Shown piece after piece: positions 1 to 64,000 of a stretch of DNA of 64,000 nucleotides. Below the pieces are notes generated by a model, which was given only the letters and a program-made list of their open reading frames with translations, had not been told where the DNA came from and did no database searches. The stretch spans positions 66,642-130,641 of the forward strand of contig JAERTI010000043.1 of the NCBI GenBank assembly GCA_016844925.1, given 5' to 3'. Source of the DNA: Candidatus Uhrbacteria bacterium (GTDB lineage: Bacteria > Patescibacteriota > Patescibacteriia > UBA9934 > GWF2-40-263). The translations under genes were made by a program, and so were the position numbers. The first letter of the stretch is position 1; every line of letters starts with the position of its first letter.

Positions 1-594
1 GTATCTGTTGCGTGGACAGTGGACGGAGAGGTGAACCCCTCGGAGACGTATGAATATGCTATGGACAAAGAGGCCCGTGGGACACTCTCTTCCATGCAAT
101 TCATGACTCTGGCACCTCATCTTCAGTTTCGTCTTGAGGATGGGACACACTTTTTTCACGTGGCAAGAAAGCGAGAGGATGGCCATAGTGGCATTACTAA
201 TTTTAAGATTAATGTCGATACAACACCTCCAGAGCTTTTCGAGCCGGTCATCGAGACAAAAATTTCGGCATTTGCTAATTTGTACCATACGATATTCTTC
301 CCTACGTGGGATAAGCATTCGGGCATGGACACGTATCAGGTTTATGAGGATGGGAAGCTACTGATAGAGACAAGAGATGACAAATTCGAGCTTCCACATG
401 TTTCCGTTGGAGTACATAAATACGAGATCCGTGCGATTGATCAGGTGGGGAATATACGTGAACAATCTATTGAGTTAACCATTGATAAAAACATAGCTCA
501 TGGGCCTTGGTTGGAGGGTATTTTTACGGCGCTTGCTGGGGTGTTCCTGCAGGGGACATACTTAGCAGCTCGACTTCGATTTACATCTCTCTAA
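1..594 (+). CDS. hypothetical protein, 5' truncated by window edge, C-terminal hydrophobic segment
   Basis: open frame runs from position 1 with no upstream stop; no recognisable family. Confidence 0.35.
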   Translation, partial: VSVAWTVDGEVNPSETYEYAMDKEARGTLSSMQFMTLAPHLQFRLEDGTHFFHVARKREDGHSGITNFKINVDTTPPELFEPVIETKISAFANLYHTIFFPTWDKHSGMDTYQVYEDGKLLIETRDDKFELPHVSVGVHKYEIRAIDQVGNIREQSIELTIDKNIAHGPWLEGIFTALAGVFLQGTYLAARLRFTSL

Positions 595-610
595 TCTTGT
601 GTGACGTCAT

Positions 611-2380
611 ATGACTATTCGTTGGTTTACCCTTCTTCCTTCCTTAATCTTTTTTTTCGCGCTTCAGTGTTTCTATCCTAGCGTTGCACACGCTGGTGCC
701 ATTGCATTAAGTCCGTCACAGATCTATCTCACGATTGTTCCAGGAGAGAAGGTGACAGGAGAATTTTATGTACAAAGAGCATTTCCTGGAGAGGATGAAT
801 TGATGGACGTTTCGGTTCGCGGTGAGGATGTTTCCATGGTCTCTCTTGATGGCGGTGAGGAGCTGTTGCTTCCTGTTGGTGAACCAGCGGTTTCCTATCC
901 GTTCTCTATTGAGACAAGTGGACTGGAGATAGGGAACTCTTATCAGTGGTCCATTAGTTTCATCAAGCAAGATACGGAGGTTGCGGGTGTGGGGAGCGAA
1001 GTGTATCTGGGAGTTTCTGGAGCGATTCAATTGAACGTTGTTGATGAGTTGCCCCCCGAGCAGCAGGCGGTTGATTTGTATTCTGAAGATGAACCAGGTG
1101 CTTACGTAACCCTGCAAGACATCGAGCCTTCGTTCAGTGAAGGTGCGGGTTTGTTTGATGGTTTTATCTGGTCCTTTCAAAATGTTAGTGATACCTACGT
1201 AAAGAATGTTCCCTACGTTTATGAACTTGAGCGCGAGGGGCGCGTCGTGATGAGTGGAAGGGGGAAGGTTATTCAGGTGGTTGCACCGGGAGAATCATTG
1301 GAGGTTGATGTTTCGGCTTTTGCACGTAAATCCGGTGAGTACAAGATTACAGTTAGGGTCGGTGACAAGGAGGTCAGTACAGATCAAAGATTCTATTATT
1401 GGGACCTTCACGAATGGCAAATGTCCACGTCTCAACTTGTGTTGATACTGACGGGAATTCTCGTTCTCCTTGCTTTCATGGTTGCAAGGAGGAAAAAGCT
1501 CACGCTCGTCATCCTATTAGCCGTTCTGCTTCTTGCAGCGTTTGGATTCGTTCTTTTTCAGTCATCTCAAACGTTTACGCTGGCTGAGTTGGGGGGCATG
1601 TCCACGGAGAGCGCGCCACTTGCGCTGGTGGTCACACCGGAGGGCGAGAGTATTTTTGTGCGGCTGCAAGATGGTGAGCAGCAAGTGTTCAATGGATCGT
1701 GGAATATCTTTGGTGTAAGCACTGGGCGCGCATACGCGTTTTCTAATGATGTTGAGACTCCAGCGGGGCATCTTGTCGGTTCTGCGGCTGTAGCTTCGTT
1801 CGACCTCACAAGACTTCCTGGAATTGTTGATGCTGTCGAGGAGAATACGTACAGGTCGCACGTGTTGTTTGAGGGAGTTGATGGAGAGACGGAGAAGCGG
1901 TTCGCGTGTGTTGCGGAAATCGTTCATGCATATGCTCCCGACTGCGTTATGTTAGACAGTTTGATTTCTACAGATTTGAGTGACGCCACGTTTGCGTCAG
2001 GAGATAGTCGTCTTGTCCTTTTTCAGGAGGGAGAGTTGACGTGGCAATATGATCTTTGGACAGCGGCCTTAACGCAAGTGAATACGGATCAGGAAGAATT
2101 TTCCGACGAACAGATCAAGGTGGCTAATGTGTCTAGCGACGCTGTTCTGCCTCAGGTGTACCGTGTCTTTAGTTACGAGAATCAATTACATTGGATTCCA
2201 GAAGGCATGCGGGTTGCCGTTTTGTCTGATCGGTTGTTTCTTTTGCAAAAAGAAGAGAATGAAAAAAGACACCTGTATCTAGCTGATATCGATACTGGTG
2301 CCTATGCATTTCTTACAACGGTGCCGTCTGGTGGAGACCTTTATACGTTTCAAAAGGGGAGCTTCATGACGAGTCCGTAG
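611..2380 (+). CDS. hypothetical secreted/membrane-anchored protein
   Basis: N-terminal signal peptide ending AHA, internal TM helix followed by RRKK; no recognisable domain. Confidence 0.5.
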   Translation: MTIRWFTLLPSLIFFFALQCFYPSVAHAGAIALSPSQIYLTIVPGEKVTGEFYVQRAFPGEDELMDVSVRGEDVSMVSLDGGEELLLPVGEPAVSYPFSIETSGLEIGNSYQWSISFIKQDTEVAGVGSEVYLGVSGAIQLNVVDELPPEQQAVDLYSEDEPGAYVTLQDIEPSFSEGAGLFDGFIWSFQNVSDTYVKNVPYVYELEREGRVVMSGRGKVIQVVAPGESLEVDVSAFARKSGEYKITVRVGDKEVSTDQRFYYWDLHEWQMSTSQLVLILTGILVLLAFMVARRKKLTLVILLAVLLLAAFGFVLFQSSQTFTLAELGGMSTESAPLALVVTPEGESIFVRLQDGEQQVFNGSWNIFGVSTGRAYAFSNDVETPAGHLVGSAAVASFDLTRLPGIVDAVEENTYRSHVLFEGVDGETEKRFACVAEIVHAYAPDCVMLDSLISTDLSDATFASGDSRLVLFQEGELTWQYDLWTAALTQVNTDQEEFSDEQIKVANVSSDAVLPQVYRVFSYENQLHWIPEGMRVAVLSDRLFLLQKEENEKRHLYLADIDTGAYAFLTTVPSGGDLYTFQKGSFMTSP

Positions 2381-2862
2381 ATATCCGACCGGTGGAACGC
2401 ACCAGATGCTCTTGAGTCAACGCTCATGGTCCGGTTGTCTCCGACGAGGAAGTAGGCGTGATCAGGAATTTTTGTAAATCGTGTTGGTTCTCCAGTCACA
2501 GACAGGGTGATGACACCTTCATCTAGGTAGGGTTCGTGCAGGAGTGTTTCAGATCCATCAGCTCCTATCAAATAAATGTGGTTGTCGTGAATAGCGAGTT
2601 CTTCTCCAGGGAGTCCTATGACGCGTTTGATGATCACCTCACCAGGATCGAGTCCCTTTGCTTGCACAATGTCTCCTCTTTCTGGGGTTCGAAAAAATAA
2701 CGCCAACTTATTGACGAGGAACATTTCATTGTCCAGGAAGGTGGTTTCCATTGAGCGTCCGTTCACAGCTCCCGGTTCAATGATGATTGTCCTGGTGAAG
2801 AGAAGAACTAAAACGACAAGACCAACCAGCTTAAATGTTCTTTTGATGTAGCGAAGAAACAT
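2350..2862 (-). CDS. lepB: signal peptidase I
   Basis: N-terminal TM anchor, GDNRxxSxDSR box and GLPGE motif typical of the S26 family. Confidence 0.85.
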   Translation of the reverse strand: MFLRYIKRTFKLVGLVVLVLLFTRTIIIEPGAVNGRSMETTFLDNEMFLVNKLALFFRTPERGDIVQAKGLDPGEVIIKRVIGLPGEELAIHDNHIYLIGADGSETLLHEPYLDEGVITLSVTGEPTRFTKIPDHAYFLVGDNRTMSVDSRASGAFHRSDIYGLVMKLPF

Positions 2863-2914
2863 GTGGATGGCTGTAGAGCCTTTGAAAGTAGAACCATGAT
2901 ATCATATTCCCTAT

Positions 2915-3262
2915 ATGGACCTTGATAATTTTTTCTTTGGCCTGCAGTCCGTGAGTCACGGTGCTATCGACTTGGCTAGGCTGATAACCAAGTTCGAGCT
3001 GTTTTGGGGATTCACTCTTGGATTTATTGTCTCAACTCTCGTACATGGATTTTTGATGACAGACAACCCAAGAGATGTTCCGTCCATGGTGTTGCAGGAT
3101 AAGGCAACGAGTTTTCAAAAAATTTACGATCGACAAGAGGGGGATTCTTACAAACAATCATTTCATTCTTATTCACAAAATGTAAATAAGATGAAATTAA
3201 CTTTTGCCCTTGCTGGCCTTCTCGTTGTCCTAGTCTTACTAATTGCTCTTTTGTCATTTTAA
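2915..3262 (+). CDS. hypothetical small membrane protein
   Basis: ORF with C-terminal TM helix; weak start context. Confidence 0.3.
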   Translation: MDLDNFFFGLQSVSHGAIDLARLITKFELFWGFTLGFIVSTLVHGFLMTDNPRDVPSMVLQDKATSFQKIYDRQEGDSYKQSFHSYSQNVNKMKLTFALAGLLVVLVLLIALLSF

Positions 3263-3273
3263 TTTTACGTCTT

Positions 3274-4680
3274 ATGCCTACACGATCAGTTCGATCCTTG
3301 GCCTCAGTGTGCGCGGTAGCATTGTTTGGTGCTCTCCTTTTTTGTTTAGGGATGATCCAGCAAGTTCAAGCTATCGGTCTCTCGCCTCCAACCATTATTA
3401 TTGATTCCATTCTTCGAAATACCTCTCAACAGAGAACAGTGACGATCTCCAGGGCTGCGGGTGAGACGGGGAATATTTACATTCACGTCGAGCCTGATGC
3501 TATAGACGGGACGTTTCTTTCTACAAATGGCGTTGAGGATATAGTGATTTTGGATGGTCAGCCGTCCGTGGACTACACGTTTACGATCAATCCTGGGGAT
3601 GCTGCTAACGGAGATTATGAGCAGAAGTTACGTTTCTTGAAGCAAGCTGGTCCCTCTGGAGCTGAATCAGGTGGTTCTGCCGTTGCTGTGATTACGGGAG
3701 TAACTGCACAGATCCTGGTTACGGTTGGTGGAGTCGAGTCGCTTTCTTACGAGTTGTTTAGCGTGTCAGGTGAACCAACAGAAGTAGGGCAGGAGGTTCC
3801 CGTTTCGTATGTTGTAGATAACACAGGAAACGTCGATTGGCAGCCGGAAAGCATTTTGTTCTCATTCATAGGAACGGCATCTGGTGGAGTGGTTGATACC
3901 TATGAGGCTACAGATGCTGAGGTTGATCTTGTGACAGCAGGCACGTTGAAACAAGAGTTTGATCTAAGGATCCCCGTCGACCTTGCAGAGGGGGAGTACG
4001 GTGTTTCTGCCACGTTCTTTTACGACGGAGTTCAGGTTGGGGTTGTTGAATCCGCAACAACGTTTAGCATATTAAAGGAGGGGACTCTTGCGCAGGCTGG
4101 GGAGTTGGAATCTCTTACGGCGAATAAAGATTCCTATGGTCGCGGAGAGAAGATTAAACTCGATGCGGTTTTCACGAATACGGGTGAGATTGCCGTCGAT
4201 GCTATTTTGATCTCAAATGTGTATCTTGATGGGGAATTCGTTGATCTGATCCGAGGCCAGGAGTTTGACGTGAATACAAGTGAGTCGTTGGTCATGACAG
4301 AGATTCTGGAATTTGATGATGCGGGTGAGTATACCATCGAGGCCTATGTTGAATTCGGAAACAAGAAGACACGACCAGAAGAGGTTTCATTTACGGTAAC
4401 AGATGAAATTGTGTTGGGTGACGATGGGGCTGCTGCTGCCGTTGGAGCTCTTGGATCAGCCTTGAATACCTATATTGGATTGGGTGTACTAATCCTCCTC
4501 ATTTTGATCATTGTCATTCTTCTTAAGAGGAAAAAGAGAAAAGATATTGAGAAACAGCGTATTTTGATGGCGCAACAGGCACAAAGAGCCTCTGTTGCTC
4601 AGCCGGCTGCCGCGCAACCTCCGGCACAGCCACCAACGCCACCGGCACCACCGACGCCTCCAGCGCAACCTCCGGCGTAA
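3274..4680 (+). CDS. hypothetical secreted protein with C-terminal TM anchor and Pro/Ala-rich tail
   Basis: signal peptide, C-terminal TM followed by KRKKRK and AQPPA repeats. Confidence 0.5.
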   Translation: MPTRSVRSLASVCAVALFGALLFCLGMIQQVQAIGLSPPTIIIDSILRNTSQQRTVTISRAAGETGNIYIHVEPDAIDGTFLSTNGVEDIVILDGQPSVDYTFTINPGDAANGDYEQKLRFLKQAGPSGAESGGSAVAVITGVTAQILVTVGGVESLSYELFSVSGEPTEVGQEVPVSYVVDNTGNVDWQPESILFSFIGTASGGVVDTYEATDAEVDLVTAGTLKQEFDLRIPVDLAEGEYGVSATFFYDGVQVGVVESATTFSILKEGTLAQAGELESLTANKDSYGRGEKIKLDAVFTNTGEIAVDAILISNVYLDGEFVDLIRGQEFDVNTSESLVMTEILEFDDAGEYTIEAYVEFGNKKTRPEEVSFTVTDEIVLGDDGAAAAVGALGSALNTYIGLGVLILLILIIVILLKRKKRKDIEKQRILMAQQAQRASVAQPAAAQPPAQPPTPPAPPTPPAQPPA

Positions 4681-4805
4681 TTGATGTGGATAATAATTGT
4701 TCTCAAGGGGTCAAAAAACTGCTATAATTAGAGCCACTAAGTCAGAATTATTCACATCAGATGTGTTTAATTCAATTAATTCAGCACATTTAAATAAACA
4801 TATAT

Positions 4806-5768
4806 ATGCCTGAATCAAATTCTTCCAGTTCCTTGCACTGGATTCTCGGAGCCGCTTTGCTCCTCATTGGGCTGTTCGTTGTTGTCGCACTCGTGAGTGT
4901 AAACTCACAGGCTGACACCGTGAACACTCAGACCGACGTTACGAACAACGCTCCAACCGTGGAGGACGTGTTCATTAACGATGCTGCATTTACCTTCGCA
5001 GACTCTTACTCCGGAGGAACCATTAACACGCTTGTTGCTGGTGGTCAGAAGACCATCTACGTGAATGGAAACGCGCGTGACACCAACGGACGAGGGGACA
5101 TTAAGGGCATCTCTACCGTATTATATCGAACGGCTGTAGGTGACGGATGTTCACCTGACTCCAACGACTGTTACGGTGTTGCTAGCTGTGGTACTCAGAA
5201 TGACACAGAGGGTGATCTCGAGGTTCTCGAGTACTCTTGCCCAATCAACCTTGACTACTGGGCAGACTCTACCAGTGCCGGTGGTACAGATGCTGGTGGT
5301 AACTGGACCGTAAAAGTAAGTGTTGAGGATAATGGTGGTGAGCATGGAACAGACTCCTCTCTCACAAAGGAGATGCAGACCCTCTTGGCTCTGAACATTC
5401 CTACTTCCATCAACTACGGAACCCTCACAAAGGGACAGAAGACAACTTCTTCTAACAACCAGACTCAGACCATGACTCAGCAGGGGAACGACCAGGCTGA
5501 CGTAGAGGTTTCATCTGCTTCTGACATGACTTGTACCAACACTGGTACCATTCCTGTAGCTAACCAGGAGTGGAGCCTTACAGATGAGGACCACTCACAC
5601 GGTTCTATGACAGACCTCTCAGGTTCTGCTACGGACACCAACTTGGCTGTTGGCTACAAGACAGCAGGTGACGTTACTGTAGACCTCTACTGGAACATCG
5701 AGCTTCCAGCACAGGACATTTCCGGTACCTGCACAGGTACAACAACCGTTACAGCAATCGCTGCTTAA
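4806..5768 (+). CDS. secreted Cys-containing protein, paralog 1 of a duplicated pair
   Basis: N-terminal TM/signal; shares motifs with 6070..7029 (NAPTV..., CSPDSNDCYGVASCG, ALNIP..., LYWNIELP...). Confidence 0.55.
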   Translation: MPESNSSSSLHWILGAALLLIGLFVVVALVSVNSQADTVNTQTDVTNNAPTVEDVFINDAAFTFADSYSGGTINTLVAGGQKTIYVNGNARDTNGRGDIKGISTVLYRTAVGDGCSPDSNDCYGVASCGTQNDTEGDLEVLEYSCPINLDYWADSTSAGGTDAGGNWTVKVSVEDNGGEHGTDSSLTKEMQTLLALNIPTSINYGTLTKGQKTTSSNNQTQTMTQQGNDQADVEVSSASDMTCTNTGTIPVANQEWSLTDEDHSHGSMTDLSGSATDTNLAVGYKTAGDVTVDLYWNIELPAQDISGTCTGTTTVTAIAA

Positions 5769-5790
5769 TTACTTAGGAGGAACGTATCTT

Positions 5791-6021
5791 ATGAATACAA
5801 AAGCATTAGCCGTACTCGGAGTAGTCGTGGCGTTGCTTATGGGGTGGCTCCTCGTATCGATGAGCGCACCACAGCTTGACACCTCAGATGGAACCCGTGA
5901 TGTAGATACAGAAGCTGCAGCTCCATCACCAGAAGGTGTAACTGAAGGCGATTCACTTGTTGAGACATCTGTCATCGTCGGTGATGACAACGTCGAAACA
6001 TCCGTAAAGGTAGCTGAATAA
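5791..6021 (+). CDS. small membrane protein
   Basis: AGGAGG RBS 8 nt upstream, one TM helix, acidic tail. Confidence 0.4.
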   Translation: MNTKALAVLGVVVALLMGWLLVSMSAPQLDTSDGTRDVDTEAAAPSPEGVTEGDSLVETSVIVGDDNVETSVKVAE

Positions 6022-6066
6022 CCCATCAGCATAAAAACATCCCCGGTTGGGGATGTTTTTATTTTT
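6017..6066 (+). terminator. rho-independent terminator
   Basis: perfect hairpin aaaaacatcccc/ggggatgttttt followed by a T-run. Confidence 0.65.
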
Positions 6067-6069
6067 AGG

Positions 6070-7029
6070 ATGAGGCATAATGTGAAAAATTATTGTATGT
6101 CATATTCATCCCTAAGTTCATTGCGTTATTGGTCGGCTGCCTGTATTGCCCTAGCTGTTCTATTTTTTACTCATCAGGTTGTCGTAACCGCACAATCAAA
6201 CCAAGCACCTACTGTTCAGTCTGTTTATATTAGCTCCACGACGGGGGCAAAAACTGATGCTTATCCATCAGGCACGATTGATAATCTTAGTCCTGGTTCC
6301 ACGTTAAACATTCATGTTAATGGTGAAGTTGAAGATCTAGATGGCCGAGATGACATCAGCTTTGTAAGTGTCGTATTTAGGCGTTCAGGTGCATCCGGTG
6401 GGAATAGTTGTACGGCCGATAACAATGATTGCTACCGTCTTGCCTCCTGTAGTCTGTCTAACAACGAAGACTCGAATCAGAAGGATTATAACTGCATGCT
6501 ATCGATTGCTTATTATGCAGATTCAACCGTGGCTACAACAGGACGGTTTCCTGACGATAACTGGGTCACAGAAGTGTTTGTAGAAGACCTTCAGGCGGCG
6601 TCAGGTAGTGACACTTCCGTGACAAAGGAGATGGGTGAAATTTTGTCATTGAATATTGGTAGCTCATTAGATTTTGGAAGCATGGATATGGGTGATACAT
6701 CTACTGCTCTAACAAATGCAGAGCAGACTATTACTCAAAATGGAAATGATGTCGCCGATGTAGAAGTGAATGGATTGGGTTCAATGACATGTGATTTTGG
6801 CTCCATCCCCGTTGCGAATCATCAGTGGGCTCTGACCGATGTTGCCTATGACGATGTTGCTTCCACGCCATTGTCTGCAATTTCTACAGATACAGATTTA
6901 GCTGTGTCCTATCGAGATGATGATGCGACGGAGATGGCGAAAACACTTTATTGGAATTTGGAAATCCCATCGATCGATATTGCTGGGTCGTGCACAGGAT
7001 CAATCGTCGTTAATGCCATAGCGAGTTAA
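6070..7029 (+). CDS. secreted Cys-containing protein, paralog 2
   Basis: signal peptide; motifs conserved with 4806..5768. Confidence 0.55.
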   Translation: MRHNVKNYCMSYSSLSSLRYWSAACIALAVLFFTHQVVVTAQSNQAPTVQSVYISSTTGAKTDAYPSGTIDNLSPGSTLNIHVNGEVEDLDGRDDISFVSVVFRRSGASGGNSCTADNNDCYRLASCSLSNNEDSNQKDYNCMLSIAYYADSTVATTGRFPDDNWVTEVFVEDLQAASGSDTSVTKEMGEILSLNIGSSLDFGSMDMGDTSTALTNAEQTITQNGNDVADVEVNGLGSMTCDFGSIPVANHQWALTDVAYDDVASTPLSAISTDTDLAVSYRDDDATEMAKTLYWNLEIPSIDIAGSCTGSIVVNAIAS

Positions 7030-7086
7030 CTCGCTATGGCATTAAGCTGCTTAGGATCAACTTTTTTGTTATAATGAAGATAGCTT

Positions 7087-7941
7087 ATGGGGGATATGCT
7101 CTTCATTGACCAGACACTTTTTGATGTCTACTTGGTACCCTTACTTTTAGTGGGGTTATTTTTAGTTGGGCTATCCATGATCTTCATGTATCAGGCTGCG
7201 AAAGATCAAAAAGGCGATTTAGGAAAAGGGAAAGTAGATGATTTCAAAAAGGATTTTATCTCCGTGGCATCACATCAGCTGCGAGCGCCCCTTGCTTCTT
7301 TAAAGTGGTACGGTGAGTTGTTGGAAAATGAGGAGTCGGGAAAGTTAAACAAAAAGCAAAAAGAATTTGTTCGCAGGATGAATGTCTCAACGGAGCGTAT
7401 GCATCATCTTATTGATGATTTTCTGAATGCGTCACGTATTGAAGAGGGACAAATGAAAAATGAGCCAAGGCGTTTCTACACACTTCAAATGCTCAAAGGG
7501 ATTGTCGATAGCAATCGTCACACCATTAAGGAGAAGCAACTTCGTGTTTCCGTAAAGAATGAGGCTCGCACAAAGATGATGTTTCAGGATCCTGAATTGG
7601 TGCGTGAGCTGTTTGCAAATGTTATTTCCAATGCCGTTAAATACACAAAAGATAAGGGGAGAGTAAAGATTACGATCGCTGATGAGGGTCCGATGGTTCT
7701 CGTTCGGGTAACTGATACGGGTATGGGTATTCCAGAAGACGAACATGATCAGGTGTTTTCAAAGTTCTTCCGAGCGCGTAATATTGTGGAAGCTGGTTAT
7801 AAGGGGACAGGCCTTGGGCTGTATGCAGCAAAAGAAATTGCAAAGCACTTAGGTGGGGACATCGTCTTTGTCTCTGTTCCAGATCAAGGCTCAACGTTCA
7901 CTATTAAGCTACCGAGAACAGGTAAGAAACAACGTAAGTAG
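7087..7941 (+). CDS. sensor histidine kinase
   Basis: TM helix, H-box SHQLRAPL, N/G1/G2 boxes (NAVKYT, DTGMGIP, GTGLGL). Confidence 0.8.
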   Translation: MGDMLFIDQTLFDVYLVPLLLVGLFLVGLSMIFMYQAAKDQKGDLGKGKVDDFKKDFISVASHQLRAPLASLKWYGELLENEESGKLNKKQKEFVRRMNVSTERMHHLIDDFLNASRIEEGQMKNEPRRFYTLQMLKGIVDSNRHTIKEKQLRVSVKNEARTKMMFQDPELVRELFANVISNAVKYTKDKGRVKITIADEGPMVLVRVTDTGMGIPEDEHDQVFSKFFRARNIVEAGYKGTGLGLYAAKEIAKHLGGDIVFVSVPDQGSTFTIKLPRTGKKQRK

Positions 7942-7946
7942 ATCGT

Positions 7947-8324
7947 ATGTCAAAGAAGCACCACATCCTGATTGTTGAAGACGAGGTTTTTCTCGCCGAT
8001 GCGTACAAAGAGGCACTTGCAGGGAAGGGTTATGAGGTGAGTGATGTTCGTAATGGTTTGGAGGCGTTGAAGTGGTTAAAAAAAGAAAAGGCAGATCTTA
8101 TCCTACTCGATCTAATCATGCCGAAGATGACAGGGTTTGAGTTTCTTGAGGAGTTGAAGAGATTAGAACATCATGCGCATGTCCCTGTTATTGTTCTTAC
8201 AAATCTCGGGCAGGAAAAAGACCGAGAGGTGTGCGACAGTTTTGGAAGATGTCATTACTTGATAAAAACAGAGGTCTCATTAGATGAGATTCTGAAAGAG
8301 ATTGGAAAGACCTTCTCGAAATAA
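7947..8324 (+). CDS. single-domain response regulator (CheY-like receiver)
   Basis: ILIVEDE..., DLILLDLIMP, VIVLTN receiver motifs; no output domain. Confidence 0.8.
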   Translation: MSKKHHILIVEDEVFLADAYKEALAGKGYEVSDVRNGLEALKWLKKEKADLILLDLIMPKMTGFEFLEELKRLEHHAHVPVIVLTNLGQEKDREVCDSFGRCHYLIKTEVSLDEILKEIGKTFSK

Positions 8325-8325
8325 A

Positions 8326-8366
8326 AACAAACACCCTCATGGCGAGGGTGTTTTTGATGATGGCAG
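8326..8366 (+). terminator. rho-independent terminator
   Basis: hairpin acaccctc...gagggtgt followed by TTTTT. Confidence 0.6.
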
Positions 8367-8427
8367 TTGTTTGTGTTGATCTGTGCATTTTTTTGACCCT
8401 CCTTCCATGCTAAACTTGTTCTAATCT

Positions 8428-10119
8428 ATGCCTACAACACAGGCACAATTAAAAGCACTTCTCGTGGAGGCCCATGTTTTAGATGGGGAAGCGTTTGATG
8501 AACTTGCACTACGTGCGAAGGAGGAGGGGGTGGCGATCTCAGATTTGCTGACGGACCTCGGTTTGGTGACGGACGAACAGCTTGGGCAATTACTTGCTCA
8601 TGAGTACGCCGTGAGATTTGTGCGTCTGGGTCAGGAGCGTATCAGTGATGAGATCTTGTCGCTAATCCCAGAGTCGTTTGCTCGCGCGCAGCTGTTGATT
8701 CCCGTGAGTCAGACGGCGTCACATGTTGTTATTGCTACGGCTCAGCCCGACGATGTCATCATGCGGTCGCTGTTGGAAAAGTACTTGCGCACGCAGGTGG
8801 TGTTCGCCTACGCAACACCAAGGGATTTACAAAACAATCTCTTCCTTTTTCGCCGAGATCCACGAGAAGAATTTGAGCGAATTGTCGCCATGAAAGAACA
8901 GGGGGGTGTTGAGGCTGCGGGGGCCATCATTGAGTTGGTTGATATAATGATGGACTCTGCCTATCAGGCTGGCTCTTCTGATATCCATGTTGAACCTGAA
9001 GACGATTACACGGTGGTCCGTTATCGCACCGACGGTGTCTTGCATGACATCGCCAGGCTCCCACTAAGCGTCCATCAGAGCATCATCACGCGTTTAAAGG
9101 TATTGGGACGTTTAGCTACGGATGAGCATCGAACCGCGCAGGATGGAAAGATTACGCACAAAGGACCATGGGGAGATGAAGTGGAGATTCGATTGTCGAT
9201 TGTGCCCACCACACACGATGAGAAGGCTGTCATGCGACTACTCTCAGACAAGGCAAGGCGTTTCCACTTAACGGACTTAGGTCTTTCAAAAGAAGATTTT
9301 GCACAGTTCGAGGAAGGAATTGAACGGCCATGGGGCTTGATTCTCGTCACAGGACCGACAGGATCAGGAAAAACAACCTCGCTTTATGCTGCGCTGAAGG
9401 TGTTAAACAAGCGAGAGGTAAACATCACGACCATTGAAGATCCTGTTGAGTACGATATCGAGGGAGTGAATCAGATACAGGTGAATGAAAAGACGGGCCT
9501 GACGTTTGCTAAGGGGCTGCGGTCAATCGTTCGCCAAGACCCCGATGTCATCATGGTGGGTGAGATTCGTGATAAAGAAGCTGCGGGTATCGCTGTGAAC
9601 GCGGCCATGACCGGGCATATTGTTCTCTCTACATTACACACCAACGATGCGGCAACAGCATTTCCAAGATTAGTCGATATGGATGTGGAGGACTTCCTCA
9701 TCGCTTCAACGGTTAATATGGTTATTGCACAGCGACTTGTGCGTAGGGTGTGCATGAGGTGCATTCTTAGCTATGCCATGACCAGCACAGAGAAAAAGAT
9801 GATCGAGGGGAATTCAATCATCCAGAAGTACTTAAAACAGATTACAGGCAAGGCGGATCTTACAAAGGTAAGGTTGTTTAAAGGAAAGGGGTGTCCTGTG
9901 TGTCACTATAGTGGATATGCAGGTCGTGTCGGAGTGTTTGAGGTGCTAGAAATGTCCGATGCCGTTCGAGAGGCTGTTATGGCTCGGAAAAATGCGGACG
10001 AGATTCATGAAATTGCTTTGGGTGAGGGTATGACCACGATGATGCATGATGGCCTGCGTAAGGTGGTAGAAGGGGTGACGACCCTTGAGGAGGTATTACG
10101 CGTCATTATGGAGAAATAA
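8428..10119 (+). CDS. pilB: type IV pilus assembly ATPase (GspE/PilB family)
   Basis: Walker A GPTGSGKTT, Asp/His boxes, C-terminal CxxC...CxxC, N-terminal GspII_E_N-like region, 563 aa. Confidence 0.85.
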   Translation: MPTTQAQLKALLVEAHVLDGEAFDELALRAKEEGVAISDLLTDLGLVTDEQLGQLLAHEYAVRFVRLGQERISDEILSLIPESFARAQLLIPVSQTASHVVIATAQPDDVIMRSLLEKYLRTQVVFAYATPRDLQNNLFLFRRDPREEFERIVAMKEQGGVEAAGAIIELVDIMMDSAYQAGSSDIHVEPEDDYTVVRYRTDGVLHDIARLPLSVHQSIITRLKVLGRLATDEHRTAQDGKITHKGPWGDEVEIRLSIVPTTHDEKAVMRLLSDKARRFHLTDLGLSKEDFAQFEEGIERPWGLILVTGPTGSGKTTSLYAALKVLNKREVNITTIEDPVEYDIEGVNQIQVNEKTGLTFAKGLRSIVRQDPDVIMVGEIRDKEAAGIAVNAAMTGHIVLSTLHTNDAATAFPRLVDMDVEDFLIASTVNMVIAQRLVRRVCMRCILSYAMTSTEKKMIEGNSIIQKYLKQITGKADLTKVRLFKGKGCPVCHYSGYAGRVGVFEVLEMSDAVREAVMARKNADEIHEIALGEGMTTMMHDGLRKVVEGVTTLEEVLRVIMEK

Positions 10120-10150
10120 CAACTTAAGTACGACGAAACATCATGGTGCT

Positions 10151-11230
10151 ATGGATACAATCCCCTGGTACAAGCGTGAGTATTTTCTGCTGCCCATCTT
10201 GCGAACAGATATCGTAACGATGGCAGAGAATTTTGCTGTCATGCTTGAGGCTGGGCTGATTGTGCCAGAGGCACTCGATACGCTTGCGGATCAGAGTACA
10301 GGCGCATTGAAAAGCGTACTTGTGCGAGTGCACACAAAGGTGTGTGCTGGTGAGACACTCACAGATGCGATTAAAAAAGAGAAACGTGTCTTTGATCCGG
10401 TCTTTGTGAGTTCCGTGCGTGTTGGTGAGACATCTGGAACGTTGGCAGAAAATCTTCGGCATGTGGCTGGACAGCTGGAGCGGGATTTAGAAATCCGTCG
10501 GAATGTTCAGGGGGCAATGCTCTATCCAAGTATCGTCATCATAACGACATTGAGCATCGGTCTTGCACTGGCAACATTCGTTCTTCCTCAGATGGCGGAT
10601 GTGTTTTCTTCATTGGGGACCGAGCTCCCTGTTTCAACACAGGTTGTGATCTGGCTTGCTGAGATGTTTAACCTGTACGGGTTTATCATCACACCAGGTT
10701 TTGTTTTATTGGTAGCGGGTTTATTCGTGTTAGCACGCAGTCGTTTCATGCAGCCCTTGGTGGATACGTTCACATTGAAGATTCCCGGGGTGAATACGTT
10801 TTTATACGACCTTAACCTCGCGCGCTTTTCTCGTTCCCTTGGGACCATGCTTAAAAGCGGTGTCCCAATCCAAGAAGCGTTGGAGATTACGAGTGTTGTG
10901 CTCTCAAATTACAGGTATCGTGATTCAGTGAAAACGATGCACCAGAAGATTGCTTCCGGCGAGAGCTTCTCTGAACTCGTAGCAGAATACCCGAGGCTGT
11001 ACCCCAAGATTATTCAGCGTATGATCGCCGTGGGAGAACGTTCTGGCGGCATGAGTGACACGTTGGAATACATGGCACGTCATTACGAGCAAAAGGTGGA
11101 GATCCGTGCCAAGAACCTCTCGACGATTGTCGAGCCAATCCTACTTCTTGTTATTGGTCTTGCTGTGGCGTTCCTGGCAATGGCAATCTTTACACCGATT
11201 TATTCGATTACGGAGGGATTGAGTCTATGA
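10151..11230 (+). CDS. pilC: type IV pilus inner-membrane platform protein (GspF/PilC family)
   Basis: two T2SS-F-like repeats, three TM segments, located after pilB; start could be 10085. Confidence 0.7.
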   Translation: MDTIPWYKREYFLLPILRTDIVTMAENFAVMLEAGLIVPEALDTLADQSTGALKSVLVRVHTKVCAGETLTDAIKKEKRVFDPVFVSSVRVGETSGTLAENLRHVAGQLERDLEIRRNVQGAMLYPSIVIITTLSIGLALATFVLPQMADVFSSLGTELPVSTQVVIWLAEMFNLYGFIITPGFVLLVAGLFVLARSRFMQPLVDTFTLKIPGVNTFLYDLNLARFSRSLGTMLKSGVPIQEALEITSVVLSNYRYRDSVKTMHQKIASGESFSELVAEYPRLYPKIIQRMIAVGERSGGMSDTLEYMARHYEQKVEIRAKNLSTIVEPILLLVIGLAVAFLAMAIFTPIYSITEGLSL

Positions 11231-11658
11231 ACAGGCGAGGGTTCACAGTCGTCGAGTTGATGATAGCCATAGCACTTCTCGGAATCCTTGTTGGGGCCGC
11301 TTTGGCAGCCTATTTACCGTTTCAGGAAAGGAATAAAGTCGACCTCGCCGTTCAGTCGAGTGTGCAAGAACTGAGGAGAGCTCAGATTCTTTCTCAGGCA
11401 GTTGATGGAGATGCGTCCTGGGGTGTTTCTGTGCAGGTGGGTACCATTACGCTTTTTCAGGGAGCGAGTTATGCTCTGCGAGATACGAGTCTCGATGAGG
11501 AGATAGCGATTGATGATTCGCTTACCCCCTCTGGATTGACAGAGGTGGTGTTTACAAAATTTACAGGTGTTCCACAGTCAACAGGCACACTTACTCTAAC
11601 GGGAACGTATGAGACAAGAGCCGTCACAATTAATGCCAGGGGAGTGCTCGACTACTAG
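11227..11658 (+). CDS. prepilin-type minor pilin/pseudopilin
   Basis: N-terminal MNRRG|FTVVELMIAIALLGIL class III signal peptide. Confidence 0.65.
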   Translation: MNRRGFTVVELMIAIALLGILVGAALAAYLPFQERNKVDLAVQSSVQELRRAQILSQAVDGDASWGVSVQVGTITLFQGASYALRDTSLDEEIAIDDSLTPSGLTEVVFTKFTGVPQSTGTLTLTGTYETRAVTINARGVLDY

Positions 11659-13045
11659 ATTAGGATTTTCTTTGATCGAGATCGTGCTCAGTATTGCTCT
11701 TTTTGGATTATTTTTTGTTGGTCTTGTGCCGGTGGTTATTGATGGACAGCAGTTTATTGCTGAGTCTGGTGCTCGTACGCGCGCTGTTTTTTTGGCAGAG
11801 GAAGGATTGGAGGCGGCAAAAAATATACGAGACGAGGGGTTCGTGAATTTGACTCTGGGCACACATGGGTTAGCAGATTCATCAAACACATGGGTTTTTT
11901 CTGGGAGTTCGGACACCGTTGATACCTATACGCGTTCTGTGACGGTCAGCCCCGTGGATTCAGATCGCAAAGACATTACTTCCACGGTGACATGGGACCA
12001 GACACCTGGGAGGGTTGGAAGTGTGAGTTTGGTGACACGTTTAACAAACTGGCAGGCCGGGACGGGGAAACCTATTCCAATTACACCAGGAGCAACGTTG
12101 GACCTTGGAGGTGTTGCCGATGGACAAGAGATTGGCCTTTATGTTGATGGGGGAACAACGTACGCTATTGTTGGCCGAAAGAAATCTTCGGATGAAGAGC
12201 TGTATATTATTGATGTATCAGACCCTACATCGCCATCAGTTGCCGCTTCTTTAGAAATTGGAAGCGATGTAAATGATATAGCTATCGTGGGGACAAATGC
12301 ATTCTTGGCGACATCCTCAAATACGGCAGAGCTCCAGGTTGTGAGTTTGCTTACACCAACAAGTCCATCAGTAACAGGAAGCCTTAATCTTGCAGGAACA
12401 CCCGATGCTGAGACGGTCGTTGCTGAAGGGAGTAATTTGTACCTAGGTCGAAGTGTTTATAGTGCTGGTCCAGAAATGTATTCGATCTCTATTGCCACAC
12501 CGACGTTACCAAGTGAACTCTCAAGTTTGGAGGTTGGTGACACGGTATGGAAGATAGTTTTGGCTCAGAGTAATACGTACGTTTATGCCGCCACTGGTAG
12601 TGATACGGCAGAAATGGCTGTTATAGACGTCTCGGCGCCGGGAAGCATTTCTCAAACAGCGGTTCTGGATGTTAGCGGACCGAGTGATGGAACAGCTATC
12701 CATGCGTTTTCCACATATGGATTACTTGGTACGGACGATGGGTATCTCCGTGTGGTTGATGTCTCAACACCATCTTCTCCGTCAGTGATCGGTACTGTAT
12801 TAAATGGAAACAAGATTAACGATATTGCTTTGGGGGTAGATAATGATTATGTCTTTTTGGGGAATAGTGCCGTTGGGGCTGAGGTAACCATTGTGAATAT
12901 TGTTGATCCAACAATACCGACCATTCATTACTCGATCGACCTTTCCGGAAACGAGGCTAAGGGCCTGATTTGGAGTGAGCCACTCAACGCCACGTTTGGA
13001 GTGGGTACCGGTAACACCGAAGAATTTTTTGCTATAACCCCATGA
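11633..13045 (+). CDS. large pilin-like protein with LVIVD-type beta-propeller repeats
   Basis: prepilin N-terminus G|FSLIEIVLSIALFG; repeated DVSDPTSPSV...G...A motifs resembling LVIVD repeats. Confidence 0.5.
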   Translation: MPGECSTTRLGFSLIEIVLSIALFGLFFVGLVPVVIDGQQFIAESGARTRAVFLAEEGLEAAKNIRDEGFVNLTLGTHGLADSSNTWVFSGSSDTVDTYTRSVTVSPVDSDRKDITSTVTWDQTPGRVGSVSLVTRLTNWQAGTGKPIPITPGATLDLGGVADGQEIGLYVDGGTTYAIVGRKKSSDEELYIIDVSDPTSPSVAASLEIGSDVNDIAIVGTNAFLATSSNTAELQVVSLLTPTSPSVTGSLNLAGTPDAETVVAEGSNLYLGRSVYSAGPEMYSISIATPTLPSELSSLEVGDTVWKIVLAQSNTYVYAATGSDTAEMAVIDVSAPGSISQTAVLDVSGPSDGTAIHAFSTYGLLGTDDGYLRVVDVSTPSSPSVIGTVLNGNKINDIALGVDNDYVFLGNSAVGAEVTIVNIVDPTIPTIHYSIDLSGNEAKGLIWSEPLNATFGVGTGNTEEFFAITP

Positions 13046-13563
13046 TGTTGAGACGTGCAGACAATCGAAGTGGTTTTACGCTGATAGAGCTCTCCATTTA
13101 TATTGGAGTTATGGGGTTCGTGCTGATTGCGCTTATCGGTTTCTTTCTGTTTCTCACTCAGCACAGAGTAAAGAATCAGGTTATTGTCGATGTCGAGCAG
13201 CAGGGGGCTCAAGCCATGCAACTTATATTGCAAACAATCCGTAATGCCGACGCGATTAACTCACCGGTTCCCGCGGCATCAGCCACCTCAACGTCCGTTG
13301 ATGTGTTCGATGTGGCAAACGACCCAACCATTTTTTCTCTTAGTGGAGGGGTGATTCAAATGACAGAGGCGGGTGGTTCGGCTGTTGATCTTACCTCCTC
13401 CAACGTGACGGCCTCAGAGCTTCGTTTCGAGAATGTTGCCCGGACTGGTACAGAAGATTTTTTAAAGGTTGAGTTTACCGTGACTCATCCAGAGGCGGGA
13501 GTTTCATCAGTTTATAATTACCAACGAACGTTCTACGGTTCGGCTGCAGTTCGAGAACCATGA
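13042..13563 (+). CDS. prepilin-type pseudopilin
   Basis: N-terminus NRSG|FTLIELSIYIGVMG. Confidence 0.6.
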   Translation: MMLRRADNRSGFTLIELSIYIGVMGFVLIALIGFFLFLTQHRVKNQVIVDVEQQGAQAMQLILQTIRNADAINSPVPAASATSTSVDVFDVANDPTIFSLSGGVIQMTEAGGSAVDLTSSNVTASELRFENVARTGTEDFLKVEFTVTHPEAGVSSVYNYQRTFYGSAAVREP

Positions 13564-13961
13564 TGTTGCCTAACGACAACAACGGCTTCATGTCATTACT
13601 AACCGTTCTCGTTGTAGGTGCGGTGGGGGTTTTGATTGTCACCACGTTTACTCTGCTTGCCATTGATGCATCCAGGTTGGGGTTTGCCTTAGAACAATCA
13701 TTTCAAGCAAAGGCCTTATCAAACGCCTGTACGGAGGAGGCGCTACAGCAAATAAGCGATTCTGTACCGTTTTCCGGCGCAGGAACCCTTTCCTTGGGGG
13801 AAGGGGATTGCGGATATAATGTGACGGCTTTGTCTGGGCAGAGCAGGACCTTAGATGCAACAGGAGTTGTTGATACAATGATCAGGAAGGTGGATGTAAG
13901 TCTTGATAGCATTACGCCGGACATAAATATCACCTCATGGCAGGAGGTAGCGGACTTTTAA
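13560..13961 (+). CDS. pilin-like/PilX-like protein
   Basis: N-terminal G|FMSLLTVLVVG hydrophobic segment, adjacent to pseudopilins. Confidence 0.4.
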   Translation: MMLPNDNNGFMSLLTVLVVGAVGVLIVTTFTLLAIDASRLGFALEQSFQAKALSNACTEEALQQISDSVPFSGAGTLSLGEGDCGYNVTALSGQSRTLDATGVVDTMIRKVDVSLDSITPDINITSWQEVADF

Positions 13962-13967
13962 AACGAT

Positions 13968-14954
13968 ATGACTATATTCAACGGAGTCGGTATTGATGTC
14001 TCAAACCATCACGTGCGCCTGGCTGAGGTGTCTTTGCTTGGGAACGTGCTACAGACGTATGAGATTGTGCTTGAAGAAGGATTGGTGCGTGACGAGCAGG
14101 TGGTGGATGTCGATGGGTTAGCAAAGGTTCTGAGACAAAAACTAAAAAAGACATCTTTTGCCCAAGGGGTACGGCGGACGACGCTTCTTGTTCCTGAATC
14201 TCGTGTTCTGTCCTCTGGGGGGCTTTTTGAAAAACGTTTGCGGGGCAGTGCGCTGGACGAGGTTGTAACAGAGCGGGCACAGCAAGATATTCCGCTCCCA
14301 TTTAAAGATGCGTATATTTCAATTTCTTGCGGAGGCAAAGAAGAAGGCAAGGTTCGAACAACGTTATATGCGTCACAAAAAGAAGTGATCGATAGTCTTA
14401 GGGGGATCGTTGATCCTGAGCAATTTCGACTCGTCGCCATGGAGGCAAATAGCAAGGCGCTGTTGCGCTTATTCTTGCAGTTTGCCTCAGGGGAGCTTCA
14501 GCCGTGTTCTGAAAACGAGCTCGTGGGGATCGTTGACGTGGGACATAGTTGGACAACGGTTTCGTTCTATACACCGTCTGGGTCAAATGTCTTATCTCGC
14601 ACGCTTTCACACCCAGAGGCCATTAAACGGGGTGAAGAAAATGACGGGAAGCTACCTATGGAGGTTCTGGATAACATTCGTACAACAATTGATGAATCCG
14701 TTGTATACTTTAAGCAACATGAACAAGTGGTTTCGACGGTTGTTTTAGCTGGCGTCGAAGCGCACGACGATATGGTTCTGGAGGTAATGGGGAGAAGTGA
14801 GGGAGACTTTCAGGTTGTGCGGATGGGGGAGGTGGTAGAGATTTCTGGATTAACTCCAAAAGACGTACATACATTTGGCGCCGCCATCGGCGCTGCATTA
14901 CGTGCAGTCCGGCCATGGCGTTACGGCTATCAACATAATTTCACTTCAAAGTAG
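13968..14954 (+). CDS. pilM: PilM-like actin-fold pilus assembly protein
   Basis: N-terminal GIDVS..VRLAEV actin-like motif, about 330 aa, pilus locus context. Confidence 0.5.
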   Translation: MTIFNGVGIDVSNHHVRLAEVSLLGNVLQTYEIVLEEGLVRDEQVVDVDGLAKVLRQKLKKTSFAQGVRRTTLLVPESRVLSSGGLFEKRLRGSALDEVVTERAQQDIPLPFKDAYISISCGGKEEGKVRTTLYASQKEVIDSLRGIVDPEQFRLVAMEANSKALLRLFLQFASGELQPCSENELVGIVDVGHSWTTVSFYTPSGSNVLSRTLSHPEAIKRGEENDGKLPMEVLDNIRTTIDESVVYFKQHEQVVSTVVLAGVEAHDDMVLEVMGRSEGDFQVVRMGEVVEISGLTPKDVHTFGAAIGAALRAVRPWRYGYQHNFTSK

Positions 14955-14955
14955 T

Positions 14956-15498
14956 ATGATTGAAAAACAAAGAGGCACTCAGCAAGGGTTCACGTTGGTT
15001 GAGCTCCTTGTCGTGATTGCGATCATTGGTGTATTGGTCGCGATTATTTTTGTGGCACTTGATCCGTCAACACGTTTCCAGCAGGCACGAGATGCTGTTC
15101 GACAGAATGATGTGCAAGAGATTCTTTCAGCCGTGAAGCTGGATCAGGTGGACAACAATGGAACGTATCTCACAGCTATTGCCGACGCAACGGCCACGGA
15201 GGTAACGATGATTGTAAATGGGGCAACCATGACTTCTGGCTGTGATGATAATAACAGCGCCTGTGATACGAACGTCACAGGTGATACGAGTTGTGTAAAC
15301 CTCGCTGGACTAGTAAGCGAAGGGTATCTTCATGAGATTCCAGTGAGTCCTACAGGAAGTGTCACTTGGGATGATGGAAGTGGTGCTACTGACGAAGGAA
15401 CTGGTTACACGCTTTCGCGTTCAGCTACGGGCATCATTACGATTCGCGCATGTGAGTCAGAGTACAGTGGTAACTCAGAGATTGATGCTGCACGGTAG
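14956..15498 (+). CDS. type IV major pilin (PilA-like)
   Basis: G|FTLVELLVVIAIIGVL N-terminus, C-terminal Cys pair. Confidence 0.7.
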   Translation: MIEKQRGTQQGFTLVELLVVIAIIGVLVAIIFVALDPSTRFQQARDAVRQNDVQEILSAVKLDQVDNNGTYLTAIADATATEVTMIVNGATMTSGCDDNNSACDTNVTGDTSCVNLAGLVSEGYLHEIPVSPTGSVTWDDGSGATDEGTGYTLSRSATGIITIRACESEYSGNSEIDAAR

Positions 15499-15503
15499 TT
15501 TTT

Positions 15504-16037
15504 ATGGGATCTACGTCACGGCAAACAAAAGGATTTACTCTAGTGGAGCTTTTGATCGTTGTTGCAATTATTGGGATCCTTGTGGCGGTTGTTCTTGTGG
15601 CTCTTAACCCTGCACAGCGGTTTCAGCAGGCACGTGACGGCGTGAGGCAAAATGATGTGCAGGCAATTCTCTCGTCAATTAGATTGCATGAGGTGGATAA
15701 CGGTGAGCTGCTATCTGATATCGCGAACTTAACCGATGCGGATGTGTATATGGCGGTTGATGGGATTGGTATGAATAACGGTTGTGATGACAATAACGAT
15801 TACTGTTCAACAAACGTTTCTCTCGATACACACTGTGTCGACATCTCGGATCTTCTTGATGATGGGTATTTAGCAGAGATGCCTGTTAGTCCGGCGGGAG
15901 ATGTGACGTGGGATCGAGGTGAGCAAGATGGAAGAGAGGGGTCTGGTTATACAATATCGATCAGTCATGATGATATTGTGACGGTCAGGGCCTGTGAGAA
16001 TGAGGCCACAACAACAGAGATCGAAGTTTCCGGGTAA
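15504..16037 (+). CDS. type IV pilin, tandem paralog
   Basis: G|FTLVELLIVVAIIGIL N-terminus; conserved FQQARDxVRQNDVQ with the upstream pilin. Confidence 0.7.
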   Translation: MGSTSRQTKGFTLVELLIVVAIIGILVAVVLVALNPAQRFQQARDGVRQNDVQAILSSIRLHEVDNGELLSDIANLTDADVYMAVDGIGMNNGCDDNNDYCSTNVSLDTHCVDISDLLDDGYLAEMPVSPAGDVTWDRGEQDGREGSGYTISISHDDIVTVRACENEATTTEIEVSG

Positions 16038-16134
16038 GTAAAACATGGGTTTAACCCGTGTTTTTTGATTCTAAACAAGGGGAATTAACGCCTTGACCCA
16101 TGCGGCCGGATTCAGTACACTACTGTCGTCTTTT

Positions 16135-16211
16135 GGGCATGTAGCTCAGCTGGTTAGAGCGCATCCCTGATAAGGATGAGGTCGGAGGTTCGAGTCCTCC
16201 CATGCCCACCA
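16135..16211 (+). tRNA. tRNA-Ile(GAT), CCA encoded
   Basis: cloverleaf with anticodon loop cTGATAa; acceptor gggcatg/catgccc. Confidence 0.85.
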
Positions 16212-16217
16212 GAAGGC

Positions 16218-16292
16218 GCCGAGGTAGCTCAGGGGTAGAGCAGTGGACTGAAAATCCACGTGTCGTGAGTTCAAATCTCACCCTCGGCACCA
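16218..16292 (+). tRNA. tRNA-Phe(GAA), CCA encoded
   Basis: acceptor gccgagg/cctcggc, anticodon loop cTGAAAa. Confidence 0.85.
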
Positions 16293-16295
16293 TGG

Positions 16296-16327
16296 AAAAA
16301 CTCTCCTAGTCAGGAGAGTTTTTGCTT
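16296..16327 (+). terminator. rho-independent terminator after tRNAs
   Basis: ctctcct agtc aggagag hairpin followed by TTTTT. Confidence 0.6.
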
Positions 16328-16341
16328 TTCCACAGTTGTCG

Positions 16342-16370
16342 TTGACACGGCCCTGGGGGTCAGACACAAT
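16342..16370 (+). promoter_or_regulatory. candidate sigma70 promoter of thr leader
   Basis: TTGACA -35, 17-nt spacer, CACAAT -10-like, about 10 nt upstream of leader ATG. Confidence 0.35.
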
Positions 16371-16379
16371 AGGATTGTT

Positions 16380-16433
16380 ATGCACTTGAGCATCACCACA
16401 ACCACGACTACTACGACGACCCTTGGTCGTTGA
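16380..16433 (+). CDS. thrL: thr operon leader peptide (MHLSITTTTTTTTTLGR)
   Basis: AGGA RBS, 17-codon ORF with 9 consecutive Thr codons plus Ile, immediately upstream of thrA. Confidence 0.7.
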   Translation: MHLSITTTTTTTTTLGR

Positions 16434-16464
16434 GGTTCGTGTTGTTGGGAGGATTTAAAGACAA

Positions 16465-16495
16465 CCGCGGCCCTCAATGGGGTCCGTTTTATTTC
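16465..16495 (+). terminator. attenuator terminator
   Basis: cggccc..gggtccg hairpin followed by ttttatttct directly before thrA ATG. Confidence 0.4.
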
Positions 16496-16496
16496 T

Positions 16497-18929
16497 ATGA
16501 AAATATTGAAGTTTGGAGGGTCATCTGTTGCATCGGCAGAAAGGATTCGGTCGGTGGTGAACATTATTCGATCTCAGGATGATGAGAGTCTTGTTGTTGT
16601 CTGTTCTGCCCTTGGCGGAGTTACGGATAAGTTGATTGAAGCGAGTGGGCTGGCGGCGGCGGGCGACGATGCCTACCTTCGGGTCTTCGATGAGCTTTCT
16701 TCGCGTCACTTGGGGTGTGTGAACGAGCTTTTGGCTGGGCCTGAGCTTGAGGGGGCCAGGAAGCATCTTCAGGAACAGCTCGAGTCACTGGAAGAGGTCT
16801 TGCGCGGCATTTACTTGATTCAAGAATGCACTCTTCGTTCAAAAGATCTGGTGATGAGCTTTGGTGAGCGTCTGTCGAATTTTCTTGTATGTGAGCATCT
16901 TAAGCAGTTTGTCCCGGATGCTGTCATGCTCGATGCACGTCACGTAGTCAAGACGGACGACCAGTTTGGAAATGCGCGGGTTAGGATGAGTGAGAGTTTC
17001 CAAAATATTCGTAACCACTCCAATGGCTATGCACGGATCCGAGTGGTCACAGGGTTCATTGCTTCTACAGAGAAAGGGGAGACCACGACACTTGGTCGTG
17101 GAGGCTCAGATTACACAGCCTCTCTTTTTGGAGCCGCGCTTGGGGCAGAAGAGATTCAGATTTGGACGGATGTCGACGGGGTTCTCTCGGCCGACCCTCG
17201 AGTCGTGTCAGATGCTCAGCCCGTCTCCCACATGAGTTACGAGGAGGCCATGGAGATGTCACATTTTGGAGCAAAGGTGATTTACCCACCAACCATGCAA
17301 CCGGCATTAGATGCTGGTATTCCAATTCGGATCAAGAACACCTTTAACCCTCAGGTGGAAGGAACCCTTATCGGTGCACAGCAATCAGGGGGTGTTAATC
17401 AACCTGTGACAGGAATATCGTCGATTAAGGAAATAGCATTTATTCGCGTGCATGGCTCTGGGCTTGTGGGGGTTACTGGAACGGCTGGTCGGATGTTCTC
17501 TGCGCTCGCTCGGGCCGGAATCAACATCATCATGATTACACAGGGCTCTAGTGAACATTCGATTTGTTTTGCTGTAGGGCCGGGAGATGCGGAACGTTCC
17601 GTAGCAGCCATCAAGGAGGAATTTGCGCTGCAGATTCTCCAGAGGCAGATTGAAGAGATCTTAGTCGAGAAGGATTTGTCGATCGTGGCGGTGATTGGAG
17701 AGCGCATGCGGCAGACGCCGGGGATTAGCGGGAGACTGTTTGGGGCACTTGGTGACGCCGGGGTGAATGTGATTGCTATTGCCCAAGGTTCAAGTGAGCG
17801 AAATATCTCTATTGTGGTGAAGAAAGATCAGGTGGCAGGGGCTATGCAAGCCATTCATCAGGATTTCTTCGGTGATTCTAGGGGGGGAAAAACTCAGAAA
17901 TCTGACGCTCGCATATATCTTGTCGGAACGGGGCTTATCGGTTCAACATTGTTGAACCAGATCGCTTCACTTGCCAAGTCGACAGTGAGGGTTCATGGCT
18001 TAGCTGATTCACGGAATATGATGGTTTCTGATCGAGCGATCAATCCAGAGATGTGGAAGCAGGCTCTTGAGGCTGGTGAGCCAAGTAGCCTTGATTCGTT
18101 TATTGAACAGATGCTAGCTCATGACGGAGGTGTGAAGATATTTGTCGACTGTACGGCAAGTGAGGTGATCGCCAAGCGGTATCCAGAGATTCTTGCTGCA
18201 GGAGCGAAGATCGTGACACCAAATAAAAAAGCGGCGTCTGGTCCTCAAGAGGACTTCGACAAGATTGCTGATGCCCTTATGAGGGGTGACATGCGCCACG
18301 AGACAAATGTCGGCGCGGGGCTTCCGGTAATGTCAACGATTCGGTCGCTCAGAGAGACGGGGGATGAGATTCTTGAGATAAGCGGTGTGTTTTCAGGGAC
18401 ACTGTCGTATCTGTTCAATACATATGACGGGCACTCCTCATTTGCTGAGCTTGTTTCTCAGGCTCGTGAGAAGGGTTTCACGGAGCCAGATCCTCGTGAT
18501 GATCTTTCTGGCATGGATGTGGCACGTAAGCTTGTCGTGCTCGCGCGCGAGCTTGGTATGCGAGTGGAGTTGTCGGATGTAGAGGTGGAGAATCTAACGC
18601 CAGAGCCTTGTCGATCAATTGAGTCGATAGATGAATTCCTTGAGCGCCTTGAAGATTACGATGATGAGTTTGCGCAGAGAGCCCTGTCGGCTCAGGAGGG
18701 TGGAAAACGACTCCGGTACGTTGGATCAATTAAGGGAGGGGAGTTGTCGGTACAACTTAAAGCGGTTGGACCAGCGGCTTCTACGTACGGTCTATCAGGC
18801 TCTGACAACCTTGTCGCGATTCGGACGCGTCGTTATCATGATCGACCGCTCGTTATCCAGGGGCCAGGCGCTGGGGCGGAGGTGACGGCCGCTGGTGTAC
18901 TCACAGATATTCTTTCACTCACAACATAA
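16497..18929 (+). CDS. thrA: bifunctional aspartokinase/homoserine dehydrogenase
   Basis: N-terminal KFGGSSV aspartokinase, ACT region, C-terminal homoserine DH domain, 810 aa. Confidence 0.9.
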   Translation: MKILKFGGSSVASAERIRSVVNIIRSQDDESLVVVCSALGGVTDKLIEASGLAAAGDDAYLRVFDELSSRHLGCVNELLAGPELEGARKHLQEQLESLEEVLRGIYLIQECTLRSKDLVMSFGERLSNFLVCEHLKQFVPDAVMLDARHVVKTDDQFGNARVRMSESFQNIRNHSNGYARIRVVTGFIASTEKGETTTLGRGGSDYTASLFGAALGAEEIQIWTDVDGVLSADPRVVSDAQPVSHMSYEEAMEMSHFGAKVIYPPTMQPALDAGIPIRIKNTFNPQVEGTLIGAQQSGGVNQPVTGISSIKEIAFIRVHGSGLVGVTGTAGRMFSALARAGINIIMITQGSSEHSICFAVGPGDAERSVAAIKEEFALQILQRQIEEILVEKDLSIVAVIGERMRQTPGISGRLFGALGDAGVNVIAIAQGSSERNISIVVKKDQVAGAMQAIHQDFFGDSRGGKTQKSDARIYLVGTGLIGSTLLNQIASLAKSTVRVHGLADSRNMMVSDRAINPEMWKQALEAGEPSSLDSFIEQMLAHDGGVKIFVDCTASEVIAKRYPEILAAGAKIVTPNKKAASGPQEDFDKIADALMRGDMRHETNVGAGLPVMSTIRSLRETGDEILEISGVFSGTLSYLFNTYDGHSSFAELVSQAREKGFTEPDPRDDLSGMDVARKLVVLARELGMRVELSDVEVENLTPEPCRSIESIDEFLERLEDYDDEFAQRALSAQEGGKRLRYVGSIKGGELSVQLKAVGPAASTYGLSGSDNLVAIRTRRYHDRPLVIQGPGAGAEVTAAGVLTDILSLTT

Positions 18930-18933
18930 TCCT

Positions 18934-19974
18934 ATGGACAAAAAAATCCCTGTCGCCATTTTGGGCGCGACCGGCAGTGTCGGTCAGAAGTTTATCGAAC
19001 TGTTAAAAGATCATCCATGGTTTGAGATTGCAGCGCTCTGTGCATCTGAGCGCTCAGCTGGAAAGCCCTATCACGAGGCGGCCAACTGGTTTCAAGCCAG
19101 TGAGTTACCAAAACATATTGGAGAAATGATCGTTCAGCCGTGTGAACCATCTGTCCCGGGACGAATTGTGTTTTCTGGCTTGGACTCCAGTGTTGCTGGA
19201 GAGATAGAACAGGCCATGGCTAAGGCGGGGAAGATTGTCGTCTCAAACTCGAAGAACCATCGGATGCACGATGATGTCCCGCTCCTGGTTCCGGAGATCA
19301 ATGCTGATCACTTAGCGCTTCTTAAGAAGCAGGCTTTTGGTGACGGTATGATTGTGACTAACCCAAACTGCTCGACCATTGGGCTTGTTCTAGCTCTGAA
19401 GCCCCTTGTAGATGCGTTTGGTGTGCGTGAGGTGTCTGTTGTGACAATGCAAGCGCTCTCAGGTGCTGGGTATCCTGGGGTGGCTTCTCTCGACATCATT
19501 GATAATGCTGTTCCATATATCGGTGGGGAAGAGGATAAGATTGAAACAGAGCCCTTAAAGATTTTCGGGGATTTAATTAATGATCATGTAGAGCCAGCTG
19601 TAATGAACATCTCCGCAAGTTGCAATCGAATTGCCGTTGTGGATGGGCATATGGAGTGTGTGAGTGTGCGACTTGGTAGACAAGCGAGTGCAAAGGAGAT
19701 TATTGAGGCTTGGGAAGATTATCGTGCGGAGCCTCAGGAGATGGGATTGCCAACAGCACCAGGGCGACCTGTGCACTACCATCGTGAAGAGCATTATCCT
19801 CAACCACGTAAACATCGCATGCTCGATAAGGGGATGGCAGTATCTATTGGGCGTTTGCGTGAGTGTTCCATTCTAGAATGGAAGTTCACTTTGCTTTCAC
19901 ACAATACAATTCGAGGTGCGGCTGGTGGAGCGCTCTTAAACGCAGAGCTCATGGTCGAGATGGGACTTGTATGA
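18934..19974 (+). CDS. asd: aspartate-semialdehyde dehydrogenase
   Basis: ILGATGSVGQ NAD motif, NPNCSTI active-site Cys region. Confidence 0.9.
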   Translation: MDKKIPVAILGATGSVGQKFIELLKDHPWFEIAALCASERSAGKPYHEAANWFQASELPKHIGEMIVQPCEPSVPGRIVFSGLDSSVAGEIEQAMAKAGKIVVSNSKNHRMHDDVPLLVPEINADHLALLKKQAFGDGMIVTNPNCSTIGLVLALKPLVDAFGVREVSVVTMQALSGAGYPGVASLDIIDNAVPYIGGEEDKIETEPLKIFGDLINDHVEPAVMNISASCNRIAVVDGHMECVSVRLGRQASAKEIIEAWEDYRAEPQEMGLPTAPGRPVHYHREEHYPQPRKHRMLDKGMAVSIGRLRECSILEWKFTLLSHNTIRGAAGGALLNAELMVEMGLV

Positions 19975-20591
19975 TCATCTCACTGATAGGGATGAGTAAT
20001 TGTGGGAAATCGCATTGGTCAAAGAAACTTGAGGACGAGCGGGGGTATGAGCGTCGGTGTTGTGATGATTTGATTGCTGGGCAATTGAATGATCTGTTGC
20101 CTGAAGTTGATATTACTGACATGGATGCGTTTGCTGCCTGGATGGGGATGCCGCATGAGTTCGGCTATGCTGAGCGAGAGGGGGCGTACTTGGCCGGGGA
20201 AGAGGGGGCCCTGTTGGAGGCGGTGAAGGTGTCTCAGGGGGATGTAGTGATCGATACGACAGGAAGTGTCATCTACTTATCCGAGAATCGACTACGCCAC
20301 CTAAAGCAGATTTCGACAGTGGTTTATCTGTCGACGACAGACGACCAAGTCGCGTCAATGACAGAAAAGTTTTTTGCGTGCCCAAAGCCCCTTGTGTGGG
20401 GAGAGTGTTTTGACCAACGTTCGGTAGAATCGAATGAACAGGCGCTAAGAAGGTGCTATCCAGATTTATTACGATGGCGACGGGAGCGATATAAAACCCT
20501 TGCGGACGTCACGATTCCTTATGAGCGTTCTCATGACCCCAGCTATTCAGTCGACAAATTTCTTTATGATGTACTACAGCACAAACGATAA
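19971..20591 (+). CDS. P-loop kinase of shikimate-kinase-like fold; candidate alternative homoserine kinase
   Basis: IISLIGMSNCGKSH Walker A near N-terminus; ATGA overlap with asd stop; sits between asd and thrC. Confidence 0.5.
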   Translation: MIISLIGMSNCGKSHWSKKLEDERGYERRCCDDLIAGQLNDLLPEVDITDMDAFAAWMGMPHEFGYAEREGAYLAGEEGALLEAVKVSQGDVVIDTTGSVIYLSENRLRHLKQISTVVYLSTTDDQVASMTEKFFACPKPLVWGECFDQRSVESNEQALRRCYPDLLRWRRERYKTLADVTIPYERSHDPSYSVDKFLYDVLQHKR

Positions 20592-21843
20592 GTTTCACAG
20601 GGTCGACGCACGTCAGGCGGTGCTTGCAGGTCTTGCTCCAGACGGTGGGCTCTACATGCCCGAGTCGATTCCCAGATTGCCGCAACGATTCTTTGATGAG
20701 CTGAGAGGAAAGTCTTTGCAAGAGATAGGCTATATCGTCTCCAGCATTTTCTTGGGAGATGTTGTTCCAAGTGACAAGCTTCATGAGATTGTTGCCGGCA
20801 CGTTAGATTTTGAAATACCCCTAAGGCAGGTCGGGGAGGCTCAAGTCCTCGAGCTCTTTCACGGACCAACGCTCGCCTTTAAAGATGTGGGTGCCAGATT
20901 CATGGCTCGTCTCATGAGTTATTTTGTTGAGGAGGACGATCGTGAGCTTACAATCCTTGTTGCGACATCAGGAGATACAGGTTCTGCCGTGGCTCACGGA
21001 TTTCACAATGTTCCAGGGATTAAGGTTGTGGTGCTTTATCCAAGTGGGAAGGTGAGCGATCTGCAAGAGAAGCAGATGACAACCCTTGGAGGCAATATTA
21101 CGGCTCTTGAGGTGGATGGGGTGTTTGATGATTGCCAACGACTCGTGAAGAAGGCATTCGTCGATTCAGAGCTTTCACAGGCCCTCCGACTTTCTAGTGC
21201 GAACTCGATCAACATCGCCCGGCTGATCCCGCAGAGCTTTTATTACTTCTGGGCCATGGCGCAGTTACCCAAGGGGGAGCCACAGGTAATTACAGTTCCG
21301 TCTGGTAACTTTGGGAACCTCACTGCTGGTCTGATGGCAAAGCGTATGGGACTTCCAGTGGATAGGTTTATTGCTGCAACAAATGAGAACGATGTCGTAC
21401 CTGAATACCTCATCACGGAGCAATTCAATCCACGCCCATCTGTTGCAACGATCTCTAATGCTATGGACGTCGGCAATCCATCGAACTTCGTTCGCATGCT
21501 CGAGTTATACGATCGCAACGCTCAGAAGATGCGTGAGGACGTGGTGGGAATCAAGGTGAGTGAGAAGCAGACACGCGAGACAATCGCACGTGTTCATCGT
21601 GAGTATGGTTATGTGCTCGATCCGCACGGAGCTGTTGCCTACAACGCCTGCGAGCGATCTGTGAAACGAGGGGTGGTGATTGAGACTGCACATCCAGCAA
21701 AGTTTAAGGATGTGGTGGAGGAGGAGACGGGTGAACCTGTTGAGATTCCCGACAGTCTAGCTAAGTGCATGGAGAAGGAGAAGAAGAGTCAGAGAATTTC
21801 ATCTGACTTCACAGAGTTAAAACAGTTCCTACTTACTCGATAA
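20566..21843 (+). CDS. thrC: threonine synthase
   Basis: PLP-binding AFKD lysine motif, about 425 aa. Confidence 0.9.
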   Translation: MMYYSTNDKFHRVDARQAVLAGLAPDGGLYMPESIPRLPQRFFDELRGKSLQEIGYIVSSIFLGDVVPSDKLHEIVAGTLDFEIPLRQVGEAQVLELFHGPTLAFKDVGARFMARLMSYFVEEDDRELTILVATSGDTGSAVAHGFHNVPGIKVVVLYPSGKVSDLQEKQMTTLGGNITALEVDGVFDDCQRLVKKAFVDSELSQALRLSSANSINIARLIPQSFYYFWAMAQLPKGEPQVITVPSGNFGNLTAGLMAKRMGLPVDRFIAATNENDVVPEYLITEQFNPRPSVATISNAMDVGNPSNFVRMLELYDRNAQKMREDVVGIKVSEKQTRETIARVHREYGYVLDPHGAVAYNACERSVKRGVVIETAHPAKFKDVVEEETGEPVEIPDSLAKCMEKEKKSQRISSDFTELKQFLLTR

Positions 21844-21860
21844 CTAACGATAAGTAATAA

Positions 21861-21897
21861 CAAAAACACCTGCCATCGGGCAGGTGTTTTGAACTGA
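21861..21897 (+). terminator. rho-independent terminator after thrC
   Basis: acacctgcc atcg ggcaggtgt hairpin followed by TTTT. Confidence 0.6.
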
Positions 21898-22029
21898 TAT
21901 CTCCAAATAGTTCTCCACTAAGTGATTGCAACGGTTATTCCGGGTGCATTCTCACAGAATGCGTTCCGATCAAGCGAACTTGATCTCGACCTAGGACCAT
22001 GTCTAGTCCGTAGACTAGATATCTCCCTA

Positions 22030-23525
<1,496 letters not shown>

Positions 23526-23530
23526 ATATA

Positions 23531-23592
23531 TCTCTGACCGAAGTCAGAGACTCTGCTAATGATGTCCGAAGACATCGTGACGTCCGAAGACG
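23531..23592 (-). other. 16S leader: three consecutive hairpins with UUCG loops on the transcribed strand
   Basis: tctctgac-cgaa-gtcagaga, gatgtc-cgaa-gacatc, gacgtc-cgaa-gacgtc on the plus strand. Confidence 0.4.
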
Positions 23593-23673
23593 TCTAGGAA
23601 TAAACGTTACAATCACACAGTAGATAACTGTCTGATTTGGAGATGTTCAGTTGTAAAGATCAACTGCGGCAGC

Positions 23674-23702
23674 ATTGTAAATGTAAGTGAAAAACGTGTC
23701 AA
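23674..23702 (-). promoter_or_regulatory. candidate rRNA promoter
   Basis: minus strand TTGACA, 17-nt spacer, TACAAT, about 140 nt upstream of the 16S 5' end. Confidence 0.5.
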
Positions 23703-23871
23703 TAGCTGGCGGGTGAAGGGCGGGGATATGGTGTGGACATTGGATTTTTGACTATTTTCAGGTAGACTATATGCGTTCACTGCCCTCTGTCTGTGTTCGC
23801 TTCCATGCAGCATAGGTCGACAGACTTCTCCGGGCAATGCACAGAACATGTAAACAACTGTTGTTATAGCT

Positions 23872-24222
23872 ATGGCTGACAAGTACTTTGACCAGGAGTT
23901 CGTTGAATACATCGTGCGCGGAATCGTCAACAATCCAGATGACGTCCGTACCGAGCGTATTGTTGACGAGCGTGGCGTCCTTATTACCCTCCACATCAAC
24001 CAGGAGGACATGGGATACGTCATCGGTCGACAGGGTCAGACAGCTCGCGCAGTCCGCACATTGCTCAAGATCGTTGGCGCTAAGGAGAATGCCCGCGTCA
24101 ACCTCAAGATCTATGAGCCAGAAGGATCACGTCGCCCACCACGTCGCACAGAAGACGAGGGAGGCAACGATGACTTCGGCGGATCTGACGACGATACGTC
24201 TGTAGACGACCTGGGAATCTAG
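23872..24222 (+). CDS. khpA: KH-domain RNA-binding protein (KhpA-like) with acidic tail
   Basis: VIGRQGQTARAVRTLL GXXG KH motif. Confidence 0.7.
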   Translation: MADKYFDQEFVEYIVRGIVNNPDDVRTERIVDERGVLITLHINQEDMGYVIGRQGQTARAVRTLLKIVGAKENARVNLKIYEPEGSRRPPRRTEDEGGNDDFGGSDDDTSVDDLGI

Positions 24223-24235
24223 TCCTAGATCAAAC

Positions 24236-24273
24236 ATATAAAACCGGTTACCATAGAGGTAATCGGTTTTTTG
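24236..24273 (+). terminator. rho-independent terminator
   Basis: aaaccggttacc...gtaatcggttt hairpin followed by TTTTT. Confidence 0.6.
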
Positions 24274-25386
24274 TATATGCTTGCAACAAAAACACAAAAG
24301 TTCATTTATCGACGGGCACTTAAGCCTTATTTTTTTTCTCAAGATCCGGAGCATGTTCATGATCGGATGTGCGCACTCGGAAAACGGATAGGAGAATCTG
24401 CCATCGGGCGATCTCTTTGCAAGAGATTGTTTACCTATGCCCATCCTTCTCTGGAGCAGGAGCTGCTTGGTATGCATTTTAGGAACCCAGTGGGACTTAC
24501 GGCAGGATTCGACAAAAATGCTGAACTAACCGGAGTCATGCCAGCAGTAGGATTTGGATTCGAGGTGGTTGGTTCTGTCACCGGAGAACCTTGTGCTGGA
24601 AATGCAAAACCTAGACTATGGCGCCTGCCAAAGTCTAAAGGGCTGCTCGTCTATTACGGGTTAAAGAACGATGGCTGTGAGGCGATTGCTTCTCGGCTTT
24701 CCAGAAAACAGTTCGAGATCCCAATCGGCATTAGTATTGCAAAGACGAATTCACCTGAGACGGTTGAATTTACAAAAGGAATTGCCGATTACAAGAAAGC
24801 CATGGAGCAGATGAGTGATGTGGGAGACTATTTTGTCGTGAACATTAGCTGCCCCAATGCATTTGGTGGTGAGCCGTTTGCTGATCCCAAACGTTTAGAT
24901 GAGCTTCTCTCTGTTCTCGATGAGGTGCAAACAACGAAGCCTGTTCTTCTTAAGATAGCGGTCGACATCTCGTCTCGTGAACTTGATGAGTTGGTGGAGG
25001 TGAGCGATCGTCATCGAGTGCATGGGTTCATTCTCTCGAATCTTACGAAGAAACATGATCGGCCAACGATTAATCAAGATGAGCTCGGTGGGATTGAAAA
25101 AGGAGGGATCAGCGGTCGTCCAACCTCTGAGCCATCCAATCAGCTTATCTCTCACCTCTATAAGACGGCGGGAGACCGTTATGTTATCGTCGGGGTCGGT
25201 GGGATTTTTTCTGCTGAGGATGCTTACGAGAAGATCTGTTCAGGGGCATCGCTTGTGCAGCTGGCTACCGGAATGATTTTTGAGGGGCCTCAGCTCATTG
25301 GAGAGATTAATAAAGGACTGGTGCAACTCTTAAAAAAGGATGGGTTTGAGTCGATTGCTCAGGCCGTGGGGAGTAAACACTCATAG
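24271..25386 (+). CDS. pyrD: dihydroorotate dehydrogenase (quinone, class 2)
   Basis: GFDKNAE, VVNISCPN, GGI..G FMN motifs. Confidence 0.85.
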   Translation: MYMLATKTQKFIYRRALKPYFFSQDPEHVHDRMCALGKRIGESAIGRSLCKRLFTYAHPSLEQELLGMHFRNPVGLTAGFDKNAELTGVMPAVGFGFEVVGSVTGEPCAGNAKPRLWRLPKSKGLLVYYGLKNDGCEAIASRLSRKQFEIPIGISIAKTNSPETVEFTKGIADYKKAMEQMSDVGDYFVVNISCPNAFGGEPFADPKRLDELLSVLDEVQTTKPVLLKIAVDISSRELDELVEVSDRHRVHGFILSNLTKKHDRPTINQDELGGIEKGGISGRPTSEPSNQLISHLYKTAGDRYVIVGVGGIFSAEDAYEKICSGASLVQLATGMIFEGPQLIGEINKGLVQLLKKDGFESIAQAVGSKHS

Positions 25387-25388
25387 GT

Positions 25389-26045
25389 ATGTCTAAAAAG
25401 AAGCAATTTGAAATCGTGACGATTTTTCCAGAGACAGTGGCGCCATACATTGAGGCGTCTATTTTGGGACGTGCCCAGAAGGATAATTTGATCCAGATTC
25501 AGGCACATGATTTACGTAATTGGACGCAGGACAAGCATCGAACCGTGGATGATACGCCTTATGGGGGTGGTGCTGGTATGGTGATGAAGGTAGAGCCGTT
25601 TGATAAAGCCGTAGAAGATTTGCGTGGAAAGGGGACAACCCGCGTGATCGTTACGAGCGCCTCGGGTAAGACGTTCACACAAGAGGATGCCAAGCGTCTG
25701 TCGGAATACGATCAACTTATTTTTCTCTGTGGGCGCTACGAGGGGATCGATCATCGCGTGCAGGAACACATTGCCGACGAGGCACTGTCGATTGGAAACT
25801 ACGTTCTCACCGGCGGGGAGCTTCCTGCGTTGGTTATGACTGATGCGATTGCACGTCTCGTGCCTGGGGTCATCGAGGCGGAGAGTCTAGAACAAGAGTC
25901 GCATGATCAGCAGGGGTATCTCGAGTATCCGCAATACACCAAACCAAGTACTTATAAAGATTGGGAGGTGCCTGAGGTGCTTCTTAGTGGTGATCACAAA
26001 AAGATTCATGACTGGCGGACTGAACAATCAGAACGAAACGACTAG
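25389..26045 (+). CDS. trmD: tRNA (guanine37-N1)-methyltransferase
   Basis: FPE, DTPYGGGAGMVM, CGRYEGIDHRV TrmD motifs. Confidence 0.9.
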   Translation: MSKKKQFEIVTIFPETVAPYIEASILGRAQKDNLIQIQAHDLRNWTQDKHRTVDDTPYGGGAGMVMKVEPFDKAVEDLRGKGTTRVIVTSASGKTFTQEDAKRLSEYDQLIFLCGRYEGIDHRVQEHIADEALSIGNYVLTGGELPALVMTDAIARLVPGVIEAESLEQESHDQQGYLEYPQYTKPSTYKDWEVPEVLLSGDHKKIHDWRTEQSERND

Positions 26046-27315
26046 TTCCCTCGGCAGTCACACACGTCTATTGCTGATTGTGGCGGCAGTCTTGCTTGTG
26101 GTGGTGGCTGTGATGGGTACGCTCCTCTACAGAAGCTCGACACAAGTTCTTGATGAGCTTCCTTATGTAATAGATCAAGAACAAGAAGTTTTTCAGGGTC
26201 GTGAGAGTGAGGAGCGGCAGCCACGTGAGGAGCAACTCACTGCTAAAGAGCAGTGCTCTTACTCTTTAGACTGGCAACCCACAAACTTTCGTCAGTCGAT
26301 TGACCAGTTACCTTACAATGTCACGGACATGCTCGTTGCAGAGGATGGAACAGTCTACGCAGCGTATAATGATGACAACAATGCGACATTTGTTGCGGGG
26401 ACGAAGGATGGTGGCTCAAGCTGGGAAGTGAGTAGTCTCCCTGATGCAGTAGTGACGATCCGAGTATTGCGTGAGATGCAAGACGGGCGTTTCCTTCTCG
26501 GGGCAACGGGGCGTGCACAGACAGCGGTCCTTTATGAGAGTCACGACGGCCTCACGTGGGAGGAGCTTGCTCAAGATGCAGGTAATGGAATTGTTCTTCC
26601 AAATGAGACATCGACAAGTGTTTGGGATATCGTGGAGCTTCCTGGTGGAGAGGTACTCATTGTTACAGATTCAAGAGACAACAATCCTGATCGAGAGAAC
26701 ATGACGCTTTACCTCTTGGAAGGGGATCGGCTTTCAGAACTCGCATCGTTCCCTGGCCTTGGGCTCTTGGCTGCGGCAGTAAATGATGAGGGACTCATCG
26801 TTGTGGCAACGGAAGAGAGCGATGAGCATGATGATCCTGAGCTTGCAGGCCAGGCGCGGATCTTCATCTCGGCAGATAACGGAGTGACGTGGGATGAAGG
26901 TGGTATCCCTCAGGGGGCGAATCGTATCTATGACCTTCACTTTCACTCTTCCGGTGTGCTCTATGCGGGAACCGGCATTAACGGCGAGCTTCTGTATTCA
27001 AGTGATAATGGTTTGACCTGGAGGGCGGCGACGCATGTACCAGAGATAGAATTGCCGTTTGGCGACGAGGGAGGGATGCGTGTTGTTGAGGTGAGTCGTG
27101 TGTATCAAATCTTAGAACTCTGTGATGGCTCAATGCTTGTTGGCACAGGAAATAACGGCGGGGCTATCTTCTACACCGATGACGCTGGAAAGACTTGGCA
27201 GGAGACTGAGGATACCGGACCGAATAATGTTGTCTGGGGACTCGCCCAGGAAGAAGATGGCACGATCTGGATCGGAACCGGGTCTCGTGGGGGTGACGTG
27301 CTGACAACAAAATAA
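26008..27315 (+). CDS. membrane-anchored BNR/Asp-box repeat beta-propeller protein
   Basis: N-terminal TM, then at least 5 SxDxGxTW Asp-box repeats; start may be alternative. Confidence 0.55.
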   Translation: MTGGLNNQNETTSSLGSHTRLLLIVAAVLLVVVAVMGTLLYRSSTQVLDELPYVIDQEQEVFQGRESEERQPREEQLTAKEQCSYSLDWQPTNFRQSIDQLPYNVTDMLVAEDGTVYAAYNDDNNATFVAGTKDGGSSWEVSSLPDAVVTIRVLREMQDGRFLLGATGRAQTAVLYESHDGLTWEELAQDAGNGIVLPNETSTSVWDIVELPGGEVLIVTDSRDNNPDRENMTLYLLEGDRLSELASFPGLGLLAAAVNDEGLIVVATEESDEHDDPELAGQARIFISADNGVTWDEGGIPQGANRIYDLHFHSSGVLYAGTGINGELLYSSDNGLTWRAATHVPEIELPFGDEGGMRVVEVSRVYQILELCDGSMLVGTGNNGGAIFYTDDAGKTWQETEDTGPNNVVWGLAQEEDGTIWIGTGSRGGDVLTTK

Positions 27316-27330
27316 AAACCCCGATGAACA
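27304..27330. terminator. bidirectional hairpin terminator at GC boundary
   Basis: ccccgatg..catcgggg palindrome with A/T runs on both sides. Confidence 0.5.
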
Positions 27331-27376
27331 TCGGGGGAGAGCGACTCGCTGCGTGCGGGTCGCTTTTCTGTTTGAG

Positions 27377-28774
27377 CTACTCGAGCTCGCCGAACCACTC
27401 GTTGTGGAGCTGGTCGAAGCGACCGTCGCCCATCATGGTCAGCAGAGCCACGTTGGCACTCTCGCGCAGGGGGCTGTCCGGCGGGAAGAGCATGCCGTAG
27501 CGCTCGGTGGTGAAGGGCTCGCCCGTCACCACGACCTCGCCGGAGCCTTCGCCCCTGGCGTGGTGGATGAGGACCGGCTCGTCGAAGACGACTGCTTCGA
27601 CGCCGCCACCCTTGAGCAGGTCGAAGCCCTGGTCGATTCGGGAGACGGCGGTGACCTTGGCACCGGCCTTGCGAGCGGCGACCTCACTGGTTGTGCCAGC
27701 CTCGACGGCGACGTGAACGCCAGCGAGGTCCGCAGCGGTGTTCATGTGGGCCGTGTTCGCCTCGTCGATCCTGATCTCGGCGATGACGCCCACGACCAGA
27801 CCGACGAAGATGAAGCCGACGTACATCATCAGCGAGGTGAGGATGCGGGCCGGCCACGAGCGGGCCGTGTAGTGACCGTAGCCCACCGTGGTGGAGGTTA
27901 CGTTCATGAAGTAGACCGACTGGGGGAAGCCCTTCCAGAACTCGTAGGCGATCTCGCCAGGCTCGCGTTCCTTCTTGGGGTAGAAGAACCGCTCGCAGAC
28001 CCAGACCAGGAACCCGGCGAAGCACAGGAACGTGGCGTAGGAGAGGAAGACCTTGATCAGGTCCCAGTTGGTGAGGATGTTCCAGAACCCCTTGAGCATC
28101 GAGGTCTCTTCGCTGATGACCATGATGGCCAGGCCGCTGTCGTAGTACGGCAGGGAGAAGTCGACGCGCTCTTCGCGCTCACCGGTGATGGTGATGCCGG
28201 CGATGCCGACGTCTGCCTCGCCCTCAGCGACGGTGTCGATGAGGGTGGGGACGCTCTCGACGGCGATGGGCTCGTAGTCGCAGCCCATCTCCTCGGCGAT
28301 CATGTCCCAGAGCTCGATGTCGAAGCCGGTGAGCTCACCGCGCTCGTACATCACCATGGGCTCGAGCTCGTGCACCACCAGGGTGACGGGCTCGTCCACG
28401 GGGCAGGGGTCCTGCTTGTGCTCGATGACCTCGAACTCGACTTCCTCGAGCTCCACATCCGGCTCGGTGGCCGGTGGGTCCTCGGTGGCAGGGAGCTCGC
28501 CCGTCTCTCCGATGAGGGGCTCTTCTGTCGGCTCGGTCTCGTCTTCCGAGGGAAGGAGCTCTTCCTCGCCTTCTTCGTCGATCAGCTCGGGCACCACGGG
28601 TGCCGGCTCGGGATCGTCGTCCTGGGCCCACGCATCGGTCAGCGCGGGGGACAAGAGCAGGCCAAGGAGCACGAGCCCCACGGCGATGGTCTTCTGGCGG
28701 GGGCTGAGATGTCGCACGTGTACCTCCGTTTCAAGTGCAGTCAGAACAAACGCGGACGAGCGACCGTACGTCAT
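27377..28774 (-). CDS. GluR0-like ligand-gated potassium channel (SBP lobe, M1-P-M2 pore, SBP lobe)
   Basis: K+ selectivity filter TVGYG flanked by two TM helices, inserted between two halves of a periplasmic substrate-binding domain; signal peptide. Confidence 0.7.
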   Translation of the reverse strand: MTYGRSSAFVLTALETEVHVRHLSPRQKTIAVGLVLLGLLLSPALTDAWAQDDDPEPAPVVPELIDEEGEEELLPSEDETEPTEEPLIGETGELPATEDPPATEPDVELEEVEFEVIEHKQDPCPVDEPVTLVVHELEPMVMYERGELTGFDIELWDMIAEEMGCDYEPIAVESVPTLIDTVAEGEADVGIAGITITGEREERVDFSLPYYDSGLAIMVISEETSMLKGFWNILTNWDLIKVFLSYATFLCFAGFLVWVCERFFYPKKEREPGEIAYEFWKGFPQSVYFMNVTSTTVGYGHYTARSWPARILTSLMMYVGFIFVGLVVGVIAEIRIDEANTAHMNTAADLAGVHVAVEAGTTSEVAARKAGAKVTAVSRIDQGFDLLKGGGVEAVVFDEPVLIHHARGEGSGEVVVTGEPFTTERYGMLFPPDSPLRESANVALLTMMGDGRFDQLHNEWFGELE

Positions 28775-28853
28775 TTGGGTGGGTTTGTCAATAGAAATAG
28801 CCTGTATTTTGCAAAAAGAAAAGCGAGACCAGATTGGTCTCGCGCCGCGCCTC

Positions 28854-29564
28854 TCAGGAAGCTGCGGCCGTCTCGTCCTCCGGGAACAGCAGGACCGTGC
28901 CGTGGTACTGCTTTCCGACGGAGATGGAGCATCCTCCGTCCCAGAGCTCGACGCTCATGACACGGGTGCCCTTGGTGCCGTCCGTGGTGAAGGACTGGTA
29001 CTCCGCCACCTGCGTGATGTACTCGGAGGGCTTGCGTCGGTCCGCGCGCTCGGAACGGACGTGCACGGTGTAGTCGTACTCGTCCTCCACGGCGCGCCAG
29101 ACCAGGCCCTGGAACTCGAACTCCTCGGGCGGGGCGCCGTCGTCACCATGGAACCCCACGCCTTCGAAGGCGTCGAGCTGACGGACCTTCTCGGTCACGT
29201 CCTCCATGAGCCAGAACTCCCAGCGGTCCTCGTCGTCCTGCTCGCAGGTCAGGTGCATGATCGCCCCTTCCATGGGCTCACGCAGGGTGAGGCACCACCA
29301 GTACTCGTCCGGGTCGGGGTTCATGTCGTCGTCGACCAGGCTGTGCTTGTCGCGGGCGTCCACGACGTAGCTGTCGGAGCCGACGTAGATGGAGCTACCC
29401 AGGGGCACCTCGTTGTCTTCGACGACCTCTTCGGCCGTGTGCTTGCGGGGGCGCTTGCTCAGCTCCAGGTCGCGCAGCTTGCGCTTGTGGCGCCAGTACA
29501 GCACGCCTCCGAGGGTCAGGAGCGCCAGCGCTCCCAGGCTGATGCCTACCGAGATTTCGATCAT
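28854..29564 (-). CDS. membrane-anchored protein, DUF4178-like by context
   Basis: N-terminal TM followed by soluble acidic domain; neighbours are SpeE-like and DUF350. Confidence 0.35.
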   Translation of the reverse strand: MIEISVGISLGALALLTLGGVLYWRHKRKLRDLELSKRPRKHTAEEVVEDNEVPLGSSIYVGSDSYVVDARDKHSLVDDDMNPDPDEYWWCLTLREPMEGAIMHLTCEQDDEDRWEFWLMEDVTEKVRQLDAFEGVGFHGDDGAPPEEFEFQGLVWRAVEDEYDYTVHVRSERADRRKPSEYITQVAEYQSFTTDGTKGTRVMSVELWDGGCSISVGKQYHGTVLLFPEDETAAAS

Positions 29565-29583
29565 CTCTCTCTCCTTGGGGGGT

Positions 29584-31122
29584 CTAGGGAATGGTCTTCC
29601 AGGCCTGCTTGTAGGCCTCGTGAACCGTGGGGTGAATCAATCGACTCACCGCCAGATCATCCGGGCTCTCCGGAAAGATACCCTTCTCGAACCGGGTGGC
29701 TGCCTGCATGGCATCGCGATTGAGGATGTGGAGCTCCGTGCGCTCCTCGAACTGATCCAGGCGAGCCTGCAGCTCCTCGGGGCTCAGGTGATCCTCGCGT
29801 ACAGCGAGGTTGAACCCCCAGTCACCGAAGCTCGGGACGTTGATGCGGTACGGCAGGACGCTGAGTCCCGACGCATCGATGGTCGCCCAGATCGACGTGA
29901 ACGCCTCTCTGGCATGGATCGGAGACGTGGACTGGATCGCAGCGACCCCCTCAGGGAAGAGGTGGTTGCGCATGTTCCAGTAGAACTCCGTGGAGTACAG
30001 CTTGGCCAGCTCCACCCGACGCGGGTCGGGCAGGTCCACGATGATGACGTCCCACAGCTCGTCGTTTCCTTGGAGCCAGGTGTAGGCATCGTCGTGGATG
30101 ATGTGCACGCGCGGATCGTCCAGTGAACCCTCGTTGAGCTCGCTGATGACCGGGTGCGTGCGGCACAGCTCGGTCATGGCCGGATCCAAGTCCACCAAGG
30201 TGACCTGGGTGACCTGATCGTACTTGAGGATCTCGCGAATGGCCAGACCGTCACCACCGCCGAGTACCAGCACCTTGCGGGCGTCCGGGTTCACCCAGAA
30301 GGCCGGGTGGACCAGGAGCTCGTGGTAGCGGCGCTCGTCATGGCTGGCGAACTGCGTCCCGCCGTTGAGGTAGAGCCGGTAGCGGCCCTGGCTCTCTGTC
30401 AGCAGGATCTTCTGGTACGGCGTCTGCTGTGCGTAGACGATGGGGTCCTTGAAGAGCTTGGACTCGGCCTCGAAGGCCACGTCCTCGCCATGGATGCCCA
30501 ACAGGCCCACGGCCATGGTCGCGCACAATCCCATCGCCATCAGGGGCTTCGGGATGCGGCTGCGCAGGAAGTAGGCTCCCATGAATACGGCGATGGCCAG
30601 GTTGATGGCACCGCTGATCACGGGGGTGGTCACCGTCCCGAAGGTTGGGAGCAGGAAGGTGGCGTAGAGGAGTCCCGCCGCGAAGCTGCCGATGTAGTCG
30701 GCGGCGAACACGCGAGCAAGGTTCTCCTTGAGCACCACCTGACGTCGCTCGTTGAAGCGCGCCAGAAGCGGAATCTCCAACCCGATCAACAGACCGAGCA
30801 GAAGGGAGATGAAGATCGTGGCCGTCCAGGCCTGTCCCAGGCGGGCGGCCTGAGTGATGAAGATCGTGCTTCCCGCCGCGGCGACGGAGAGCATCAACTC
30901 GACGAACAGGAACAGCTTGAGCTCGCGTCCCTCAGTCAGGGACTTGCTCAGTCCAGCGCCTAGGCCCATGCCCAGCATGCACACGGAGATCGACACCGTG
31001 TAGGCGGCAATGGAGTTCCCCAGCAGGTACGACACCGTCGTTCCCACCGAGTATTCCGCCACCATTCCACAGAAGCCGGACGCGAAGATCGCGGCCATGA
31101 GGATCAGTTGGTCGGTTTTCAC
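29584..31122 (-). CDS. spermidine synthase-like aminopropyltransferase fused to an N-terminal multi-TM domain
   Basis: about 6 TM helices, then VLVLGGGDGLAIREILKY and DVIIVDLPDP SpeE signatures. Confidence 0.75.
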   Translation of the reverse strand: MKTDQLILMAAIFASGFCGMVAEYSVGTTVSYLLGNSIAAYTVSISVCMLGMGLGAGLSKSLTEGRELKLFLFVELMLSVAAAGSTIFITQAARLGQAWTATIFISLLLGLLIGLEIPLLARFNERRQVVLKENLARVFAADYIGSFAAGLLYATFLLPTFGTVTTPVISGAINLAIAVFMGAYFLRSRIPKPLMAMGLCATMAVGLLGIHGEDVAFEAESKLFKDPIVYAQQTPYQKILLTESQGRYRLYLNGGTQFASHDERRYHELLVHPAFWVNPDARKVLVLGGGDGLAIREILKYDQVTQVTLVDLDPAMTELCRTHPVISELNEGSLDDPRVHIIHDDAYTWLQGNDELWDVIIVDLPDPRRVELAKLYSTEFYWNMRNHLFPEGVAAIQSTSPIHAREAFTSIWATIDASGLSVLPYRINVPSFGDWGFNLAVREDHLSPEELQARLDQFEERTELHILNRDAMQAATRFEKGIFPESPDDLAVSRLIHPTVHEAYKQAWKTIP

Positions 31123-31243
31123 TCAGGTTTCTCCCGGTTGAAGATGGTGAATTGTAGATTGCTTCTCTTGAGGGGCGCACCGTTTGCGCATCTCAAGAAA
31201 AAGCTCCAGAGCGTATCTGGAGCAGCGTCTGAGGTGAAAGACG

Positions 31244-32128
31244 CTAGACGAAGGTGGCCACGAGCAGGATCGCCGAGCCGATGGTCAGCGCGGCGTCCAT
31301 GAAGCCAGCGCCGGTGTTGTTCTGCTCGAAGATCTCATCGTGCATGTTGGTCTTCTGCGTCAGGTTGATGGCGCCCATGAAGACCGCCCGCAGGATCCCG
31401 AGCAGGATCACCAGGACCAGCGAGAGGCCGGCCACCCACACGACACCTTCCATCAGCGAGAGGTTCTCGGCCTTGATGGACTCCGCGACGCCGGCCAGCA
31501 TGTAGTTGGCGGCGAAGGCGAAGCCCAGCAGGCTGACGCCCGCGGCCGGGTTGTCGTCGGCGAAGAACTCCTTGAAGAAGCTCGCGCCGCGCAGGTGGGT
31601 GAAGCGGTAGAGCAGCACCACGGTCAGCGCGCAGAGCATCACGGTCACGGCGATGGCCGCGTCCTCCAGCGGGGCCGGACCGAGGGTGTTCTCCTCGGTC
31701 ATCCCGTTGACCACACCCATCATGAGCGCGAGGCTCACGCAGGCGGCGGCCCAGTTGTGCTGGGTGAAGATCTCGTGGTTGAGGTCGTCACCGCCGTTGA
31801 AGGCGGCCACGGCCTTGGACAGGATGGTTCGCGCGACCACCACCAGGGCGATCGACATGACCACCGCCAGGGCAGCGGCGCCGACGTCGTGGGCGAAGGA
31901 AGCGAGCGACGGTCCGCTGATGGCGCTGTAGCTGACGTACAGCAGCGCCATGAGGAACCCGCCGGTCTCCAGACCCGCCACGGGGTTGTCCTTCTCGAAG
32001 AGCGCGTCACGCAGGGAGATCCCCGGCGTGAGCACCCGGTTCATGACCGGGAACCCGACGAGCAGGACCAGGCCGACAGCGACAGCCAGGTACGGCAGGT
32101 CGAACTTCAGGGCTTCGATGATGTTCAT
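31244..32128 (-). CDS. DUF350-like polytopic membrane protein (four repeats)
   Basis: repeated hydrophobic GL..G..L modules, no soluble domain; context with SpeE-like. Confidence 0.45.
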   Translation of the reverse strand: MNIIEALKFDLPYLAVAVGLVLLVGFPVMNRVLTPGISLRDALFEKDNPVAGLETGGFLMALLYVSYSAISGPSLASFAHDVGAAALAVVMSIALVVVARTILSKAVAAFNGGDDLNHEIFTQHNWAAACVSLALMMGVVNGMTEENTLGPAPLEDAAIAVTVMLCALTVVLLYRFTHLRGASFFKEFFADDNPAAGVSLLGFAFAANYMLAGVAESIKAENLSLMEGVVWVAGLSLVLVILLGILRAVFMGAINLTQKTNMHDEIFEQNNTGAGFMDAALTIGSAILLVATFV

Positions 32129-32161
32129 GAGTGTGTCCTCAGATGTCTGTTGGAGGGTTGT

Positions 32162-33112
32162 CTACTTGCCACCGCCGCCGGAGCCGCGGGAGCGAGAGCT
32201 CGAGCCTCCGGAGCGGACGGACTTGCTGGGCTTGGAGCTGGAGCTCGATCGCGAGGACGTGGACTTCTTGGTGGAAGACCCGCTCGTGGACGAGGTGCTC
32301 TTGGTGCTCGAGGCCTTGGACCGGGTCGACTTCACGTAGGTGCTGCCGGTGGTCGACGCCTTGGTCGAGCTCGTCTTGTACGTGCTCGGCCGCGTGGTCT
32401 TGGTGGCCGTCTGCGAGCTCAGCGTGCTCTTGGACCCGACGTAGGTGTTGCGGGTGCTGTTGATCACCGTGACCGAGCGCACCGGGCGGCTGTAGTAGCT
32501 GCCGCCGTAGTACCCAGCGTTGTAGTAGCCCCAGCCGTAGCCGTAGTAGGGGCTGCGTCCGGGGGACAGCAGGTAGCCCCACAGGAAGCCACTCGTGAAG
32601 CCGCTGCTTCCGTGGTAGTGGTCGTGGTAGTAGTGGTTGTCGTACCCGCTGACGTAGTCGGGGTACCCACCGTAGATCTCCACGTCCTCGCTCTCGGTCG
32701 TGTGCTGGACCGTCAGCTCTGCCACGGCGGTGTAGCCGTCTTCCTTCTCCGGGGCGCTGGAGGGGTAGGCGATGAAGGCCAGGTTGATCTTCCCGTCCTT
32801 CTGCTCTTCCTCCACGGCCACGAAGTCCACGGAACCATCACCGTCGATGTCGACGTTGTTGATCCCGGTCTCGGGGTCGTTGATCTTGGCCTCGAGCTCC
32901 GGCATGTCCGAGATTTCCTCGGACTTGATGAGCTTGATGATCGTCTCCAGGTCGAAGGCGCTGGCGTCCAGGAGGAACACCTGGCCCTGGGCCTCGGTAC
33001 TGGTCGTCGTCGTGCTGCTCTTCTGCGGCGAGCTGTTGCTGCTGCTCGACGGCCCACAGGCCGTCATCATGGCCAGCGCCATCAGCGCTGCCAGCAGGTG
33101 ACTGATTCGCAT
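32162..33112 (-). CDS. lipoprotein with Gly/Tyr-rich and Ser/Thr/Lys-rich low-complexity regions
   Basis: lipobox LAMMTAC; GYYGGSYY and STKSTSS tracts. Confidence 0.5.
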   Translation of the reverse strand: MRISHLLAALMALAMMTACGPSSSSNSSPQKSSTTTTSTEAQGQVFLLDASAFDLETIIKLIKSEEISDMPELEAKINDPETGINNVDIDGDGSVDFVAVEEEQKDGKINLAFIAYPSSAPEKEDGYTAVAELTVQHTTESEDVEIYGGYPDYVSGYDNHYYHDHYHGSSGFTSGFLWGYLLSPGRSPYYGYGWGYYNAGYYGGSYYSRPVRSVTVINSTRNTYVGSKSTLSSQTATKTTRPSTYKTSSTKASTTGSTYVKSTRSKASSTKSTSSTSGSSTKKSTSSRSSSSSKPSKSVRSGGSSSRSRGSGGGGK

Positions 33113-33116
33113 CTTC

Positions 33117-33671
33117 TCACTCCCTCTCGGTCAAAGACGTGTGGGAGAGGACAACCCTCACCCCCACATCAGGTGTGTAGTACTCGTGAACGGTTTTGAT
33201 CTGGACCTGTCCGGATGGATCCACGGACACGGCAACGAGCGTTCTGGGCTCGGCCGGACCGGGGAAGGTCTGATCGAGGGTCAGGTCTGCCCCCTCGAAC
33301 AGTTCATCTCGCAGAGTCTGTCGACGCGCGGCGTCGGCAAGCTCAAGTTGAAGGGTTGCCATGACACGGTGCGTTCCCAGTCGGTAGCTCAGCCGTGGCG
33401 TCGCGGCGATGTCACGTGACCAGTGCACGGGATGGAACCCGTACTGGTGCACGTCGACGCACGCGAGCAATTCCACGAAGCTCAGCGCTCCGGTGAGTCG
33501 CACGAAGTGGCTCTCGCCAATGATGGCTGCCTCCACAGACAAGCCATCGGGGAACCCACGCACTTCGCGCTTGAGCACTGTCAGCGCGCTCGGATCGAAC
33601 GTGCCAACGGATGCTTCCGTGCTGAAGTGGGCGAAGGTCAGGCCCTCTGGGGTCTGGAAGACTGGTTTCAT
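33117..33671 (-). CDS. hypothetical protein (185 aa)
   Basis: ORF track gives 326 aa but the N-terminal 142 residues look spurious; internal ATG at 33671 gives a plausible 185-aa product; TTGACA promoter upstream. Confidence 0.4.
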   Translation of the reverse strand: MKPVFQTPEGLTFAHFSTEASVGTFDPSALTVLKREVRGFPDGLSVEAAIIGESHFVRLTGALSFVELLACVDVHQYGFHPVHWSRDIAATPRLSYRLGTHRVMATLQLELADAARRQTLRDELFEGADLTLDQTFPGPAEPRTLVAVSVDPSGQVQIKTVHEYYTPDVGVRVVLSHTSLTERE

Positions 33672-33732
33672 CTGATGTTTCACCTCAGTTGTAAGGGACG
33701 CAAACAGCACAAAAATTTGGCCATTTGACGCG

Positions 33733-33800
33733 ACAGAGTAGAATTTTTTGCCAGTTTTGTCAATGGATAAAAAGAAAAACCCGCCTGTGTTGGCGGGGAG
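33733..33800 (-). promoter_or_regulatory. terminator+promoter module (minus strand)
   Basis: hairpin cccgcc/ggcggg with T-run, then TTGACA, 17-nt spacer, TACTCT. Confidence 0.45.
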
Positions 33801-33801
33801 C

Positions 33802-34281
33802 TCAGCAAGCGACGTATTCGCTGCTGAAAGGGAGCTTGGAGACGTGGAAGCCCTGCCCGAGATCGGGGTCGAACTCGTCGATCTCGAGGATCTCCAGTAC
33901 CTCGATGATGTGCAGAGCGCTCTTGCCCAGGGGGCTCTTGGCTCGCTCCTCTGGCTCGGCTGCGCGTGCCAATACGATGGCGTCGCACTGCCGCAACTGG
34001 ATGCTGTGCAGGGGCTGGTCCGTATCCCTGCGGATGGCCAGGACCCCAACGACGTCAGTGGAGGACGAGTTCGTTCCCAGTGGGTGACTGATGCCAACTA
34101 GGCAGAGACAGTCGTCGCCCCAATCCTCTGCGGCGCACAGGATGCGTCGGGACTTCTCGAGTTTCTTCTCTGGGGTGAGGGCCAGTGCCTGTTCGATGGC
34201 GTGGCGCTGCTGTGCGATGAGGGCCATGGGTATCTCCTTGGTAGATGAGTCTTCTGCATCCGGTTGCGACGGTCCTGTCAC
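33802..34281 (-). CDS. small cytoplasmic protein, paralog A (possible roadblock/LC7-like fold)
   Basis: C-terminal half aligns with 36286..36714 (CDAxVLxR ... KLP..E.FVAC). Confidence 0.45.
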   Translation of the reverse strand: MTGPSQPDAEDSSTKEIPMALIAQQRHAIEQALALTPEKKLEKSRRILCAAEDWGDDCLCLVGISHPLGTNSSSTDVVGVLAIRRDTDQPLHSIQLRQCDAIVLARAAEPEERAKSPLGKSALHIIEVLEILEIDEFDPDLGQGFHVSKLPFSSEYVAC

Positions 34282-34309
34282 AATCGGGTGAAAAAGGTCC
34301 TGGCGTAGG

Positions 34310-35086
34310 TCAGGACAGGGCGTTGAGTAGTCGTCGCCAAAGCGCTTTCTGAAAGCTTGTTTCTTGTCGCATGATCCCAGCTGTGAGCTCGGCTCGATTG
34401 AGACCTTTTAGGGCGCTCAGGCAGCGGGCTTGTTCCATGCGCAGCGCCCGGGCCTCTCGGCGCTGGGCGATCTGCGTAAGAAGCGCCTCCTCTTCTTGGA
34501 TCTGCTGAGCGACACGAGTGTGCCAGGCGTGGTCCTCGTTCGGGCACTTAGCCTCCAGCTCCTCAACACGGTGTGTGTGCCGTGGTCTGCGGAAGTGTGT
34601 CTGGCAGATGGGGCAGGTTTGGGTCCCCATCTCATTGCCACGACGTCGCTCTAGGGCGATATGTGACGTGTCGAGCTTCCAGGTCGGAACGTTGGGGGAC
34701 TGATCGAACGGTCCGAATTCCTCGAGGGTATCCCATGGGACAGGGGCAGAAGGATCAAATACTTCGGGGAATACGTCTGCCTCGTGCAGGACGCCTCGTA
34801 TGAGCTGCTCGTTGGTGAGCGCAGCTAGGGCCGCTTGCTTCCGTTGGTGCCTCTGTTTGGTTGCTTCCTGTCGCTTGCGTTCCTGTTTCTTGCGGAAGGC
34901 TTTCACCTTCTCGATGTGCCAATCCTGCCCCGCATTTGGACACAGGTGCGAGACAAAGGCTCCGTACTTCCCCCGGTACTTGGGGCCGCGATCTGCAAGG
35001 CAGTAAGAACAAGGGTTGCTGAGCAAGGTTCCTCCCATCCGGTCATGATGTCGTTCACGAGCGGATGAAAAGGGTCGAGCGAGCAA
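34310..35086 (-). CDS. hypothetical basic protein with two Cys4 zinc-ribbon-like motifs
   Basis: CSYC...C.N and CPIC...CPNEDH motifs; start uncertain. Confidence 0.35.
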   Translation of the reverse strand: MLARPFSSARERHHDRMGGTLLSNPCSYCLADRGPKYRGKYGAFVSHLCPNAGQDWHIEKVKAFRKKQERKRQEATKQRHQRKQAALAALTNEQLIRGVLHEADVFPEVFDPSAPVPWDTLEEFGPFDQSPNVPTWKLDTSHIALERRRGNEMGTQTCPICQTHFRRPRHTHRVEELEAKCPNEDHAWHTRVAQQIQEEEALLTQIAQRREARALRMEQARCLSALKGLNRAELTAGIMRQETSFQKALWRRLLNALS

Positions 35087-35105
35087 AGAACTCGACCGCG
35101 TGGGG

Positions 35106-36008
35106 TTAGTAGCTCGGGATCGAGGTGTGCGGCTTGACGCGCCGACATTCCGCGATCACGTGAGCCGGGAGGTCTTCCTCGCACTGGCAGTCAGTGCAGT
35201 AGGTGCGACCTTCCTTCAAGCGAGGGAAGGTGTTTCCCGGACGTTGGTTGTCACGTTGCCACTGGCGCTGCGCTTCAGGTCCGCTGGAGAGTGTGCCGCC
35301 GCATGAGCATTGCGTGGTCGCCCAAGCCTTGGCGCTGTTTCCACCAGACGCTGGGCGCGTATGGATCTTCCATCGGCGATTCTTGTGTGCCGCTGCGAGT
35401 ACCTCCTGAGGATCGAATGTTGCCGAGCTGGTCCACGGGAAGTCTTCCTTGCGAACTCGCGGCTGATGCGAGGTGCACCAGGCGTTGGTAGACGTGAATC
35501 CACGCTGCAGCTCGTCAATGGTGACGAGTACGGACTTTTCTGGAAACAAGATGGTCATGCATTGCTGCTCCCATGGATCCACGGTGCCGATCACAGACGA
35601 GATGTTGTGCTGCCGGCAAATCTGTACCAAGTGCACGTGGTCGATGCGCCTCAAGTTCGCCTGAGGGATCCGCTTGCTGGGCAAGCTAGAAAAGCGAACA
35701 GCAGGATGGCGATCTGCACGAGGCTTGGCTCGCAGCTCAACGAGAATCGCTAACGGGGCGTTCAGTCCCAGGATGAGCCGGGTGTCGAACCGTTCGTTCT
35801 GGGTGACTACCGCAACCTTCGGTCGGTTGGCCTCAGGGAGGTGATCGATGAGCTCTTCAATGCTCACGGCAGCTTCCAGGTCGGGAGCAAGAACGCGCGA
35901 TGCTCCTAGGGCTTGTGTGAGCCGAGCGATTTCAGCACGAGCCTTCAGGGCCTTGATGAGGGACATGTCCTCTCCTTGTGGGTGAACAACAAAAGACGTC
36001 TTCTCCAC
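35106..36008 (-). CDS. hypothetical protein
   Basis: long ORF with upstream TTGACA/TATTCT promoter; no family recognised. Confidence 0.35.
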   Translation of the reverse strand: MEKTSFVVHPQGEDMSLIKALKARAEIARLTQALGASRVLAPDLEAAVSIEELIDHLPEANRPKVAVVTQNERFDTRLILGLNAPLAILVELRAKPRADRHPAVRFSSLPSKRIPQANLRRIDHVHLVQICRQHNISSVIGTVDPWEQQCMTILFPEKSVLVTIDELQRGFTSTNAWCTSHQPRVRKEDFPWTSSATFDPQEVLAAAHKNRRWKIHTRPASGGNSAKAWATTQCSCGGTLSSGPEAQRQWQRDNQRPGNTFPRLKEGRTYCTDCQCEEDLPAHVIAECRRVKPHTSIPSY

Positions 36009-36214
36009 AGAAAAGACGCCTGGTATCGGAGGAAGTAGAAAACGACGGGGCCAGCGTGAAAATAAAATCAGACGCCGGGGCGTCGTATTCAGTCTTCCTT
36101 TGCATCTTTCCCTTGCGGGATGGAGTTCGCACCTTATCGATTACTCGACAGGTTGCGGGCAGGTCATAGGGCCAATTCCCTCACTGCTCTCTGAATACGT
36201 TTCTTCAGTTGTTG

Positions 36215-36285
36215 AGAAGAGAATAGCTCGATTTTGGGCATTTGTCAAGAAAAACAAAAACCCCGCACGTCTTGCGGGGGGTGGC
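36215..36285 (-). promoter_or_regulatory. terminator+promoter module (minus strand), homologous to 33733..33800
   Basis: hairpin ccccgcaagacgtgcgggg with T-run, then TTGACA, 17-nt spacer, TATTCT. Confidence 0.45.
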
Positions 36286-36714
36286 CTAGCAGGCCACGAA
36301 GGTCTCGGTGGCCGGCAGCTTGGCCAGCTTCAGGGGGCTTGTCTGATCCTCGGGCTCGGCGAAGGTGAGCGCCTGGACGATCTTCATCGCGCTGCGGCTC
36401 AGCACGCTGGCCTCGCGCTCGTCCGCCGTGGGCGACCGCACCAGCACCATCGCGTCGCAGGCGGACAGCTTGATGGTGTCGTCCTGCTTCAGGTCCTTCT
36501 TGCCCAGGACGAACACGCCGACGGCGCGGTCCGAGCTCGCGTTCGGGCCCTGGCCCTTGCTCACGCCGGCGAACTTGATCTGCTTGCCATCCACGCTCCA
36601 CTGCTGGGGCAGCTCTCCCTCCCTCAGCACGGCTCCCACGTTGATCTGCCCGTCGACACCCAGCCGCCTGAGCAGCGTGTCGATCGCGGGTCGTTCGTTG
36701 GCCATGACACCCAT
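36286..36714 (-). CDS. small cytoplasmic protein, paralog B
   Basis: paralog of 33802..34281. Confidence 0.45.
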   Translation of the reverse strand: MGVMANERPAIDTLLRRLGVDGQINVGAVLREGELPQQWSVDGKQIKFAGVSKGQGPNASSDRAVGVFVLGKKDLKQDDTIKLSACDAMVLVRSPTADEREASVLSRSAMKIVQALTFAEPEDQTSPLKLAKLPATETFVAC

Positions 36715-36830
36715 GGACGTTCTCCTTTGCTCTGCGTTGAGCTGGCGGAGTGTAGGGGGTTTTGAGGCTTTTTGTCAAGGGGTGGGAAAAGAAAAAAGAG
36801 CCGACGAATCGACTCGGTGCTGAGCGTGTC

Positions 36831-38003
36831 TCAGCGGGCGTAGGGCTTGCAGGAGCTCGCCTTGTGGTCCTGCACGTACAGGCGGATGACGCCTGGCTTG
36901 AGCGAGAACTTGGGGAGCGTGCGGCTCCCGCGGGGTCGGGCCTCATCCTCACAGTCGCCGCCCTCGGTGCAGGTGATGAACTCGCGTCCATCCTTGCGCT
37001 GGTACCAGGGCGGAGCGTCCGGGGTCCGGTTCTTGTAGTTGTGCCACGCGGTGGACGCGTAGGGCAGGGCCACTTTCGTGATCAGGCTCAGGACGCCGAT
37101 GACGATCATCAGGCCCACAGCCAGCTCCAGGGTCCAGAGCACGGCGATCCACCAGACGAACTGGTGACCCGATCCGGTCATGAGCATCGAGCAGATCCCC
37201 AAGCAGATCAGGAGGCTCATGGGCGAGGCCAGCATCGGTAGCCAGCCCAGTGAGCTGTACCACTTGTGCTTGGGAACGTTCAGGTCCAGGTAGTAGCCCT
37301 TCTGCTGCGCCCAGATGTCGTTGGTGCTGTCACGCAGCGGGTGGAGCAGGGGCTGGTAGTTCAGGTTGCGCACCGTCAGCAGGGTCAGAATCAGCGCGAC
37401 GAACACGCGGAACGTGTAGAAGAGCGCGAAGATTGGGATCTGCACGGTGAAGGCTCCACCGCAGCGGCGGTAGAACTGACAGGTGTCCACTGGTCGTTCT
37501 TCCCACAGCCAGTTCACCCAGTCGGCGAGCATGGGGTGGGGCTCCTTGGCGAAGCAGCCCTGCGGGACGTCCACGCTGGTGCTGGAGCCGTAGATCGTTG
37601 GGCCCGCCAGCATCCAGTTGTCCGTGATGTAGTCGTCGCCCGTGAGGATCTCCGAGCCGCTTGCCTTCAGGACCGTGTTGACCCAGTCACCGTTCTTCTT
37701 GGACAGCAGGTAGTCCTCGAGTGACTTGTCGTCGTCCGGGTCCTCCCACACCACCGCGGCGTGGATCTTGTTCGGACCGTCCCGCCTGAACCCGACGAAG
37801 GCCAGGCCATCGCGCAGCGGCACCAGGCGCCGCTCTTCGTGCTTGGAGTGGTAGCTTTCGTCGCCAGGGGCGGTGACGATGAGCAGCATCGGTTCTTCAA
37901 TGCGCTTCTCGGCGAGTGCGTCTACGGCACTCGGACCGATGCACCAGCTGATCTGGATGGCCCCCCGAGAGATGTCGGGGTCGGTAACGGACAGTGCGAG
38001 CAT
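36831..38003 (-). CDS. hypothetical polytopic membrane protein with N-terminal soluble domain and C-terminal Cys-rich tail
   Basis: about 5 TM helices; CTEGGDCEDE tail. Confidence 0.4.
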   Translation of the reverse strand: MLALSVTDPDISRGAIQISWCIGPSAVDALAEKRIEEPMLLIVTAPGDESYHSKHEERRLVPLRDGLAFVGFRRDGPNKIHAAVVWEDPDDDKSLEDYLLSKKNGDWVNTVLKASGSEILTGDDYITDNWMLAGPTIYGSSTSVDVPQGCFAKEPHPMLADWVNWLWEERPVDTCQFYRRCGGAFTVQIPIFALFYTFRVFVALILTLLTVRNLNYQPLLHPLRDSTNDIWAQQKGYYLDLNVPKHKWYSSLGWLPMLASPMSLLICLGICSMLMTGSGHQFVWWIAVLWTLELAVGLMIVIGVLSLITKVALPYASTAWHNYKNRTPDAPPWYQRKDGREFITCTEGGDCEDEARPRGSRTLPKFSLKPGVIRLYVQDHKASSCKPYAR

Positions 38004-38131
38004 GTGACCTCCTTGTCGCTCTCTGTTAAGCGAACAGGGGATTCTTGCATCAGCAAGAGTGATACGTCAAGTGAAGCAAGCGCGTGTAAACAAAAAAGCG
38101 ATCAAGATGATCGCGGCGACGTGCGTTGTCG

Positions 38132-38638
38132 CTAGAGCACCAGACCCATGGCGAGGCCGGGGTTGATGCTGCCGCTCTGGTAGCGCAGGTCCCAGAAGGC
38201 AACGCAGTACCCAGAGAGGAAGAAGTCGTCGGTGGCGTACCAGGTGAACCCGGGGCCCGATCCGACGCCCACACCCATCTGACTGAACTCTCCTCGGACT
38301 TGCTCCTGGGAGACCTCGAACAGCAGGTCCATGCCCAGCGTGTCGGTGACCATCCACTCGAAGGTGGTGGTCAAGCCCACACCCCAGTAGCCGGTGTCCG
38401 GGGACAGCTTCGCGTAGGGGTTGAAGGCGAGCCAGAACTTGGGCGACGGCTCGAAGTACCACATCGGTCCGGCCCAGAGGTAGCTGGCGCCGTAGCCGTC
38501 CGTGGTCAGCATGGGGGACGCCCCCACGACCAGAGCCTTGCTCACCTCCAGGGAGGTCTCGCTCTGAGTCGGTTCGTCCGCGTGGGCGGGGGTGCTCATC
38601 AGGCCCAAGGCCATCAGAGCGAGAAACAGGTAGCGCAT
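38132..38638 (-). CDS. secreted beta-rich protein, possible small outer-membrane barrel
   Basis: signal peptide MRYLFLALMALGLMSTPAHA; alternating aromatic/Gly pattern. Confidence 0.4.
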   Translation of the reverse strand: MRYLFLALMALGLMSTPAHADEPTQSETSLEVSKALVVGASPMLTTDGYGASYLWAGPMWYFEPSPKFWLAFNPYAKLSPDTGYWGVGLTTTFEWMVTDTLGMDLLFEVSQEQVRGEFSQMGVGVGSGPGFTWYATDDFFLSGYCVAFWDLRYQSGSINPGLAMGLVL

Positions 38639-38742
38639 GGCAGTCTCCTCTACTGGTGTTGCGGCGGCACGATAGCCACTTCATCACGTTTGGTCAAGGG
38701 GTAATAGAAAACCGCCCACGATGGACGGGTACGTTTGAGACC

Positions 38743-39237
38743 CTAGGATCGGGTCCCAATGATGGCCATGGGTTGGAGCTTGAACAGCTCGCCGATGGTC
38801 AGGGTGCCACGTCGCCAAGCGGCCATGGCCTGCTCGTGCAGCTTGCCACCCTGGGGGTGGGCGAGCCAGGTTGCGTGGCTCGTGCCTTCGCGCTCCAGGT
38901 CAGCGTCGATGCGCTCCAGGGCGGGGCGGAGTCTGGGGAGAATCGAGTGAGTGATCTCGTGCTGCTTCCTCCGCGCTTGCTCGCGAAGTCCTTCTTCTTC
39001 GGTCAGGGCATCGATGATCTGGACGTGCCAACCTTCCGCGTAGGTCACGTGAGAGACGGCCAGTCGCGCGCTGACGATGGTGCGCGGCGTGACGAGGTTG
39101 GGGGCGTGGGGCTGCAGGGCCTGTGCCAGCGCCTGTGTGTACTGCCCGAACACGCGAGTGTGCTCTTCGTTCGTTTGGGTTTCCGATCCCGCGCACGTCA
39201 TGAACGCCACTCGAATCCCTTCTGCTGTAATTGCCAC
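38743..39237 (-). CDS. hypothetical protein
   Basis: ORF in high-GC island, no family recognised. Confidence 0.35.
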   Translation of the reverse strand: MAITAEGIRVAFMTCAGSETQTNEEHTRVFGQYTQALAQALQPHAPNLVTPRTIVSARLAVSHVTYAEGWHVQIIDALTEEEGLREQARRKQHEITHSILPRLRPALERIDADLEREGTSHATWLAHPQGGKLHEQAMAAWRRGTLTIGELFKLQPMAIIGTRS

Positions 39238-39304
39238 CGTCCGTTCTCCTTGAGCTAAGAGGGAAGCGTTTGGACCCTAGCAGCCGGCCGTGGGAGCGTC
39301 AATC

Positions 39305-39340
39305 AAAAAACCACTGAACGGGTCAGTGGTTTTGTTGTTA
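39305..39340. terminator. bidirectional terminator at GC boundary
   Basis: ccactga acggg tcagtgg hairpin with T-runs on both strands. Confidence 0.5.
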
Positions 39341-40372
39341 CGTTTTGTTATCCTCGACGATGAGCTGGCCACAGGCGGCCTCGATGTCATCTCCCATGGT
39401 ATGTCGAATGGTTGTGACAACCCCCTTCTCTTTGAGGATGTCTTGAAACATGTGCGTAGCTGAATCTGTTGAGCAAGTGAATTCGACTCCTGTGAGGTTG
39501 TAGGGAATGAGGTTTACACGGACGTTTCCAATGCGCTTTACAAAGTTTGCCAGCGTACGTGCGTGTTTTTCTGTGTCGTTTACATCCTTGAGCATGACAT
39601 ACTCAAAGGTGAGGTGGTGTCGACGGTTTCCAAACTTTTTGAGATAGGCCTTTGCCCAAGCTTCTAGCTTAGGGAGGAATTCGTCAAAAGACGTTGGAAC
39701 GATTTGTTTGCGTGTTGTTGGTATGGCGCTATGGAGGGAGACCGCAAGGCGGATGTGCGGCCACTCGTCGTCTGTGAGAATTTGCTCCAGGCGCGGAAGG
39801 ACGCCGACGGTTGACACAGTAATGCGTGTGCGGCCGATGTCTGTGTGTTTCAAAATGGTGTTGAGCGTCTTTTTTACTTCCGGGTAGTTTGCCAATGGCT
39901 CACCCATCCCCATGAAGACGATGTTGCTGATGCGACCCTCAAGACCCTCGTCCTCAATATAGTGCTGCCAAAATCTGAGCTGATCGATGATTTCGTCGGC
40001 GATGAGACTGCGGCTGAGCCCCATCTTTCCCGTGGCACAGAACCCACAGCGCATAGCGCAACCAATTTGCGAGGAAACGCAGATGGTCCAGGCCTCACGT
40101 TTGTTTTTCATGAGCACGGTCTCGATCTGTTTGTCGCCAGCGACCGTAAGGATGGCCTTATGAGTATCACCGTTGCCGCTCTTGAACGTCTGCTTTGCCT
40201 CGACAGACATCCAGGGGATCTCGGTGATCTGTTCACGCATGGATTTTGAGAGGGTGGTGAGGTCACTCCAATCCCGCGCAGACGAAAAGAATCCCTGTTC
40301 GATTTGTTTCCAGCGGAAGGCTGGCTCGTTCGGGAAGAGGTGGTCAAATTGTTCTTTGCGAGATTGAATCAT
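39338..40372 (-). CDS. rlmN: 23S rRNA m2A2503 / tRNA m2A37 methyltransferase (radical SAM)
   Basis: CAMRCGFCATGK radical-SAM Cys cluster, RlmN/Cfr-like length and motifs. Confidence 0.85.
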   Translation of the reverse strand: MIQSRKEQFDHLFPNEPAFRWKQIEQGFFSSARDWSDLTTLSKSMREQITEIPWMSVEAKQTFKSGNGDTHKAILTVAGDKQIETVLMKNKREAWTICVSSQIGCAMRCGFCATGKMGLSRSLIADEIIDQLRFWQHYIEDEGLEGRISNIVFMGMGEPLANYPEVKKTLNTILKHTDIGRTRITVSTVGVLPRLEQILTDDEWPHIRLAVSLHSAIPTTRKQIVPTSFDEFLPKLEAWAKAYLKKFGNRRHHLTFEYVMLKDVNDTEKHARTLANFVKRIGNVRVNLIPYNLTGVEFTCSTDSATHMFQDILKEKGVVTTIRHTMGDDIEAACGQLIVEDNKT

Positions 40373-40416
40373 AGAAACGAAGAGACGAGAGCGTTGGCTC
40401 TCGTCTCAGGCAGTCA

Positions 40417-40953
40417 TTACTCAGCAGCCTCTTCGGCTGGCTTCTCTTCTTCCGCAGGTGCTTCCTCTGCAGGAGCCTCCTCGGCCGGAGCTTCAGCCTC
40501 TGCGGCTGGTTCCTCTGCAGGAGCCTCTTCAGCTGGAGCTTCAGCTTCTGCCTTAGCAGCCTCGGCCTCAGCCTTAGCAGCCTCTGCAGCAGCAGCCTTC
40601 TCTTCTTCAGCCTTTGCCTTTGCAGCCTCTTCCTTCTCCTTAGCAGCAGCAGCCTTTTCTTCGATCTTTGCTGCGCGCTTCTTGGAGATGTGTGTAGAGC
40701 CACGCTTTTCACCTTCGACGATCTTTTGGTCGACGAGGAGGTTCCAGACGCTGTTAGAAGGCTGGGCACCCTGGCTGATCCAGTACTTTACGCGGTCAGC
40801 CTTGATGACGATTTCCTTAGGATTTGAGCGAGGGTTGTAGTGGCCAAGGATCTCGTTTGAGTCGGCCCATGGGTCGCGGTGCTTAGGCATTACAACAATG
40901 CGGTAAACCGGACGCTTTTTTGACCCCACGCGGGAGAGTCGAATAGAAAGCAT
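40417..40953 (-). CDS. rpsP: 30S ribosomal protein S16 with about 95-aa Ala/Glu/Lys-rich C-terminal extension
   Basis: MLSIRLSRVGSKKRPVYRIVV S16 N-terminus; repetitive AEEAPAEE tail encoded by tandem DNA repeats. Confidence 0.85.
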   Translation of the reverse strand: MLSIRLSRVGSKKRPVYRIVVMPKHRDPWADSNEILGHYNPRSNPKEIVIKADRVKYWISQGAQPSNSVWNLLVDQKIVEGEKRGSTHISKKRAAKIEEKAAAAKEKEEAAKAKAEEEKAAAAEAAKAEAEAAKAEAEAPAEEAPAEEPAAEAEAPAEEAPAEEAPAEEEKPAEEAAE

Positions 40954-41001
40954 AATGAAATTGATGTTTTTGTCTTAAGTGAGCGCTTAGACAGTGCGGC
41001 G

Positions 41002-41030
41002 AGTATAAGGGTAAGGGGCGGTCAAGTCAA
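41002..41030 (-). promoter_or_regulatory. candidate rpsP promoter
   Basis: minus strand TTGACT, 17-nt spacer, TATACT, about 50 nt upstream of rpsP ATG. Confidence 0.5.
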
Positions 41031-41087
41031 TGGTTGTGGGGGGTGTGGGTCTTGCTATGGTTGGGCGAGCTGATCACTGGGACGAAT

Positions 41088-41142
41088 TTTGAGATCTGTA
41101 GGGACACTGTCCGACTCAAAATTGTCCCAGCGCTCGTTCGTC
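41088..41142. repeat. long inverted repeat (about 16-bp stem)
   Basis: ctgggacgaattttgag ... ctcaaaattgtcccag. Confidence 0.6.
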
Positions 41143-41254
41143 TTGGTTGACCGCGGTGGAGGTGGGGTGGTGGGAGTAGATAACTGCGCTTGTCAGGGAC
41201 AGTGAACATTTACAAGAAAAAGGCCTAATTTAAGCTTAATATCTGTCACTAAGT

Positions 41255-41284
41255 ATTGACAAAAGTGTCAAAAGATGGTATTGT
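41255..41284 (+). promoter_or_regulatory. near-consensus sigma70 promoter with embedded palindrome, pointing into the high-GC array
   Basis: TTGACA, 17-nt spacer, TATTGT; palindrome TGACAaaagTGTCA overlapping the -35 and spacer. Confidence 0.45.
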
Positions 41285-41511
41285 ACACACGTAATGATGA
41301 GAACTCAACAGAAGCTCATCGATCACTACAACTGCATATTTCTCTGGGGAGAGAGTATAAAAAGGACTAAATCCTAAGGGTTTAGGGCCGGTTGTTATGT
41401 ATTTCTTTCCAGAAGTACCTAGCAATCGGCCTTTTTTGTTCGCCGGGCATGGACTGAGGATCACGTCCCCAGTCTTGTCCCAACGAGCTCAACGCCTAGG
41501 AGGCCCTGCTC

Positions 41512-41745
41512 ATGCTCCGTCTGTCCTTCATCTCCCTCGTCGCCCTCGCCACCGTCGCTCTCTTCGCCACCCGGGTCGAGACCGAGCGCGAGACCGAGAT
41601 CGCGGCCGACATCGTCTTCACCGACGACGAGGTCGGCGTCATCACCATCGACGTCCAGAGCAACAACATCAGCACCGTCACCCACGACGGCGACGCCAAC
41701 GTCACCGAGATCACCGTCCACGAGGCGATGCGCATCTCGGGCTGA
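41512..41745 (+). CDS. small secreted acidic protein
   Basis: AGGAGG RBS, signal peptide. Confidence 0.45.
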   Translation: MLRLSFISLVALATVALFATRVETERETEIAADIVFTDDEVGVITIDVQSNNISTVTHDGDANVTEITVHEAMRISG

Positions 41746-42069
41746 TCCCCACCAACCCTAACGGAGCCGCCGGCTACGCGCGCCGCCCGGCTCGCCCGCC
41801 CCCCTGCGTCACTTGTGACAATGGGCGGCGGGCACTCCAAATGAGTTTCTCAGCTTGTTCTGTGAGACTCCGAGGAGTCTGCAACGTGTAGGCCGAACCT
41901 TACAACTGAATACTTCCAGGGCGTAGAATACGTTGTACATCCTGGAAGGCCGGTGAGTGTTCCTCCTAACATCTCGCCGGTCTCGTTCTTTCCAGCGCAG
42001 TCGTCCCGCCCGGAGCATCTCGCTCAGGGTCGGACTCTCTGCGCCGGCACCCCCGGCGAAGGAAATCAC

Positions 42070-42363
42070 ATGCGCGACATCGACGACCTCTCGCTCGACG
42101 AGCTCATCACCGCCATGGTGTGGGTCAAGAGTCTGAAGTGTGAGGCTTACAGTGCGCTGTGTTGGAAGCAGTTCGTCTGGGAGGCGAACAACCCCAACGA
42201 AGAGTTCACGTTCACCGAGGACGAGAAAGAGATCTGGGATGAGTGGCATCCCTTCGTCTCGCAGTACGGCCCGATGTGGAACGAGCTGATCATCTACGAG
42301 CGGATGGGAATCATCACCTGGAATGAGTACCAGGAGATCCTGGCTCTGGTGAAGCAGGGCTAA
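42070..42363 (+). CDS. hypothetical protein (97 aa)
   Basis: AAGGA RBS 7 nt upstream of ATG. Confidence 0.45.
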   Translation: MRDIDDLSLDELITAMVWVKSLKCEAYSALCWKQFVWEANNPNEEFTFTEDEKEIWDEWHPFVSQYGPMWNELIIYERMGIITWNEYQEILALVKQG

Positions 42364-42777
42364 GCTTCTGCAGAAGAGGCTGCTGGTAAATCAATGCTAC
42401 AAGTGTTCCTTGGAGTGTTCGTGACAACACGCATAAACATGTCACAGACGAATATCCTCGACACACGCAACGTCGAGGACCTCAACTGAGCCCCTGAGTC
42501 CGCTCGGGTGCTCTGAGAGATTCTTTCCAGAAATCCGGAAGAAGAACTTTCGTCCTTCGTGGTAGTCCCTGAGGGGAGTCTGCCAAGGAGGAGAGAGACA
42601 ACCGTCCGATGTCTGCGCAACAGCACAGGCTCGGTGGCGAAGATCAATTGGTTTGACTAGGCCTAGCTTACTCAATCCATACTCCCGGTCTTCACGCATG
42701 ACACTTTGCTTGCAAAGTCACTCACGCATTTCTTCTCCGGATTCCTGGAATGAATCCCCTCCAGGCATGGAAGAGCA

Positions 42778-43134
42778 GTGGCTGCAAAAAAGCAGGGTGC
42801 GGAACAGTTCAACAGAGCGATGAATCAGCAAAAGATCCAGATGAGTATCGCTCGTGCTGAGTACTGCCGCAACAACGAGGAGTTCACGGTCGTCATCTCT
42901 AGGCATCGTGAAGTCCTGTACGTCCTCAGTGTCGCTTACGGCGTTCACACAAACCCTCTCAAGGGCAGAAATGAGGATGGTGAAGTGGTGTTTTCTGGGA
43001 TGACCTTTATGGGCTCTGAGGGTGAAGAAGTGGTCAAGATGACCGTTGCTCACCCCGCCGAAGGTTTTGTCCTCCAGAACAACAGCATCACCATGTACAA
43101 AGATTGGGACATCATGGTTATGCGGCGCAAGTAG
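42778..43134 (+). CDS. hypothetical protein
   Basis: ORF; start uncertain (GTG 42778 or ATG 42820). Confidence 0.4.
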   Translation: MAAKKQGAEQFNRAMNQQKIQMSIARAEYCRNNEEFTVVISRHREVLYVLSVAYGVHTNPLKGRNEDGEVVFSGMTFMGSEGEEVVKMTVAHPAEGFVLQNNSITMYKDWDIMVMRRK

Positions 43135-43160
43135 ACCCATAACAACCCAATCCGCGAAGG

Positions 43161-43265
43161 CTAGTGAGGAACACGTCCTCACTAGCCACCAGAAATCTGT
43201 TCACGATCAGTGATCGTGACTGGGTTCTTGGGAAGAATGAGTCAACCCAGGAAAGGAGCCAAGGA
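43161..43265 (+). promoter_or_regulatory. duplicated leader region, copy 1: CTAG-hairpin, 19-bp perfect palindrome TCACGATCAgTGATCGTGA, CTGGGTT/AACCCAG stem, AAGGAG RBS
   Basis: near-identical copy at 43645..43750. Confidence 0.6.
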
Positions 43266-43625
43266 ATGGCTGAAGAGATCAAGACCGCTAAGGAGCTCAA
43301 TGACTACCTCGAAGAGATGGAGGTACAGATGAATGCTCAGCGGGCTGTGTGGATGGAGCGCAACGCCACCGGCGAGGTGTTCATCCTCGAGAATGGAACG
43401 GTCACCGACCGCTACCTGGTCGCTGAGGGGGTCGAGAATGGTGGGCTGTGCTTTGGATCGGAAGATCCCAAAAAAGCTTTCCACAACATGACCTTTAAGA
43501 TTGAGGGCAGGACCGTGGAGATCACGATTGAGTGTCCCAGCTTCCGGGCGCACATCGACTTCAACACCATCACGGAGGTTAGGGGCATGACGCTCCTGGC
43601 CGTTCCACGCAGTGTTCGTGGGTAG
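43266..43625 (+). CDS. hypothetical protein, paralog (GGLC...ECP Cys motifs)
   Basis: AAGGAG RBS; paralog of 43751..44128. Confidence 0.55.
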   Translation: MAEEIKTAKELNDYLEEMEVQMNAQRAVWMERNATGEVFILENGTVTDRYLVAEGVENGGLCFGSEDPKKAFHNMTFKIEGRTVEITIECPSFRAHIDFNTITEVRGMTLLAVPRSVRG

Positions 43626-43644
43626 AGACCCGTGAACACGAAGG

Positions 43645-43750
43645 GCTAGCGAGGAGTACGTCCAAGCTAGCCACCAGAAATCTGTTCACGATCAGTGATC
43701 GTGACTGGGTTCCTGGTAAGAATGAGCAAACCCAGGAAAGGAGCCAAGGA
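43645..43750 (+). promoter_or_regulatory. duplicated leader region, copy 2, with the same 19-bp palindrome
   Basis: about 90% identical to 43161..43265. Confidence 0.6.
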
Positions 43751-44128
43751 ATGGCTGAAGCAGCACTCGTCGCCCTCAAATCTCGACTCGCAGACATTCG
43801 ACTGAACATCTCTCAGCTGGAAGAGGCTGAGGAGAAGGCAATCCGAGAGTACTGTGATGAGAACGCGATGGCTGAGGTGAAGGTAATCGAGAAGAGCAGC
43901 GGAAAAGTGATTCGCACTTACCGCGTTGCGCGCGGTGTCTACAGCGGTGGTCTCTGCAACAGCTCGAACGTCGAAGAGCTGTGCTACGAGAACATGCAGT
44001 TCACCGTGAAGGACAACGAGAAGACCGTCCTCATGCGGGTCGAGTGCCCGCACTACATCACGGAGCTGCCCAACGACCAGCTCTTCAACTACAAGGACGT
44101 GCAGATCCTCGTGATCTGGCTGTCGTAG
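43751..44128 (+). CDS. hypothetical protein, paralog
   Basis: AAGGAG RBS; shares GGLC and ECP motifs with 43266..43625. Confidence 0.55.
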   Translation: MAEAALVALKSRLADIRLNISQLEEAEEKAIREYCDENAMAEVKVIEKSSGKVIRTYRVARGVYSGGLCNSSNVEELCYENMQFTVKDNEKTVLMRVECPHYITELPNDQLFNYKDVQILVIWLS

Positions 44129-44149
44129 TTACGACCTTAGACGAAGGGG

Positions 44150-44240
44150 GCTAGCAAAGATGACGTCTTGCTAGCCACTACCGGCCTGAGCTCGAGTTCC
44201 CTGCCTGCCGGCAGGCAGGTCGAGACCAGATCGGTGGAAC
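44150..44240 (+). repeat. hybrid cassette-boundary element: CTAG hairpin, GAGCTCGAG, 20-bp palindrome CCTGCCTGCCGGCAGGCAGG, TCGAGACC, AGATCGGTGGA
   Basis: combines the L-box of A-type repeats with the GATCGGTGGA end of G-type repeats. Confidence 0.5.
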
Positions 44241-44255
44241 TTCTACCAACAAACA

Positions 44256-44305
44256 ACCTCGTGCCCGCTCCCCCGGGATGTAGCCGTATAAAGACGGTGA
44301 GAGGA
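44256..44305 (+). promoter_or_regulatory. conserved 5'-UTR motif M, copy 1 (CCTCGTGCCCGC ... GATGTAGCC-hairpin-GGTGAGAGGA)
   Basis: recurs at 47441..47486 and 48074..48124 with compensatory stem changes. Confidence 0.55.
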
Positions 44306-44338
44306 AGCTCGATTCAAGATCGGGCACCAGAGATCGAC

Positions 44339-44527
44339 ATGCTGTTCTTCGTCCTCAACATGGTGGCCCTTGCGGCCGGCAGCGTTGGCTTCATCACCTG
44401 CCAGGTGATTCGGAGCAAGCGCCTGCTTACTGACCTGGAGGAGAAGGTGTACATGGGAAGCTTCGCGCTGGTCGCCTACGGAAGCATCTTCGGATGCGTC
44501 TCCGGCCTCGCGGTCTTCTACGGCTAG
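44339..44527 (+). CDS. small membrane protein (62 aa)
   Basis: two hydrophobic helices. Confidence 0.4.
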   Translation: MLFFVLNMVALAAGSVGFITCQVIRSKRLLTDLEEKVYMGSFALVAYGSIFGCVSGLAVFYG

Positions 44528-44664
44528 GACTTGAGCATCTGCTCAAACGGTCCTCCCTCTCCTGGACAACACAGGAGGGGGCTAACGACCCGGCCTCGAG
44601 TCTCTCGAGACTGGATCGGTGGAGTCCTCTGAGACAAAACCAAACCCTGCTGGAGCTCCTGCTG

Positions 44665-44892
44665 ATGCTGAACGAAAAGCTGCTGAACCTGCTGAAGATC
44701 CTCGGTCACGTCCTCGTGACCATCATCCTTTTGATCCCGACCATGGTCGCGCCGAGCTTCATGCTCGCGGACTACTTCGGGTTCGACCTGATGTACCTCA
44801 TCTCCACGACCAGCTGCGTGCTGGCGATCGCCTACGCGTTCATGGCGTTTGGTGAGAAGATGGGTGTGCGTTGGGAGATCATCCTCAACTAG
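44665..44892 (+). CDS. small membrane protein
   Basis: two TM helices; start uncertain. Confidence 0.35.
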   Translation: MLNEKLLNLLKILGHVLVTIILLIPTMVAPSFMLADYFGFDLMYLISTTSCVLAIAYAFMAFGEKMGVRWEIILN

Positions 44893-44900
44893 GAGAGCCC

Positions 44901-45098
44901 ATGCTCTTTTCCGCCCTCACGGGCTCGCTGGTCTTCCTCTGGCGTCTGCGCTCGCGCAGCCCCAAGGATGAGACCGAGCGTCGAATGCTGCAAAGCAAAC
45001 GGCGCCGGGCCCTGGCCGTGGCGGGAGGCGTGCTCGCGATCTACCTCATCGAGGTACTCGCGCTCGCCTTCGGAGCTTCGGCTCTGGCCTTCCACTAG
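44901..45098 (+). CDS. small membrane protein (65 aa)
   Basis: AGGAG RBS, two TM helices. Confidence 0.4.
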   Translation: MLFSALTGSLVFLWRLRSRSPKDETERRMLQSKRRRALAVAGGVLAIYLIEVLALAFGASALAFH

Positions 45099-45132
45099 CG
45101 CTCGACCGAGGAGAACGTCCTCGTGTCGGGCT

Positions 45133-45174
45133 CCTCAACGTAGAGCTCGAGCTTGCTTGAGACCTGCGTTGAGG
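45133..45174 (+). repeat. attC-like repeat, A-type (CCTCAAC gtagag CTCGAG n4 CTCGAG acctgc GTTGAGG)
   Basis: preceded by GAGGAgaacgTCCTC hairpin. Confidence 0.6.
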
Positions 45175-45260
45175 GGAACACTGTGCATTACCGATTCCTT
45201 CTTGAAACATTCGAGGATGTATCGGTGATGCAACGGAGTGTCACCTCAGAGGAATCTTTC

Positions 45261-45614
45261 ATGTACAAGTACATCGTCGCACTGGCGATCTTCCTGTTCG
45301 CCGCCAACCCCGCCTACGCCTGCTCGCAGGACACTGGCAAGCAGATCCACTTTGAGTGGGAGGGGGAGACCTACGTGGTCGAGGCGCACAGGGATGTCAA
45401 CGCGACCGTGACCAAAGCGGTCACCGGAACCGAGTTCGAGGTCGAGATCGTCAACGCGACGACGCTGATCCTCAAGCAGGGGCGCAGGACGCTCGCTACT
45501 GGGAGCATCTGGGCCTGCACCAAGTGCTTCATCGGTTCGCCCGGCTATGTGACGTGGGAAGGTGAGGAGAGTGCCAAGAACGCCTACGACGCTTGCATCG
45601 ACGCCGCCGGCTAG
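45261..45614 (+). CDS. small secreted protein
   Basis: signal peptide ...ANPAYA|C; alternative ATG at 45228. Confidence 0.5.
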   Translation: MYKYIVALAIFLFAANPAYACSQDTGKQIHFEWEGETYVVEAHRDVNATVTKAVTGTEFEVEIVNATTLILKQGRRTLATGSIWACTKCFIGSPGYVTWEGEESAKNAYDACIDAAG

Positions 45615-45699
45615 AGAAGACAGATAAGTGAGCCCCCGGCTTGCTTCTGCTCTGACGTGGCTACGTCAGACGCGCTCGGTATGGGAATGAACTATTCTC

Positions 45700-45753
45700 T
45701 GCCGAGCTTCACAGCATAGTGGTTGATTACAAAAATCGACCCCTGCGCTGGGG
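45700..45753 (+). repeat. degenerate attC-like repeat (GGTTGATT...TCGAC...GCTGGGG)
   Basis: B-type L-boxes retained, R-boxes diverged. Confidence 0.4.
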
Positions 45754-45801
45754 AAGACTGATCTTCCTTTGAGGCCCGTTCATTCGGGCAAGGATAGCAA
45801 C

Positions 45802-46314
45802 ATGCTGCTGATCGCTCTGACGATCGTGTCCACCATCGCCCACGCTGACCTCACTCCCGTTGGCGCCACCGCCGACGAGGTCAAGGTGGAGGCGGAGCTC
45901 GTGATGGTGAGCTGGTACCGCGACCACGGGGAGACCTGCGAGGTCGAGGGTCCCCACGGTCACATTCAGTACGCCGACGGCACCGACGAGGTCGTGATGC
46001 CGAGCGAGTCCAGCGACGAGTACGTGCTCGACTTCACGTTCTCTCGTGAGCAGTTCGAGGGCAAGAAGCCCGAGGCGAGCTCGGACGATTCCAACGAGAA
46101 GACCGAGGCCATCGACCCCGAGCTGACCCTCAAGTCCCACCCGTTCTTCGAGGAGTGGGACCGCCAGCTCAAGGAGAATGATAGCTTCGGCGAGGCTTTC
46201 GACAAGCAGCTCAAGCTCCAGCTCGCCAAGGAGCAGGCCGAGATCGAGGAGCCCACCGAGTCCGCCACCATCGAGGAGCCCGCCGAGTCCACCGAGGACA
46301 GCCCCTCGAAGTAG
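45802..46314 (+). CDS. secreted acidic protein
   Basis: AAGGA RBS, signal peptide ...TIAHA|D. Confidence 0.5.
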   Translation: MLLIALTIVSTIAHADLTPVGATADEVKVEAELVMVSWYRDHGETCEVEGPHGHIQYADGTDEVVMPSESSDEYVLDFTFSREQFEGKKPEASSDDSNEKTEAIDPELTLKSHPFFEEWDRQLKENDSFGEAFDKQLKLQLAKEQAEIEEPTESATIEEPAESTEDSPSK

Positions 46315-46411
46315 CTCGCCGGAGGTTCTCCTGCACATCCTCTGCGGCCAGATACGCTGGCACGCAGAGCGTCGCATCCCGCGACACGTCCTGAGCAACG
46401 TCTGCTCGGGA

Positions 46412-46453
46412 TTTCAACGTAGAGCTCGAGTTTGCTCGAGACCTGCGTTGAGG
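46412..46453 (+). repeat. attC-like repeat, A-type
   Basis: TTTCAAC...CTCGAGtttgCTCGAG...GTTGAGG. Confidence 0.6.
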
Positions 46454-46506
46454 GCTGAGGCTCTCTTGATCAAATCCTCAGTGCTACTGGGGTAAAGGAA
46501 CACGAC

Positions 46507-46770
46507 ATGTTGATGATCGCTCTGACCCTCCTGATGGGCAACGCGAACGCTGGCATGAAGCGCGGTAAGGCTTCGGCCTCGGACACTACTCCCGTCAGCC
46601 TCTACCACAACGGTGAGGTGGCGGAGCTGGACCGCCAGGAGCTGGTGCAGACTCTGCACGACCTGATGCATCCCAGCTGCGAGGTGAATACCTCGCACGT
46701 CCACCGCGTGAACAAGCATGGTCTGGAAGAGGTCATCCTCATGCCGACCGAGCCGACCACCACCAACTGA
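46507..46770 (+). CDS. small secreted protein
   Basis: GGGTAAAGGA leader, signal peptide. Confidence 0.45.
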   Translation: MLMIALTLLMGNANAGMKRGKASASDTTPVSLYHNGEVAELDRQELVQTLHDLMHPSCEVNTSHVHRVNKHGLEEVILMPTEPTTTN

Positions 46771-46799
46771 CCCGACGAGGTGAACGACTTCGTCGGGAT

Positions 46800-46841
46800 C
46801 CTCAACGTAGAGCTCGAGTTTGCTCGAGACCTGCGTTGGGG
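46800..46841 (+). repeat. attC-like repeat, A-type
   Basis: CCTCAAC...GTTGGGG; preceded by cccgacgagg..ttcgtcggg hairpin. Confidence 0.6.
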
Positions 46842-46950
46842 AACCGCCCCTAAGTAAGATAACCGTCCGTGATCTGCAGCGCGCCGACATTTCCGTCGAG
46901 CAGCGCATATTGCAGCACTGGCAACTTCTGTGCGAGAGCGCGGGGGTATC

Positions 46951-47271
46951 ATGTTTCTGACTCAGATCTACAGCGCCGTGGAAGGTGACTTCAAGGCCAA
47001 CGCCGTCCGTATCACTGAGGTGGAGGCTGGCACAGGTATCTGGCTCGATCCTGAAGCTGATCCGCTCCTGGTCGTCGGTGAGTACATTCTGATGACTTCC
47101 GAAGGGAGGATTCTGGATGAGGATGAGTCCATCGAGGTCACGGTGAGGTCGCAGGGCATTCGTGTCCGCGTTCGTCTGTTCCATGATGGGCATGAGGCGG
47201 CAGCCTGGTGTCTGCTCCAGACAATCGGTAACGCGTCCATCAACACTGTCACGATCGATTGCGATGACTAA
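46951..47271 (+). CDS. hypothetical protein
   Basis: ORF within cassette. Confidence 0.45.
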   Translation: MFLTQIYSAVEGDFKANAVRITEVEAGTGIWLDPEADPLLVVGEYILMTSEGRILDEDESIEVTVRSQGIRVRVRLFHDGHEAAAWCLLQTIGNASINTVTIDCDD

Positions 47272-47380
47272 CGTTAAAGCAACCTGCACGAGACAGTACA
47301 TGACCCCGTCAGGCACGGATGACCTGGCGGGTATGACCGGGCTCAGCTCGGCACGCCTCAAGTACACGCAACGCTTGAGG

Positions 47381-47422
47381 ATCGAACGTAGAGCTCGAGT
47401 CTACTCGAGACCTGCGTTGGGG
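47381..47422 (+). repeat. attC-like repeat, A-type
   Basis: ATCGAAC...CTCGAGtctaCTCGAG...GTTGGGG. Confidence 0.55.
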
Positions 47423-47440
47423 AACGTTCCCTAGAACCAA

Positions 47441-47486
47441 ACCTCGTGCCCGCAAGGGATGTAGCCACAGTAAGAGTGGTGAGAGA
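47441..47486 (+). promoter_or_regulatory. conserved 5'-UTR motif M, copy 2 (stem CCAC/GTGG instead of CCGT/ACGG)
   Basis: compensatory change in the hairpin relative to copies 1 and 3. Confidence 0.55.
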
Positions 47487-47529
47487 ATGTGCGCCTGGGC
47501 GCACGCGGACTTGTCCGCACGGGATACAG

Positions 47530-47952
47530 ATGAAGACGCAAGCGTGTACGGCACTGGCGGTTACCCGCCGGAGTGAGCTGTACATCACGGTTCAGATCTA
47601 CGGAAGTCGCGCGATCGATGAGCCCAACATCAAGGTGCTCGCCCTGAGCGATTTCGTTCGATGGATCGCACCGGGTGTGACCGTTCAGCGCATCGCACAG
47701 AACCTGGTCCGTGTCCGTGAAATCGCCCCCGATTGGACTGCGAAGGTGGTCTACGGTGACGCCATCGGTTTGGGTGAGCCCTGCCTGCTTTCTGACAATC
47801 GCGCCGTAGTGTGTGTCTGGGCGACGGAGGAGGAGGCCTGGGATCACTGGGACGAGGTCATGGATCGCTGGCATCGGATGATGGAAGAAGATGCTCGTTA
47901 CTGGGACGAGCGGACTCTGGAAGAGCTGAGTGACTCGAGCCTGATGGCTTAA
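47530..47952 (+). CDS. hypothetical protein (141 aa)
   Basis: downstream of motif M. Confidence 0.45.
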   Translation: MKTQACTALAVTRRSELYITVQIYGSRAIDEPNIKVLALSDFVRWIAPGVTVQRIAQNLVRVREIAPDWTAKVVYGDAIGLGEPCLLSDNRAVVCVWATEEEAWDHWDEVMDRWHRMMEEDARYWDERTLEELSDSSLMA

Positions 47953-47987
47953 CGAGCCGACACTGGGAGAACGTCCCCGTGTCGGAC

Positions 47988-48058
47988 TCCCAACGTAGAG
48001 GTTGATTAACCACGTAAAACCCTTCGGGTCACGTGGCACGTCGACACCTGCGTTGGGG
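47988..48058 (+). repeat. attC-like repeat, B-type (GTTGAT ... ccacgt-aaaaccCTTCGgggt-cacgtgg ... GTCGAC acctgc GTTGGGG)
   Basis: internal UUCG-type tetraloop hairpin. Confidence 0.6.
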
Positions 48059-48073
48059 AAACCCTGCAACCAT

Positions 48074-48124
48074 CCCTCGCGCTTGGCCTGGCCAAGATGT
48101 AGCCGTGTAAAGACGGTGAGAGAA
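48074..48124 (+). promoter_or_regulatory. conserved 5'-UTR motif M, copy 3
   Basis: GATGTAGCCGTGTAAAGACGGTGAGAGAA followed by GCGGAggtTTCCGC hairpin. Confidence 0.55.
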
Positions 48125-48149
48125 CGCGGAGGTTTCCGCACGGATACGA

Positions 48150-48677
48150 ATGAAACTACGAACACCGGATGTGCACGAGGTTCGTCGGCGGGTCTACCAG
48201 TCCTGCTACGAGCTTCAGCACGCCAGGCAGGTCGTTGATGACGCCTGTCGAGCTGGTAGTTACTGGGCACTGGGCTGCGCACTCCGCGTGGAACAGATCG
48301 CTCAGCAGGCGCTGGCTGAGAATGAGAGAGCTCTGGAGAGGGAGCGTGATTACGCCATCTTCATAGAGCATTTGCGCAAGCATAGTACCGAGATTGCTCG
48401 TAGGCTTTCTCTGGTGCAGGCCCTGGAAGAAGAGTGTGCGTTCCTGGAGAAGAAGTGGGACGACGCTCGAGCTGATTTGGCCCATCAGCTGCGCCTTGCC
48501 AAGCGCCCCGGCCGCCCCGGAAAGAACGCGGCCGATCTCATTGGTGGTTTTGAGGCGGAGGTGGAGATTCACTGCCGCAACTATTTCGAGAAAGAAAGGG
48601 AACTCAGGTGCGCGCGTGAGTGGTGGTACAGGCTCATGTACCCCTGCCACCATAGGCATCTCAAGGTACGCGCGTAA
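48150..48677 (+). CDS. hypothetical helical protein (175 aa)
   Basis: downstream of motif M. Confidence 0.45.
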   Translation: MKLRTPDVHEVRRRVYQSCYELQHARQVVDDACRAGSYWALGCALRVEQIAQQALAENERALERERDYAIFIEHLRKHSTEIARRLSLVQALEEECAFLEKKWDDARADLAHQLRLAKRPGRPGKNAADLIGGFEAEVEIHCRNYFEKERELRCAREWWYRLMYPCHHRHLKVRA

Positions 48678-48726
48678 GACCTTGAGCGAGCTTGCTCGAC
48701 AGAGGAGTACGTCCTCCTGTCGGGCT

Positions 48727-48797
48727 CCTCAACACAGAGGTTGATTAACCACGTAAAACCCTTCGGGTCACGTGGCACGTCGACATCTGCGTTGGGG
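48727..48797 (+). repeat. attC-like repeat, B-type
   Basis: near-identical to 47988..48058. Confidence 0.6.
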
Positions 48798-48828
48798 AAA
48801 CCCTGACTCAGACCTATAGGAGGCCTTT

Positions 48829-49197
48829 GTGCCGCACACCGACAATCAGACTCTCTTCCTTCGGCTGACTCTTGCGGCGTGGATCGCCCAGGAGTTCGGG
48901 ATCGAGCCAGATATGGCCGAGATCGACGCGTTCCTCGCGAAGCTGCAGGACGAAGAGGCCCTGAATAACTTCGATGACCGGGACTCCCGACCGGGGTTCT
49001 GGATCATGGAGAACAAGCTCTTCCAGTACCACCATCACCACAAGCCCGGCTTCTACATCTACAACGTCGACGGTGAGAACTGGCACCGCGACTACAACCG
49101 CATCGACGATCTCAACCGGATCGTCTGGCCCAACCCGGTGATGACCGGCTCGGTTGGCAGCGACTGTGGTCGCTGGGGCTGCTGGGGTCGCTACTAG
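48829..49197 (+). CDS. hypothetical protein with HHHH tract
   Basis: AGGAGG RBS followed by GTG start. Confidence 0.45.
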   Translation: MPHTDNQTLFLRLTLAAWIAQEFGIEPDMAEIDAFLAKLQDEEALNNFDDRDSRPGFWIMENKLFQYHHHHKPGFYIYNVDGENWHRDYNRIDDLNRIVWPNPVMTGSVGSDCGRWGCWGRY

Positions 49198-49298
49198 CAC
49201 CCAGCACACAACCCCGTTAGGCACGGACGACCTAGCGGGCACCCACGTAAAGACCTTCGGTCCACGTGGCACGGCCCAAGTCACGACGCGACTTGGGA

Positions 49299-49340
49299 CC
49301 TGAACGTAGAGCTCGAGTTTGCTCGAAACCTGCGTTGAGG
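49299..49340 (+). repeat. attC-like repeat, A-type
   Basis: preceded by H1 hairpin, UUCG hairpin and cccaagt/acttggg hairpin. Confidence 0.6.
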
Positions 49341-49392
49341 GCTGAGGCTCTCTTGAACACACCCCCGGCAATGTCCGGGTAAAGGCTGCGAG

Positions 49393-49599
49393 ATGTGGAA
49401 TTGGCTGAACCGACTTCTGGGCATCAACCCCAAGAAGAAGGAGTCCACCACCAGGACGAGGACTGGGCTCGGCTCTCAGAACGACGCTTGGCGTCGTGAG
49501 CGCTGCCCGCTTCCTGAGTTCGATTTCAGGGGCCCCACGCGTCGCCGGATTGAGCGAGAGCTCGCCGAACGAGCGCACGCCCGCACCGAACGCTACTAG
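49393..49599 (+). CDS. small basic protein (68 aa)
   Basis: cccggc..ccggg-TAAAGG leader. Confidence 0.35.
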   Translation: MWNWLNRLLGINPKKKESTTRTRTGLGSQNDAWRRERCPLPEFDFRGPTRRRIERELAERAHARTERY

Positions 49600-49628
49600 C
49601 CCGACGAGGTGAACGACCTTGTCGGGAT

Positions 49629-49670
49629 CCTCAACGGAGTTCTCGATAAGATCGAGAGTTCCGTTGAGAG
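49629..49670 (+). repeat. attC-like repeat, C-type (CCTCAAC ggagtt CTCGAT aaga TCGAGA gttcc GTTGAGA)
   Basis: same architecture, different L-boxes. Confidence 0.55.
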
Positions 49671-49805
49671 ATTTTCAAAAATGATTGTTCTTCCGGGGCG
49701 CAGAATACAATTGTGCTCCCTGGAAGGCTGGTCAGTAATCGGGATTGATCAGTCTCTTCTGCTTAGGCAGAGCCAGCATTTGCTGGAACACACGAAGGAG
49801 AAACA

Positions 49806-50135
49806 GTGACCCGCTGTGATAAATGTGGTCTCCCTGTAACAAGGGAAAACAACGCACTTCTGCTTTCGATCGTCGTCAAGCGCATGGTGAAGCACGGAGT
49901 GGATTACGTTCCTGGCGAGTGTAACGCCCTCGATCTCATGGCCATTGTTGTGCTCAGGGGTCGACACTTGCTGCCGGTAACCGAAGGTGATGAGGTGGTT
50001 TGCACTGGCTCCCCAAGCCGCGCACAGTACCTGCCTGGTCAGCCTGAGGATACGCGCGGGTTTCCGCTTGATGAGAATCTTCGTCCCGTCTACGACGCGG
50101 CTTACAATCGTCTGACATCCGGCAGGCCGATCTGA
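49806..50135 (+). CDS. hypothetical protein with N-terminal CxxC
   Basis: AAGGAG RBS followed by GTG; AT-richer cassette. Confidence 0.45.
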   Translation: MTRCDKCGLPVTRENNALLLSIVVKRMVKHGVDYVPGECNALDLMAIVVLRGRHLLPVTEGDEVVCTGSPSRAQYLPGQPEDTRGFPLDENLRPVYDAAYNRLTSGRPI

Positions 50136-50203
50136 TGTAGTCTCATCACTTGCTACGCCCCCCCGACCGAGGACCCGTCTGACAGCAGATGGGGAACGTC
50201 CTC

Positions 50204-50244
50204 GTTCGGGCTCCCAATGGAGCGTTCGATAAGATCGAATGTTC
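50204..50244 (+). repeat. attC-like repeat, C-type variant with compensatory R-box change (CCCAAT / ATTGAGG)
   Basis: C to T in R'' matched by G to A in R'. Confidence 0.5.
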
Positions 50245-50320
50245 CATTGAGGGAAACCTCTTGCACGACAGCTGACGGCTTGCCGTCATAACCATAAGCA
50301 GTCCCTCCCTGGAGTAACAC

Positions 50321-50575
50321 ATGTGGACTGACTGGTTTGAGAACGAGCACGTTGACGCTCTGCTGCAGAGCGCCGCATCGAACTTCCACCTGGTGCAGGT
50401 GGAGATGGTGGACGGAACGATCCACGAGGGTGAAGTCAGCCTCAACGGCGGCATCGAGATCGTCCGTGAGGGTGAGGGAACGACGGAGCTCGACAGCGAG
50501 CAGATCGCCCGCATGCGCCTGACGACCTGGCGCGAGGTCCCGCCCGAGGACCCGTTCAAGGTCGACTGGGACTGA
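50321..50575 (+). CDS. hypothetical acidic protein (84 aa)
   Basis: ORF within cassette. Confidence 0.45.
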   Translation: MWTDWFENEHVDALLQSAASNFHLVQVEMVDGTIHEGEVSLNGGIEIVREGEGTTELDSEQIARMRLTTWREVPPEDPFKVDWD

Positions 50576-50663
50576 GTCCCACCGCACACCCGCCCAGGCA
50601 CACACGACCTGGCGGGTACGACCGAGCTCAGCTCGGCACGCCTCAAGTGAGACGCACTTGAGG

Positions 50664-50705
50664 ACCGAACGTAGAGGTTGAGCCTGCTCGACCCTTACGT
50701 TGGGA
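50664..50705 (+). repeat. attC-like repeat, D-type (ACCGAAC gtagag GTTGAG cctg CTCGAC ccttac GTTGGGA)
   Basis: preceded by H1, CCGAGCTcAGCTCGG and cctcaagtg/cacttgagg hairpins. Confidence 0.5.
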
Positions 50706-50733
50706 AACTTGAAACAGCTAAAGGGGAAAACCC

Positions 50734-51279
50734 ATGAGTGACATGGATACGAGAGTGGGGACGGAGTGCCTCGTGCAGATCGAAGAGATCGACGAGCAGA
50801 TTGAGCGGCTGCAGCAGCGACAGAAGGAGCTGATGGAGCAGGCTCGCGTCTCCACGGCCGTGGCCTACGTGGCCATTCTGGACGTGCAGACCCAGGCCGT
50901 AGACATCTTCCCGGTGTCGTCGGACGACCGGCTCAACGCGTACGGGAACCAGTGCGACTGCGACTTGATGCTCAACACGTGCTACTGCGACGAGAAGTGG
51001 ACGTCGGTCCGCAACTTCTCGTTCGAGGTCATGCTCGACGACCGTCCGTCCTGGCAGAGGCGCCACTCGCCTCGCAAGGATGGTGTCCAGCTCGCCTTCG
51101 AGTACTGGTGCGACAAGCGCGACTACTTCAAGACCTCCACGAGGGGTCTGCCGTACGGTGAGGAGTGTGAGCAGGTGGACTGGGAACGACCTCGCCGCAA
51201 GATGCTGCTGTACGCCACCAGGACCGAAGAAGAGGCTCGCACCTGGGCCGCGTCCAAGACGCAGCAGGCCGCTGGCTAG
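50734..51279 (+). CDS. Cys-rich hypothetical protein (181 aa; CDCD...CYCDEKW)
   Basis: ORF within cassette. Confidence 0.5.
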   Translation: MSDMDTRVGTECLVQIEEIDEQIERLQQRQKELMEQARVSTAVAYVAILDVQTQAVDIFPVSSDDRLNAYGNQCDCDLMLNTCYCDEKWTSVRNFSFEVMLDDRPSWQRRHSPRKDGVQLAFEYWCDKRDYFKTSTRGLPYGEECEQVDWERPRRKMLLYATRTEEEARTWAASKTQQAAG

Positions 51280-51325
51280 AGTCAGAACAACGGCTCGACC
51301 GAGGAGTACGTCCTTGTGTCGGGCT

Positions 51326-51367
51326 CCTCAACGTAGAGCTCGAGCTGACTCGAGACCTGCGTTGGGG
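51326..51367 (+). repeat. attC-like repeat, A-type
   Basis: CCTCAAC...CTCGAGctgaCTCGAG...GTTGGGG. Confidence 0.6.
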
Positions 51368-51438
51368 AGTGCGATGGATGCCCGTAGGGCAACGCACAAC
51401 CTGTACCCGTCCTGGAGAGTCCGGGAAGGAGAGCCAAC

Positions 51439-51654
51439 ATGGCTTGGAAGATTGTGAGTGTGGTGCTGGGCGTGAGTGCGTTCGTGCTCGGTTGCGTCTG
51501 GTTTGTTCTGCTGTGCATCATGACCTTTGGTGTGCTCACCCCTGAGGGGAGCATCGACCAGGTGCTGGACGGCATCTGCTGGACGCTCGCTTGCGGAGCC
51601 ATTGGCATTCCGCTGGCGACGCTGTCGTTGAAGGCTTGGGAGCGCGGAGCGTAG
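51439..51654 (+). CDS. small membrane protein (71 aa)
   Basis: AAGGAG RBS, two TM helices. Confidence 0.45.
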   Translation: MAWKIVSVVLGVSAFVLGCVWFVLLCIMTFGVLTPEGSIDQVLDGICWTLACGAIGIPLATLSLKAWERGA

Positions 51655-51736
51655 CTCCAACACACAAACTCCTGTCAAAGGAGTACGGCCGATACTTATC
51701 GGCACGGCGGGCATAAGAGACATCACGTCTCGCCCG

Positions 51737-51790
51737 TCGCCACTGACTTGGTTTCGATGCAGTAAGATCGAGATCAGATCAGTGGTGTGA
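51737..51790 (+). repeat. possible highly diverged attC-like repeat (CCACTGA ... TCGAT gcagtaag ATCGA ... TCAGTGG)
   Basis: architecture conserved, R-boxes unrelated. Confidence 0.3.
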
Positions 51791-51919
51791 AAACCACTTC
51801 GCAGGATGTTCGTGGGGATTGGTCGACCACGGACGCGAAATTTCTAATCCGAAAGGTACTCTAAGCAGGCTTGCTCGGCTTGCTGCGACCAAAGAGTTGA
51901 GTTCTACAAGTGAGGACTC

Positions 51920-52651
51920 ATGAGCAAGATGGAAGAGATCCGCCAGACGGTGGCGGACAACATGCATCGCGTGGCCAAGCTCGGCCAGTGGCCCAGCCAC
52001 ATCAACGCCGAGAAGAGCCTGCTGAGCCGCATTCCCGAGCCGGGCAAGGAAGCCCCTGGGTTCGACGCCGGCATCGCCTGCGCGCTGGGCCTGATCCCGC
52101 GCGACAAGCAGCAGCTGGCGGCGCAGCTGCACGCCAACTACACCCCCAAGGCGGTGAAGCTGGTGCGGCGCCAGTCCGTTCAGATGCACGAGGACGCCCC
52201 CACCACCTGGTGGCTCGCCGCGTGCTGGCTCTGCGACGAGGCCGGTGTGAGTCAGCGAGACTTCCTGCGCCAGGTGAGTGCGTTCAAGCGCCTCGCTGCG
52301 GATCCGCAGACCAGGCGCAAGGTCGCCCGGGAGGAGCTGGAGCGCAAGAAGAAGCTCTTCGTCGTTCTGGACGGCATCGCCTACGGCGCTCAGGATGGTG
52401 CTGCGCAGGGAGCGTACATCGCTGGGGTGGACCTCGCGGTGGTGTGGATGGAGAAGTACGGTATCTACTTCGTCAGCACCTACCACGAGAGCCTCGGCCT
52501 GGAGGACTTCGTCTGGTCCGACCGTGTCGACGACCAGGGGCGGCTCATGAGCGGCCCGATCCACGGCTCGCGCCAGTTCGTGAAGACCGGCTCCCAGGAG
52601 GAGCTCGGCAAGATGCTGGAGATCGCCAAGGCCCACCTGGCCATCGGCTAG
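51920..52651 (+). CDS. hypothetical protein, paralog family X (PGFDAGIACAL, TWWLAA, SLGLEDF.WSD)
   Basis: about 45% identical to 53453..54202. Confidence 0.6.
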   Translation: MSKMEEIRQTVADNMHRVAKLGQWPSHINAEKSLLSRIPEPGKEAPGFDAGIACALGLIPRDKQQLAAQLHANYTPKAVKLVRRQSVQMHEDAPTTWWLAACWLCDEAGVSQRDFLRQVSAFKRLAADPQTRRKVAREELERKKKLFVVLDGIAYGAQDGAAQGAYIAGVDLAVVWMEKYGIYFVSTYHESLGLEDFVWSDRVDDQGRLMSGPIHGSRQFVKTGSQEELGKMLEIAKAHLAIG

Positions 52652-52737
52652 ATCTCGTCGAGCTCAGCTCGACAAACGACCCTGTTAGGCACGGACGACC
52701 TGACAGGAGCACTCCCAAGTCATCACGCGACTTGGGG

Positions 52738-52847
52738 ACTCAACGGAGAGGTTGATACGAATATTCCTCGAGCAACGTCGAGAGGCTGTATATGCAGCAC
52801 TTCGACAGGCTCAGTGAATATTCGCGTGATTGACACCTGCGTTGGGG
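52738..52847 (+). repeat. attC-like repeat, long B-type variant (110 bp) with nested 10-bp stem ACGAATATTC/GAATATTCGT
   Basis: ACTCAAC...GTTGAT...TTGAC acctgc GTTGGGG. Confidence 0.5.
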
Positions 52848-52897
52848 AAACTGCTTTTCCCACGGTCCGGTTCACGCCGGAAAAGGCAATAGCTGAA

Positions 52898-53239
52898 ATG
52901 TTTGAGTCCGAGGTCCTTAACGGGCTTGCGGTGGTTCTAGTCTACGTTCTGCCGTTTGGATGCGCGTTCCTTATCGCCTACAAAGGAGAGTGGTTCGAGA
53001 GGGTGCGTGCGTTCAGTTCATGGTTCGAGATGGCGATCGGAGACGAGAGTCTCGATGGTTCTCGAAAGAGGCGTGGTGACAGGTACCTGTACCTGGCCAA
53101 CGCGATACTCATCGGCATCTGCACCGGCATGCTCGTGACAACTGGTACACGTGAGTTCAGTGCCTCCGCAACGATCAATCTGGTGGTGTGTCTACTTTGG
53201 GGGGTCTTCCAGATTTACCTCCTGAGGAAGCGACGGTAA
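52898..53239 (+). CDS. membrane protein (113 aa)
   Basis: three hydrophobic helices. Confidence 0.45.
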   Translation: MFESEVLNGLAVVLVYVLPFGCAFLIAYKGEWFERVRAFSSWFEMAIGDESLDGSRKRRGDRYLYLANAILIGICTGMLVTTGTREFSASATINLVVCLLWGVFQIYLLRKRR

Positions 53240-53329
53240 GCACACGGGCCGACTGACGTCGCTCTCGGTTTGCAAGATGACCGAGGGTAGACGATGCCTG
53301 GCGCGAGGAGAACGTCCTTGTGTCGGGCT

Positions 53330-53400
53330 CCTCAACACAGAGGTTGATGAACCACGTAAAACCCTTCGGGTCACGTGGCAGGTCGACACCTGCGTTGGGG
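53330..53400 (+). repeat. attC-like repeat, B-type
   Basis: followed by palindrome ACCTGCCGGCAGGCAGG. Confidence 0.6.
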
Positions 53401-53452
53401 ACTTACCTGCCGGCAGGCAGGAACCCATCTTTCAACTTCAAGGAGGGGTCAC

Positions 53453-54202
53453 ATGACCTTCGACATCAGGGGTGCCGCAGAGGCACTGGAGACCGTGCGT
53501 GACAACGTGGAGCGCGTGGCAGCGCTGGGTGAGTGGAGCGCGAACGAGCACGCCAAGGGGCGTCTGATCGGGCGCGTCCCGCAGGACAACGATGGTGAGG
53601 ACGAGGTACTGGCTCCCGGCTTCGACGCCGGCATCGCCTGCGCGCTGAGCATGATCCCCGAGGACAAGCAGCGGCTCAGCGCCGTCCTGCACGCGGCGTA
53701 CACGCCCGAGGCCATCGCGCAGCTGCGTGGTGAGCTCGAGAACATGACCCCCGGCACCGAGACCACCTGGTGGCTCGCTGCCAGCTCGCTGTGCGAGGAG
53801 GGGAACATCTCCGTGCTCAGCTTCATGGCCCAGGTGCGCCAGTTCGAGCAGCTGATGCTGGATCCGGCCAAGCGCCTGATGGCCGCCAAGGCCGAGTGGA
53901 ACAAGCTCAAGGGCAGCTTCCAGGACATGAACGGTGTCGCCTACACCACGGTGGATGGTGGCATGCAGGCTGGCTACATCGCTGGTCACAAGCTGGCGGT
54001 GGGATACGCCGAGAACTACGGCATCCACTTCGTGGGCACCTACCTGCCCAGCCTGGGCCTCGAGGACTTCGAGTGGTCCGACGTCTGTGACAAGCAGGGT
54101 CGCTCCACCAGCGGCCTGCTCGGACCGAACTTCGCCAAGGTCGGCGATCTGGTCGAGCTCGGTGAGGTCATCAAGATCGCCCGGGCCCACCTGAAGATCT
54201 AG
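53453..54202 (+). CDS. hypothetical protein, paralog family X
   Basis: AAGGAGG RBS. Confidence 0.6.
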   Translation: MTFDIRGAAEALETVRDNVERVAALGEWSANEHAKGRLIGRVPQDNDGEDEVLAPGFDAGIACALSMIPEDKQRLSAVLHAAYTPEAIAQLRGELENMTPGTETTWWLAASSLCEEGNISVLSFMAQVRQFEQLMLDPAKRLMAAKAEWNKLKGSFQDMNGVAYTTVDGGMQAGYIAGHKLAVGYAENYGIHFVGTYLPSLGLEDFEWSDVCDKQGRSTSGLLGPNFAKVGDLVELGEVIKIARAHLKI

Positions 54203-54209
54203 GAGACAG

Positions 54210-54371
54210 ATGAAAGAATGGATTCAGGGGCTGCTGAAAAAGTACTTCAGCCCCCCACCACCGCGACGTCCAACCGTCTACGTGGTGCACGGACCCGCTT
54301 ACCGCTCGCGCTGGAGCTGCCGGTGCGACGAGACGGAACCCGATTGGCAGGACAGCTGCTACTGCGGGTAA
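54210..54371 (+). CDS. small Cys-rich peptide (53 aa; C.C.ETEPDWQDSCYC)
   Basis: AGGAG RBS 4 nt upstream; not in ORF track (under 60 aa); C-terminus resembles 55849..56067. Confidence 0.4.
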   Translation: MKEWIQGLLKKYFSPPPPRRPTVYVVHGPAYRSRWSCRCDETEPDWQDSCYCG

Positions 54372-54414
54372 GAGTCTGACGGCTCGACCGAGGAGAACGT
54401 CCTCGTGTCGGGCT

Positions 54415-54456
54415 CCTCAACGGAGTTCTCGATTTCGGTCGAGACCTGTGTTGGGG
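54415..54456 (+). repeat. attC-like repeat, A/C hybrid (CCTCAAC ggagtt CTCGAT ttcg GTCGAG acctgt GTTGGGG)
   Basis: mixed L-boxes. Confidence 0.55.
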
Positions 54457-54540
54457 AATATCCTGAGTAGGATTGACCTAAATCGTCGCAGATTGGTGTT
54501 GCCTGCAATGCCGATGCTGCACTTCACAGGAGAAGGACAC

Positions 54541-54930
54541 ATGCTGAGGGAACGGCTCGAACAAGGTCGAGGGATCCCTGCCAAGACCGACCACAACAGG
54601 GTTCGGCAGGTGAAGGATGCGCTGGTTCAGGAGCTCGGTGAGCATCTGGGGCGTGAGTACCGATGGCTGGCGGCCTGCACGGTTGCGGTCGAGGGCGGCC
54701 GGTGGGGTGGCGAGCGCCGCCGCAAGCGACGTCTCAAGCTCGCCGCGATGATCGGCGAATGCTACGCTCACCTGGGTGAGCCCAACCCGTTGGCGGAGCT
54801 GCCCAAGGACTGGGAGATGACTGGGCTGTACTACGGCTACGGTGCCATGCAGCGCTACCAGGAGGATCGCGGTGGCAGCATCGAGGGACTCGTCATGATC
54901 GGGCTGCTGGACAGCGGCAAGCTCGGCTAG
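54541..54930 (+). CDS. hypothetical protein (129 aa)
   Basis: AGGAGAAGGA RBS. Confidence 0.45.
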   Translation: MLRERLEQGRGIPAKTDHNRVRQVKDALVQELGEHLGREYRWLAACTVAVEGGRWGGERRRKRRLKLAAMIGECYAHLGEPNPLAELPKDWEMTGLYYGYGAMQRYQEDRGGSIEGLVMIGLLDSGKLG

Positions 54931-55038
54931 CTCCACCTCTGGAGCACACGACCCCGTCAGGCACGGACGACCTGACGGGCGCCCACGTAAAGACCTTCGG
55001 TCCACGTGGCACGCCCCAAGTCACTACGCGACTTGGGG

Positions 55039-55080
55039 ACTGAACGTAGAGCTCGATTGTGATCGAGACCTGCGTTGGGG
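55039..55080 (+). repeat. attC-like repeat, A-type
   Basis: preceded by perfect H1 hairpin CCCGTCAGG/CCTGACGGG and UUCG hairpin. Confidence 0.6.
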
Positions 55081-55163
55081 ACCTGTCCACCGACAGGGGG
55101 GAAACCCAATCGAAACAACGGGCGTCGGCCCGTAAGTCCAGCAGCGCTGGAAGAAAGGAAGAC

Positions 55164-55481
55164 GTGCTTGTTGATGTAATGATCTACTTGGCATGTTGGT
55201 TGGTCGGAGCGGTGTCTGGTCAGCTGATCAGGTTTCTTCCCAAGAGAGATCGGTTTGGCATGAGGCAGGTGGGTTTGATGGCCTTCATTGGTCTGGGCTG
55301 CATGTTGTCTTTGAACGTGATGTTTCTCGATTTCGATGATGCCGCCAAGGTGGCTTCATGGTCGCGGGATGTCACTGGGACCTACGGAACCTTGTTCGGT
55401 TTTTACTTCGGGTCTCTTCACGTCTTCGAGGCGATGGTGAAGTCGAAGAATTCTTCCTCACAACAGGAAAGAAAGAGTTAA
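55164..55481 (+). CDS. small membrane protein
   Basis: start GTG 55164 or ATG 55179. Confidence 0.4.
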   Translation: MLVDVMIYLACWLVGAVSGQLIRFLPKRDRFGMRQVGLMAFIGLGCMLSLNVMFLDFDDAAKVASWSRDVTGTYGTLFGFYFGSLHVFEAMVKSKNSSSQQERKS

Positions 55482-55483
55482 AG

Positions 55484-55693
55484 ATGAAGAAGAATAAGAT
55501 GAGCGAGTGCCGCCAGTTGATTCTTGGCTTAGCCCTCGAATGGTTCTTGTTCCTTCTGGTTGCCATGGCGATTTTCTTCGCAATAAAGTCCAGTGTTTGC
55601 TCAGGTGCTGTTGCTGCTGAACGGTCGGCGATGGAAGGCTATTCGATCTTGAGAGAGGTTCTTTGCGAGGCTATACAGTCAAGCGACACGTAG
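55484..55693 (+). CDS. small membrane protein (69 aa)
   Basis: immediately follows previous ORF; AT-richer. Confidence 0.4.
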   Translation: MKKNKMSECRQLILGLALEWFLFLLVAMAIFFAIKSSVCSGAVAAERSAMEGYSILREVLCEAIQSSDT

Positions 55694-55800
55694 ACCACAT
55701 ATCCTCACACCTGTTACGTTCTTCTGGGCCGCGTGCGTTTCTATCGTACGAGCAGAAGAGGGCAGGGTGAGACGACCTCAAGCGCACGCAATGCTTGGGG

Positions 55801-55842
55801 ACTGAACGGAGAGCTCGATTTCGATCGAGACCTGCGTTGAGG
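55801..55842 (+). repeat. attC-like repeat, A-type; R' GTTGAGGTG doubles as SD for next ORF
   Basis: ATG 6 nt after GAGGTG. Confidence 0.55.
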
Positions 55843-55848
55843 TGAATC

Positions 55849-56067
55849 ATGGAGAACGAAGAAACCATCGAGACAGAAAGGACGGCCATGGACCGATTCA
55901 TTCAGGGGCTGCGGAGTTTCTTCCGCTGGGACCCCGAGTCTGAAAAGGTGCAAGAGATCGCGTTGGTCCCCACCGGACCCAAGCGGAAGCGTCCGCGTCA
56001 CCCCGAGACCGGCTGCTACTGCGAACCGGACCCTGAGTGGCAGGAGTACTGCCACTGCTGGCACTGA
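55849..56067 (+). CDS. small Cys-rich protein (72 aa; GCYCEPDPEWQEYCHCWH)
   Basis: C-terminal motif shared with 54210..54371. Confidence 0.45.
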   Translation: MENEETIETERTAMDRFIQGLRSFFRWDPESEKVQEIALVPTGPKRKRPRHPETGCYCEPDPEWQEYCHCWH

Positions 56068-56109
56068 GCCCTACGGCTCGACCCGAGGAGAACGTCCTCG
56101 CGTCGGGCT

Positions 56110-56151
56110 CCTCAACGGAGTTCTCGATTTCGATCGAAACCTGCGTTGAGG
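56110..56151 (+). repeat. attC-like repeat, A-type
   Basis: CCTCAAC ggagtt CTCGAT ttcg ATCGAA acctgc GTTGAGG. Confidence 0.6.
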
Positions 56152-56185
56152 TGAATCCATCACCTAAAGAAACAGGAGGCAAGGC

Positions 56186-56728
56186 ATGCAAATCGACAGA
56201 GACAGGCACCTGCTGAAAAACATGAGAACGTGGAGCGCGGCTCTGGTGGAAGCGTTCAAGGGGATCTACAAGGAGCCTCTCAAGAACCAGCCCACCGGCA
56301 AGCCCTGGCCCGAAGGGACCAAGCAGTCGCTGGGTCACAGTGGTGGCCTGTGGAACATTGAGCTGCCCACCGGTGAGAAGCTGCAGATCCACATCTCGGA
56401 CAACGTCTCGCGCGAGCCGCTTCCGGAGATTCCGCTGCGATGGTTCCCGGTCGTGGAGATCGAGACGCGCCAGGTTCTGCTGCTCCCCAGGCTGCAGCTG
56501 CAGCTGTGGCAGGGTCACATGGAACCCGAGGAGCTCGACGAGCTTCTCATTCCGGATCTCGATCTGGTGCGCCTGGGCACGCTGGACATCGCGCCGATGC
56601 TGCCCCTCAAGGCCATCGCGCTCATGCTCCTGGTCAAGATGCCGACGCCGATGGGCTACGGCACTCGGGCAGAGGCGCAGACGTTCCGACAGGCACTGAT
56701 GCGAACCTGCGCGGAGCACACCATCTGA
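56186..56728 (+). CDS. hypothetical protein (180 aa)
   Basis: AGGAGG RBS. Confidence 0.5.
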   Translation: MQIDRDRHLLKNMRTWSAALVEAFKGIYKEPLKNQPTGKPWPEGTKQSLGHSGGLWNIELPTGEKLQIHISDNVSREPLPEIPLRWFPVVEIETRQVLLLPRLQLQLWQGHMEPEELDELLIPDLDLVRLGTLDIAPMLPLKAIALMLLVKMPTPMGYGTRAEAQTFRQALMRTCAEHTI

Positions 56729-56784
56729 GCGTGAGTACATGAGCCCTACGGCTCGACCCGAGGAGAACGTCCTCGCGTCGGGCT

Positions 56785-56830
56785 CCTCAACGGAGAGGTT
56801 GATTCGCGAGAATCGACACCTGCGTTGAGG
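56785..56830 (+). repeat. attC-like repeat, short B-type
   Basis: CCTCAAC ggagag GTTGAT tcgcgaga ATCGAC acctgc GTTGAGG. Confidence 0.55.
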
Positions 56831-56871
56831 TGTTACTGAACATCTTGAATCGTCCCACACAGGAAGCAAGC

Positions 56872-57054
56872 ATGCACCCGAGACATCACGCAGACACCCA
56901 GTTCGAGGATGACATCCACGACAGGGGTGGCGAACCCTTCAACGCCATCGACGCGGCCGCGGCTGCAGAGATGGAGCGTCAGCTCGAGGTAGAAGCTGCC
57001 CACGCCGAAGCGCTCGAAGAAGAGCGCTGGCTGTGGTCCGTCGACTACTGCTAG
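56872..57054 (+). CDS. small acidic protein (60 aa)
   Basis: AGGAAG RBS. Confidence 0.35.
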   Translation: MHPRHHADTQFEDDIHDRGGEPFNAIDAAAAAEMERQLEVEAAHAEALEEERWLWSVDYC

Positions 57055-57125
57055 GCTGAGGCGAGGCACGTCCTCACGTTGGAGGATGGTGTATAGAGAA
57101 GACGACTTAGCCCAAGGAGGTGCTC

Positions 57126-57260
57126 ATGCACCGAGATGAGTCACAACAGAAAGAGCGAGACGGCATCCACATGGCCACCATGTTCGGTCTTCTCGCGGCG
57201 AGCCTCGCTGTCTGGGGACTGGTGTTCTACGGAGCTTGGCTGCTGCTGGCCTGAGTCGGC
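57126..57260 (+). CDS. small membrane peptide (44 aa)
   Basis: AAGGAGG RBS; hydrophobic C-terminus; not in ORF track. Confidence 0.3.
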
Positions 57261-57451
57261 TGACAGCACACGCTGGCGAGCGCAAACGCAACGGCCGTGC
57301 GCGATTCCTGGTTACGATGACCAGTTGAGTCGCGACACGGCAACCCATCTGACTTCTGGATCTGGATTGAGAAGTCAGATGGGGAAACCCAACACCTGAT
57401 TCACGGGCCAGCGGGCCCACTGACCCCGGTCGCCGGGGAGAAAGGGAGACG

Positions 57452-57658
57452 ATGCTTAAAGGCATCATCACGTTCGTGCTCTCATGGTTCGATGTTGATA
57501 CCGATCGCCCGATGATCACATTCTTCGCGATCATTGTCTTGGCGATTGTGGGCGGGTTTAGCGTTGACTCGCTCAAGGGAGAGGTTGAGGAGCTGAAGCT
57601 GGCCGTGTGTCAGTGTCAGTGCGAGCAAGGCAAAGCGCTTTGTGGAAAGGGTGAGTGA
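57452..57658 (+). CDS. small membrane protein with CQCQCEQ tail
   Basis: first of 4 overlapping small membrane ORFs. Confidence 0.4.
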   Translation: MLKGIITFVLSWFDVDTDRPMITFFAIIVLAIVGGFSVDSLKGEVEELKLAVCQCQCEQGKALCGKGE

Positions 57659-57659
57659 T

Positions 57660-57833
57660 ATGTGGAAAACTGATGAGCGGTTTTACACCAAGTGCACCTT
57701 CATGGTTTCCGTATTGCTCCTATGCGCGCCGTTGTTCTTCGGCACGTGGGAACAGATCAAGACACTCTCTACAGAGCGAGATGCTCTAGAGGTCCAGCTC
57801 TACGAGCTTGGCTGTGCGCAGGAGAAGAAATGA
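57660..57833 (+). CDS. small membrane protein
   Basis: start overlaps preceding stop. Confidence 0.35.
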   Translation: MWKTDERFYTKCTFMVSVLLLCAPLFFGTWEQIKTLSTERDALEVQLYELGCAQEKK

Positions 57834-58120
57834 AACTCAAGATTAAGATGCTACTTTCACTGGCGGTCGTCTACGCCATGTACATGACGGTCATTCAGCT
57901 CGCATGGATGCACTTCATCGGATCGCTTTGGCGAGTTGTGGTGATCTTGGTGGCTTTTGTCATCGGTTGCATCTTTCACGGAATCATCTTGAAGGCTAGC
58001 GGCGAGGTAATCGATTCGTCAGATTCGGTCCTTGTTGGACAGCTTGCATCTGTGGCTCACGCGAGTCTGTACGCGCTGGTGATGTTCGGCATTCCGTTGA
58101 CCATCGCGCAGTTGTTCTAA
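57830..58120 (+). CDS. small membrane protein (96 aa)
   Basis: ATGA start/stop overlap. Confidence 0.4.
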   Translation: MKLKIKMLLSLAVVYAMYMTVIQLAWMHFIGSLWRVVVILVAFVIGCIFHGIILKASGEVIDSSDSVLVGQLASVAHASLYALVMFGIPLTIAQLF

Positions 58121-58130
58121 GGAGATTGAG

Positions 58131-58412
58131 ATGAACGAAGTTCTCAAGGTCTGGCTCTACGCACTTGTGAGCGCACTGTTGATCAACGGCGTGGCTCTCG
58201 GGTTCTCTGTTTTCAAGCTGGCTGATCCCATGATGTGGCAAGCAGCAGGCATGCTTGCAAGCGCGGCATCAGTCGCCGCCTTGGTTCCTACCATCAAGCG
58301 CTTCAAATTCTTGATGGACTACGTGTCTAACACGACATACTTCCAGGTGCTCGGTGTGAGCGCCTATCTCTGGATCATCTTCCCCCTGCAGTGGTGGGAG
58401 TGGATTCAGTAA
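58131..58412 (+). CDS. small membrane protein (93 aa)
   Basis: AAGGAG RBS, three TM helices. Confidence 0.45.
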   Translation: MNEVLKVWLYALVSALLINGVALGFSVFKLADPMMWQAAGMLASAASVAALVPTIKRFKFLMDYVSNTTYFQVLGVSAYLWIIFPLQWWEWIQ

Positions 58413-58644
58413 GGCTCTGACGAGCTAAACCCGTAGCAGGTTCGGAATCAGGATCGTGGTTGTAAAGACCAGTTCTGATTCATCTGAGGCGGGAAACGGT
58501 TTACGCGACCCAAGTTGACGCAGACTTGGGGCTACCTACATGTACTTAAACCTTGAGTGCAGCTAGGTGGTCTTGATCTCAGAAGTTTGAGGCGGTAGGG
58601 TCTTAAACTCCTGGGATGAATGAATCATCCTGGTAGGAGGGTGT

Positions 58645-59127
58645 GTGCCAGGACGGATCTACACGCAGAAAGAGGTGCGCGAGAAGCAAGAAAAACTTCT
58701 CGAGCTCTATCAGGAGGCAAAGCGCATTGCCCTGCAGGTGGCAGAGGCCGCCTTCGAGGAAACCGGTGCGAAAGAGACGCTTTTGCGTCAGTATGATGAT
58801 CTGCAGCTTGAGATCGAGTTCTCAGGCGGTGATCAGATCGGCTGGATGGTGTGCACCGGCAGTGGGCACAATCTCATCTTTGCCAAGCTGTTCCAGTTTG
58901 AGTGCTACTTCTCCGAGAAGAGAGAGGGAAGGCCTCACATCTTTGTCCGGTGGAGCGGTGAAGGGTTCATGGTGGTCGTGGACGACTGCCCCGCGGTGCA
59001 CGTGGACTACGGCGTGGACATCCTTTACGGCGAGTACACGATTCGCATCTTCCGCAACACGGAAGAGATCGACGAGTGGTCAAAGACCAAGCAGGCTGAG
59101 CACATCGCTCGCACACGCGTCGAGTAA
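58645..59127 (+). CDS. hypothetical protein (160 aa)
   Basis: GGAGGG RBS followed by GTG. Confidence 0.5.
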   Translation: MPGRIYTQKEVREKQEKLLELYQEAKRIALQVAEAAFEETGAKETLLRQYDDLQLEIEFSGGDQIGWMVCTGSGHNLIFAKLFQFECYFSEKREGRPHIFVRWSGEGFMVVVDDCPAVHVDYGVDILYGEYTIRIFRNTEEIDEWSKTKQAEHIARTRVE

Positions 59128-59221
59128 TTCGACGAGTCTGCCACGCAGACCAACACCGGCAGGGTGAAGCCGGTACGCTATGACAAGCAGAACACCCGGA
59201 CGCTTGTCACTACTGACCCGC

Positions 59222-59262
59222 GCTCGATAAGTTCGAGAGCGGATCGGTGGATGTTCTATCTG
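59222..59262 (+). repeat. G-type hairpin repeat (ACTGACCCGCGCTCGA n4 TCGAGAGCGGATCGGTGG)
   Basis: 16-bp imperfect stem, variable 4-nt loop; four copies. Confidence 0.55.
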
Positions 59263-59352
59263 CACCAAACACCCGTGATCTGCATGCTCGGGGGTAATGA
59301 TGCCCCTTGAGACAAGCAGCACCGGCCCTTCTGCTGAGAGGCAGGAGCGACA

Positions 59353-59949
59353 ATGGGACGTGAGCAGGAAATTGATGAGCGACTGACGCGCCTAGAGATC
59401 GAGACGCACCTGGATACGTTGTACGCTTACAGAGAGAGACTCAGGGTGAAGATGGATGATCTCCAATGGCACTATGAGCGAATTCCATTCATGCAGTCTG
59501 AGGAGCTTTTTAGGAAGCAGGTTCATGCTGCTGGTCTGGAGATTGCGCATGTGCAGCGGCAGCTTGATGCTAGTGATGAGATGATCAGGAGCTTCAAGCG
59601 ACAGGTCGCCAGTCACAGGGCTGCCCAAGGGCTGGTCGTCGTTCAGGATGTTGATGATGGTGGACTGAGTCTGGTACAGGGAACAAAGTTTCCGACTCCA
59701 AGAACGGTATCTCATCACTGGTTCGTGCGATTGCTGCTGGCAGCCAAGATCCTTGAAGTGGATCACGGTGCGGCCGCAGAGCAGGCCTCTCAGGGGCTTG
59801 AGGTGGTCGACTCCGTTGACCGCGGCGGACTGACCGTCTCGTCCGGGGGAGGGCAGCTCGCCCTTACTGATAACAAGACCACGGAGCCACTCCTTCAGGA
59901 ACCTACACGTTCCTGGTGGCGAAGGTTCACGTCATGGCTGACGTCATGA
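59353..59949 (+). CDS. hypothetical protein (198 aa)
   Basis: AGGAG RBS. Confidence 0.5.
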   Translation: MGREQEIDERLTRLEIETHLDTLYAYRERLRVKMDDLQWHYERIPFMQSEELFRKQVHAAGLEIAHVQRQLDASDEMIRSFKRQVASHRAAQGLVVVQDVDDGGLSLVQGTKFPTPRTVSHHWFVRLLLAAKILEVDHGAAAEQASQGLEVVDSVDRGGLTVSSGGGQLALTDNKTTEPLLQEPTRSWWRRFTSWLTS

Positions 59950-59992
59950 CAAGTAAACATTACGACGGGTGGACAATCGTGTTCACCCGGCT

Positions 59993-60031
59993 ACTGACCC
60001 GCGCTCGACAAGTTCGAGAGCGGATCGGTGG
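59993..60031 (+). repeat. G-type hairpin repeat
   Basis: loop caag. Confidence 0.55.
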
Positions 60032-60085
60032 ACGTGAGTTCACTGGAACACTGTCTCGGCAAGGCCGAGAGAAAGGACTGACGCG

Positions 60086-60601
60086 ATGCGTTGGTTGATC
60101 ATGGTGGTTGTCTTGAACCTGTTGCCAGGCACCGTCCTGGCTGGCGAGTTCATGCACAGTCCACCGCACCTGCAAAAGGTGCAGAGGGCCATGCGAGTGG
60201 TCCATGGTGATGGGTACGTGCCGAGGGAAATCAAGCTGGAACGCTTCGAGTGTTACCAGAATGCGTTTCTCTCTTTTGTGGACGTGCTAGACGCACAAGT
60301 GGAGGCGGCAGAGACGGGGCTGGTTCAGCTCAGTTTCACCGTCGATTTTCTGCGTTGTGCTCAAGTGCATGTTCCTGGAGAAGTCGGCATCTTCATGCCC
60401 GCATGGGAGACGGCCGTCAACATCGCTCTACAGCGAGAGGCCAAGCAGGCACTGAGGCGTCTGCGTAGGGATTACACCCAGCAGGATCGCAAGAAGCTCA
60501 TGAGGCTGCTGCGACTCAGGGGCATCACGCTTCTGGAGATCGGTACGCATCCTGAGGAGCTGCGCAAGTTGCGTCGTTCGACCACGAAGATGCAGAAGTA
60601 A
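60086..60601 (+). CDS. secreted protein (171 aa)
   Basis: signal peptide. Confidence 0.5.
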   Translation: MRWLIMVVVLNLLPGTVLAGEFMHSPPHLQKVQRAMRVVHGDGYVPREIKLERFECYQNAFLSFVDVLDAQVEAAETGLVQLSFTVDFLRCAQVHVPGEVGIFMPAWETAVNIALQREAKQALRRLRRDYTQQDRKKLMRLLRLRGITLLEIGTHPEELRKLRRSTTKMQK

Positions 60602-60628
60602 GTCTGCTTTTCTGAAAGGGTGATAGAG

Positions 60629-60955
60629 ATGAATGACGAGTTTGATCAGTTGCCCCTTCCGTTGATTCGCGTGCTCGCGGAACTTCCAGGGGTGGAGCCA
60701 CCCAATGATCCGTGCTGGATCCAGCTTGATGATGAGGATCTTCAATGGTTCCTCCGTGGGTTGCAAGAAAGGCCCAAGCTCCTCAAGGGAGTGCAGGTGG
60801 AATTGAGCGTTGAGGTTACCGATTTGGGTGATCTGACCAGACGGAGCCTCGTTGAGATGCTCTGCGAAAGATCGGACGAGATCCTTGGATTGAAGGTCAG
60901 GGTCTTTTCCACGCACGAGCAGCTGGGAACGCTGCTCTACGGCCTGAGGCAGTAA
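60629..60955 (+). CDS. hypothetical acidic protein
   Basis: second ORF in the same cassette. Confidence 0.45.
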   Translation: MNDEFDQLPLPLIRVLAELPGVEPPNDPCWIQLDDEDLQWFLRGLQERPKLLKGVQVELSVEVTDLGDLTRRSLVEMLCERSDEILGLKVRVFSTHEQLGTLLYGLRQ

Positions 60956-60974
60956 ACGCTCAGGCAATACCCAC

Positions 60975-61132
60975 AAGCGTTCATGTTCCTTGGTTGACCA
61001 GCTCGGTCAGAGGCAAGGAGGAACAGCGATTGTGGGAGACGGTGAGATACCGTCAACGAGCCCAAGTCATACGGACTTGGGACTACTGACCCGCGCTCGA
61101 GAGATCGAGAGCGGATCGGTGGACACAACGTT
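60975..61132 (+). repeat. about 150-nt structured element ending in a G-type hairpin, copy 1
   Basis: about 85% identical to 61845..61998 with compensatory changes. Confidence 0.55.
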
Positions 61133-61174
61133 CATCGGAATCTCATCTCCGCATCGTGGAGAGAAGGGAAAGAG

Positions 61175-61462
61175 GTGCGTAAGTACTTCGTCTACATTTT
61201 TTTGCTTGGAGCGGTCTTCAACATCTGTCTGATCATTGCCTCTCGGACGCTCACGTTCGAGATGCAGGGATTTTGGCTGGTGATGCTTGGTGGGGTTTTG
61301 TTCGGATTTGGTCTGGGTCTCATGTTGGCGCACCACGGTCGTCAGGTTGTCCAGTACGTGCGGATGTTGCCTTCAGAGCGCTCCATCATCTTCCAACTTC
61401 TGGCCTCCATCATGGTGATGTTCTCCATCTTGCCGGTAGTGCTTGTACTGCTGGTGGGTTAG
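61175..61462 (+). CDS. small membrane protein (95 aa)
   Basis: GTG start, three TM helices. Confidence 0.45.
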   Translation: MRKYFVYIFLLGAVFNICLIIASRTLTFEMQGFWLVMLGGVLFGFGLGLMLAHHGRQVVQYVRMLPSERSIIFQLLASIMVMFSILPVVLVLLVG

Positions 61463-61463
61463 G

Positions 61464-61826
61464 GTGCAGTCGCAGGCAGAGCCCCTGGGTTACCTGGGCA
61501 TCATCCGTCGGCTCAAGGGTGGGGCGTGGCGCTTCAAGGTCTACGAGGTCCTCGACAAGGAACAGGTGGAAACGCTCCCCGGCTTCAAGAAGAAGGTGAA
61601 TCCGCCCATACGCTTTTTCGGCGCGGGCGCACACCTGGAGTTCACTACGCGCGGGTGTACGCACATCATCGGGCACATGCAGGAATTCAGACTTGGCAAG
61701 AGTCTGAAGTTCATCTACTACTGCGCCGCGTTGCACGACAAGGATGTGGACCTCGAGTGGTACGCACGCCAGATGTGCAGCAATCTGATCATGAACGGGT
61801 TCGAGCTGACGCCTGAGTCAACGTGA
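61464..61826 (+). CDS. hypothetical protein (120 aa)
   Basis: GTG start overlapping previous stop. Confidence 0.4.
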   Translation: MQSQAEPLGYLGIIRRLKGGAWRFKVYEVLDKEQVETLPGFKKKVNPPIRFFGAGAHLEFTTRGCTHIIGHMQEFRLGKSLKFIYYCAALHDKDVDLEWYARQMCSNLIMNGFELTPEST

Positions 61827-61844
61827 TCAAGAGTGACAGCCCAC

Positions 61845-61998
61845 CTTCGTTTAGGTTCCTTTGTTGACCAGCTCGGTCAGAGGCAAAGAGGAACATCGGA
61901 TGTGGGAGACGGTGCAATACCGTCGACGACCTCAAGTCAAACGGACTTGAGGGCACTGACCCGCGCTCGAGTAGATCGAGAGCGGATCAGTGGTTAGC
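61845..61998 (+). repeat. about 150-nt structured element ending in a G-type hairpin, copy 2
   Basis: paralog of 60975..61132. Confidence 0.55.
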
Positions 61999-62111
61999 CA
62001 CTGTGAACTCCTCGTGCCCTTTGGGTATAGCTGGGAGGAAAGCCCAGTGAGAGGAATCTGTGCAGGCCGTGAGGTCGCATAGAGCGGGCGAGAGTCCGTG
62101 ATGAGTAGAAG

Positions 62112-62534
62112 ATGAGTGAAGTCTGGTGGGAAATCGCCGTAGTGTTGATGCTTGCCTTGTTGGGACTTGGCATGATGGAAATCCTGATCCTGGTCCTCGG
62201 GCGGATGACCATTCTGTGGTATAGGCGTCAGCCGTTCCACCTGGTCTGGCGCAAGGGCTGTGACTACGAGATCATCCCGCTGCGCGTCGGGCAGATCGTG
62301 GAGCTGGATACGGAGCTCTTCGCCGAAGCGCTCGCCGAGGGTTTCGTGCAAGTGACTCGTGGGGACCATGTCCCCATGATCGTTCGGGAGGGCTATGTGC
62401 ACTCCCGGCGTGTGGATGGCTGCAGCTTCAAGCTGTACGTCGGCTCCAAGTCCTACCAGCGCGCTGAATCGTTCGTCCGGCGCCGCAAGGTCGTCAACGG
62501 GCTCCGTGCCACGTTCGGGTACGATCCCAAGTAA
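62112..62534 (+). CDS. hypothetical protein with N-terminal TM (140 aa)
   Basis: ORF within cassette. Confidence 0.45.
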   Translation: MSEVWWEIAVVLMLALLGLGMMEILILVLGRMTILWYRRQPFHLVWRKGCDYEIIPLRVGQIVELDTELFAEALAEGFVQVTRGDHVPMIVREGYVHSRRVDGCSFKLYVGSKSYQRAESFVRRRKVVNGLRATFGYDPK

Positions 62535-62578
62535 GCAGGCGAGCTACGCGCTCACCGTGAGGATGCTCTCCTCCGGTG

Positions 62579-62645
62579 GGCTCCTCAACAGAGAGGTTGA
62601 CCACGTAAAGCCCTTTGGGCCACGTGGCAAGATCGACAGCTCTGT
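62579..62645 (+). repeat. attC-like repeat, B-type variant (internal gcccTTTGgggc hairpin)
   Basis: compensatory variant of the B-type internal hairpin. Confidence 0.55.
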
Positions 62646-62697
62646 TGGGGAACCATCCCTACAAACGTCCCGGCGTATCCGGGTAAAGGACACAGAG

Positions 62698-62859
62698 ATG
62701 GTAGAACAGGCATTTTTCGCAGGCGTGATCGCCGCGGGACTCGCTCTTCTTCTGGGAGCGCTGCTTCAGCGCTGGTTCAAGCACATCAAGAACAACGCGA
62801 CCCTGGAGACGACCAAGCCCTGGGCGGACGATGGAGGTGAAGATGGAGATGAGTCCTGA
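62698..62859 (+). CDS. small membrane protein (53 aa)
   Basis: cccggc..ccggg-TAAAGGA leader. Confidence 0.4.
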   Translation: MVEQAFFAGVIAAGLALLLGALLQRWFKHIKNNATLETTKPWADDGGEDGDES

Positions 62860-63286
62860 GGCAACGATCTACCTCACTGGAGTGGGCGTCGTAGCAGTAC
62901 TGGCTCTCGGCTTGTACGTGTACTTCCTGATCCGTTCCTCGCAGAAGCTGTGGATCCTCCACACCATGCGGGTGAATAAGGGTCCCGTCTACGCGTTCGC
63001 GTCGGCGGTCTCCTGGGGCGTTCCCTACACCTGGGTTCATGCACAAGACCAGCCTTCGTCATCGTCGCTGTTTGTGAAGCAGGTGAGCAAGACAACTCTG
63101 TGTGCTTCACTCTCGGTTGGTGAGGAGTATCACAAGACCGAGATTGGTCTGGAGCTTGATCAGGAGATGTCGTTCAGCTACAAGACTGGGGTCATGATCC
63201 AGGAAATCCACGTGTTTCCGGATGAGCAGGACGTCCTTCGGTTTTGTCGAGATCACGAGATCCACCTGGCTTCGGTCTTCGACTAG
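62849..63286 (+). CDS. membrane-anchored protein, paralog family Y
   Basis: GGAGGTG RBS; paralog of 63471..63914. Confidence 0.5.
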   Translation: MSPEATIYLTGVGVVAVLALGLYVYFLIRSSQKLWILHTMRVNKGPVYAFASAVSWGVPYTWVHAQDQPSSSSLFVKQVSKTTLCASLSVGEEYHKTEIGLELDQEMSFSYKTGVMIQEIHVFPDEQDVLRFCRDHEIHLASVFD

Positions 63287-63384
63287 TGAACCTACGTCCA
63301 TGGCGGCGGCCTAACGAACACGCAACGAGAGCTGTCCTTGTGACTCCTGGTGACGACAACCGGTAGAGACACAGGACGGCTTCC

Positions 63385-63425
63385 TCTCTGGCTTCTCGAG
63401 TTCGCTCGAGGGGCAGGAGAGGGAA
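63385..63425 (+). repeat. diverged A-type attC-like repeat (CCTCTC ... CTCGAGttcgCTCGAG ... GAGAGG)
   Basis: R-boxes changed but still complementary. Confidence 0.4.
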
Positions 63426-63470
63426 TCATCCCTACGAACGTCCCGGCGTATCCGGGTAAAGGATAGAGAG

Positions 63471-63914
63471 GTGAGTTCCGAGTTCATTACCGTCATGGTA
63501 TGGATCACGGTCATTGGCTTCATTTGCGTGGGGCTGACCTGGTACATGCTCAAGCGTTCGTACAGGAAGTTGTGGGTGCTGCACACGGTGCAGTTCACGG
63601 GCAGCAAGCAGATCCACGGCTACCTCAAGCCTGTGGCCTGGCGCGAGCCTTACGTGCAGCTGTTCCATCCGGTGCACCCGCTGCATGGAAACCGTCTGAC
63701 GGTTCGCTGGATCGGTGAGCATTCTGCGTGGGTGCGCTGGGAGACTAGCGACGGCCGCATGGAGTCCAGGATTGGGCTCGGAAGCGGCTTGAAGACCAAC
63801 GTGGCATTCACTGTTGGCACTATCACCACCGAGGTCCGCGTGTTCGCGGGCCCTGATGGGGTAATGATTTTCTGTCGTGACAACGGCGTTGAGCTGATCA
63901 GAGAGCGGGGATAG
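63471..63914 (+). CDS. membrane-anchored protein, paralog family Y
   Basis: same leader as 62665..62697, GTG start. Confidence 0.5.
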   Translation: MSSEFITVMVWITVIGFICVGLTWYMLKRSYRKLWVLHTVQFTGSKQIHGYLKPVAWREPYVQLFHPVHPLHGNRLTVRWIGEHSAWVRWETSDGRMESRIGLGSGLKTNVAFTVGTITTEVRVFAGPDGVMIFCRDNGVELIRERG

Positions 63915-64000
63915 GTATGTCAGTGTTCACGACATTAGCGAGCGTGTCCTAAAGATACGTGACAAGAGATAATACGTAAGTACCGACGTGCCCTCGGCTC

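What the first reader, a model, noticed from the sequence alone, without database searches (positions are those of the whole stretch)
45100..57090. GAGGA-nnACG-TCCTC hairpin conserved at the 3' ends of many cassettes, just upstream of R''
At least ten cassettes end with a short hairpin: stem GAGGA/TCCTC (variants GGGA/TCCC, GAGG/CCTC) with loop consensus nnACG (gaacg, gtacg, acacg). It is often nested in an outer CGAC...GTCG stem and lies 5-10 nt before CCTCAAC. Examples are at 45108, 47960, 48693, 51295, 53306, 54392, 56084, 56752 and 57060.

The same hairpin flanks the CTAG elements at 43164 and 43648. The conserved loop sequence suggests specific recognition by a protein or RNA.
Basis: seen in the sequence. 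Interest (0 to 1): 0.5.

Follow-up and report, generated by a model that had tools for sequence, protein, structure and literature searches.

The report
ACG-loop hairpins before cassette recombination sites
In a roughly 27-kb array of mobile gene cassettes in a candidate-phyla-radiation bacterium, most cassettes carry a conserved stem-loop with an invariant ACG in its loop just before their recombination site; it is a real, selected structure that folds on the coding strand, but what reads it is unknown.

Summary
GAGGA-nnACG-TCCTC occurs 27 times (≤2 mismatches) against 2.1 expected, and all good copies lie in the cassette array (window 41.2-64 kb).

The hairpin is about 13 bp and ends 5-6 nt before the R'' box of attC-like sites. 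It precedes 10 of the 19 canonical sites. Six others carry different stems with related loops (nnnACGC, CACGGACGA).

It is not simply attC sequence:
- Stems covary while ACG stays invariant, including in two distant lineages (L094, L098).
- It sits beside other site families.
- In relative L082 a 95-nt insertion separates it from R''.

Non-Watson-Crick pairs are almost all G·T on the + strand. Paired intergenic positions evolve half as fast as unpaired ones. No U-tract follows, whereas housekeeping genes here have canonical terminators.

Best reading (confidence 0.42): a non-terminating RNA stem-loop in cassette 3' UTRs of one long polycistronic transcript, presenting ACG to an unidentified factor. 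Main rival: a top-strand DNA accessory of the recombination site.

No integrase lies at either end of the array, and there is no Rfam match. Only four lineages could be sampled.

The parts
41256..41284 (+). Sigma-70-like promoter (TTGACA-17-TATTGT with TG) at the head of the cassette array
   Evidence: 10 of 12 matches. There is no enrichment of promoters inside the array.
41453..41473 (+). Leader hairpin ACTGAGGA[TCACG]TCCCCAGT upstream of the first ORF, followed by CCCAACGAGCTCAACG
43159..43187 (+). Class A hairpin with GCTAG/CTAGC outer stem, loop ACACG
   Evidence: E 0.0014.
43644..43672 (+). Class A hairpin with GCTAGC outer stem, loop GTACG, two internal mismatches
   Evidence: E 0.0023.
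44149..44176 (+). Class A variant AAAGA[TGACG]TCTT in a GCTAGC outer stem, upstream of a family-2 site
45100..45131 (+). Class A hairpin, loop GAACG
   Evidence: hairpin plus attC as RNA: -50.9 kcal/mol, z -6.55.
45133..45174 (+). attC-like site (R'' CCTCAAC ... R' GTTGAGG), short form
   Evidence: The synteny break with L082 falls just after GTTGRGG.
46771..46797 (+). Class A variant CCCGACGAGGT[GAACG]ACTTCGTCGGG, with the loop-closing pair flipped to T-A
47956..47987 (+). Class A variant GGGA[GAACG]TCCC
   Evidence: The L082 orthologue differs by changes that give T-G and G-T pairs.
48694..48725 (+). Class A hairpin, loop GTACG
49600..49626 (+). Class A variant, loop GAACG
50162..50210 (+). 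Class A hairpin split by a nested hairpin inserted in its loop
51293..51324 (+). Class A hairpin, loop GTACG. The L082 orthologue has CGAGGT[GAACG]ACCTCG, a compensatory A-T to T-A change
53296..53328 (+). Class A hairpin with a divergent 5' arm that pairs through 4 G·T pairs
   Evidence: -24.0 kcal/mol on the + strand against -7.2 on the - strand.
54382..54413 (+). Class A hairpin, loop GAACG
56076..56108 (+). Class A hairpin, loop GAACG
56751..56783 (+). Class A hairpin, loop GAACG
57063..57075 (+). Degenerate copy GAGG-CACG-TCCTC inside a 35-nt insertion absent from L082
62550..62581 (+). Class A-like stem (outer stem CTCACCG/CGGTGGG) with a non-ACG loop, TGCTC
47356..47380 (+). Class B proximal hairpin variant, loop ACACGCAAC
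49275..49297 (+). Class B proximal hairpin CCCAAGTC[ACGACGC]GACTTGGG
50641..50663 (+). Class B proximal hairpin CCTCAAGTG[AGACG]CACTTGAGG
52713..52737 (+). Class B proximal hairpin, loop ATCACGC
55014..55038 (+). Class B proximal hairpin, loop ACTACGC
61061..61081 (+). CCCAAGTC[ATACG]GACTTGGG upstream of a family-2 site
61930..61952 (+). CCTCAAGTC[AAACG]GACTTGAGG upstream of a family-2 site
54953..54979 (+). Class B distal hairpin CCCGTCAGG[CACGGACGA]CCTGACGGG. Other copies are at 47305, 49213, 50589 and 52681
55039..55080 (+). attC-like site with a GAAC R'' variant, preceded by class B hairpins

Best explanation
The hairpin is a structured RNA element of the cassette 3' untranslated region. 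The whole array is read from one promoter at 41256 as a long polycistronic transcript. Each cassette ends with one or more strong stem-loops that do not terminate transcription, followed by the attC hairpin.

These stem-loops fold on the transcribed (+) strand. They most likely punctuate and stabilise each cistron by blocking 3'-to-5' exonucleases after cleavage, and by keeping the long untranslated spacers structured. They also present an invariant ACG at the 3' edge of the loop to a trans-acting factor, a sequence-and-structure-specific RNA-binding protein or endoribonuclease, that is not identified.

Shown: the structure, the strand preference, purifying selection, loop invariance, absence of terminator features, and restriction to the array. 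Inferred: that the molecule is RNA rather than top-strand DNA, the stabilising or processing role, and the existence of a reader of the loop.
For: 1. Structure under selection.
- Class A: 89.8% of cells are paired, 5 of 7 pairs change on both sides, and the covariation score is 0.33 against 0.18 (0 of 500 shuffles).
- Class B proximal: 100% paired, 7 of 8 pairs change on both sides, score 0.76 against 0.24.
- Class B distal: 4 of 9 pairs change on both sides.
- Window against L082 orthologous spacers: paired positions 5.1% substituted, unpaired 10.4%, codon position 3 11.1%.

2. Strand.
- Non-Watson-Crick pairs in class A are G·T on the + strand: 7 cells and about 9 independent events by reading, against one C·A.
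- Every class A copy is more stable on the + strand (for example -24.0 against -7.2 kcal/mol). ACG hairpins overall favour + in 29 of 43 cases.
- The hairpin plus attC folds as RNA with z -6.55. The bottom strand as DNA gives z -2.9.

3. Loop.
- ACG is invariant in alignments A4 and A5.
- ACG sits at the loop's 3' edge in 27 of 210 unique intergenic hairpins, against 6.8 expected, on 17 different stems.
- The same loops (GAACG, ACGACGC, CACGGACGA, ATACG, AGACG) occur on different stems in L094 and L098, where the cassette protein is only 51-54% identical.

4. Not a terminator. No U-tract follows, and there is no enrichment of terminator-like sites in the array (16 found, 14.3 expected). Housekeeping genes of the same window end in canonical hairpin plus U-run terminators.

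5. Wider context.
- GNRA, UNCG and CUUG tetraloops are over-represented among neighbouring hairpins.
- 5' UTR hairpins next to ribosome-binding sites show the same + strand bias.
Against: - No transcript data were available, so RNA and top-strand single-stranded DNA cannot be told apart by sequence alone.
- The + strand is G-rich, which by itself favours G·T pairs. The non-ACG hairpins show an even larger + strand bias.
- The hairpin keeps a tight 4-6 nt spacing to R'', while its distance to the stop codon varies from 0 to about 120 nt. That points to a link with the recombination site rather than with the ORF end.
- In the more distant array L100 the homologous outer stem and R''-like box persist with non-ACG loops, so ACG is not universally required.
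- Only four lineages were available, and many copies are paralogous, so counts are not independent.
- No candidate reader protein was found. None of the cassette proteins for which a Pfam status is on record (the L082-L085 orthologues and L093) or that were scanned against NCBIfam (six from the window) has a family.
Confidence: 0.42

Rival explanations
1. DNA-level accessory of the recombination site. The hairpin folds in single-stranded top-strand DNA, which here is probably the lagging-strand template. There it acts on the neighbouring attC in one of three ways: insulating R'' from mispairing with ORF sequence, extending the helix next to the R box, or binding an accessory or recombinase subunit through the ACG loop.
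For: - Constant 4-6 nt spacing to R'' across classes and site families.
- A hairpin stands next to the R''-like box even in L100, where the loop differs.
- ACG-loop hairpins precede at least three different palindromic site families.
- Rising cumulative GC skew suggests the + strand is the leading strand, and therefore the lagging-strand template (inference).
- Cassette gain and loss at these sites is real.
Against: - In known integrons the recombining strand of attC is the bottom strand (established knowledge), and the hairpin is weakened there by A·C mismatches.
- No integrase or other recombinase lies in 41 kb upstream or about 9 kb downstream of the array.
- In L082 one copy is separated from R'' by 95 nt and is still intact.
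- No known attC function needs a flanking hairpin.
Confidence: 0.27
2. Passive passenger. The hairpin is just the 5' part of a longer species-specific attC repeat unit, homogenised by gene conversion, and has no function of its own.
For: - Class A is always linked to the R'' variant GGGCTCCTCAAC or GGGATCCTCAAC.
- Units of 65-75 nt spanning hairpin plus attC repeat at 87-100% identity between unrelated cassettes (families D1 and D3).
- Chromosomal integrons are known for highly uniform attC repeats (established knowledge).
Against: - Compensatory changes keep the stem.
- Stems evolve more slowly than codon positions 1 and 2: 5.1% against 7.0%.
- The hairpin combines with three different attC bodies and with non-attC families.
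- The loop is conserved on unrelated stems in distant lineages.
- One copy is retained after being separated from R'' in L082.
Confidence: 0.13
3. Intrinsic transcription terminator that isolates each cassette.
For: A strong GC-rich hairpin right after the stop codon.
Against: - No U-tract follows, and none of the copies is picked up by the terminator scan.
- The same genome uses canonical hairpin plus U-run terminators for housekeeping genes.
- Only one promoter heads the array, so termination after each cassette would silence the rest.
Confidence: 0.05
4. Mimic of the tRNA-Arg(ACG) anticodon arm, edited by the adenosine deaminase TadA. This is a special case of the RNA reading.
For: TadA edits mRNA hairpins that carry UACG (PMC12255301). 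Some loops here contain UACG (GUACG, AUACG, AAUACG, ACUACGC).
Against: - The required motif is a 7-nt YUACGAA loop with the edited A in the middle.
- Here the base before ACG is any of A, U, C or G, ACG sits at the 3' edge of loops of 5-9 nt, and no AA follows.
- No loop matches YTACGAA.
Confidence: 0.03

Closest known systems
Integron gene cassettes with attC sites; arrays without integrase (CALIN, clusters of attC sites lacking integron-integrase)
   Same: - One-directional array of small promoterless ORFs behind a single promoter.
- Each ORF is followed by an imperfect palindrome with the inverse core ..YCAAC and the core GTTGRGG in 7-5-7 geometry, with a variable apical part of 4 to about 110 nt.
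- Cassette presence and absence between relatives breaks at the GTT core.
   Different: - No integrase lies at either end.
- Several non-canonical site families share the array.
- The host is a Patescibacteria (CPR) bacterium.
- A conserved extra hairpin just 5' of R'' is not a described attC feature (my knowledge; there is no Rfam family).
Species-specific chromosomal attC repeats such as the Vibrio cholerae repeats (VCR)
   Same: A highly uniform repeated unit at every cassette end, probably homogenised within a genome.
   Different: In a VCR the conserved part is the attC palindrome itself. Here the conserved extra part lies outside R''..R', forms its own helix, covaries and occurs with other site types.
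REP/BIME intergenic palindromes of enterobacteria
   Same: Repeated, non-terminating intergenic stem-loops inside operons. They are known to protect upstream mRNA from 3' exonucleases (established knowledge).
   Different: REPs are scattered genome-wide, carry a GTAG tetranucleotide and are tied to RAYT transposases. These hairpins are restricted to the array and have a conserved loop.
VapC-mt4 (PIN-domain toxin) targets: ACGC or AC(A/U)GC within an intact stem-loop
   Same: Class B loops read nnnACGC in a stable stem-loop. Recognition of sequence plus structure is the mode proposed here (PMC4705866).
   Different: Known targets are tRNA anticodon loops in Mycobacterium. Class A has ACG followed by the U of the closing pair (ACGU, not ACGC). 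No PIN protein was identified here. This is a lead only.
TadA substrates (tRNA-Arg2 and mRNA hairpins with UACG)
   Same: An ACG-containing hairpin loop.
   Different: The loop length, the register and the flanking YU..AA requirement are not met.
RNase III processing hairpins between cistrons of phage T7 early mRNA
   Same: Intergenic hairpins that punctuate a long polycistronic transcript without terminating it and leave a protective 3' stem (established knowledge).
   Different: T7 sites are longer, with internal loops and no conserved apical loop. No cleavage data exist here.

Membership tests
Integron attC site | Inverse core R'' (RYYYAAC) and core R' (GTTRRRY) as the outermost inverted repeat | tested here: met
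   Nineteen sites read ..CCTCAAC, CCCAAC or xGAAC ... GTTGRGG on the + strand. AAC and GTT are kept. The R and Y positions fit only loosely.
Integron attC site | R''-spacer-L'' ... L'-spacer-R' geometry with a partly unpaired spacer and a variable central part | tested here: met
   The layout is CCTCAAC-GTAGA-GCTCGAG ... CTCGAGA-CCTGC-GTTGAGG. The central part ranges from 4 nt to about 110 nt. The bottom-strand DNA fold shows unpaired spacer positions.
Integron attC site | Recombination crossover at G|TT of R', so that cassettes begin at TT | tested here: inconclusive
   Fourteen syntenic blocks between the window and L082 break within or just after GTTGRGG. The shared 7-mer prevents single-base resolution.
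Integron attC site | Extrahelical bases on the folded bottom strand that set strand choice | tested here: inconclusive
   The short sites have a perfect CTCGAG/CTCGAG L pair with no bulge. The longer ones may have one. The IntegronFinder attC model was not available.
Complete integron | An intI tyrosine recombinase gene and attI next to the first cassette | tested here: not met
   Only selected ORFs were scanned. Pfam found no integrase domain in the ten ORFs of window 29.6-43.1 kb or in ten further ORFs between 4.8 and 29 kb. Most other large ORFs of window 1-24 kb were not scanned. None appears in the precomputed Pfam table for the ~9 kb after the array end in L093, or in the two flanking genes scanned against NCBIfam. 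This fits a CALIN. An intI elsewhere in the genome could not be checked.
attC proper (is the hairpin part of it?) | The element lies between R'' and R' and is needed for the palindrome | tested here: not met
   - The hairpin lies wholly 5' of R'' and folds on its own.
- Six of the 19 attCs carry other hairpins instead.
- It also occurs with CTAG and family-2 sites.
- L082 has a copy 95 nt away from R''.
Intrinsic (Rho-independent) terminator | GC-rich hairpin immediately followed by a U-tract | tested here: not met
   No T-run follows any copy. The scan found no such site at the hairpins. Housekeeping genes here do have them.
TadA editing substrate | A 7-nt loop YUACGAA in a stem-loop | tested here: not met
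   The loops are GAACG, GTACG, ACACG, nnnACGC and CACGGACGA. None matches YTACGAA.
VapC-mt4-type RNase target | ACGC or AC(A/U)GC inside an intact stem-loop, and a cognate PIN toxin | tested here: inconclusive
   The sequence part is met by class B loops but not by class A (ACGU). No PIN protein was sought genome-wide. Cleavage cannot be tested with these tools.
REP/BIME | Genome-wide dispersed intergenic palindromes with a conserved GTAG, associated with a RAYT | tested here: not met
   The models hit only the array: none in window 1-41 kb and none in the flanks of the relatives. There is no GTAG.
Any Rfam family | A match at or near the gathering score | tested here: not met
   No Rfam match falls in 41-64 kb at gathering threshold. 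At E up to 5 only three chance-level hits appear.

The most novel reading that the evidence does not exclude
The ACG-loop stem-loops are the recognition signal of a lineage-specific factor that marks cassette 3' ends in integrase-less arrays of CPR bacteria. Candidates are a loading or accessory site for a non-IntI recombination machinery, or for the still unknown process that attaches recombination sites to genes (cassette genesis). This would explain why the same loop precedes three or four unrelated palindromic site families at a fixed 4-6 nt distance.
Probability: 0.12. Interest if true: 0.85.

Novelty: new variant of a known kind. Interest (0 to 1): 0.55.

Why it matters
Integron cassettes are usually described as an ORF plus an attC site. 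How cassettes are made, and how long arrays are expressed, are both open questions.

Here cassettes carry a second, independently selected structured element with a sequence-invariant loop. It is shared across cassettes with different recombination-site families and across diverged lineages of a poorly known bacterial group.

If it works in RNA, it is a new structured motif that governs expression or stability of cassette transcripts. If it works in DNA, it is an unrecognised accessory of cassette recombination.

Either way it gives a concrete handle, ACG-to-other loop mutants with stem-compensating controls, and a search model for finding such arrays and the partner protein by co-occurrence.

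Tried and rejected
1. Public-collection scans for the hairpin plus R'' pattern or for the short attC found nothing: viral, GTDB genomes and JGI metagenomes. Relatives had to be reached through a cassette protein and exact-protein look-ups instead.

2. The closest genome by RlmN, a Candidatus Uhrbacteria MAG (L002), has no array at the locus. An apparent GTTGAG strand bias there was only a coding-strand effect.

3. More distant homologues of the cassette protein (L089) sit among small genes with shared hairpins (L089 IGRs folded; L090-L092 not inspected), and neither covariance model hit L089, L090, L095 or L097 above chance; L099's spacers were not analysed.

4. A strict gap-free count of G·T against A·C was uninformative for the ACG hairpins (1 against 1), because bulges stop the extension. 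It was replaced by energy comparison and curated alignments.

5. An enumeration of all stems of 7 bp or more with G·U allowed was too noisy.

6. Loop-to-R' complementarity (AACG:CGTT, ACGC:GCGT) was considered and dropped, because family-2 sites lack the complement.

7. Complementarity between the 5' UTR loop CGTAT and the ATACG loop was judged likely chance.

8. Resemblances to the pMV158 nick site TACTACG/AC, to the ssoA CS-6 element and to IS200/IS605 ends (all recalled from memory) were not pursued. No HUH gene is present, and the strand evidence does not favour them.

9. Literature searches for integrons in CPR, or for hairpins upstream of attC, found nothing relevant.

Full report
CONTEXT

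The window is a bacterial chromosome segment. It holds a 16S rRNA gene, two tRNAs and a SAM riboswitch, plus rlmN and rpsP at 39.3-41.0 kb.

The closest RlmN in 185,579 species genomes is 64% identical. It comes from a Candidatus Uhrbacteria MAG of the Patescibacteria/Parcubacteria group, so the host is very probably a CPR bacterium.

Small + strand ORFs follow one another from a strong promoter at 41256-41284 to the window end. Each is followed by structured spacer DNA. A Logan contig that overlaps the window end (L093) shows the array stops about 5 kb further on, before smc, an nrnA-like gene and clpP.

The ORFs scanned on either side of the array show no integrase, though most large ORFs of window 1-24 kb were not scanned. 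None of the cassette products checked has a Pfam or NCBIfam family.

THE RECOMBINATION SITES

Nineteen sites read ..YCAAC ... GTTGRGG with attC-like 7-5-7 geometry and an apical part of 4 to about 110 nt.

A related organism (L082-L085; cassette protein 90% identical) has the array at the same rlmN-rpsP locus. Fourteen syntenic blocks are interrupted by cassettes present in only one of the two, and the breaks fall at or just after GTTGRGG. So these are working recombination sites, and the array behaves like an integron cassette array without an adjacent integrase (CALIN-like).

Other palindromic 3' elements share the array: family 2, the CTAG family and family 3.

CHECKING THE OBSERVATION

The motif is strongly enriched: 27 hits against 2.1 expected. 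It is confined to the array.

The full element is a 13-14 bp hairpin, GCTCGAC-CGAGGA-[GAACG or GTACG]-TCCTCG-T-GTCGGGC. It ends 5-6 nt before the AAC of R''.

Of the 19 canonical sites:
- 10 are preceded by this class A hairpin;
- 1 by a copy split by a nested hairpin;
- 1 by the same stem with a TGCTC loop;
- 6 by class B modules, a proximal hairpin with loop nnnACGC, AGACG or CACGCAA and often a distal one with loop CACGGACGA;
- 1 by another hairpin.

At 43159 and 43644 the CTAG arms are the outer stem of the same hairpin. The 57060 copy is degenerate and lies in a 35-nt insertion absent from L082.

IS IT JUST A LONGER attC?

No, although it is linked to attC.

Evidence for linkage: class A always goes with the R'' variant GGGCTCCTCAAC or GGGATCCTCAAC, and hairpin plus attC repeat as 65-75-nt units between unrelated cassettes.

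Evidence for independence:
(i) Stems covary.
- Class A: 5 of 7 pairs change on both sides, score 0.33 against 0.18, 0 of 500 shuffles.
- Class B proximal: 100% of cells paired, 7 of 8 pairs change on both sides, score 0.76 against 0.24.
- Class B distal: 4 of 9 pairs.
(ii) Orthologous copies differ by compensatory or wobble changes. For example, window 51293 CGAGGA[GTACG]TCCTTG corresponds to L082 CGAGGT[GAACG]ACCTCG, and window 47956 TCCCCG corresponds to L082 TCCTGG.
(iii) Class A combines with three different attC bodies, and with CTAG-type and family-2 sites.
(iv) In L082 one copy is intact although a 95-nt three-hairpin insertion separates it from R''.
(v) In two further lineages (L094 and L098; cassette protein 51-54% identical) the same loops sit on different stems next to attC. 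Examples are GCTCGC-GAGGA[GAACG]TCCTC-G-GCGAGC, CCCCAGGA[ACGACGC]TCCTGGGG, CCCACCAGG[CACGGACGA]CCTGGTGGG and GGCCGG[ATACG]CCGGCC.

LOOP CONSERVATION

A, C and G are the invariant loop columns in both alignments.

Across 210 unique intergenic hairpins from five loci, ACG at the 3' edge of the loop (with 0 or 1 trailing base) occurs 27 times. Shuffling loop letters gives 6.8 on average and at most 19 in 2000 shuffles. The 27 cases sit on 17 different loop-proximal stems, and ACG is the commonest trinucleotide at that position.

In orthologous pairs the loop changes only at non-ACG positions.

A more distant array (L100) keeps the outer stem CCCGA/TCGGG and ATCCCAAC but has CTCTC or GTTCT loops. 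ACG is therefore lineage-specific rather than universal.

WHICH STRAND, AND WHAT FOR

Departures from Watson-Crick pairing in class A are G·T on the + strand: 7 cells, against one C·A by reading.

All class A copies fold better on the + strand, in the extreme case -24.0 against -7.2 kcal/mol. Hairpin plus attC folds as + strand RNA into two clean adjacent helices (-50.9 kcal/mol, z -6.55). The bottom strand as DNA reaches only z -2.9.

Paired intergenic positions are substituted half as often as unpaired ones, and less often than codon positions 1 and 2 (5.1%, 10.4% and 7.0%).

The caveat is that the + strand is G-rich, and non-ACG hairpins show an even larger + bias. The strand signal therefore applies to the spacers as a whole.

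No U-tract follows the hairpins, and terminator-like sites are not enriched. Housekeeping genes of the same window have textbook terminators.

With one promoter for the whole array, the simplest reading is a non-terminating 3' UTR stem-loop in a long polycistronic RNA. It would stabilise or punctuate cistrons and display ACG to some reader.

The tight spacing to R'', and the presence of a hairpin at that place even without ACG (L100), keep a DNA-level accessory role as a serious rival. That role would be on the top strand, since the bottom strand is disfavoured.

COMPARISON WITH KNOWN READERS OF ACG LOOPS

TadA needs YUACGAA in a 7-nt loop (PMC12255301). That requirement is not met here.

VapC-mt4 needs ACGC or AC(A/U)GC in an intact stem-loop (PMC4705866). 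Class B fits on sequence, class A does not, and no PIN protein was identified.

There is no Rfam family. I know of no description of a conserved hairpin 5' of attC, and literature searches found none.

VERDICT

This is a new variant within a known kind of system, integron-like cassette arrays. Interest is moderate. The limits are that only four lineages were sampled, there are no expression data, and the recombinase is unknown.

Noticed in passing
window 44178-44232, 44586-44618, 51740-51785, 59210-59250, 59991-60031, 61085-61124, 61954-61992: A second family of cassette-end palindromes (CTACTGACCCGCGCTCGA..TCGAGAGCGGATCGGTGGA) has no AAC/GTT core. The cassette between 59254 and 60031 is absent from L082 exactly between two such sites, so they also recombine. 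Two T-G wobbles favour the + strand.
   Followed up: partly
window 52756-52830; L082 about 5440, 6110, 7680, 9870, 12100, 15100: An approximately 80-nt structured module (ATACGAATATTCCTCGAGCAACGTCGAGAGGCTGT..GCAGCACTTCGACAGGCTCAGTGAATATT) sits in the apical part of many attC sites. Orthologous cassettes differ in whether they carry it, so it behaves like a small insertion element or a swappable module.
   Followed up: partly
window 48006-48038, 53348-53380, 62597-62629 (inside attC) versus 49239-49271, 54979-55011 (upstream of attC): The hairpin CCACGTAAAGACC-UUCG-GGTCCACGTGG, with a C(UUCG)G tetraloop, occurs both inside the attC loop and as a free 3' UTR module. Hairpin modules are shuffled between positions.
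   Followed up: partly
window 44285, 47470, 48100, 49365, 62030, 62665, 63440: Conserved 5' UTR modules: a short hairpin followed by TAAAGG or GGTGAGAGGA just before the start codon of unrelated cassettes. They probably control translation initiation.
   Followed up: no
window 57055-57090: A 35-nt insertion relative to L082 holds a degenerate hairpin followed by CCTCACGTTGGAGG. It looks like an R''/R' pair fused without L boxes, possibly a recombination scar.
   Followed up: partly
L093 5684-6424; L094 2620-3372; window 51920-52651 and 53453-54202: A 246-aa gene with its own promoter just after the array end is a paralogue of two cassettes. In lineage L094 the corresponding gene is itself a cassette with hairpins and attC. 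This could be a case of cassette capture or domestication. The family has 293 homologues and no known domain.
   Followed up: partly
window 1-26000 versus 26000-64000: GC content jumps from about 45-50% to about 55-64% near 26 kb. The array, and a block of unknown genes at 27-39 kb, are far more GC-rich than the ribosomal and pilus gene region.
   Followed up: no
window 41256-41284; L093 about 5400; L100 about 150: Near-identical promoter-like stretches (TTGACAAAAG...TATTGT or TATCTT) occur at the head of the array, just after its end, and at the head of a related array that starts next to a tRNA gene in L100.
   Followed up: no
window 43188-43235, 43673-43720: The CTAG cassettes end in a different palindrome (CCACCAGAAATCTGTTCACGATCAGTGATCGTGACTGGGTTCYTGG). 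The deletion relative to L082 joins at GrTTCCTGG, so this is a third site type with a GTT-containing core.
   Followed up: partly
window 36099-36201 (- strand): A SAM riboswitch (55.5 bits) lies upstream of a minus-strand ORF whose translation looks atypical. The downstream gene was not identified.
   Followed up: no

What the first reader, a model, noticed from the sequence alone, without database searches (positions are those of the whole stretch)
46478..63470. Recurring hairpin plus GGGTAAAGGA translation-initiation leader on four cassettes
cccggc-nnnn-ccggg (or cagtgctactg) hairpins immediately followed by TAAAGGA and 8-10 nt to the start codon occur at 46478-46506, 49364-49392, 62665-62697 and 63442-63470.

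The last two are about 45 nt identical (CATCCCTACrAACGTCCCGGCGTATCCGGGTAAAGGA) and precede the family-Y paralogs. This looks like a portable 5'-UTR/RBS module moving with or between cassettes.
Basis: seen in the sequence. Interest (0 to 1): 0.5.

Follow-up and report, generated by a model that had tools for sequence, protein, structure and literature searches.

The report
Shared hairpin–ribosome-site leaders in cassette array
The four sites are real copies of two short leader modules, each a small hairpin placed directly against a ribosome-binding site; they sit in front of unrelated small genes in a large, strain-variable, hairpin-punctuated gene array of an uncultured Uhrbacteria-like bacterium, an array that resembles an integron but fails several integron tests.

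Summary
GGGTAAAGG occurs exactly four times, all on the + strand, against 0.24 expected. Each copy is the 3' arm of a hairpin, then T, then a Shine-Dalgarno sequence (AAAGG[A], complementary to the 16S tail UCCUUU), 7 nt before a start codon.

There are two leader families. Family A is at 46454 and 49341. Family B is at 62648 and 63421. A sister strain holds further copies. The ORFs directly behind them are unrelated, and the Y paralogs are only 25% identical, so recent cassette duplication does not explain the copies.

The leaders are the last module of mosaic spacers in an array of about 46 small ORFs (41.5 to beyond 64 kb). The array lacks promoter-like and terminator-like sites and lies in a candidate-phyla-radiation (CPR) chromosome. 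The spacers hold hairpins Ha to Hd and a roughly 19-bp interrupted "core" helix with a variable tip. They fold better on the sense strand. Strains differ by whole-cassette indels whose junctions lie inside the modules.

My best reading is RNA-level punctuation and translation-initiation modules that also serve as homology for cassette shuffling. An integron-type attC system is the main rival: no integrase was found, extrahelical bases are absent, the strand bias is the wrong way, and there is no fixed crossover point. I rate it a new variant of a known kind, of moderate interest.

The parts
46454..46506 (+). Leader A, copy 1. GCTGAGGCTCTCTTGA, then a 7-bp/3-nt-loop hairpin at 46476-46492, T, SD AAAGGA at 46494-46499 and a 7-nt spacer. 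It starts immediately after the core helix 46412-46453.
46507..46770 (+). 87-aa ORF behind leader A copy 1. GC3 is 0.84 and there is no Pfam hit. The cassette is absent from the sister strain.
46771..46841 (+). 3' chassis of the leader-A cassette 1: hairpin CCCGACGAGGTGAACGACTTCGTCGGG followed by the core helix 46800-46841. It is 94.6% identical over 37 nt to 49600-49636.
49341..49392 (+). Leader A, copy 2. Same first 16 nt as copy 1, hairpin CCCGG/CCGGG at 49364-49379, T, AAAGG at 49381-49385, 7-nt spacer.
49393..49599 (+). 68-aa ORF behind leader A copy 2. It is unrelated to the 87-aa ORF.
49600..49669 (+). 3' chassis of the leader-A cassette 2: the same hairpin variant followed by the core helix 49629-49669.
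62648..62697 (+). Leader B, copy 1. GGGAACCATCCC mini-hairpin, the RAACGTCC motif, hairpin at 62669-62683, T, AAAGGA at 62685-62690, 7-nt spacer.
62698..62859 (+). 53-aa ORF directly behind leader B copy 1. Its sequence suggests a single-pass membrane peptide (read by eye, no tool used).
62831..63286 (+). Y paralog Y151. It has its own GGAGG just inside the end of the 53-aa ORF. It is 25% identical to Y147. The whole cassette 62701-63420 is missing in the sister strain.
63421..63470 (+). Leader B, copy 2. Hairpin at 63442-63456, AAAGGA at 63458-63463, 7-nt spacer.
63471..63914 (+). Y paralog Y147 (GTG start). Its ortholog in the sister strain is 89% identical in protein and carries leader B.
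46412..46453 (+). Type I core helix. An outer stem (CCTCAACGTAG/CTGCGTTGAGG in the canonical copies, TTTCAACGTAG/CTGCGTTGAGG in this one), a 2x2 internal loop, inner stem CTCGAG/CTCGAG and a 4-nt tip. Other copies: 45133, 46800, 47381, 47988, 48727, 49299, 50664, 51326, 52738, 53330, 54415, 55039, 55801, 56110, 56785 and 62583.
63382..63423 (+). Type II core. Same 19-bp geometry, but the outer stem is replaced by TCCTCTCTGG/GCAGGAGAGGG (compensatory changes, with T.G wobbles). It directly precedes leader B copy 2.
59210..59250 (+). Type III core, CTACTGACCCGCGCTCGA..TCGAGAGCGGATCGGTGG. Other copies at 59991, 61083 and 61953. Degenerate copies at 44197, 44582 and 51738.
51410..51438 (+). An independent leader of the same design: TCCTGGA-GAG-TCCGGGA followed by AGGAG. 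Others are at 57419-57451, 60054-60085 and 61146-61174.
41512..64000 (+). Array of about 46 small + strand ORFs with mosaic hairpin spacers. It starts after rpsP (S16) in both strains. In the sister strain it runs about 7 kb past the Y147 ortholog.
41256..41284 (+). Candidate array promoter TTGACA-17 nt-(TG)TATTGT. It is the only strong sigma-70-like site facing the array.
22031..22046 (-). 3' tail of the 16S rRNA, ...GAUCACCUCCUUUCUA. UCCUUU pairs with the leaders' AAAGGA.

Best explanation
The four sites are copies of two modular translation-initiation leaders. They belong to the non-coding 'chassis' of a hypervariable gene-cassette array in an Uhrbacteria-like (CPR) chromosome.

Shown:
- Each leader is a short G+C-rich hairpin whose 3' arm ends in GGG, followed by T and the Shine-Dalgarno AAAGG(A), 7 nt before the start codon.
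- The SD itself stays unpaired in the predicted folds.
- The same leader sits before unrelated ORFs.
- The two leader-A cassettes also share their 3' ends.
- The array lacks promoter-like and T-run terminator-like sites, whereas neighbouring ordinary genes have both.
- Spacers fold better on the sense strand.
- Strains differ by whole cassettes, with junctions inside the modules.

Inferred:
- The array is read as long polycistronic RNA from the promoter at 41256.
- The spacer hairpins punctuate that RNA. The roughly 19-20-bp interrupted core helix resembles an RNase III-type processing or stability element.
- The hairpin abutting the SD protects the 5' end of each cistron and keeps its ribosome site exposed, so every promoterless ORF gets a ready-made initiation region.
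- Because the modules are nearly identical between cassettes, they also serve as portable homology. Ordinary recombination then deletes, duplicates and swaps cassettes, and this spreads the leaders.
For: - Motif statistics and anatomy.
- The anti-SD tail of the window's own 16S.
- A hairpin ends 0-3 nt before the SD at 8 of 16 array starts, against 0.66 expected. Five independent 7-bp/3-nt-loop stems have different sequences, and their only non-Watson-Crick pairs are T.G or G.T.
- The leaders are discrete modules flanked by unrelated sequence. The ORFs behind them are unrelated.
- Leader-A cassettes share 54 nt at the 5' end (98%) and 37 nt at the 3' end (95%) around unrelated ORFs.
- Promoter-like and terminator-like sites are not enriched at 44-64 kb. 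Genes at 27-39 kb each have a T-run terminator, a TTGACA promoter and an SD. One strong promoter faces the array.
- Sense-strand fold z is -5.6 against -3.1 for the antisense strand, and the sense strand is better in 25 of 26 spacers.
- In the core arms, 51 pairs are G.T and 24 are A.C, of which 18 are one conserved internal-loop position.
- The core helix has 92% of cells paired against 83.8% in shuffles, and 9 pairs change on both sides.
- All modules lie only on the + strand and only inside the array.
- Cassette-sized indels between strains have junctions 3' of a core, 5' of a core and inside leader B, with 17-162 nt of shared repeat at the junction.
Against: - There are no expression data, so transcription, processing and any effect of the hairpin on translation or stability are all inferred.
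- Each leader alone is no more stable than its shuffles.
- Modules Hb and Hc are perfect palindromes with no strand preference, and G.U counts in MFE folds are equal on the two strands. The sense-strand bias therefore rests on the core, on Hd and on the unique hairpins.
- A sense-strand bias fits single-stranded + strand DNA equally well.
- The copies are paralogous repeats, so the covariation counts are inflated by relatedness.
- Homologous recombination explains loss and exchange of cassettes, but not how unrelated ORFs first acquired the same chassis.
Confidence: 0.5

Rival explanations
1. This is an integron-type system. The core helices are attC-like single-stranded DNA recombination sites, the array is a cassette array lacking a nearby integrase (CALIN-like, with the integrase elsewhere in the genome), and the leaders are simply the 5' ends of cassettes that share an origin.
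For: - The array holds small ORFans in one orientation, lacks promoter-like and terminator-like sites, and has near-identical structured sites between the ORFs. Cassette content differs between strains.
- Type I cores carry YYTCAAC...GTTGRGG, with AAC/GTT invariant in 24 of 24 copies, and a tip that varies from 4 to about 110 nt.
- Several junctions fall directly 3' of GTTGRGG.
- Two cassettes share both non-coding ends around unrelated ORFs.
Against: - No tyrosine recombinase lies in the array or at either flank. The flanks are rpsP/rlmN on one side and an SMC_N ATPase on the other.
- The arms are of equal length, so there are no extrahelical bases. The 'spacer' is mostly paired. Both features define attC (PMC5027507).
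- Folding is favoured on the coding strand, whereas attC sites are recombined as folded bottom strands (PMC5027507).
- Type II and III cores lack AAC/GTT.
- Crossovers lie 3' of the core (J3), 5' of the core (J5) and within leader B (J10).
- Most cores are 41-46 nt, and 2-4 extra hairpins precede them.
Confidence: 0.2
2. The modules, leaders included, are selfish small repeats (MITE-like or spread by gene conversion) that proliferate inside the array. The SD they carry is incidental or was co-opted, and the hairpin has no role in expression.
For: - Hb occurs both free-standing and inserted in core tips.
- A roughly 75-nt tip insert has 1 copy in the window and 7 in the sister strain, at orthologous cores.
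- The leaders are not thermodynamically exceptional.
- Leader B shares RAACGTCC with Hd.
Against: - Orientation is strict and the order is fixed: hairpins, then core, then leader, then ORF.
- The SD-to-start spacing is exactly 7 nt at all four sites.
- Independent stems of different sequence keep the same geometry against the SD.
Confidence: 0.15
3. The leader is a promoter. TTGAWC would serve as the -35 element and TAAAGG as the -10 element, 7-8 nt before the ATG, giving leaderless transcripts.
For: Leader A contains TTGATC or TTGAAC. TAAAGG lies 7-8 nt from the start codon.
Against: - The spacer is 20-21 nt in all three A copies, and TAAAGG lacks the conserved final T.
- Leader B has no -35 element.
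- The promoter scan finds nothing at these sites.
- AAAGGA matches the anti-SD tail.
Confidence: 0.04
4. The copies are leftovers of a recent duplication of paralogous cassettes.
For: Copies 3 and 4 lie 773 nt apart, near the two Y paralogs.
Against: - The Y paralogs are 25% identical, while the leaders are 43 of 45 identical with unrelated flanks.
- Leader B also precedes a 45-aa ORF in the sister strain.
- Leader A precedes three unrelated ORFs.
Confidence: 0.03

Closest known systems
Integron gene-cassette arrays / CALINs with attC sites (features as in PMC5027507)
   Same: The array holds co-oriented, mostly ORFan cassettes without promoter-like sites, separated by structured sites that are similar to one another. 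Each site has a conserved base and a variable tip. The inverted ends resemble YYYAAC/GTTRRR. Cassette content varies between strains. Unrelated ORFs share common non-coding ends.
   Different: No integrase is adjacent. There are no extrahelical bases. The central spacer is largely paired. Folding is favoured on the coding strand. Two core types lack AAC/GTT. No fixed crossover point is seen. The spacers are long and hold several hairpins, and they include a shared SD leader.
PeSL 'mobile regulatory cassettes' of T4-like phages (PMC2839356, PMC4122927)
   Same: Short conserved regulatory repeats flank small ORFan genes in a hyperplastic region. Indels and replacements between close relatives have their junctions in the repeats. 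The repeats act as points of homologous exchange between otherwise unrelated sequences.
   Different: PeSLs are composites of a terminator stem-loop and an early promoter in phage genomes. Here there is no promoter and no T-run terminator. The repeat carries a ribosome-binding site instead, and the host is a bacterial chromosome.
REP/BIME intercistronic palindromes and RNase III processing hairpins of the phage T7 early operon (from my own knowledge, not checked here)
   Same: Mosaic combinations of palindromic units lie between cistrons of one transcript. An interrupted helix of about 20 bp with an internal loop lies between genes. The presumed role is mRNA stability or processing.
   Different: REPs are dispersed genome-wide, whereas these modules are confined to the array. 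No cleavage or stabilisation has been shown.
5' stem-loop plus SD mRNA stabilisers (for example the B. subtilis aprE leader and the cryIIIA STAB-SD; from my own knowledge)
   Same: A hairpin sits close to the 5' side of a strong SD in the leader.
   Different: Those are single-gene leaders at a transcript's 5' end. Here the design recurs on many internal cistrons and is shared as a sequence module.

Membership tests
Integron attC site / cassette array | Inverted core sites R'' RYYYAAC and R' GTTRRRY | tested here: inconclusive
   Type I cores read YYTCAAC...GTTGRGG. AAC/GTT is invariant in 24 of 24 copies, but the first and last positions are off consensus. Type II and III cores have no AAC/GTT.
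Integron attC site / cassette array | Extrahelical bases on one arm | tested here: not met
   Both arms are 19 nt and pair in register, and no bulged base is conserved.
Integron attC site / cassette array | Unpaired central spacer between the R and L boxes | tested here: inconclusive
   Only a 2x2 internal loop (A.C and G.A at positions 12-13) is conserved. The rest of the 'spacer' pairs.
Integron attC site / cassette array | Variable terminal structure | tested here: met
   Tips range from 3-4 nt up to 25-112 nt and differ between strains at orthologous cores.
Integron attC site / cassette array | The bottom (non-coding) strand is the folded, recombined strand | tested here: not met
   The sense strand folds better: z is -5.6 against -3.1, in 25 of 26 spacers. 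In the core arms G.T 51 against A.C 6 outside the conserved loop.
Integron attC site / cassette array | IntI integrase and attI next to the array | tested here: not met
   Both ends were examined (rpsP/rlmN and SMC_N). About 30 + strand cassette ORFs, four long antisense ORFs within the array, and the two genes at the sister strain's far end were scanned, and none is a recombinase. The rest of the genome could not be searched.
Integron attC site / cassette array | Crossover at a fixed point (G/TT of R') | tested here: not met
   Junctions lie 3' of the core (J0, J1, J3), 5' of the core (J5) and inside leader B (J10).
Integron attC site / cassette array | Promoterless co-oriented cassettes whose content varies between strains | tested here: met
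PeSL-type mobile regulatory cassettes | Composite of a stem-loop terminator and an early promoter | tested here: not met
   Promoter-like and T-run terminator sites are not enriched in the spacers.
PeSL-type mobile regulatory cassettes | Repeats flank ORFans, and indel junctions lie in the repeats | tested here: met
REP/BIME elements | Dispersed through intergenic regions genome-wide | tested here: not met
   No module copy occurs in window 1-44 kb, even between the GC-rich genes at 27-39 kb. Only 64 kb of the genome was available.
RNase III-type intercistronic processing hairpin | Interrupted helix of about 20 bp on the transcript strand | tested here: met
   A 17-19-bp helix with a conserved internal loop, supported by covariation and favoured on the sense strand.
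RNase III-type intercistronic processing hairpin | Endonucleolytic cleavage in vivo or in vitro | not testable with these tools
   No transcript data were available.
Shine-Dalgarno translation-initiation region | Complementarity to the 16S 3' tail at 5-9 nt from the start codon | tested here: met
   AAAGGA pairs with UCCUUU of the window's own 16S tail. The spacing is 7 nt at all four sites.

The most novel reading that the evidence does not exclude
The array could be a gene-capture platform of a kind not yet described, found so far only in this CPR lineage. Unrelated small ORFs would be packaged in a common non-coding chassis: a 5' leader with hairpin and SD, and a 3' hairpin plus an interrupted helix with a variable tip. 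The structured sites would fold on the coding strand and would be handled by a recombinase or RNA-based mechanism other than IntI. In that case the shared leaders would be the signature of cassette genesis, not of later homologous exchange.
Probability: 0.18. Interest if true: 0.8.

Novelty: new variant of a known kind. Interest (0 to 1): 0.5.

Why it matters
If the reading holds, this small-genome CPR bacterium keeps a region of 24-30 kb or more of fast-changing ORFan genes, and by eye many of them encode small membrane or secreted proteins. A standard set of hairpin modules expresses and reshuffles these genes, and one of the modules supplies the ribosome-binding site. That would be a simple, integrase-free way to build an integron-like gene reservoir. 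It would give a concrete case of non-coding 'chassis' sequences shared by unrelated genes, which bears on the unsolved question of how integron-type cassettes are made. The neighbouring backbone genes apparently do not use SD sequences, so the array may also rely on a distinct mode of translation initiation. All functional steps are still untested.

Tried and rejected
- Rfam at gathering thresholds over the whole window, and at E <= 5 over 41-64 kb, found no family in the array.
- Exact-pattern scans for the core, for Hd and for leader B in genome contigs, metagenome contigs (two scans) and viral contigs (two scans) found nothing. The repeats appear lineage-specific, or the collections lack this organism.
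- Look-ups of window cassette proteins mostly failed. Cluster members of Y147 and of the 72-aa protein gave the sister-strain contigs.
- The closest GTDB relative (Uhrbacteria MAG, RlmN 64% identical) has no array next to rpsP/rlmN.
- The 243-aa cassette protein's homologs lie in ordinary contexts.
- Pfam on about 30 cassette ORFs, four long antisense ORFs and two flanking genes gave no recombinase and only one sub-threshold hit (Zincin_1). PADLOC and PHROGs gave nothing.
- I rejected a promoter reading of the leader.
- Leader folding energy alone is not significant.
- Counting G.U pairs in MFE folds of both strands is uninformative, 152 against 144.
- A loose genome-wide scan for hairpin plus SD was too noisy, so I replaced it with a test anchored on annotated starts.
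- The AlphaFold model of the 243-aa family (pLDDT 97) has no significant PDB fold match. The best Foldseek hit has E = 8e-3 and TM 0.28, among DHH-type phosphoesterases.

Full report
**1. The observation.** The four sites exist as described. GGGTAAAGG has four exact matches in 64 kb, all on the + strand, at 46490, 49377, 62681 and 63454. Dinucleotide shuffles give 0.24, and 0 of 100 shuffles reach four. With one mismatch allowed the motif is no longer enriched: 11 matches against 7.7 expected. The signal is therefore these four copies.

Each copy is built the same way. The GGG is the end of a hairpin's 3' arm. Then come T, AAAGG(A), seven bases and a start codon. The window's own 16S rRNA ends ...CACCUCCUUUCUA, so AAAGGA is a six-base Shine-Dalgarno (SD) sequence at canonical spacing. 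In the predicted folds the SD is unpaired and the hairpin ends one base upstream of it. As isolated 50-mers the leaders fold no better than their shuffles (z from -0.7 to +0.9).

**2. Two families, not one, and not a duplication.** Alignments A1 and A2 show two unrelated modules.

- Leader A is GCTGAGGCTCTCTTGA, then a variable hairpin, then GGGTAAAGG. It lies at 46454 and 49341, with a third copy in a sister strain (L002:1705).
- Leader B is GGGAAyCATCCCTACrAACGTCCCGGCGTATCCGGGTAAAGGA. It lies at 62648 and 63421, and in the sister strain at L002:9958 and 10989.

The ORFs directly behind leader A (87, 68 and 79 aa) are mutually unrelated. So are those behind leader B (53 aa, Y147 and 45 aa). 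Y151 and Y147 share 25% of residues, while their leaders are 43 of 45 identical and sit between unrelated sequences.

The two leader-A cassettes also share their 3' ends. They have 54 nt in common at the 5' end (98%) and 37 nt just after the stop codon (95%), with nothing in common in between. They are a common chassis carrying different cargo.

**3. The context.** The window is a bacterial chromosome. It holds a 16S rRNA gene, tRNA-Ile and tRNA-Phe, a SAM riboswitch, type IV pilus genes, thrA/asd/thrC and pyrD, and rlmN and rpsP. The closest GTDB genome by RlmN is a Candidatus Uhrbacteria MAG at 64% identity. Every other hit is below 41%.

From 41.5 kb to the end of the window lie about 46 small + strand ORFs. 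None of the roughly 30 scanned has a Pfam, PADLOC or PHROG family above threshold.

Their spacers are mosaics of a few hairpin modules in a fixed order:

- Ha, then Hb or He, then Hc or Hd.
- A 'core' made of an outer stem, a conserved 2x2 internal loop, an inner stem and a tip of 3-112 nt.
- Often a short hairpin directly against the SD.

All modules lie only on the + strand and only in the array.

The core comes in three sequence types with the same geometry. On 26 copies (25 type I and the one type II), 92% of cells pair against 83.8% in shuffles. Nine pairs change on both sides, and slid controls give 30-47%. These copies are paralogs, so the shuffle control overstates significance.

**4. 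The leader design is general in the array.** Of 16 array starts with a recognisable SD, 8 have a hairpin of at least 5 bp that ends 0-3 nt before the SD, against 0.66 expected. Five of them are 7-bp stems with 3-nt loops and different sequences:

- CCTCAGT/ACTGGGG
- TCCTGGA/TCCGGGA
- TCTCGGC/GCCGAGA
- TCTCCGC/GTGGAGA
- CCCTGGC/GCTGGGG

Their only non-Watson-Crick pairs are T.G or G.T. This is the best evidence that the hairpin matters.

**5. Which strand folds.** Sense-strand spacers fold with a mean z of -5.6 against -3.1 for the antisense strand. The sense strand is better in 25 of 26 spacers. The raw totals are -2084 and -1824 kcal/mol.

In the core arms there are 51 G.T pairs and 24 A.C pairs, and 18 of the A.C pairs are the one conserved loop position. 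Hd shows the same bias. Hb and Hc are symmetric. This points to a structure selected on the transcript, or on single-stranded + strand DNA. It is the opposite of the bottom-strand rule for attC sites (PMC5027507).

**6. Expression signals.** The array shows no excess of sigma-70-like promoters or T-run terminators. The minus-strand genes at 27-39 kb each have a T-run terminator, a TTGACA-type promoter and an SD. One strong promoter (TTGACA-17-TGgTATTGT, 41256-41284) faces the array. Polycistronic transcription from it is an inference.

**7. Strain comparison.** Contigs from several other metagenomes (L002-L006, L090-L093) carry one sister strain. Shared cassettes are 84-96% identical to the window, and one region is only 78% identical. 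In both strains the array starts right after rpsP.

The strains differ by at least ten cassette-sized indels or replacements. Both window leader-A cassettes and the cassette behind leader B copy 1 are specific to the window. The 79-aa leader-A cassette is specific to the sister strain.

The junctions lie inside the repeats, with 17-162 nt of shared sequence, but not at one position. Several lie directly 3' of GTTGRGG (J0, J1, J3). One lies 5' of the core (J5). One lies inside leader B (J10).

**8. Interpretation.** I favour RNA-level punctuation modules that end in a hairpin-plus-SD leader and that double as portable homology for cassette shuffling (confidence 0.5).

The integron reading (0.2) fits the overall architecture, the AAC/GTT ends of type I cores and the shared chassis. 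It fails on extrahelical bases, strand bias, the absence of an integrase at either end, core types II and III, and the lack of a fixed crossover.

A purely selfish-repeat reading (0.15) fits the spread of tip inserts. It does not fit the strict geometry against the SD. I reject the promoter and duplication readings.

**9. Limits.** I had no transcript data, no access to the rest of the genome, only two strains, and no independent lineage with related repeats.

Noticed in passing
window 1-27000 versus 27000-64000: G+C jumps from about 48% to about 60% near 27 kb. The two parts also start translation differently. None of 12 backbone gene starts inspected (ten between 611 and 24271, plus rlmN and rpsP at 39.3-41 kb) has an SD. 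Most genes at 27-39 kb, and 16 of 24 array genes, have a strong one. Independent assemblies confirm the junctions, so this is not a chimera. It looks like two acquired islands flanking rpsP-rlmN.
   Followed up: partly
window 41291-41445 (+): Between the array promoter and the first ORF lies a structured segment of about 150 nt (z -3.8). It ends in a long hairpin followed by T6. It could be a small RNA or an attenuator that gates read-through into the array. It has no Rfam match and is about 90% conserved in the sister strain.
   Followed up: partly
window 52756-52829; L002 208, 879, 2439, 4623, 6867, 9868: A self-folding insert of about 75 nt (..GAATATTCCTCGAGCAACGTCGAGAGGCTGT..GAATATTCG..) sits in the tip of core helices. 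It has one copy in the window and seven in the sister strain, including at orthologous cores that have short tips in the window. It behaves like an element targeted to the tip, or one spread by gene conversion.
   Followed up: partly
window 48010-48038, 48749-48777, 53352-53380, 62601-62629 versus 49243-49271, 54983-55011: The same hairpin module Hb (CCACGTAAARNCCTTYGGNYCACGTGG) occurs both as the tip of a core helix and as a free-standing hairpin upstream of Hc.
   Followed up: no
window 45113-63443 (+): RAACGTCC occurs 9 times on the + strand of the array: 7 times in the loop and 3' arm of Hd and twice in leader B. The window as a whole has 14 matches against 4.7 expected. Leader B may derive from an Hd-like module, or both may share a binding motif.
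   Followed up: no
window 51920-52651, 53375-54202; L002 16303-17043: The 243-aa cassette protein has three paralogs in the arrays. It belongs to a family widespread in Parcubacteria: 203 hits at about 50% identity, found in ordinary gene neighbourhoods. The AlphaFold model has pLDDT 97 and pTM 0.90, but no significant PDB fold match.
   Followed up: partly
L089 9884-9984 and 10728-10828: In another Parcubacteria genome (GCA_027425155.1), the homolog of the 243-aa protein and the next, unrelated gene each have the same 101-nt upstream leader (92% identical) running up to the SD. Shared leaders before unrelated genes may be more common in this group.
   Followed up: partly
window 54210-54371, 55849-56067; L002 5519-5704: These are small Cys-rich paralogs that end in ..GCYCEPxPEWQEYCHCW. 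They have no homologs outside these two strains.
   Followed up: partly
window 42778-44128: Three tandem paralogous cassettes (27-29% identical proteins) have 91%-identical upstream segments of about 117 nt (43159-43275 and 43644-43760). Two of the three are absent from the sister strain.
   Followed up: no
window 40417-40953 (-): Ribosomal protein S16 carries a C-terminal tail of about 90 residues rich in Ala, Glu and Lys. The tail is encoded by degenerate 15-33-nt repeats.
   Followed up: no
window 22031-23527 (-): The 16S rRNA gene stands alone. thrC lies directly downstream of it, and the window holds no 23S or 5S gene.
   Followed up: no

What the first reader, a model, noticed from the sequence alone, without database searches (positions are those of the whole stretch)
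50204..63425. Diverged repeats that keep complementarity of the core boxes
Several repeats change the R-boxes yet keep them mutually complementary. Examples are CCCAAT/ATTGAGG at 50204-50244, CCTCTC/GAGAGG around CTCGAGttcgCTCGAG at 63385-63425, and CCACTGA/TCAGTGG at 51737-51790.

This is evidence that the folded single-stranded structure, not the primary sequence, is under selection, as expected for attC-like recombination sites.
Basis: seen in the sequence. Interest (0 to 1): 0.5.

Follow-up and report, generated by a model that had tools for sequence, protein, structure and literature searches.

The report
Structured hairpin repeats between cassette genes
A long run of small unknown genes in a candidate-phylum (Uhrbacteria-like) bacterium has a conserved two-tier hairpin at almost every gene junction; its pairing is kept by compensating mutations, but on the mRNA-sense strand and without the hallmarks of integron attC sites, so it looks like a new integron-like or RNA-processing gene array.

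Summary
All three named repeats are strong hairpins (z -5.1, -4.4, -6.2; 0/200 shuffles). They share one register with about 40 copies from the window and four related metagenomic loci. In that alignment 88.7% of cells pair against 81.8±0.9 shuffled, and 11 of 19 pairs carry double-sided changes (0/500 shuffles).

The attC reading fails as membership. There are no extrahelical bases. The internal loop is at most 2x2 rather than a 5-6 nt unpaired spacer. Most copies span 38-46 nt. The diverged copies lack AAC/GTT. No integrase lies in the window or at the fully visible locus of a relative.

Folding is favoured on the gene-sense strand: G.T 67 versus A.C 19. Whole intergenic regions give z -5.1 sense versus -2.9 antisense. 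C(UUCG)G occurs 5 times versus 0 for its complement.

The array (41.5 to beyond 64 kb, at least 45 small ORFs, one strong promoter) sits between rpsP-rlmN and an smc-like gene in Candidatus Uhrbacteria relatives, and its size there ranges from about 1 to at least 45 units.

Best reading (0.45): intercistronic RNA hairpin modules that also act as portable homology for gene swapping. Main rival (0.27): a non-canonical, sense-strand recombination site.

The parts
41256..41284 (+). Strong sigma-70-type promoter (TTGACA-17-TATTGT, with TG) at the head of the array
   Evidence: It is the only 10/12 match on the + strand in 41-61 kb. It is conserved in L006, L011, L012 and L014.
41290..41445 (+). Conserved leader RNA of about 150 nt, ending in an intrinsic terminator (GGCCGGTTG..CAATCGGCC + T6). 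It could be an attenuator or a small RNA.
   Evidence: The terminator stem carries compensatory changes across 4 loci, and the TTCTCTGGGGAGAGA hairpin is conserved.
41512..64000 (+). Array of at least 45 co-oriented small ORFs (42-275 aa). It has high GC3, no Pfam or PHROG families, and runs off the end of the window.
42523..42757 (+). Conserved multi-branch structured RNA candidate of about 235 nt, inside the promoter-proximal part of the array
   Evidence: 88 predicted pairs, 18 of them compensatory, across 4 species. No Rfam hit.
41838..41885 (+). Divergent junction hairpin (CTCCAAATGAGTTTCTCAG..CTGTGAGACTCCGAGGAG)
   Evidence: Homologues are L009 6729-6775, and L011 and L012.
43189..43231 (+). 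Junction hairpin of the ACCAG type (inner stem TCACGAT/ATCGTGA)
   Evidence: (D16)
43673..43717 (+). Junction hairpin of the ACCAG type, second copy
44178..44237 (+). C-type junction hairpin with an inserted terminal stem
44582..44622 (+). C-type junction hairpin. Its left arm matches L009 copy A and its centre and right arm match L009 copy B.
45133..45174 (+). A-type hairpin (CCTCAACGTAGAG-CTCGAG-loop-CTTGAG-ACCTGCGTTGAGG)
   Evidence: 68.1 bits
45707..45756 (+). Diverged A-type hairpin (TTCACAGCATAGTGGTTGA..TCGACCCCTGCGCTGGGGAA)
   Evidence: (E 5.5e-6)
46412..46453 (+). A-type hairpin
   Evidence: 68.8 bits
46800..46841 (+). A-type hairpin
   Evidence: 73.8 bits
47383..47420 (+). A-type hairpin with a shortened outer stem
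47987..48059 (+). Long A-type hairpin carrying an inserted terminal hairpin CCACGTAAAACCC-TTCG-GGGTCACGTGG
   Evidence: (D8)
48725..48798 (+). Long A-type hairpin (CAACACAG/CTGCGTTG variant)
49299..49340 (+). A-type hairpin
   Evidence: 70.5 bits
49629..49669 (+). Diverged A-type hairpin, fully paired (GGAGTT/AGTTCC with two G.T pairs)
   Evidence: (E 2.8e-8)
50212..50252 (+). The outer box changes from CAAC/GTTG to CAAT/ATTG, and the 16-bp stem holds three G.T pairs.
   Evidence: E 2e-3; z -5.08
50664..50705 (+). A-type hairpin variant (GGTTGAG..CTCGACC)
   Evidence: 56.7 bits
51326..51367 (+). A-type hairpin
   Evidence: 68.2 bits
51740..51785 (+).
   Evidence: z -6.19. Relatives are L012 2870-2830 and 465-420.
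52738..52847 (+). Long A-type hairpin with a large inserted terminal structure
53328..53400 (+). Long A-type hairpin
   Evidence: (D8)
54415..54456 (+). A-type hairpin
   Evidence: 61.2 bits
55039..55080 (+). A-type hairpin
   Evidence: 68.5 bits
55801..55842 (+). A-type hairpin. The GAGG of its right arm lies 7 nt before the ATG at 55849.
56110..56151 (+). A-type hairpin
   Evidence: 62.4 bits
56785..56830 (+). A-type hairpin with a longer inner stem and a GCGA loop
   Evidence: 54 bits
57344..57383 (+). Diverged hairpin CCCATCTGACTTCT..AGAAGTCAGATGGG
   Evidence: (E 2.5e-3)
59210..59250 (+). C-type hairpin CTACTGACCCGCG-CTCGA..TCGAG-AGCGGATCGGTGG
   Evidence: (D12)
59991..60031 (+). C-type hairpin
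   Evidence: (D12)
61083..61122 (+). C-type hairpin
   Evidence: (D19)
61954..61992 (+). C-type hairpin CACTGA..TCAGTG
62581..62650 (+). Long A-type hairpin (CAACAGAG/CTCTGTTG variant)
63383..63422 (+).
   Evidence: z -4.44

Best explanation
The repeats are the last and most conserved module of a mosaic of stem-loops that fills almost every gap between the small genes of one long, co-oriented array.

**Proposed mechanism**
- The array is probably transcribed from a single strong promoter at 41256-41284 as a polycistronic RNA (inferred, not shown).
- The modules fold in that sense-strand RNA.
- The two-tier hairpin has an outer stem of 8-11 bp, a 2x2 internal loop or none, a 6-bp inner stem built on TCGA, and a tetraloop or an inserted hairpin. 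At 17-20 bp it has the size and shape of a double-strand-RNA processing or stabilising element.
- It most likely segments or insulates the transcript into separately stable, separately translatable units (inferred).
- A sequence-reading factor is implied, because the primary sequence is also conserved across species.
- The same modules flank every ORF, so they also supply portable homology. Recombination through that homology lets ORFs be lost, duplicated, swapped and gained, giving integron-like variation without an adjacent integrase (variation shown; mechanism inferred).
For: **Sense-strand preference**
- In nearly all of 45 copies the sense fold is more stable than its reverse complement, for example -30.9 against -19.0 kcal/mol. 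The three reader examples differ by 6-11 kcal/mol.
- Non-Watson-Crick cells in stem columns are G.T 67 against A.C 19 (p = 2e-7).
- For 31 whole intergenic regions the mean z is -5.06 on the sense strand and -2.87 on the antisense strand (Wilcoxon p = 2e-7). The sense strand is the more stable one in 24 of 31.

**RNA-type loops**
- CTTCGG occurs 5 times and its complement CCGAAG 0 times.
- UNCG, GNRA or CUUG make up 15 of 45 predicted tetraloops on the sense strand, against 1 of 49 on the antisense strand.

**Other hairpin families**
At least one further hairpin family (CCCGTCAGG..CCTGGCGGG and its three other copies) covaries and carries T.G wobbles only; the other module families seen pair perfectly or nearly so. 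Selection therefore acts on the whole transcript-sense gap, not on one site.

**One transcription unit**
There is a single strong promoter. Inside the array there is no excess of promoter-like sites (6 against 5.0±2.1) or of intrinsic terminators (16 against 14.3±4.5).

**Mosaic exchange**
- Breakpoints lie inside the hairpin.
- Others lie right after it (D14 and D15).
- One lies at a start codon: the 5'UTR at w51320-51432 is 81% identical to L012 2170-2057, and on my reading of both sequences the ORFs after the ATG are unrelated.

**No recombinase nearby**
None is found beside the array in the window, or in L006/L008 and L014 where both flanks are visible.
Against: - No expression data exist. 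Polycistronic transcription and RNA folding are inferred from sequence alone.
- G.T wobbles are also tolerated in single-stranded DNA, and the fold remains significant with DNA parameters.
- A generic RNA stabiliser would not need the primary-sequence conservation seen across genera, for example CCTCAACGTAGAG..TCGAG..CCTGYGTTGAGG in loci whose RlmN is only 72-83% identical.
- It would also not obviously be confined to one hypervariable locus.
- The array's GC content (55-65%) is foreign to hosts of 46-48% GC. That points to a shared mobile gene pool, as seen with integrons.
Confidence: 0.45

Rival explanations
1. The hairpin is a non-canonical, structure-specific DNA recombination site. It folds from the sense (top) strand when that strand is single-stranded, and an unlinked, unidentified recombinase uses it to excise, insert and shuffle cassettes. 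That would make it a functional analogue of attC in a candidate-phylum bacterium, without being a member of the attC family.
For: - The architecture is that of a cassette array, and array size between smc and rpsP ranges from about 1 to at least 45 units among relatives.
- Whole-cassette presence/absence and replacement are bounded by the hairpins, for example the extra unit L009 5489-5112 and the w49295-49668 unit relocated in L009.
- The last element of the array next to smc is a hairpin: L006 7435-7483 and L014 7901-7947.
- Primary sequence and structure are conserved across species, and two subfamilies coexist.
- An ORF-less unit sits between two hairpins in L012.
- The array's GC content is independent of the host's.
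- The hairpin is confined to this locus within about 41 kb of window flank and the other loci examined.
Against: - No candidate enzyme has been found.
- Exchange points are not at one fixed position.
- Promoter-proximal units are the conserved ones and distal units vary, which is the opposite of insertion at an attI-like site.
- All hairpin modules in the gaps, not only this one, show sense-strand structural selection and RNA-type tetraloops.
Confidence: 0.27
2. The hairpins are genuine integron attC sites forming a CALIN (a cluster of attC sites lacking an integrase), recombined by an IntI encoded elsewhere in the genome.
For: - The canonical copies read CCTCAAC...GTTGAGG, close to RYYYAAC/GTTRRRY.
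- The layout follows R box, spacer, L box, variable terminal structure, and some copies carry long inserted terminal hairpins.
- The ORFs are co-oriented and promoterless, downstream of one promoter.
- CALINs are common (PMC4889954).
Against: - There are no extrahelical bases.
- The spacer is paired or only 2x2.
- Most copies span 38-46 nt, against 57-141 bp for attC.
- Diverged copies lack AAC/GTT.
- The sense strand is favoured, not the bottom strand.
- The informative junctions are not at G|TT.
- No intI or intI remnant was found.
Confidence: 0.05
3. The hairpins are selfish or neutral palindromic repeats of the REP, BIME or MITE kind that spread locally, or double-stranded DNA palindromes bound by a dimeric protein.
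For: - The intergenic regions are a mosaic of several hairpin modules, reminiscent of BIMEs.
- A GTAG motif sits next to the palindrome.
- The core is palindromic (CTCGAG).
Against: - The elements are not dispersed. Strong matches occur only inside the array in the window and the relatives' loci.
- All copies share one orientation.
- There are no target duplications or terminal repeats.
- Strand-asymmetric G.T pairing and compensatory change would not be expected for a duplex protein site, because changing both half-sites together would require a changed protein.
Confidence: 0.1

Closest known systems
Integron attC sites, and CALIN or sedentary chromosomal integron arrays
   Same: - Both are imperfect hairpins with outer (R-like) and inner (L-like) paired boxes and a variable terminal structure.
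- The outer boxes of the canonical copies resemble RYYYAAC/GTTRRRY.
- One site follows each small promoterless ORF.
- There is a single upstream promoter.
- Cassette content differs between relatives.
- Structure is kept by compensatory change.
   Different: - There are no extrahelical bases and no 5-6 nt unpaired central spacer.
- Most copies are shorter than any known attC.
- The AAC/GTT triplet is lost in diverged copies.
- The sense strand is favoured instead of the bottom strand.
- Exchange points fall in the 5' half or centre of the hairpin, or elsewhere.
- There is no IntI.
- Promoter-proximal units are the conserved ones.
- The host is a Patescibacteria (Uhrbacteria-like) organism.
REP/BIME intergenic palindromes of enterobacterial operons
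   Same: - Both are mosaics of imperfect palindromes in transcribed gaps between co-transcribed genes.
- Both show strand-specific G.T/G.U pairs.
- REP/BIME elements are thought to stabilise upstream mRNA, and they provide homology for rearrangements (from my own knowledge).
   Different: REP/BIME elements are dispersed genome-wide, often in alternating orientation. The elements here are confined to one locus, all share one orientation, and the family is different.
RNase III processing hairpins between phage T7 genes, and RNase III-cleaved Correia/NEMIS hairpins in Neisseria transcripts
   Same: Both are stems of about 20 bp, interrupted by a small internal loop, placed between cistrons of a long transcript (from my own knowledge of these systems).
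   Different: No cleavage has been shown here. The primary sequence is conserved far more than RNase III requires. The elements delimit swappable genes.

Membership tests
integron attC | Imperfect hairpin with paired R and L boxes and a variable terminal structure | tested here: met
   Every copy shows a two-tier fold. The terminal loop is 3-8 nt, or an inserted hairpin of 30-80 nt.
integron attC | Conserved 5'-AAC-3'/5'-GTT-3' triplets in the R box, where strand exchange occurs (PMC5027507) | tested here: not met
   28 of 37 aligned copies carry AAC/GTT. The copies this finding concerns carry AAT/ATT (50212-50252), TGA/TCA (51740-51785) and CTC/GAG (63383-63422).
integron attC | Two or three extrahelical bases on one arm near L'' | tested here: not met
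   All 37 copies pair in an ungapped, symmetric register with no bulged bases.
integron attC | Unpaired central spacer of 5-6 nt on each arm between the R and L boxes | tested here: not met
   At most a 2x2 loop (AG/AC). The rest of the spacer pairs (CGTAG/CTGCG and compensated variants). It is fully paired in 49629-49669, 50212-50252, L009 4545-4592 and L007 617-665.
integron attC | Length 57-141 bp | tested here: not met
   Short copies measure 38-46 nt from box to box. Only the five long copies reach 70-110 nt.
integron attC | The recombinogenic fold is that of the bottom strand, antisense to the cassette ORFs | tested here: not met
   The sense strand is more stable. G.T 67 against A.C 19. 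This test addresses thermodynamic preference only, not enzyme choice.
integron attC | Cassette boundary at G|TT of the 3' R box | tested here: inconclusive
   Two informative junctions place the exchange in the left arm or centre. Other homology breaks fall just after the hairpin or at a start codon. The number of events is small.
integron attC | An integron integrase (IntI) adjacent to the array or elsewhere in the genome | tested here: not met
   Pfam scans of the sizeable ORFs of the window and L006, and the precomputed Pfam hits on the called genes of L012 and L014, found none. tblastn with IntI1, recalled from memory, gave nothing better than E = 7.6 against the window, L001, L004-L009 and L011-L013; L014 was not included. 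The rest of the genome could not be examined.
REP/BIME | Dispersed in many intergenic regions across the genome | tested here: not met
   Covariance-model hits with E<0.01 occur only at 44-64 kb of the window, and only inside the arrays of L006, L009, L012 and L014. Whole genomes were not available.
REP/BIME | Associated RAYT (REP-associated tyrosine transposase) | not testable with these tools
RNase III substrate | About two helical turns of dsRNA, optionally with an internal loop, located in a transcript | tested here: met
   Predicted stems of 17-24 bp. This is a prediction only.
RNase III substrate | Cleavage by RNase III | not testable with these tools
   This needs RNA-end mapping or an in vitro assay.
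Rfam families | A match to any curated RNA family | tested here: not met
   Nothing at E<=0.1. The only match up to E<=1 in 41-64 kb is a chance-level gyrA RNA hit (20.4 bits against a gathering score of 45, E 0.82) on the - strand at 52604-52679.

The most novel reading that the evidence does not exclude
Candidatus Uhrbacteria-like bacteria (Patescibacteria) carry, at a fixed site between rpsP-rlmN and an smc-like gene, a previously undescribed cassette-array system.

Its parts are:
- a conserved promoter and leader RNA;
- conserved structured RNAs;
- from 1 to at least 45 swappable units, some without an ORF, each delimited by a sense-strand two-tier hairpin.

Units would be mobilised by a dedicated factor that is not an integron integrase, acting on single-stranded DNA or through RNA.
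Probability: 0.3. Interest if true: 0.85.

Novelty: new variant of a known kind. Interest (0 to 1): 0.62.

Why it matters
Integrons are the only well-understood system that stores and shuffles promoterless gene cassettes through a structure-specific site.

This array has the same overall logic, but its hairpin fails the attC definition. It is selected on the opposite strand, has no integrase beside it, and sits in a candidate-phylum lineage with tiny genomes and an episymbiotic lifestyle.

- If the hairpins act in RNA, they are a clear natural example of a modular expression scaffold: conserved untranslated regions with interchangeable ORFs.
- If they act in DNA, they point to a second, independent cassette-recombination system.

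Either way, the locus is a hotspot of gene novelty in Patescibacteria. It also holds at least two uncatalogued structured RNA candidates, plus a third in relatives.

Tried and rejected
- **Phage genome.** The all-plus-strand large ORFs at the left end first suggested a phage. This was rejected: there is no DNA match in the phage collection, and the genes are housekeeping ones (T4P/T2SS ATPase, thrA-asd-thrC, 16S rRNA, trmD, rpsP, rlmN). The array ORFs match no PHROG family.
- **Genome contigs pattern scan.** It returned only two chance matches inside a histidine-kinase gene of Acidimicrobiia MAGs. The viral-contig scan found nothing.
- **Exact-protein look-ups for array ORFs.** These failed or returned only short Logan contigs. 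The source contig (261,502 bp, NCBI) could not be fetched, so the region beyond 64 kb is unseen.
- **Generic two-tier hairpin scan.** It was too permissive to be informative.
- **CRISPR-like reading.** A leader followed by palindromic repeats suggested CRISPR, but the 'spacers' are 0.3-0.9 kb genes and no cas gene is present.
- **Internal promoters or intrinsic terminators.** The hairpins are not these: there is no excess of either pattern and no T-tracts.
- **Known RNA families.** Rfam gave no match.
- **Literature.** Searches for integrons, attC or hairpin repeats in Uhrbacteria, Patescibacteria or the Candidate Phyla Radiation found no description.
- **GC-biased gene conversion.** I considered this as the cause of the array's high GC. 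It remains untested.

Full report
**1. What the window is**

The left 27 kb is ordinary chromosome at about 48% GC.
- It holds type IV pilus/T2SS genes, thrA-asd-thrC, tRNA-Ile/Phe, an unlinked 16S rRNA at 22031-23527 (-), pyrD and trmD.
- From 27 kb onward the GC content rises to 55-64%.
- Minus-strand genes run to rlmN (39338-40372) and rpsP (40417-40953).
- The closest named RlmN homologues are from Candidatus Uhrbacteria, at 72-77% identity.
- The 16S is only about 74% identical to anything in the plasmid collection.
- I therefore infer that the organism is an Uhrbacteria-like member of the Patescibacteria.
- After an AT-rich gap come a strong promoter at 41256-41284 and an array of at least 45 co-oriented small ORFs. 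These have typical coding GC3, run off the window, and match no Pfam or PHROG family.

**2. The observation**

- Each folds far better than shuffles: z = -5.08, -4.44 and -6.19 as RNA, with 0/200 shuffles as good. They remain significant with DNA parameters.
- They belong to a family present at nearly every gene junction from 41.8 to 63.4 kb.
- The canonical unit is CCTCAACGTAGAG-CTCGAG-NNNN-CTCGAG-ACCTGCGTTGAGG. A strict pattern matches it 12 times against 0.00 expected.
- A covariance model built from 11 canonical copies finds no hit with E<0.01 outside 44-64 kb. It recovers diverged copies, including example 1 at E = 2e-3.

**3. Relatives**

A metagenome pattern scan and look-ups around RlmN homologues gave arrays of the same hairpin in L005, L006/L008, L007, L009 and L012, plus a near-empty locus in L014.
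- Synteny is conserved: rlmN-rpsP, then the conserved promoter and leader, then the array, then an smc-like gene.
- The array holds about 1 unit in L014, about 8 in L006, at least 10 in L009, at least 16 in L012, and at least 45 in the window.
- Array GC is 55-65% whether the host flanks are 46-48% (window left part, L006, L009) or about 54% (L012).

**4. Structure is conserved by compensation**

37 copies fit one ungapped register.
- Columns -13, -10, -9 and -8 have no unpaired cell, even though -10, -9 and -8 switch among A-T, G-C, C-G and T-A.
- Examples of compensated variants are CGTAG/CTGCG, CACAG/CTGTG, CTGAG/CTCAG, CCGAG/CTCGG and CAGAG/CTCTG.
- Overall, 81.9% of cells are canonical against 67.9±1.0 in column shuffles, and 16 of 20 positions carry double-sided change (0/1000 shuffles).
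- On a MAFFT alignment of 25 sense copies, the count of structure pairs gives 88.7% against 81.8±0.9, 11 of 19 pairs and 37 cells with double-sided change, and a covariation score of 0.293 against 0.169. No shuffle out of 500 reaches any measure, and slid controls give 27-44%.
- The 'diverged' copies are partly a second subfamily (CCACTGAC..ATCAGTGG) that is itself conserved in L009 and L012. The CAAT/ATTG variant recurs in L012.

**5. Which strand folds**

- The sense strand folds better in nearly all copies.
- Non-Watson-Crick cells are G.T 72 against A.C 35. Outside the conserved internal loop they are 67 against 19 (p = 2e-7).
- The same holds for whole intergenic regions: mean z is -5.06 on the sense strand and -2.87 on the antisense strand, each against its own dinucleotide shuffles (Wilcoxon p = 2e-7).
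- Sense-strand loops are enriched in RNA-type stable tetraloops. CTTCGG occurs 5 times against 0 for CCGAAG. UNCG, GNRA or CUUG make up 15 of 45 predicted tetraloops on the sense strand against 1 of 49 on the antisense strand.
- At least one further hairpin family in the gaps also covaries and carries T.G wobbles only.
- A strand-biased C-to-T mutation pressure could mimic part of this. However, the AT skew of the array is not T-rich, and the z-scores are composition-controlled.

**6. Comparison with attC**

I used the definition in PMC5027507: a bottom-strand hairpin, exchange at a conserved AAC, extrahelical bases, a 5-6 nt unpaired central spacer, a variable terminal structure, and a length of 57-141 bp.
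- The layout of outer box, inner box and variable terminal structure is met. So is the near-consensus CCTCAAC/GTTGAGG of the canonical copies.
- Extrahelical bases, spacer, length, strand, and AAC in the diverged copies are all not met.
- No integrase is present. Pfam scans of the sizeable ORFs of the window and L006, and the precomputed Pfam hits on the called genes of L012 and L014, found none. tblastn with IntI1, recalled from memory, found nothing in the window or in L001, L004-L009 and L011-L013; L014 was not included.
- In L006/L008 and L014 both flanks of the locus are visible.

**7. Are the units mobile?**

Between the window and L009 (72-88% nucleotide identity in shared parts) there are whole-unit differences bounded by the hairpins.
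- The clearest case is an extra unit, L009 5489-5112, flanked by two C-type hairpins. The single window hairpin at 44582-44622 equals the left arm of one copy plus the centre and right arm of the other. The exchange therefore lies between position -3 and the loop.
- At L009 4216-4263 the left arm follows the upstream homologue, and the centre and right arm resemble the hairpin that precedes the downstream homologue in the window.
- Other homology breaks fall just after the hairpin (D14 and D15).
- One falls at a start codon. The hairpin plus 5'UTR at w51320-51432 is 81% identical to L012 2170-2057, but on my reading of both sequences the ORFs after the ATG are unrelated.
- The promoter-proximal part (leader, first ORF, a structured RNA) is shared by the window, L009, L011 and L012, while distal units differ.
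- This mosaic pattern fits recombination through shared modules better than insertion at a single attI-like point, but the number of events is small.

**8. Interpretation**

- **Shown:** a conserved, compensated, sense-strand-biased hairpin family confined to a hypervariable gene array at a fixed locus in several related organisms.
- **Inferred:** the array is one transcription unit. There is one strong promoter and no excess of internal promoters or terminators. The hairpins would act in the RNA as processing, stability or insulation elements, while also serving as portable homology.
- **Main rival:** a non-canonical structure-specific DNA site used by an unknown enzyme. It is kept alive by the cross-species conservation of primary sequence, the locus confinement, the ORF-less unit bounded by hairpins in L012, and the host-independent GC content.
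- **Canonical attC/CALIN** is unlikely.
- **Dispersed REP-like repeats or duplex protein sites** do not fit the confinement, the single orientation or the strand asymmetry.

**9. Novelty**

Rfam has no match, and the literature searches found no description. I rate this a new variant of a known kind, either cassette arrays or intercistronic structured repeats. There is roughly a 30% chance that it is a distinct cassette system.

Noticed in passing
window 41256-41445: A conserved strong promoter (TTGACA-17-TATTGT) is followed by a leader of about 150 nt. The leader contains the TTCTCTGGGGAGAGA hairpin and ends in an intrinsic terminator before the first array ORF. The same arrangement occurs in L006, L011 and L012. 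It may be an attenuator, a riboswitch-like leader or a small RNA. L014 keeps the promoter but has a different downstream sequence.
   Followed up: partly
window 42523-42757: A non-coding stretch of about 235 nt is 82-86% identical to L009 and L012, more conserved than the neighbouring ORFs. It folds as a multi-branch structure closed by TTCTTTCCA..CCGGAAGAAGAA/TTCTTCTCCGG..TGGAA. Of 88 predicted pairs, 18 are compensatory across 4 species. There is no Rfam match.
   Followed up: partly
L012 3511-4244 (-) and L014 7948-8640 (-): A conserved non-coding stretch of about 650-700 nt includes long near-identical blocks such as CTAAAGGGTCGCGCCAAAGCATGGGAGCCA..AAGGTCTGGCAAACCAATTC. Of 148 predicted pairs, 46 are compensatory between the two sequences. 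In L012 it sits as an ORF-less unit between two hairpins. In L014 it is essentially the only content downstream of the conserved promoter. It has no Rfam hit and was not found in the window.
   Followed up: partly
window 27000-39300: A second high-GC block (58-64% GC, GC3 about 0.9) carries minus-strand genes. These include a GluR0-like ligand-gated channel, a 512-aa spermidine-synthase-domain protein, and DUF350 and DUF2617 proteins. It lies next to rlmN in a genome of about 48% GC and may be another foreign island.
   Followed up: no
window 36099-36201 (-): A SAM riboswitch (RF00162, 55.5 bits) lies upstream of a minus-strand gene inside the high-GC block.
   Followed up: no
window 22031-23527 (-): The 16S rRNA gene has no adjacent 23S (an unlinked rRNA operon). 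It is only about 74% identical to the best matches in the plasmid collection, which fits a deep-branching Patescibacteria lineage.
   Followed up: partly
window 16497-21843: A fused aspartokinase-homoserine dehydrogenase, asd and thrC are all present. A threonine pathway is unusual for a presumed Patescibacteria genome.
   Followed up: no
window 42778-44128; 62831-63914: Paralogous ORF families occur inside the array. There are three related ORFs at 42778-43134, 43164-43625 and 43751-44128 with repeated 5'UTRs. The last two ORFs share a C-terminal ..F(C)RD(N/H)..L motif. Local duplication therefore contributes to array growth.
   Followed up: partly
L014 7255-7942: In the relative with the near-empty locus, a MNT/HepT (nucleotidyltransferase/HEPN) toxin-antitoxin pair lies between smc and the single hairpin.
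   Followed up: no
window 55801-55849 and 45167-45186: In some units the GAGG of the hairpin's right arm lies 7 nt upstream of a plausible start codon (ATG 55849, GTG 45186). There the outer stem (CCUC/GAGG) could sequester a Shine-Dalgarno sequence. In most units the start codon is 25-90 nt further on and has its own SD.
   Followed up: no
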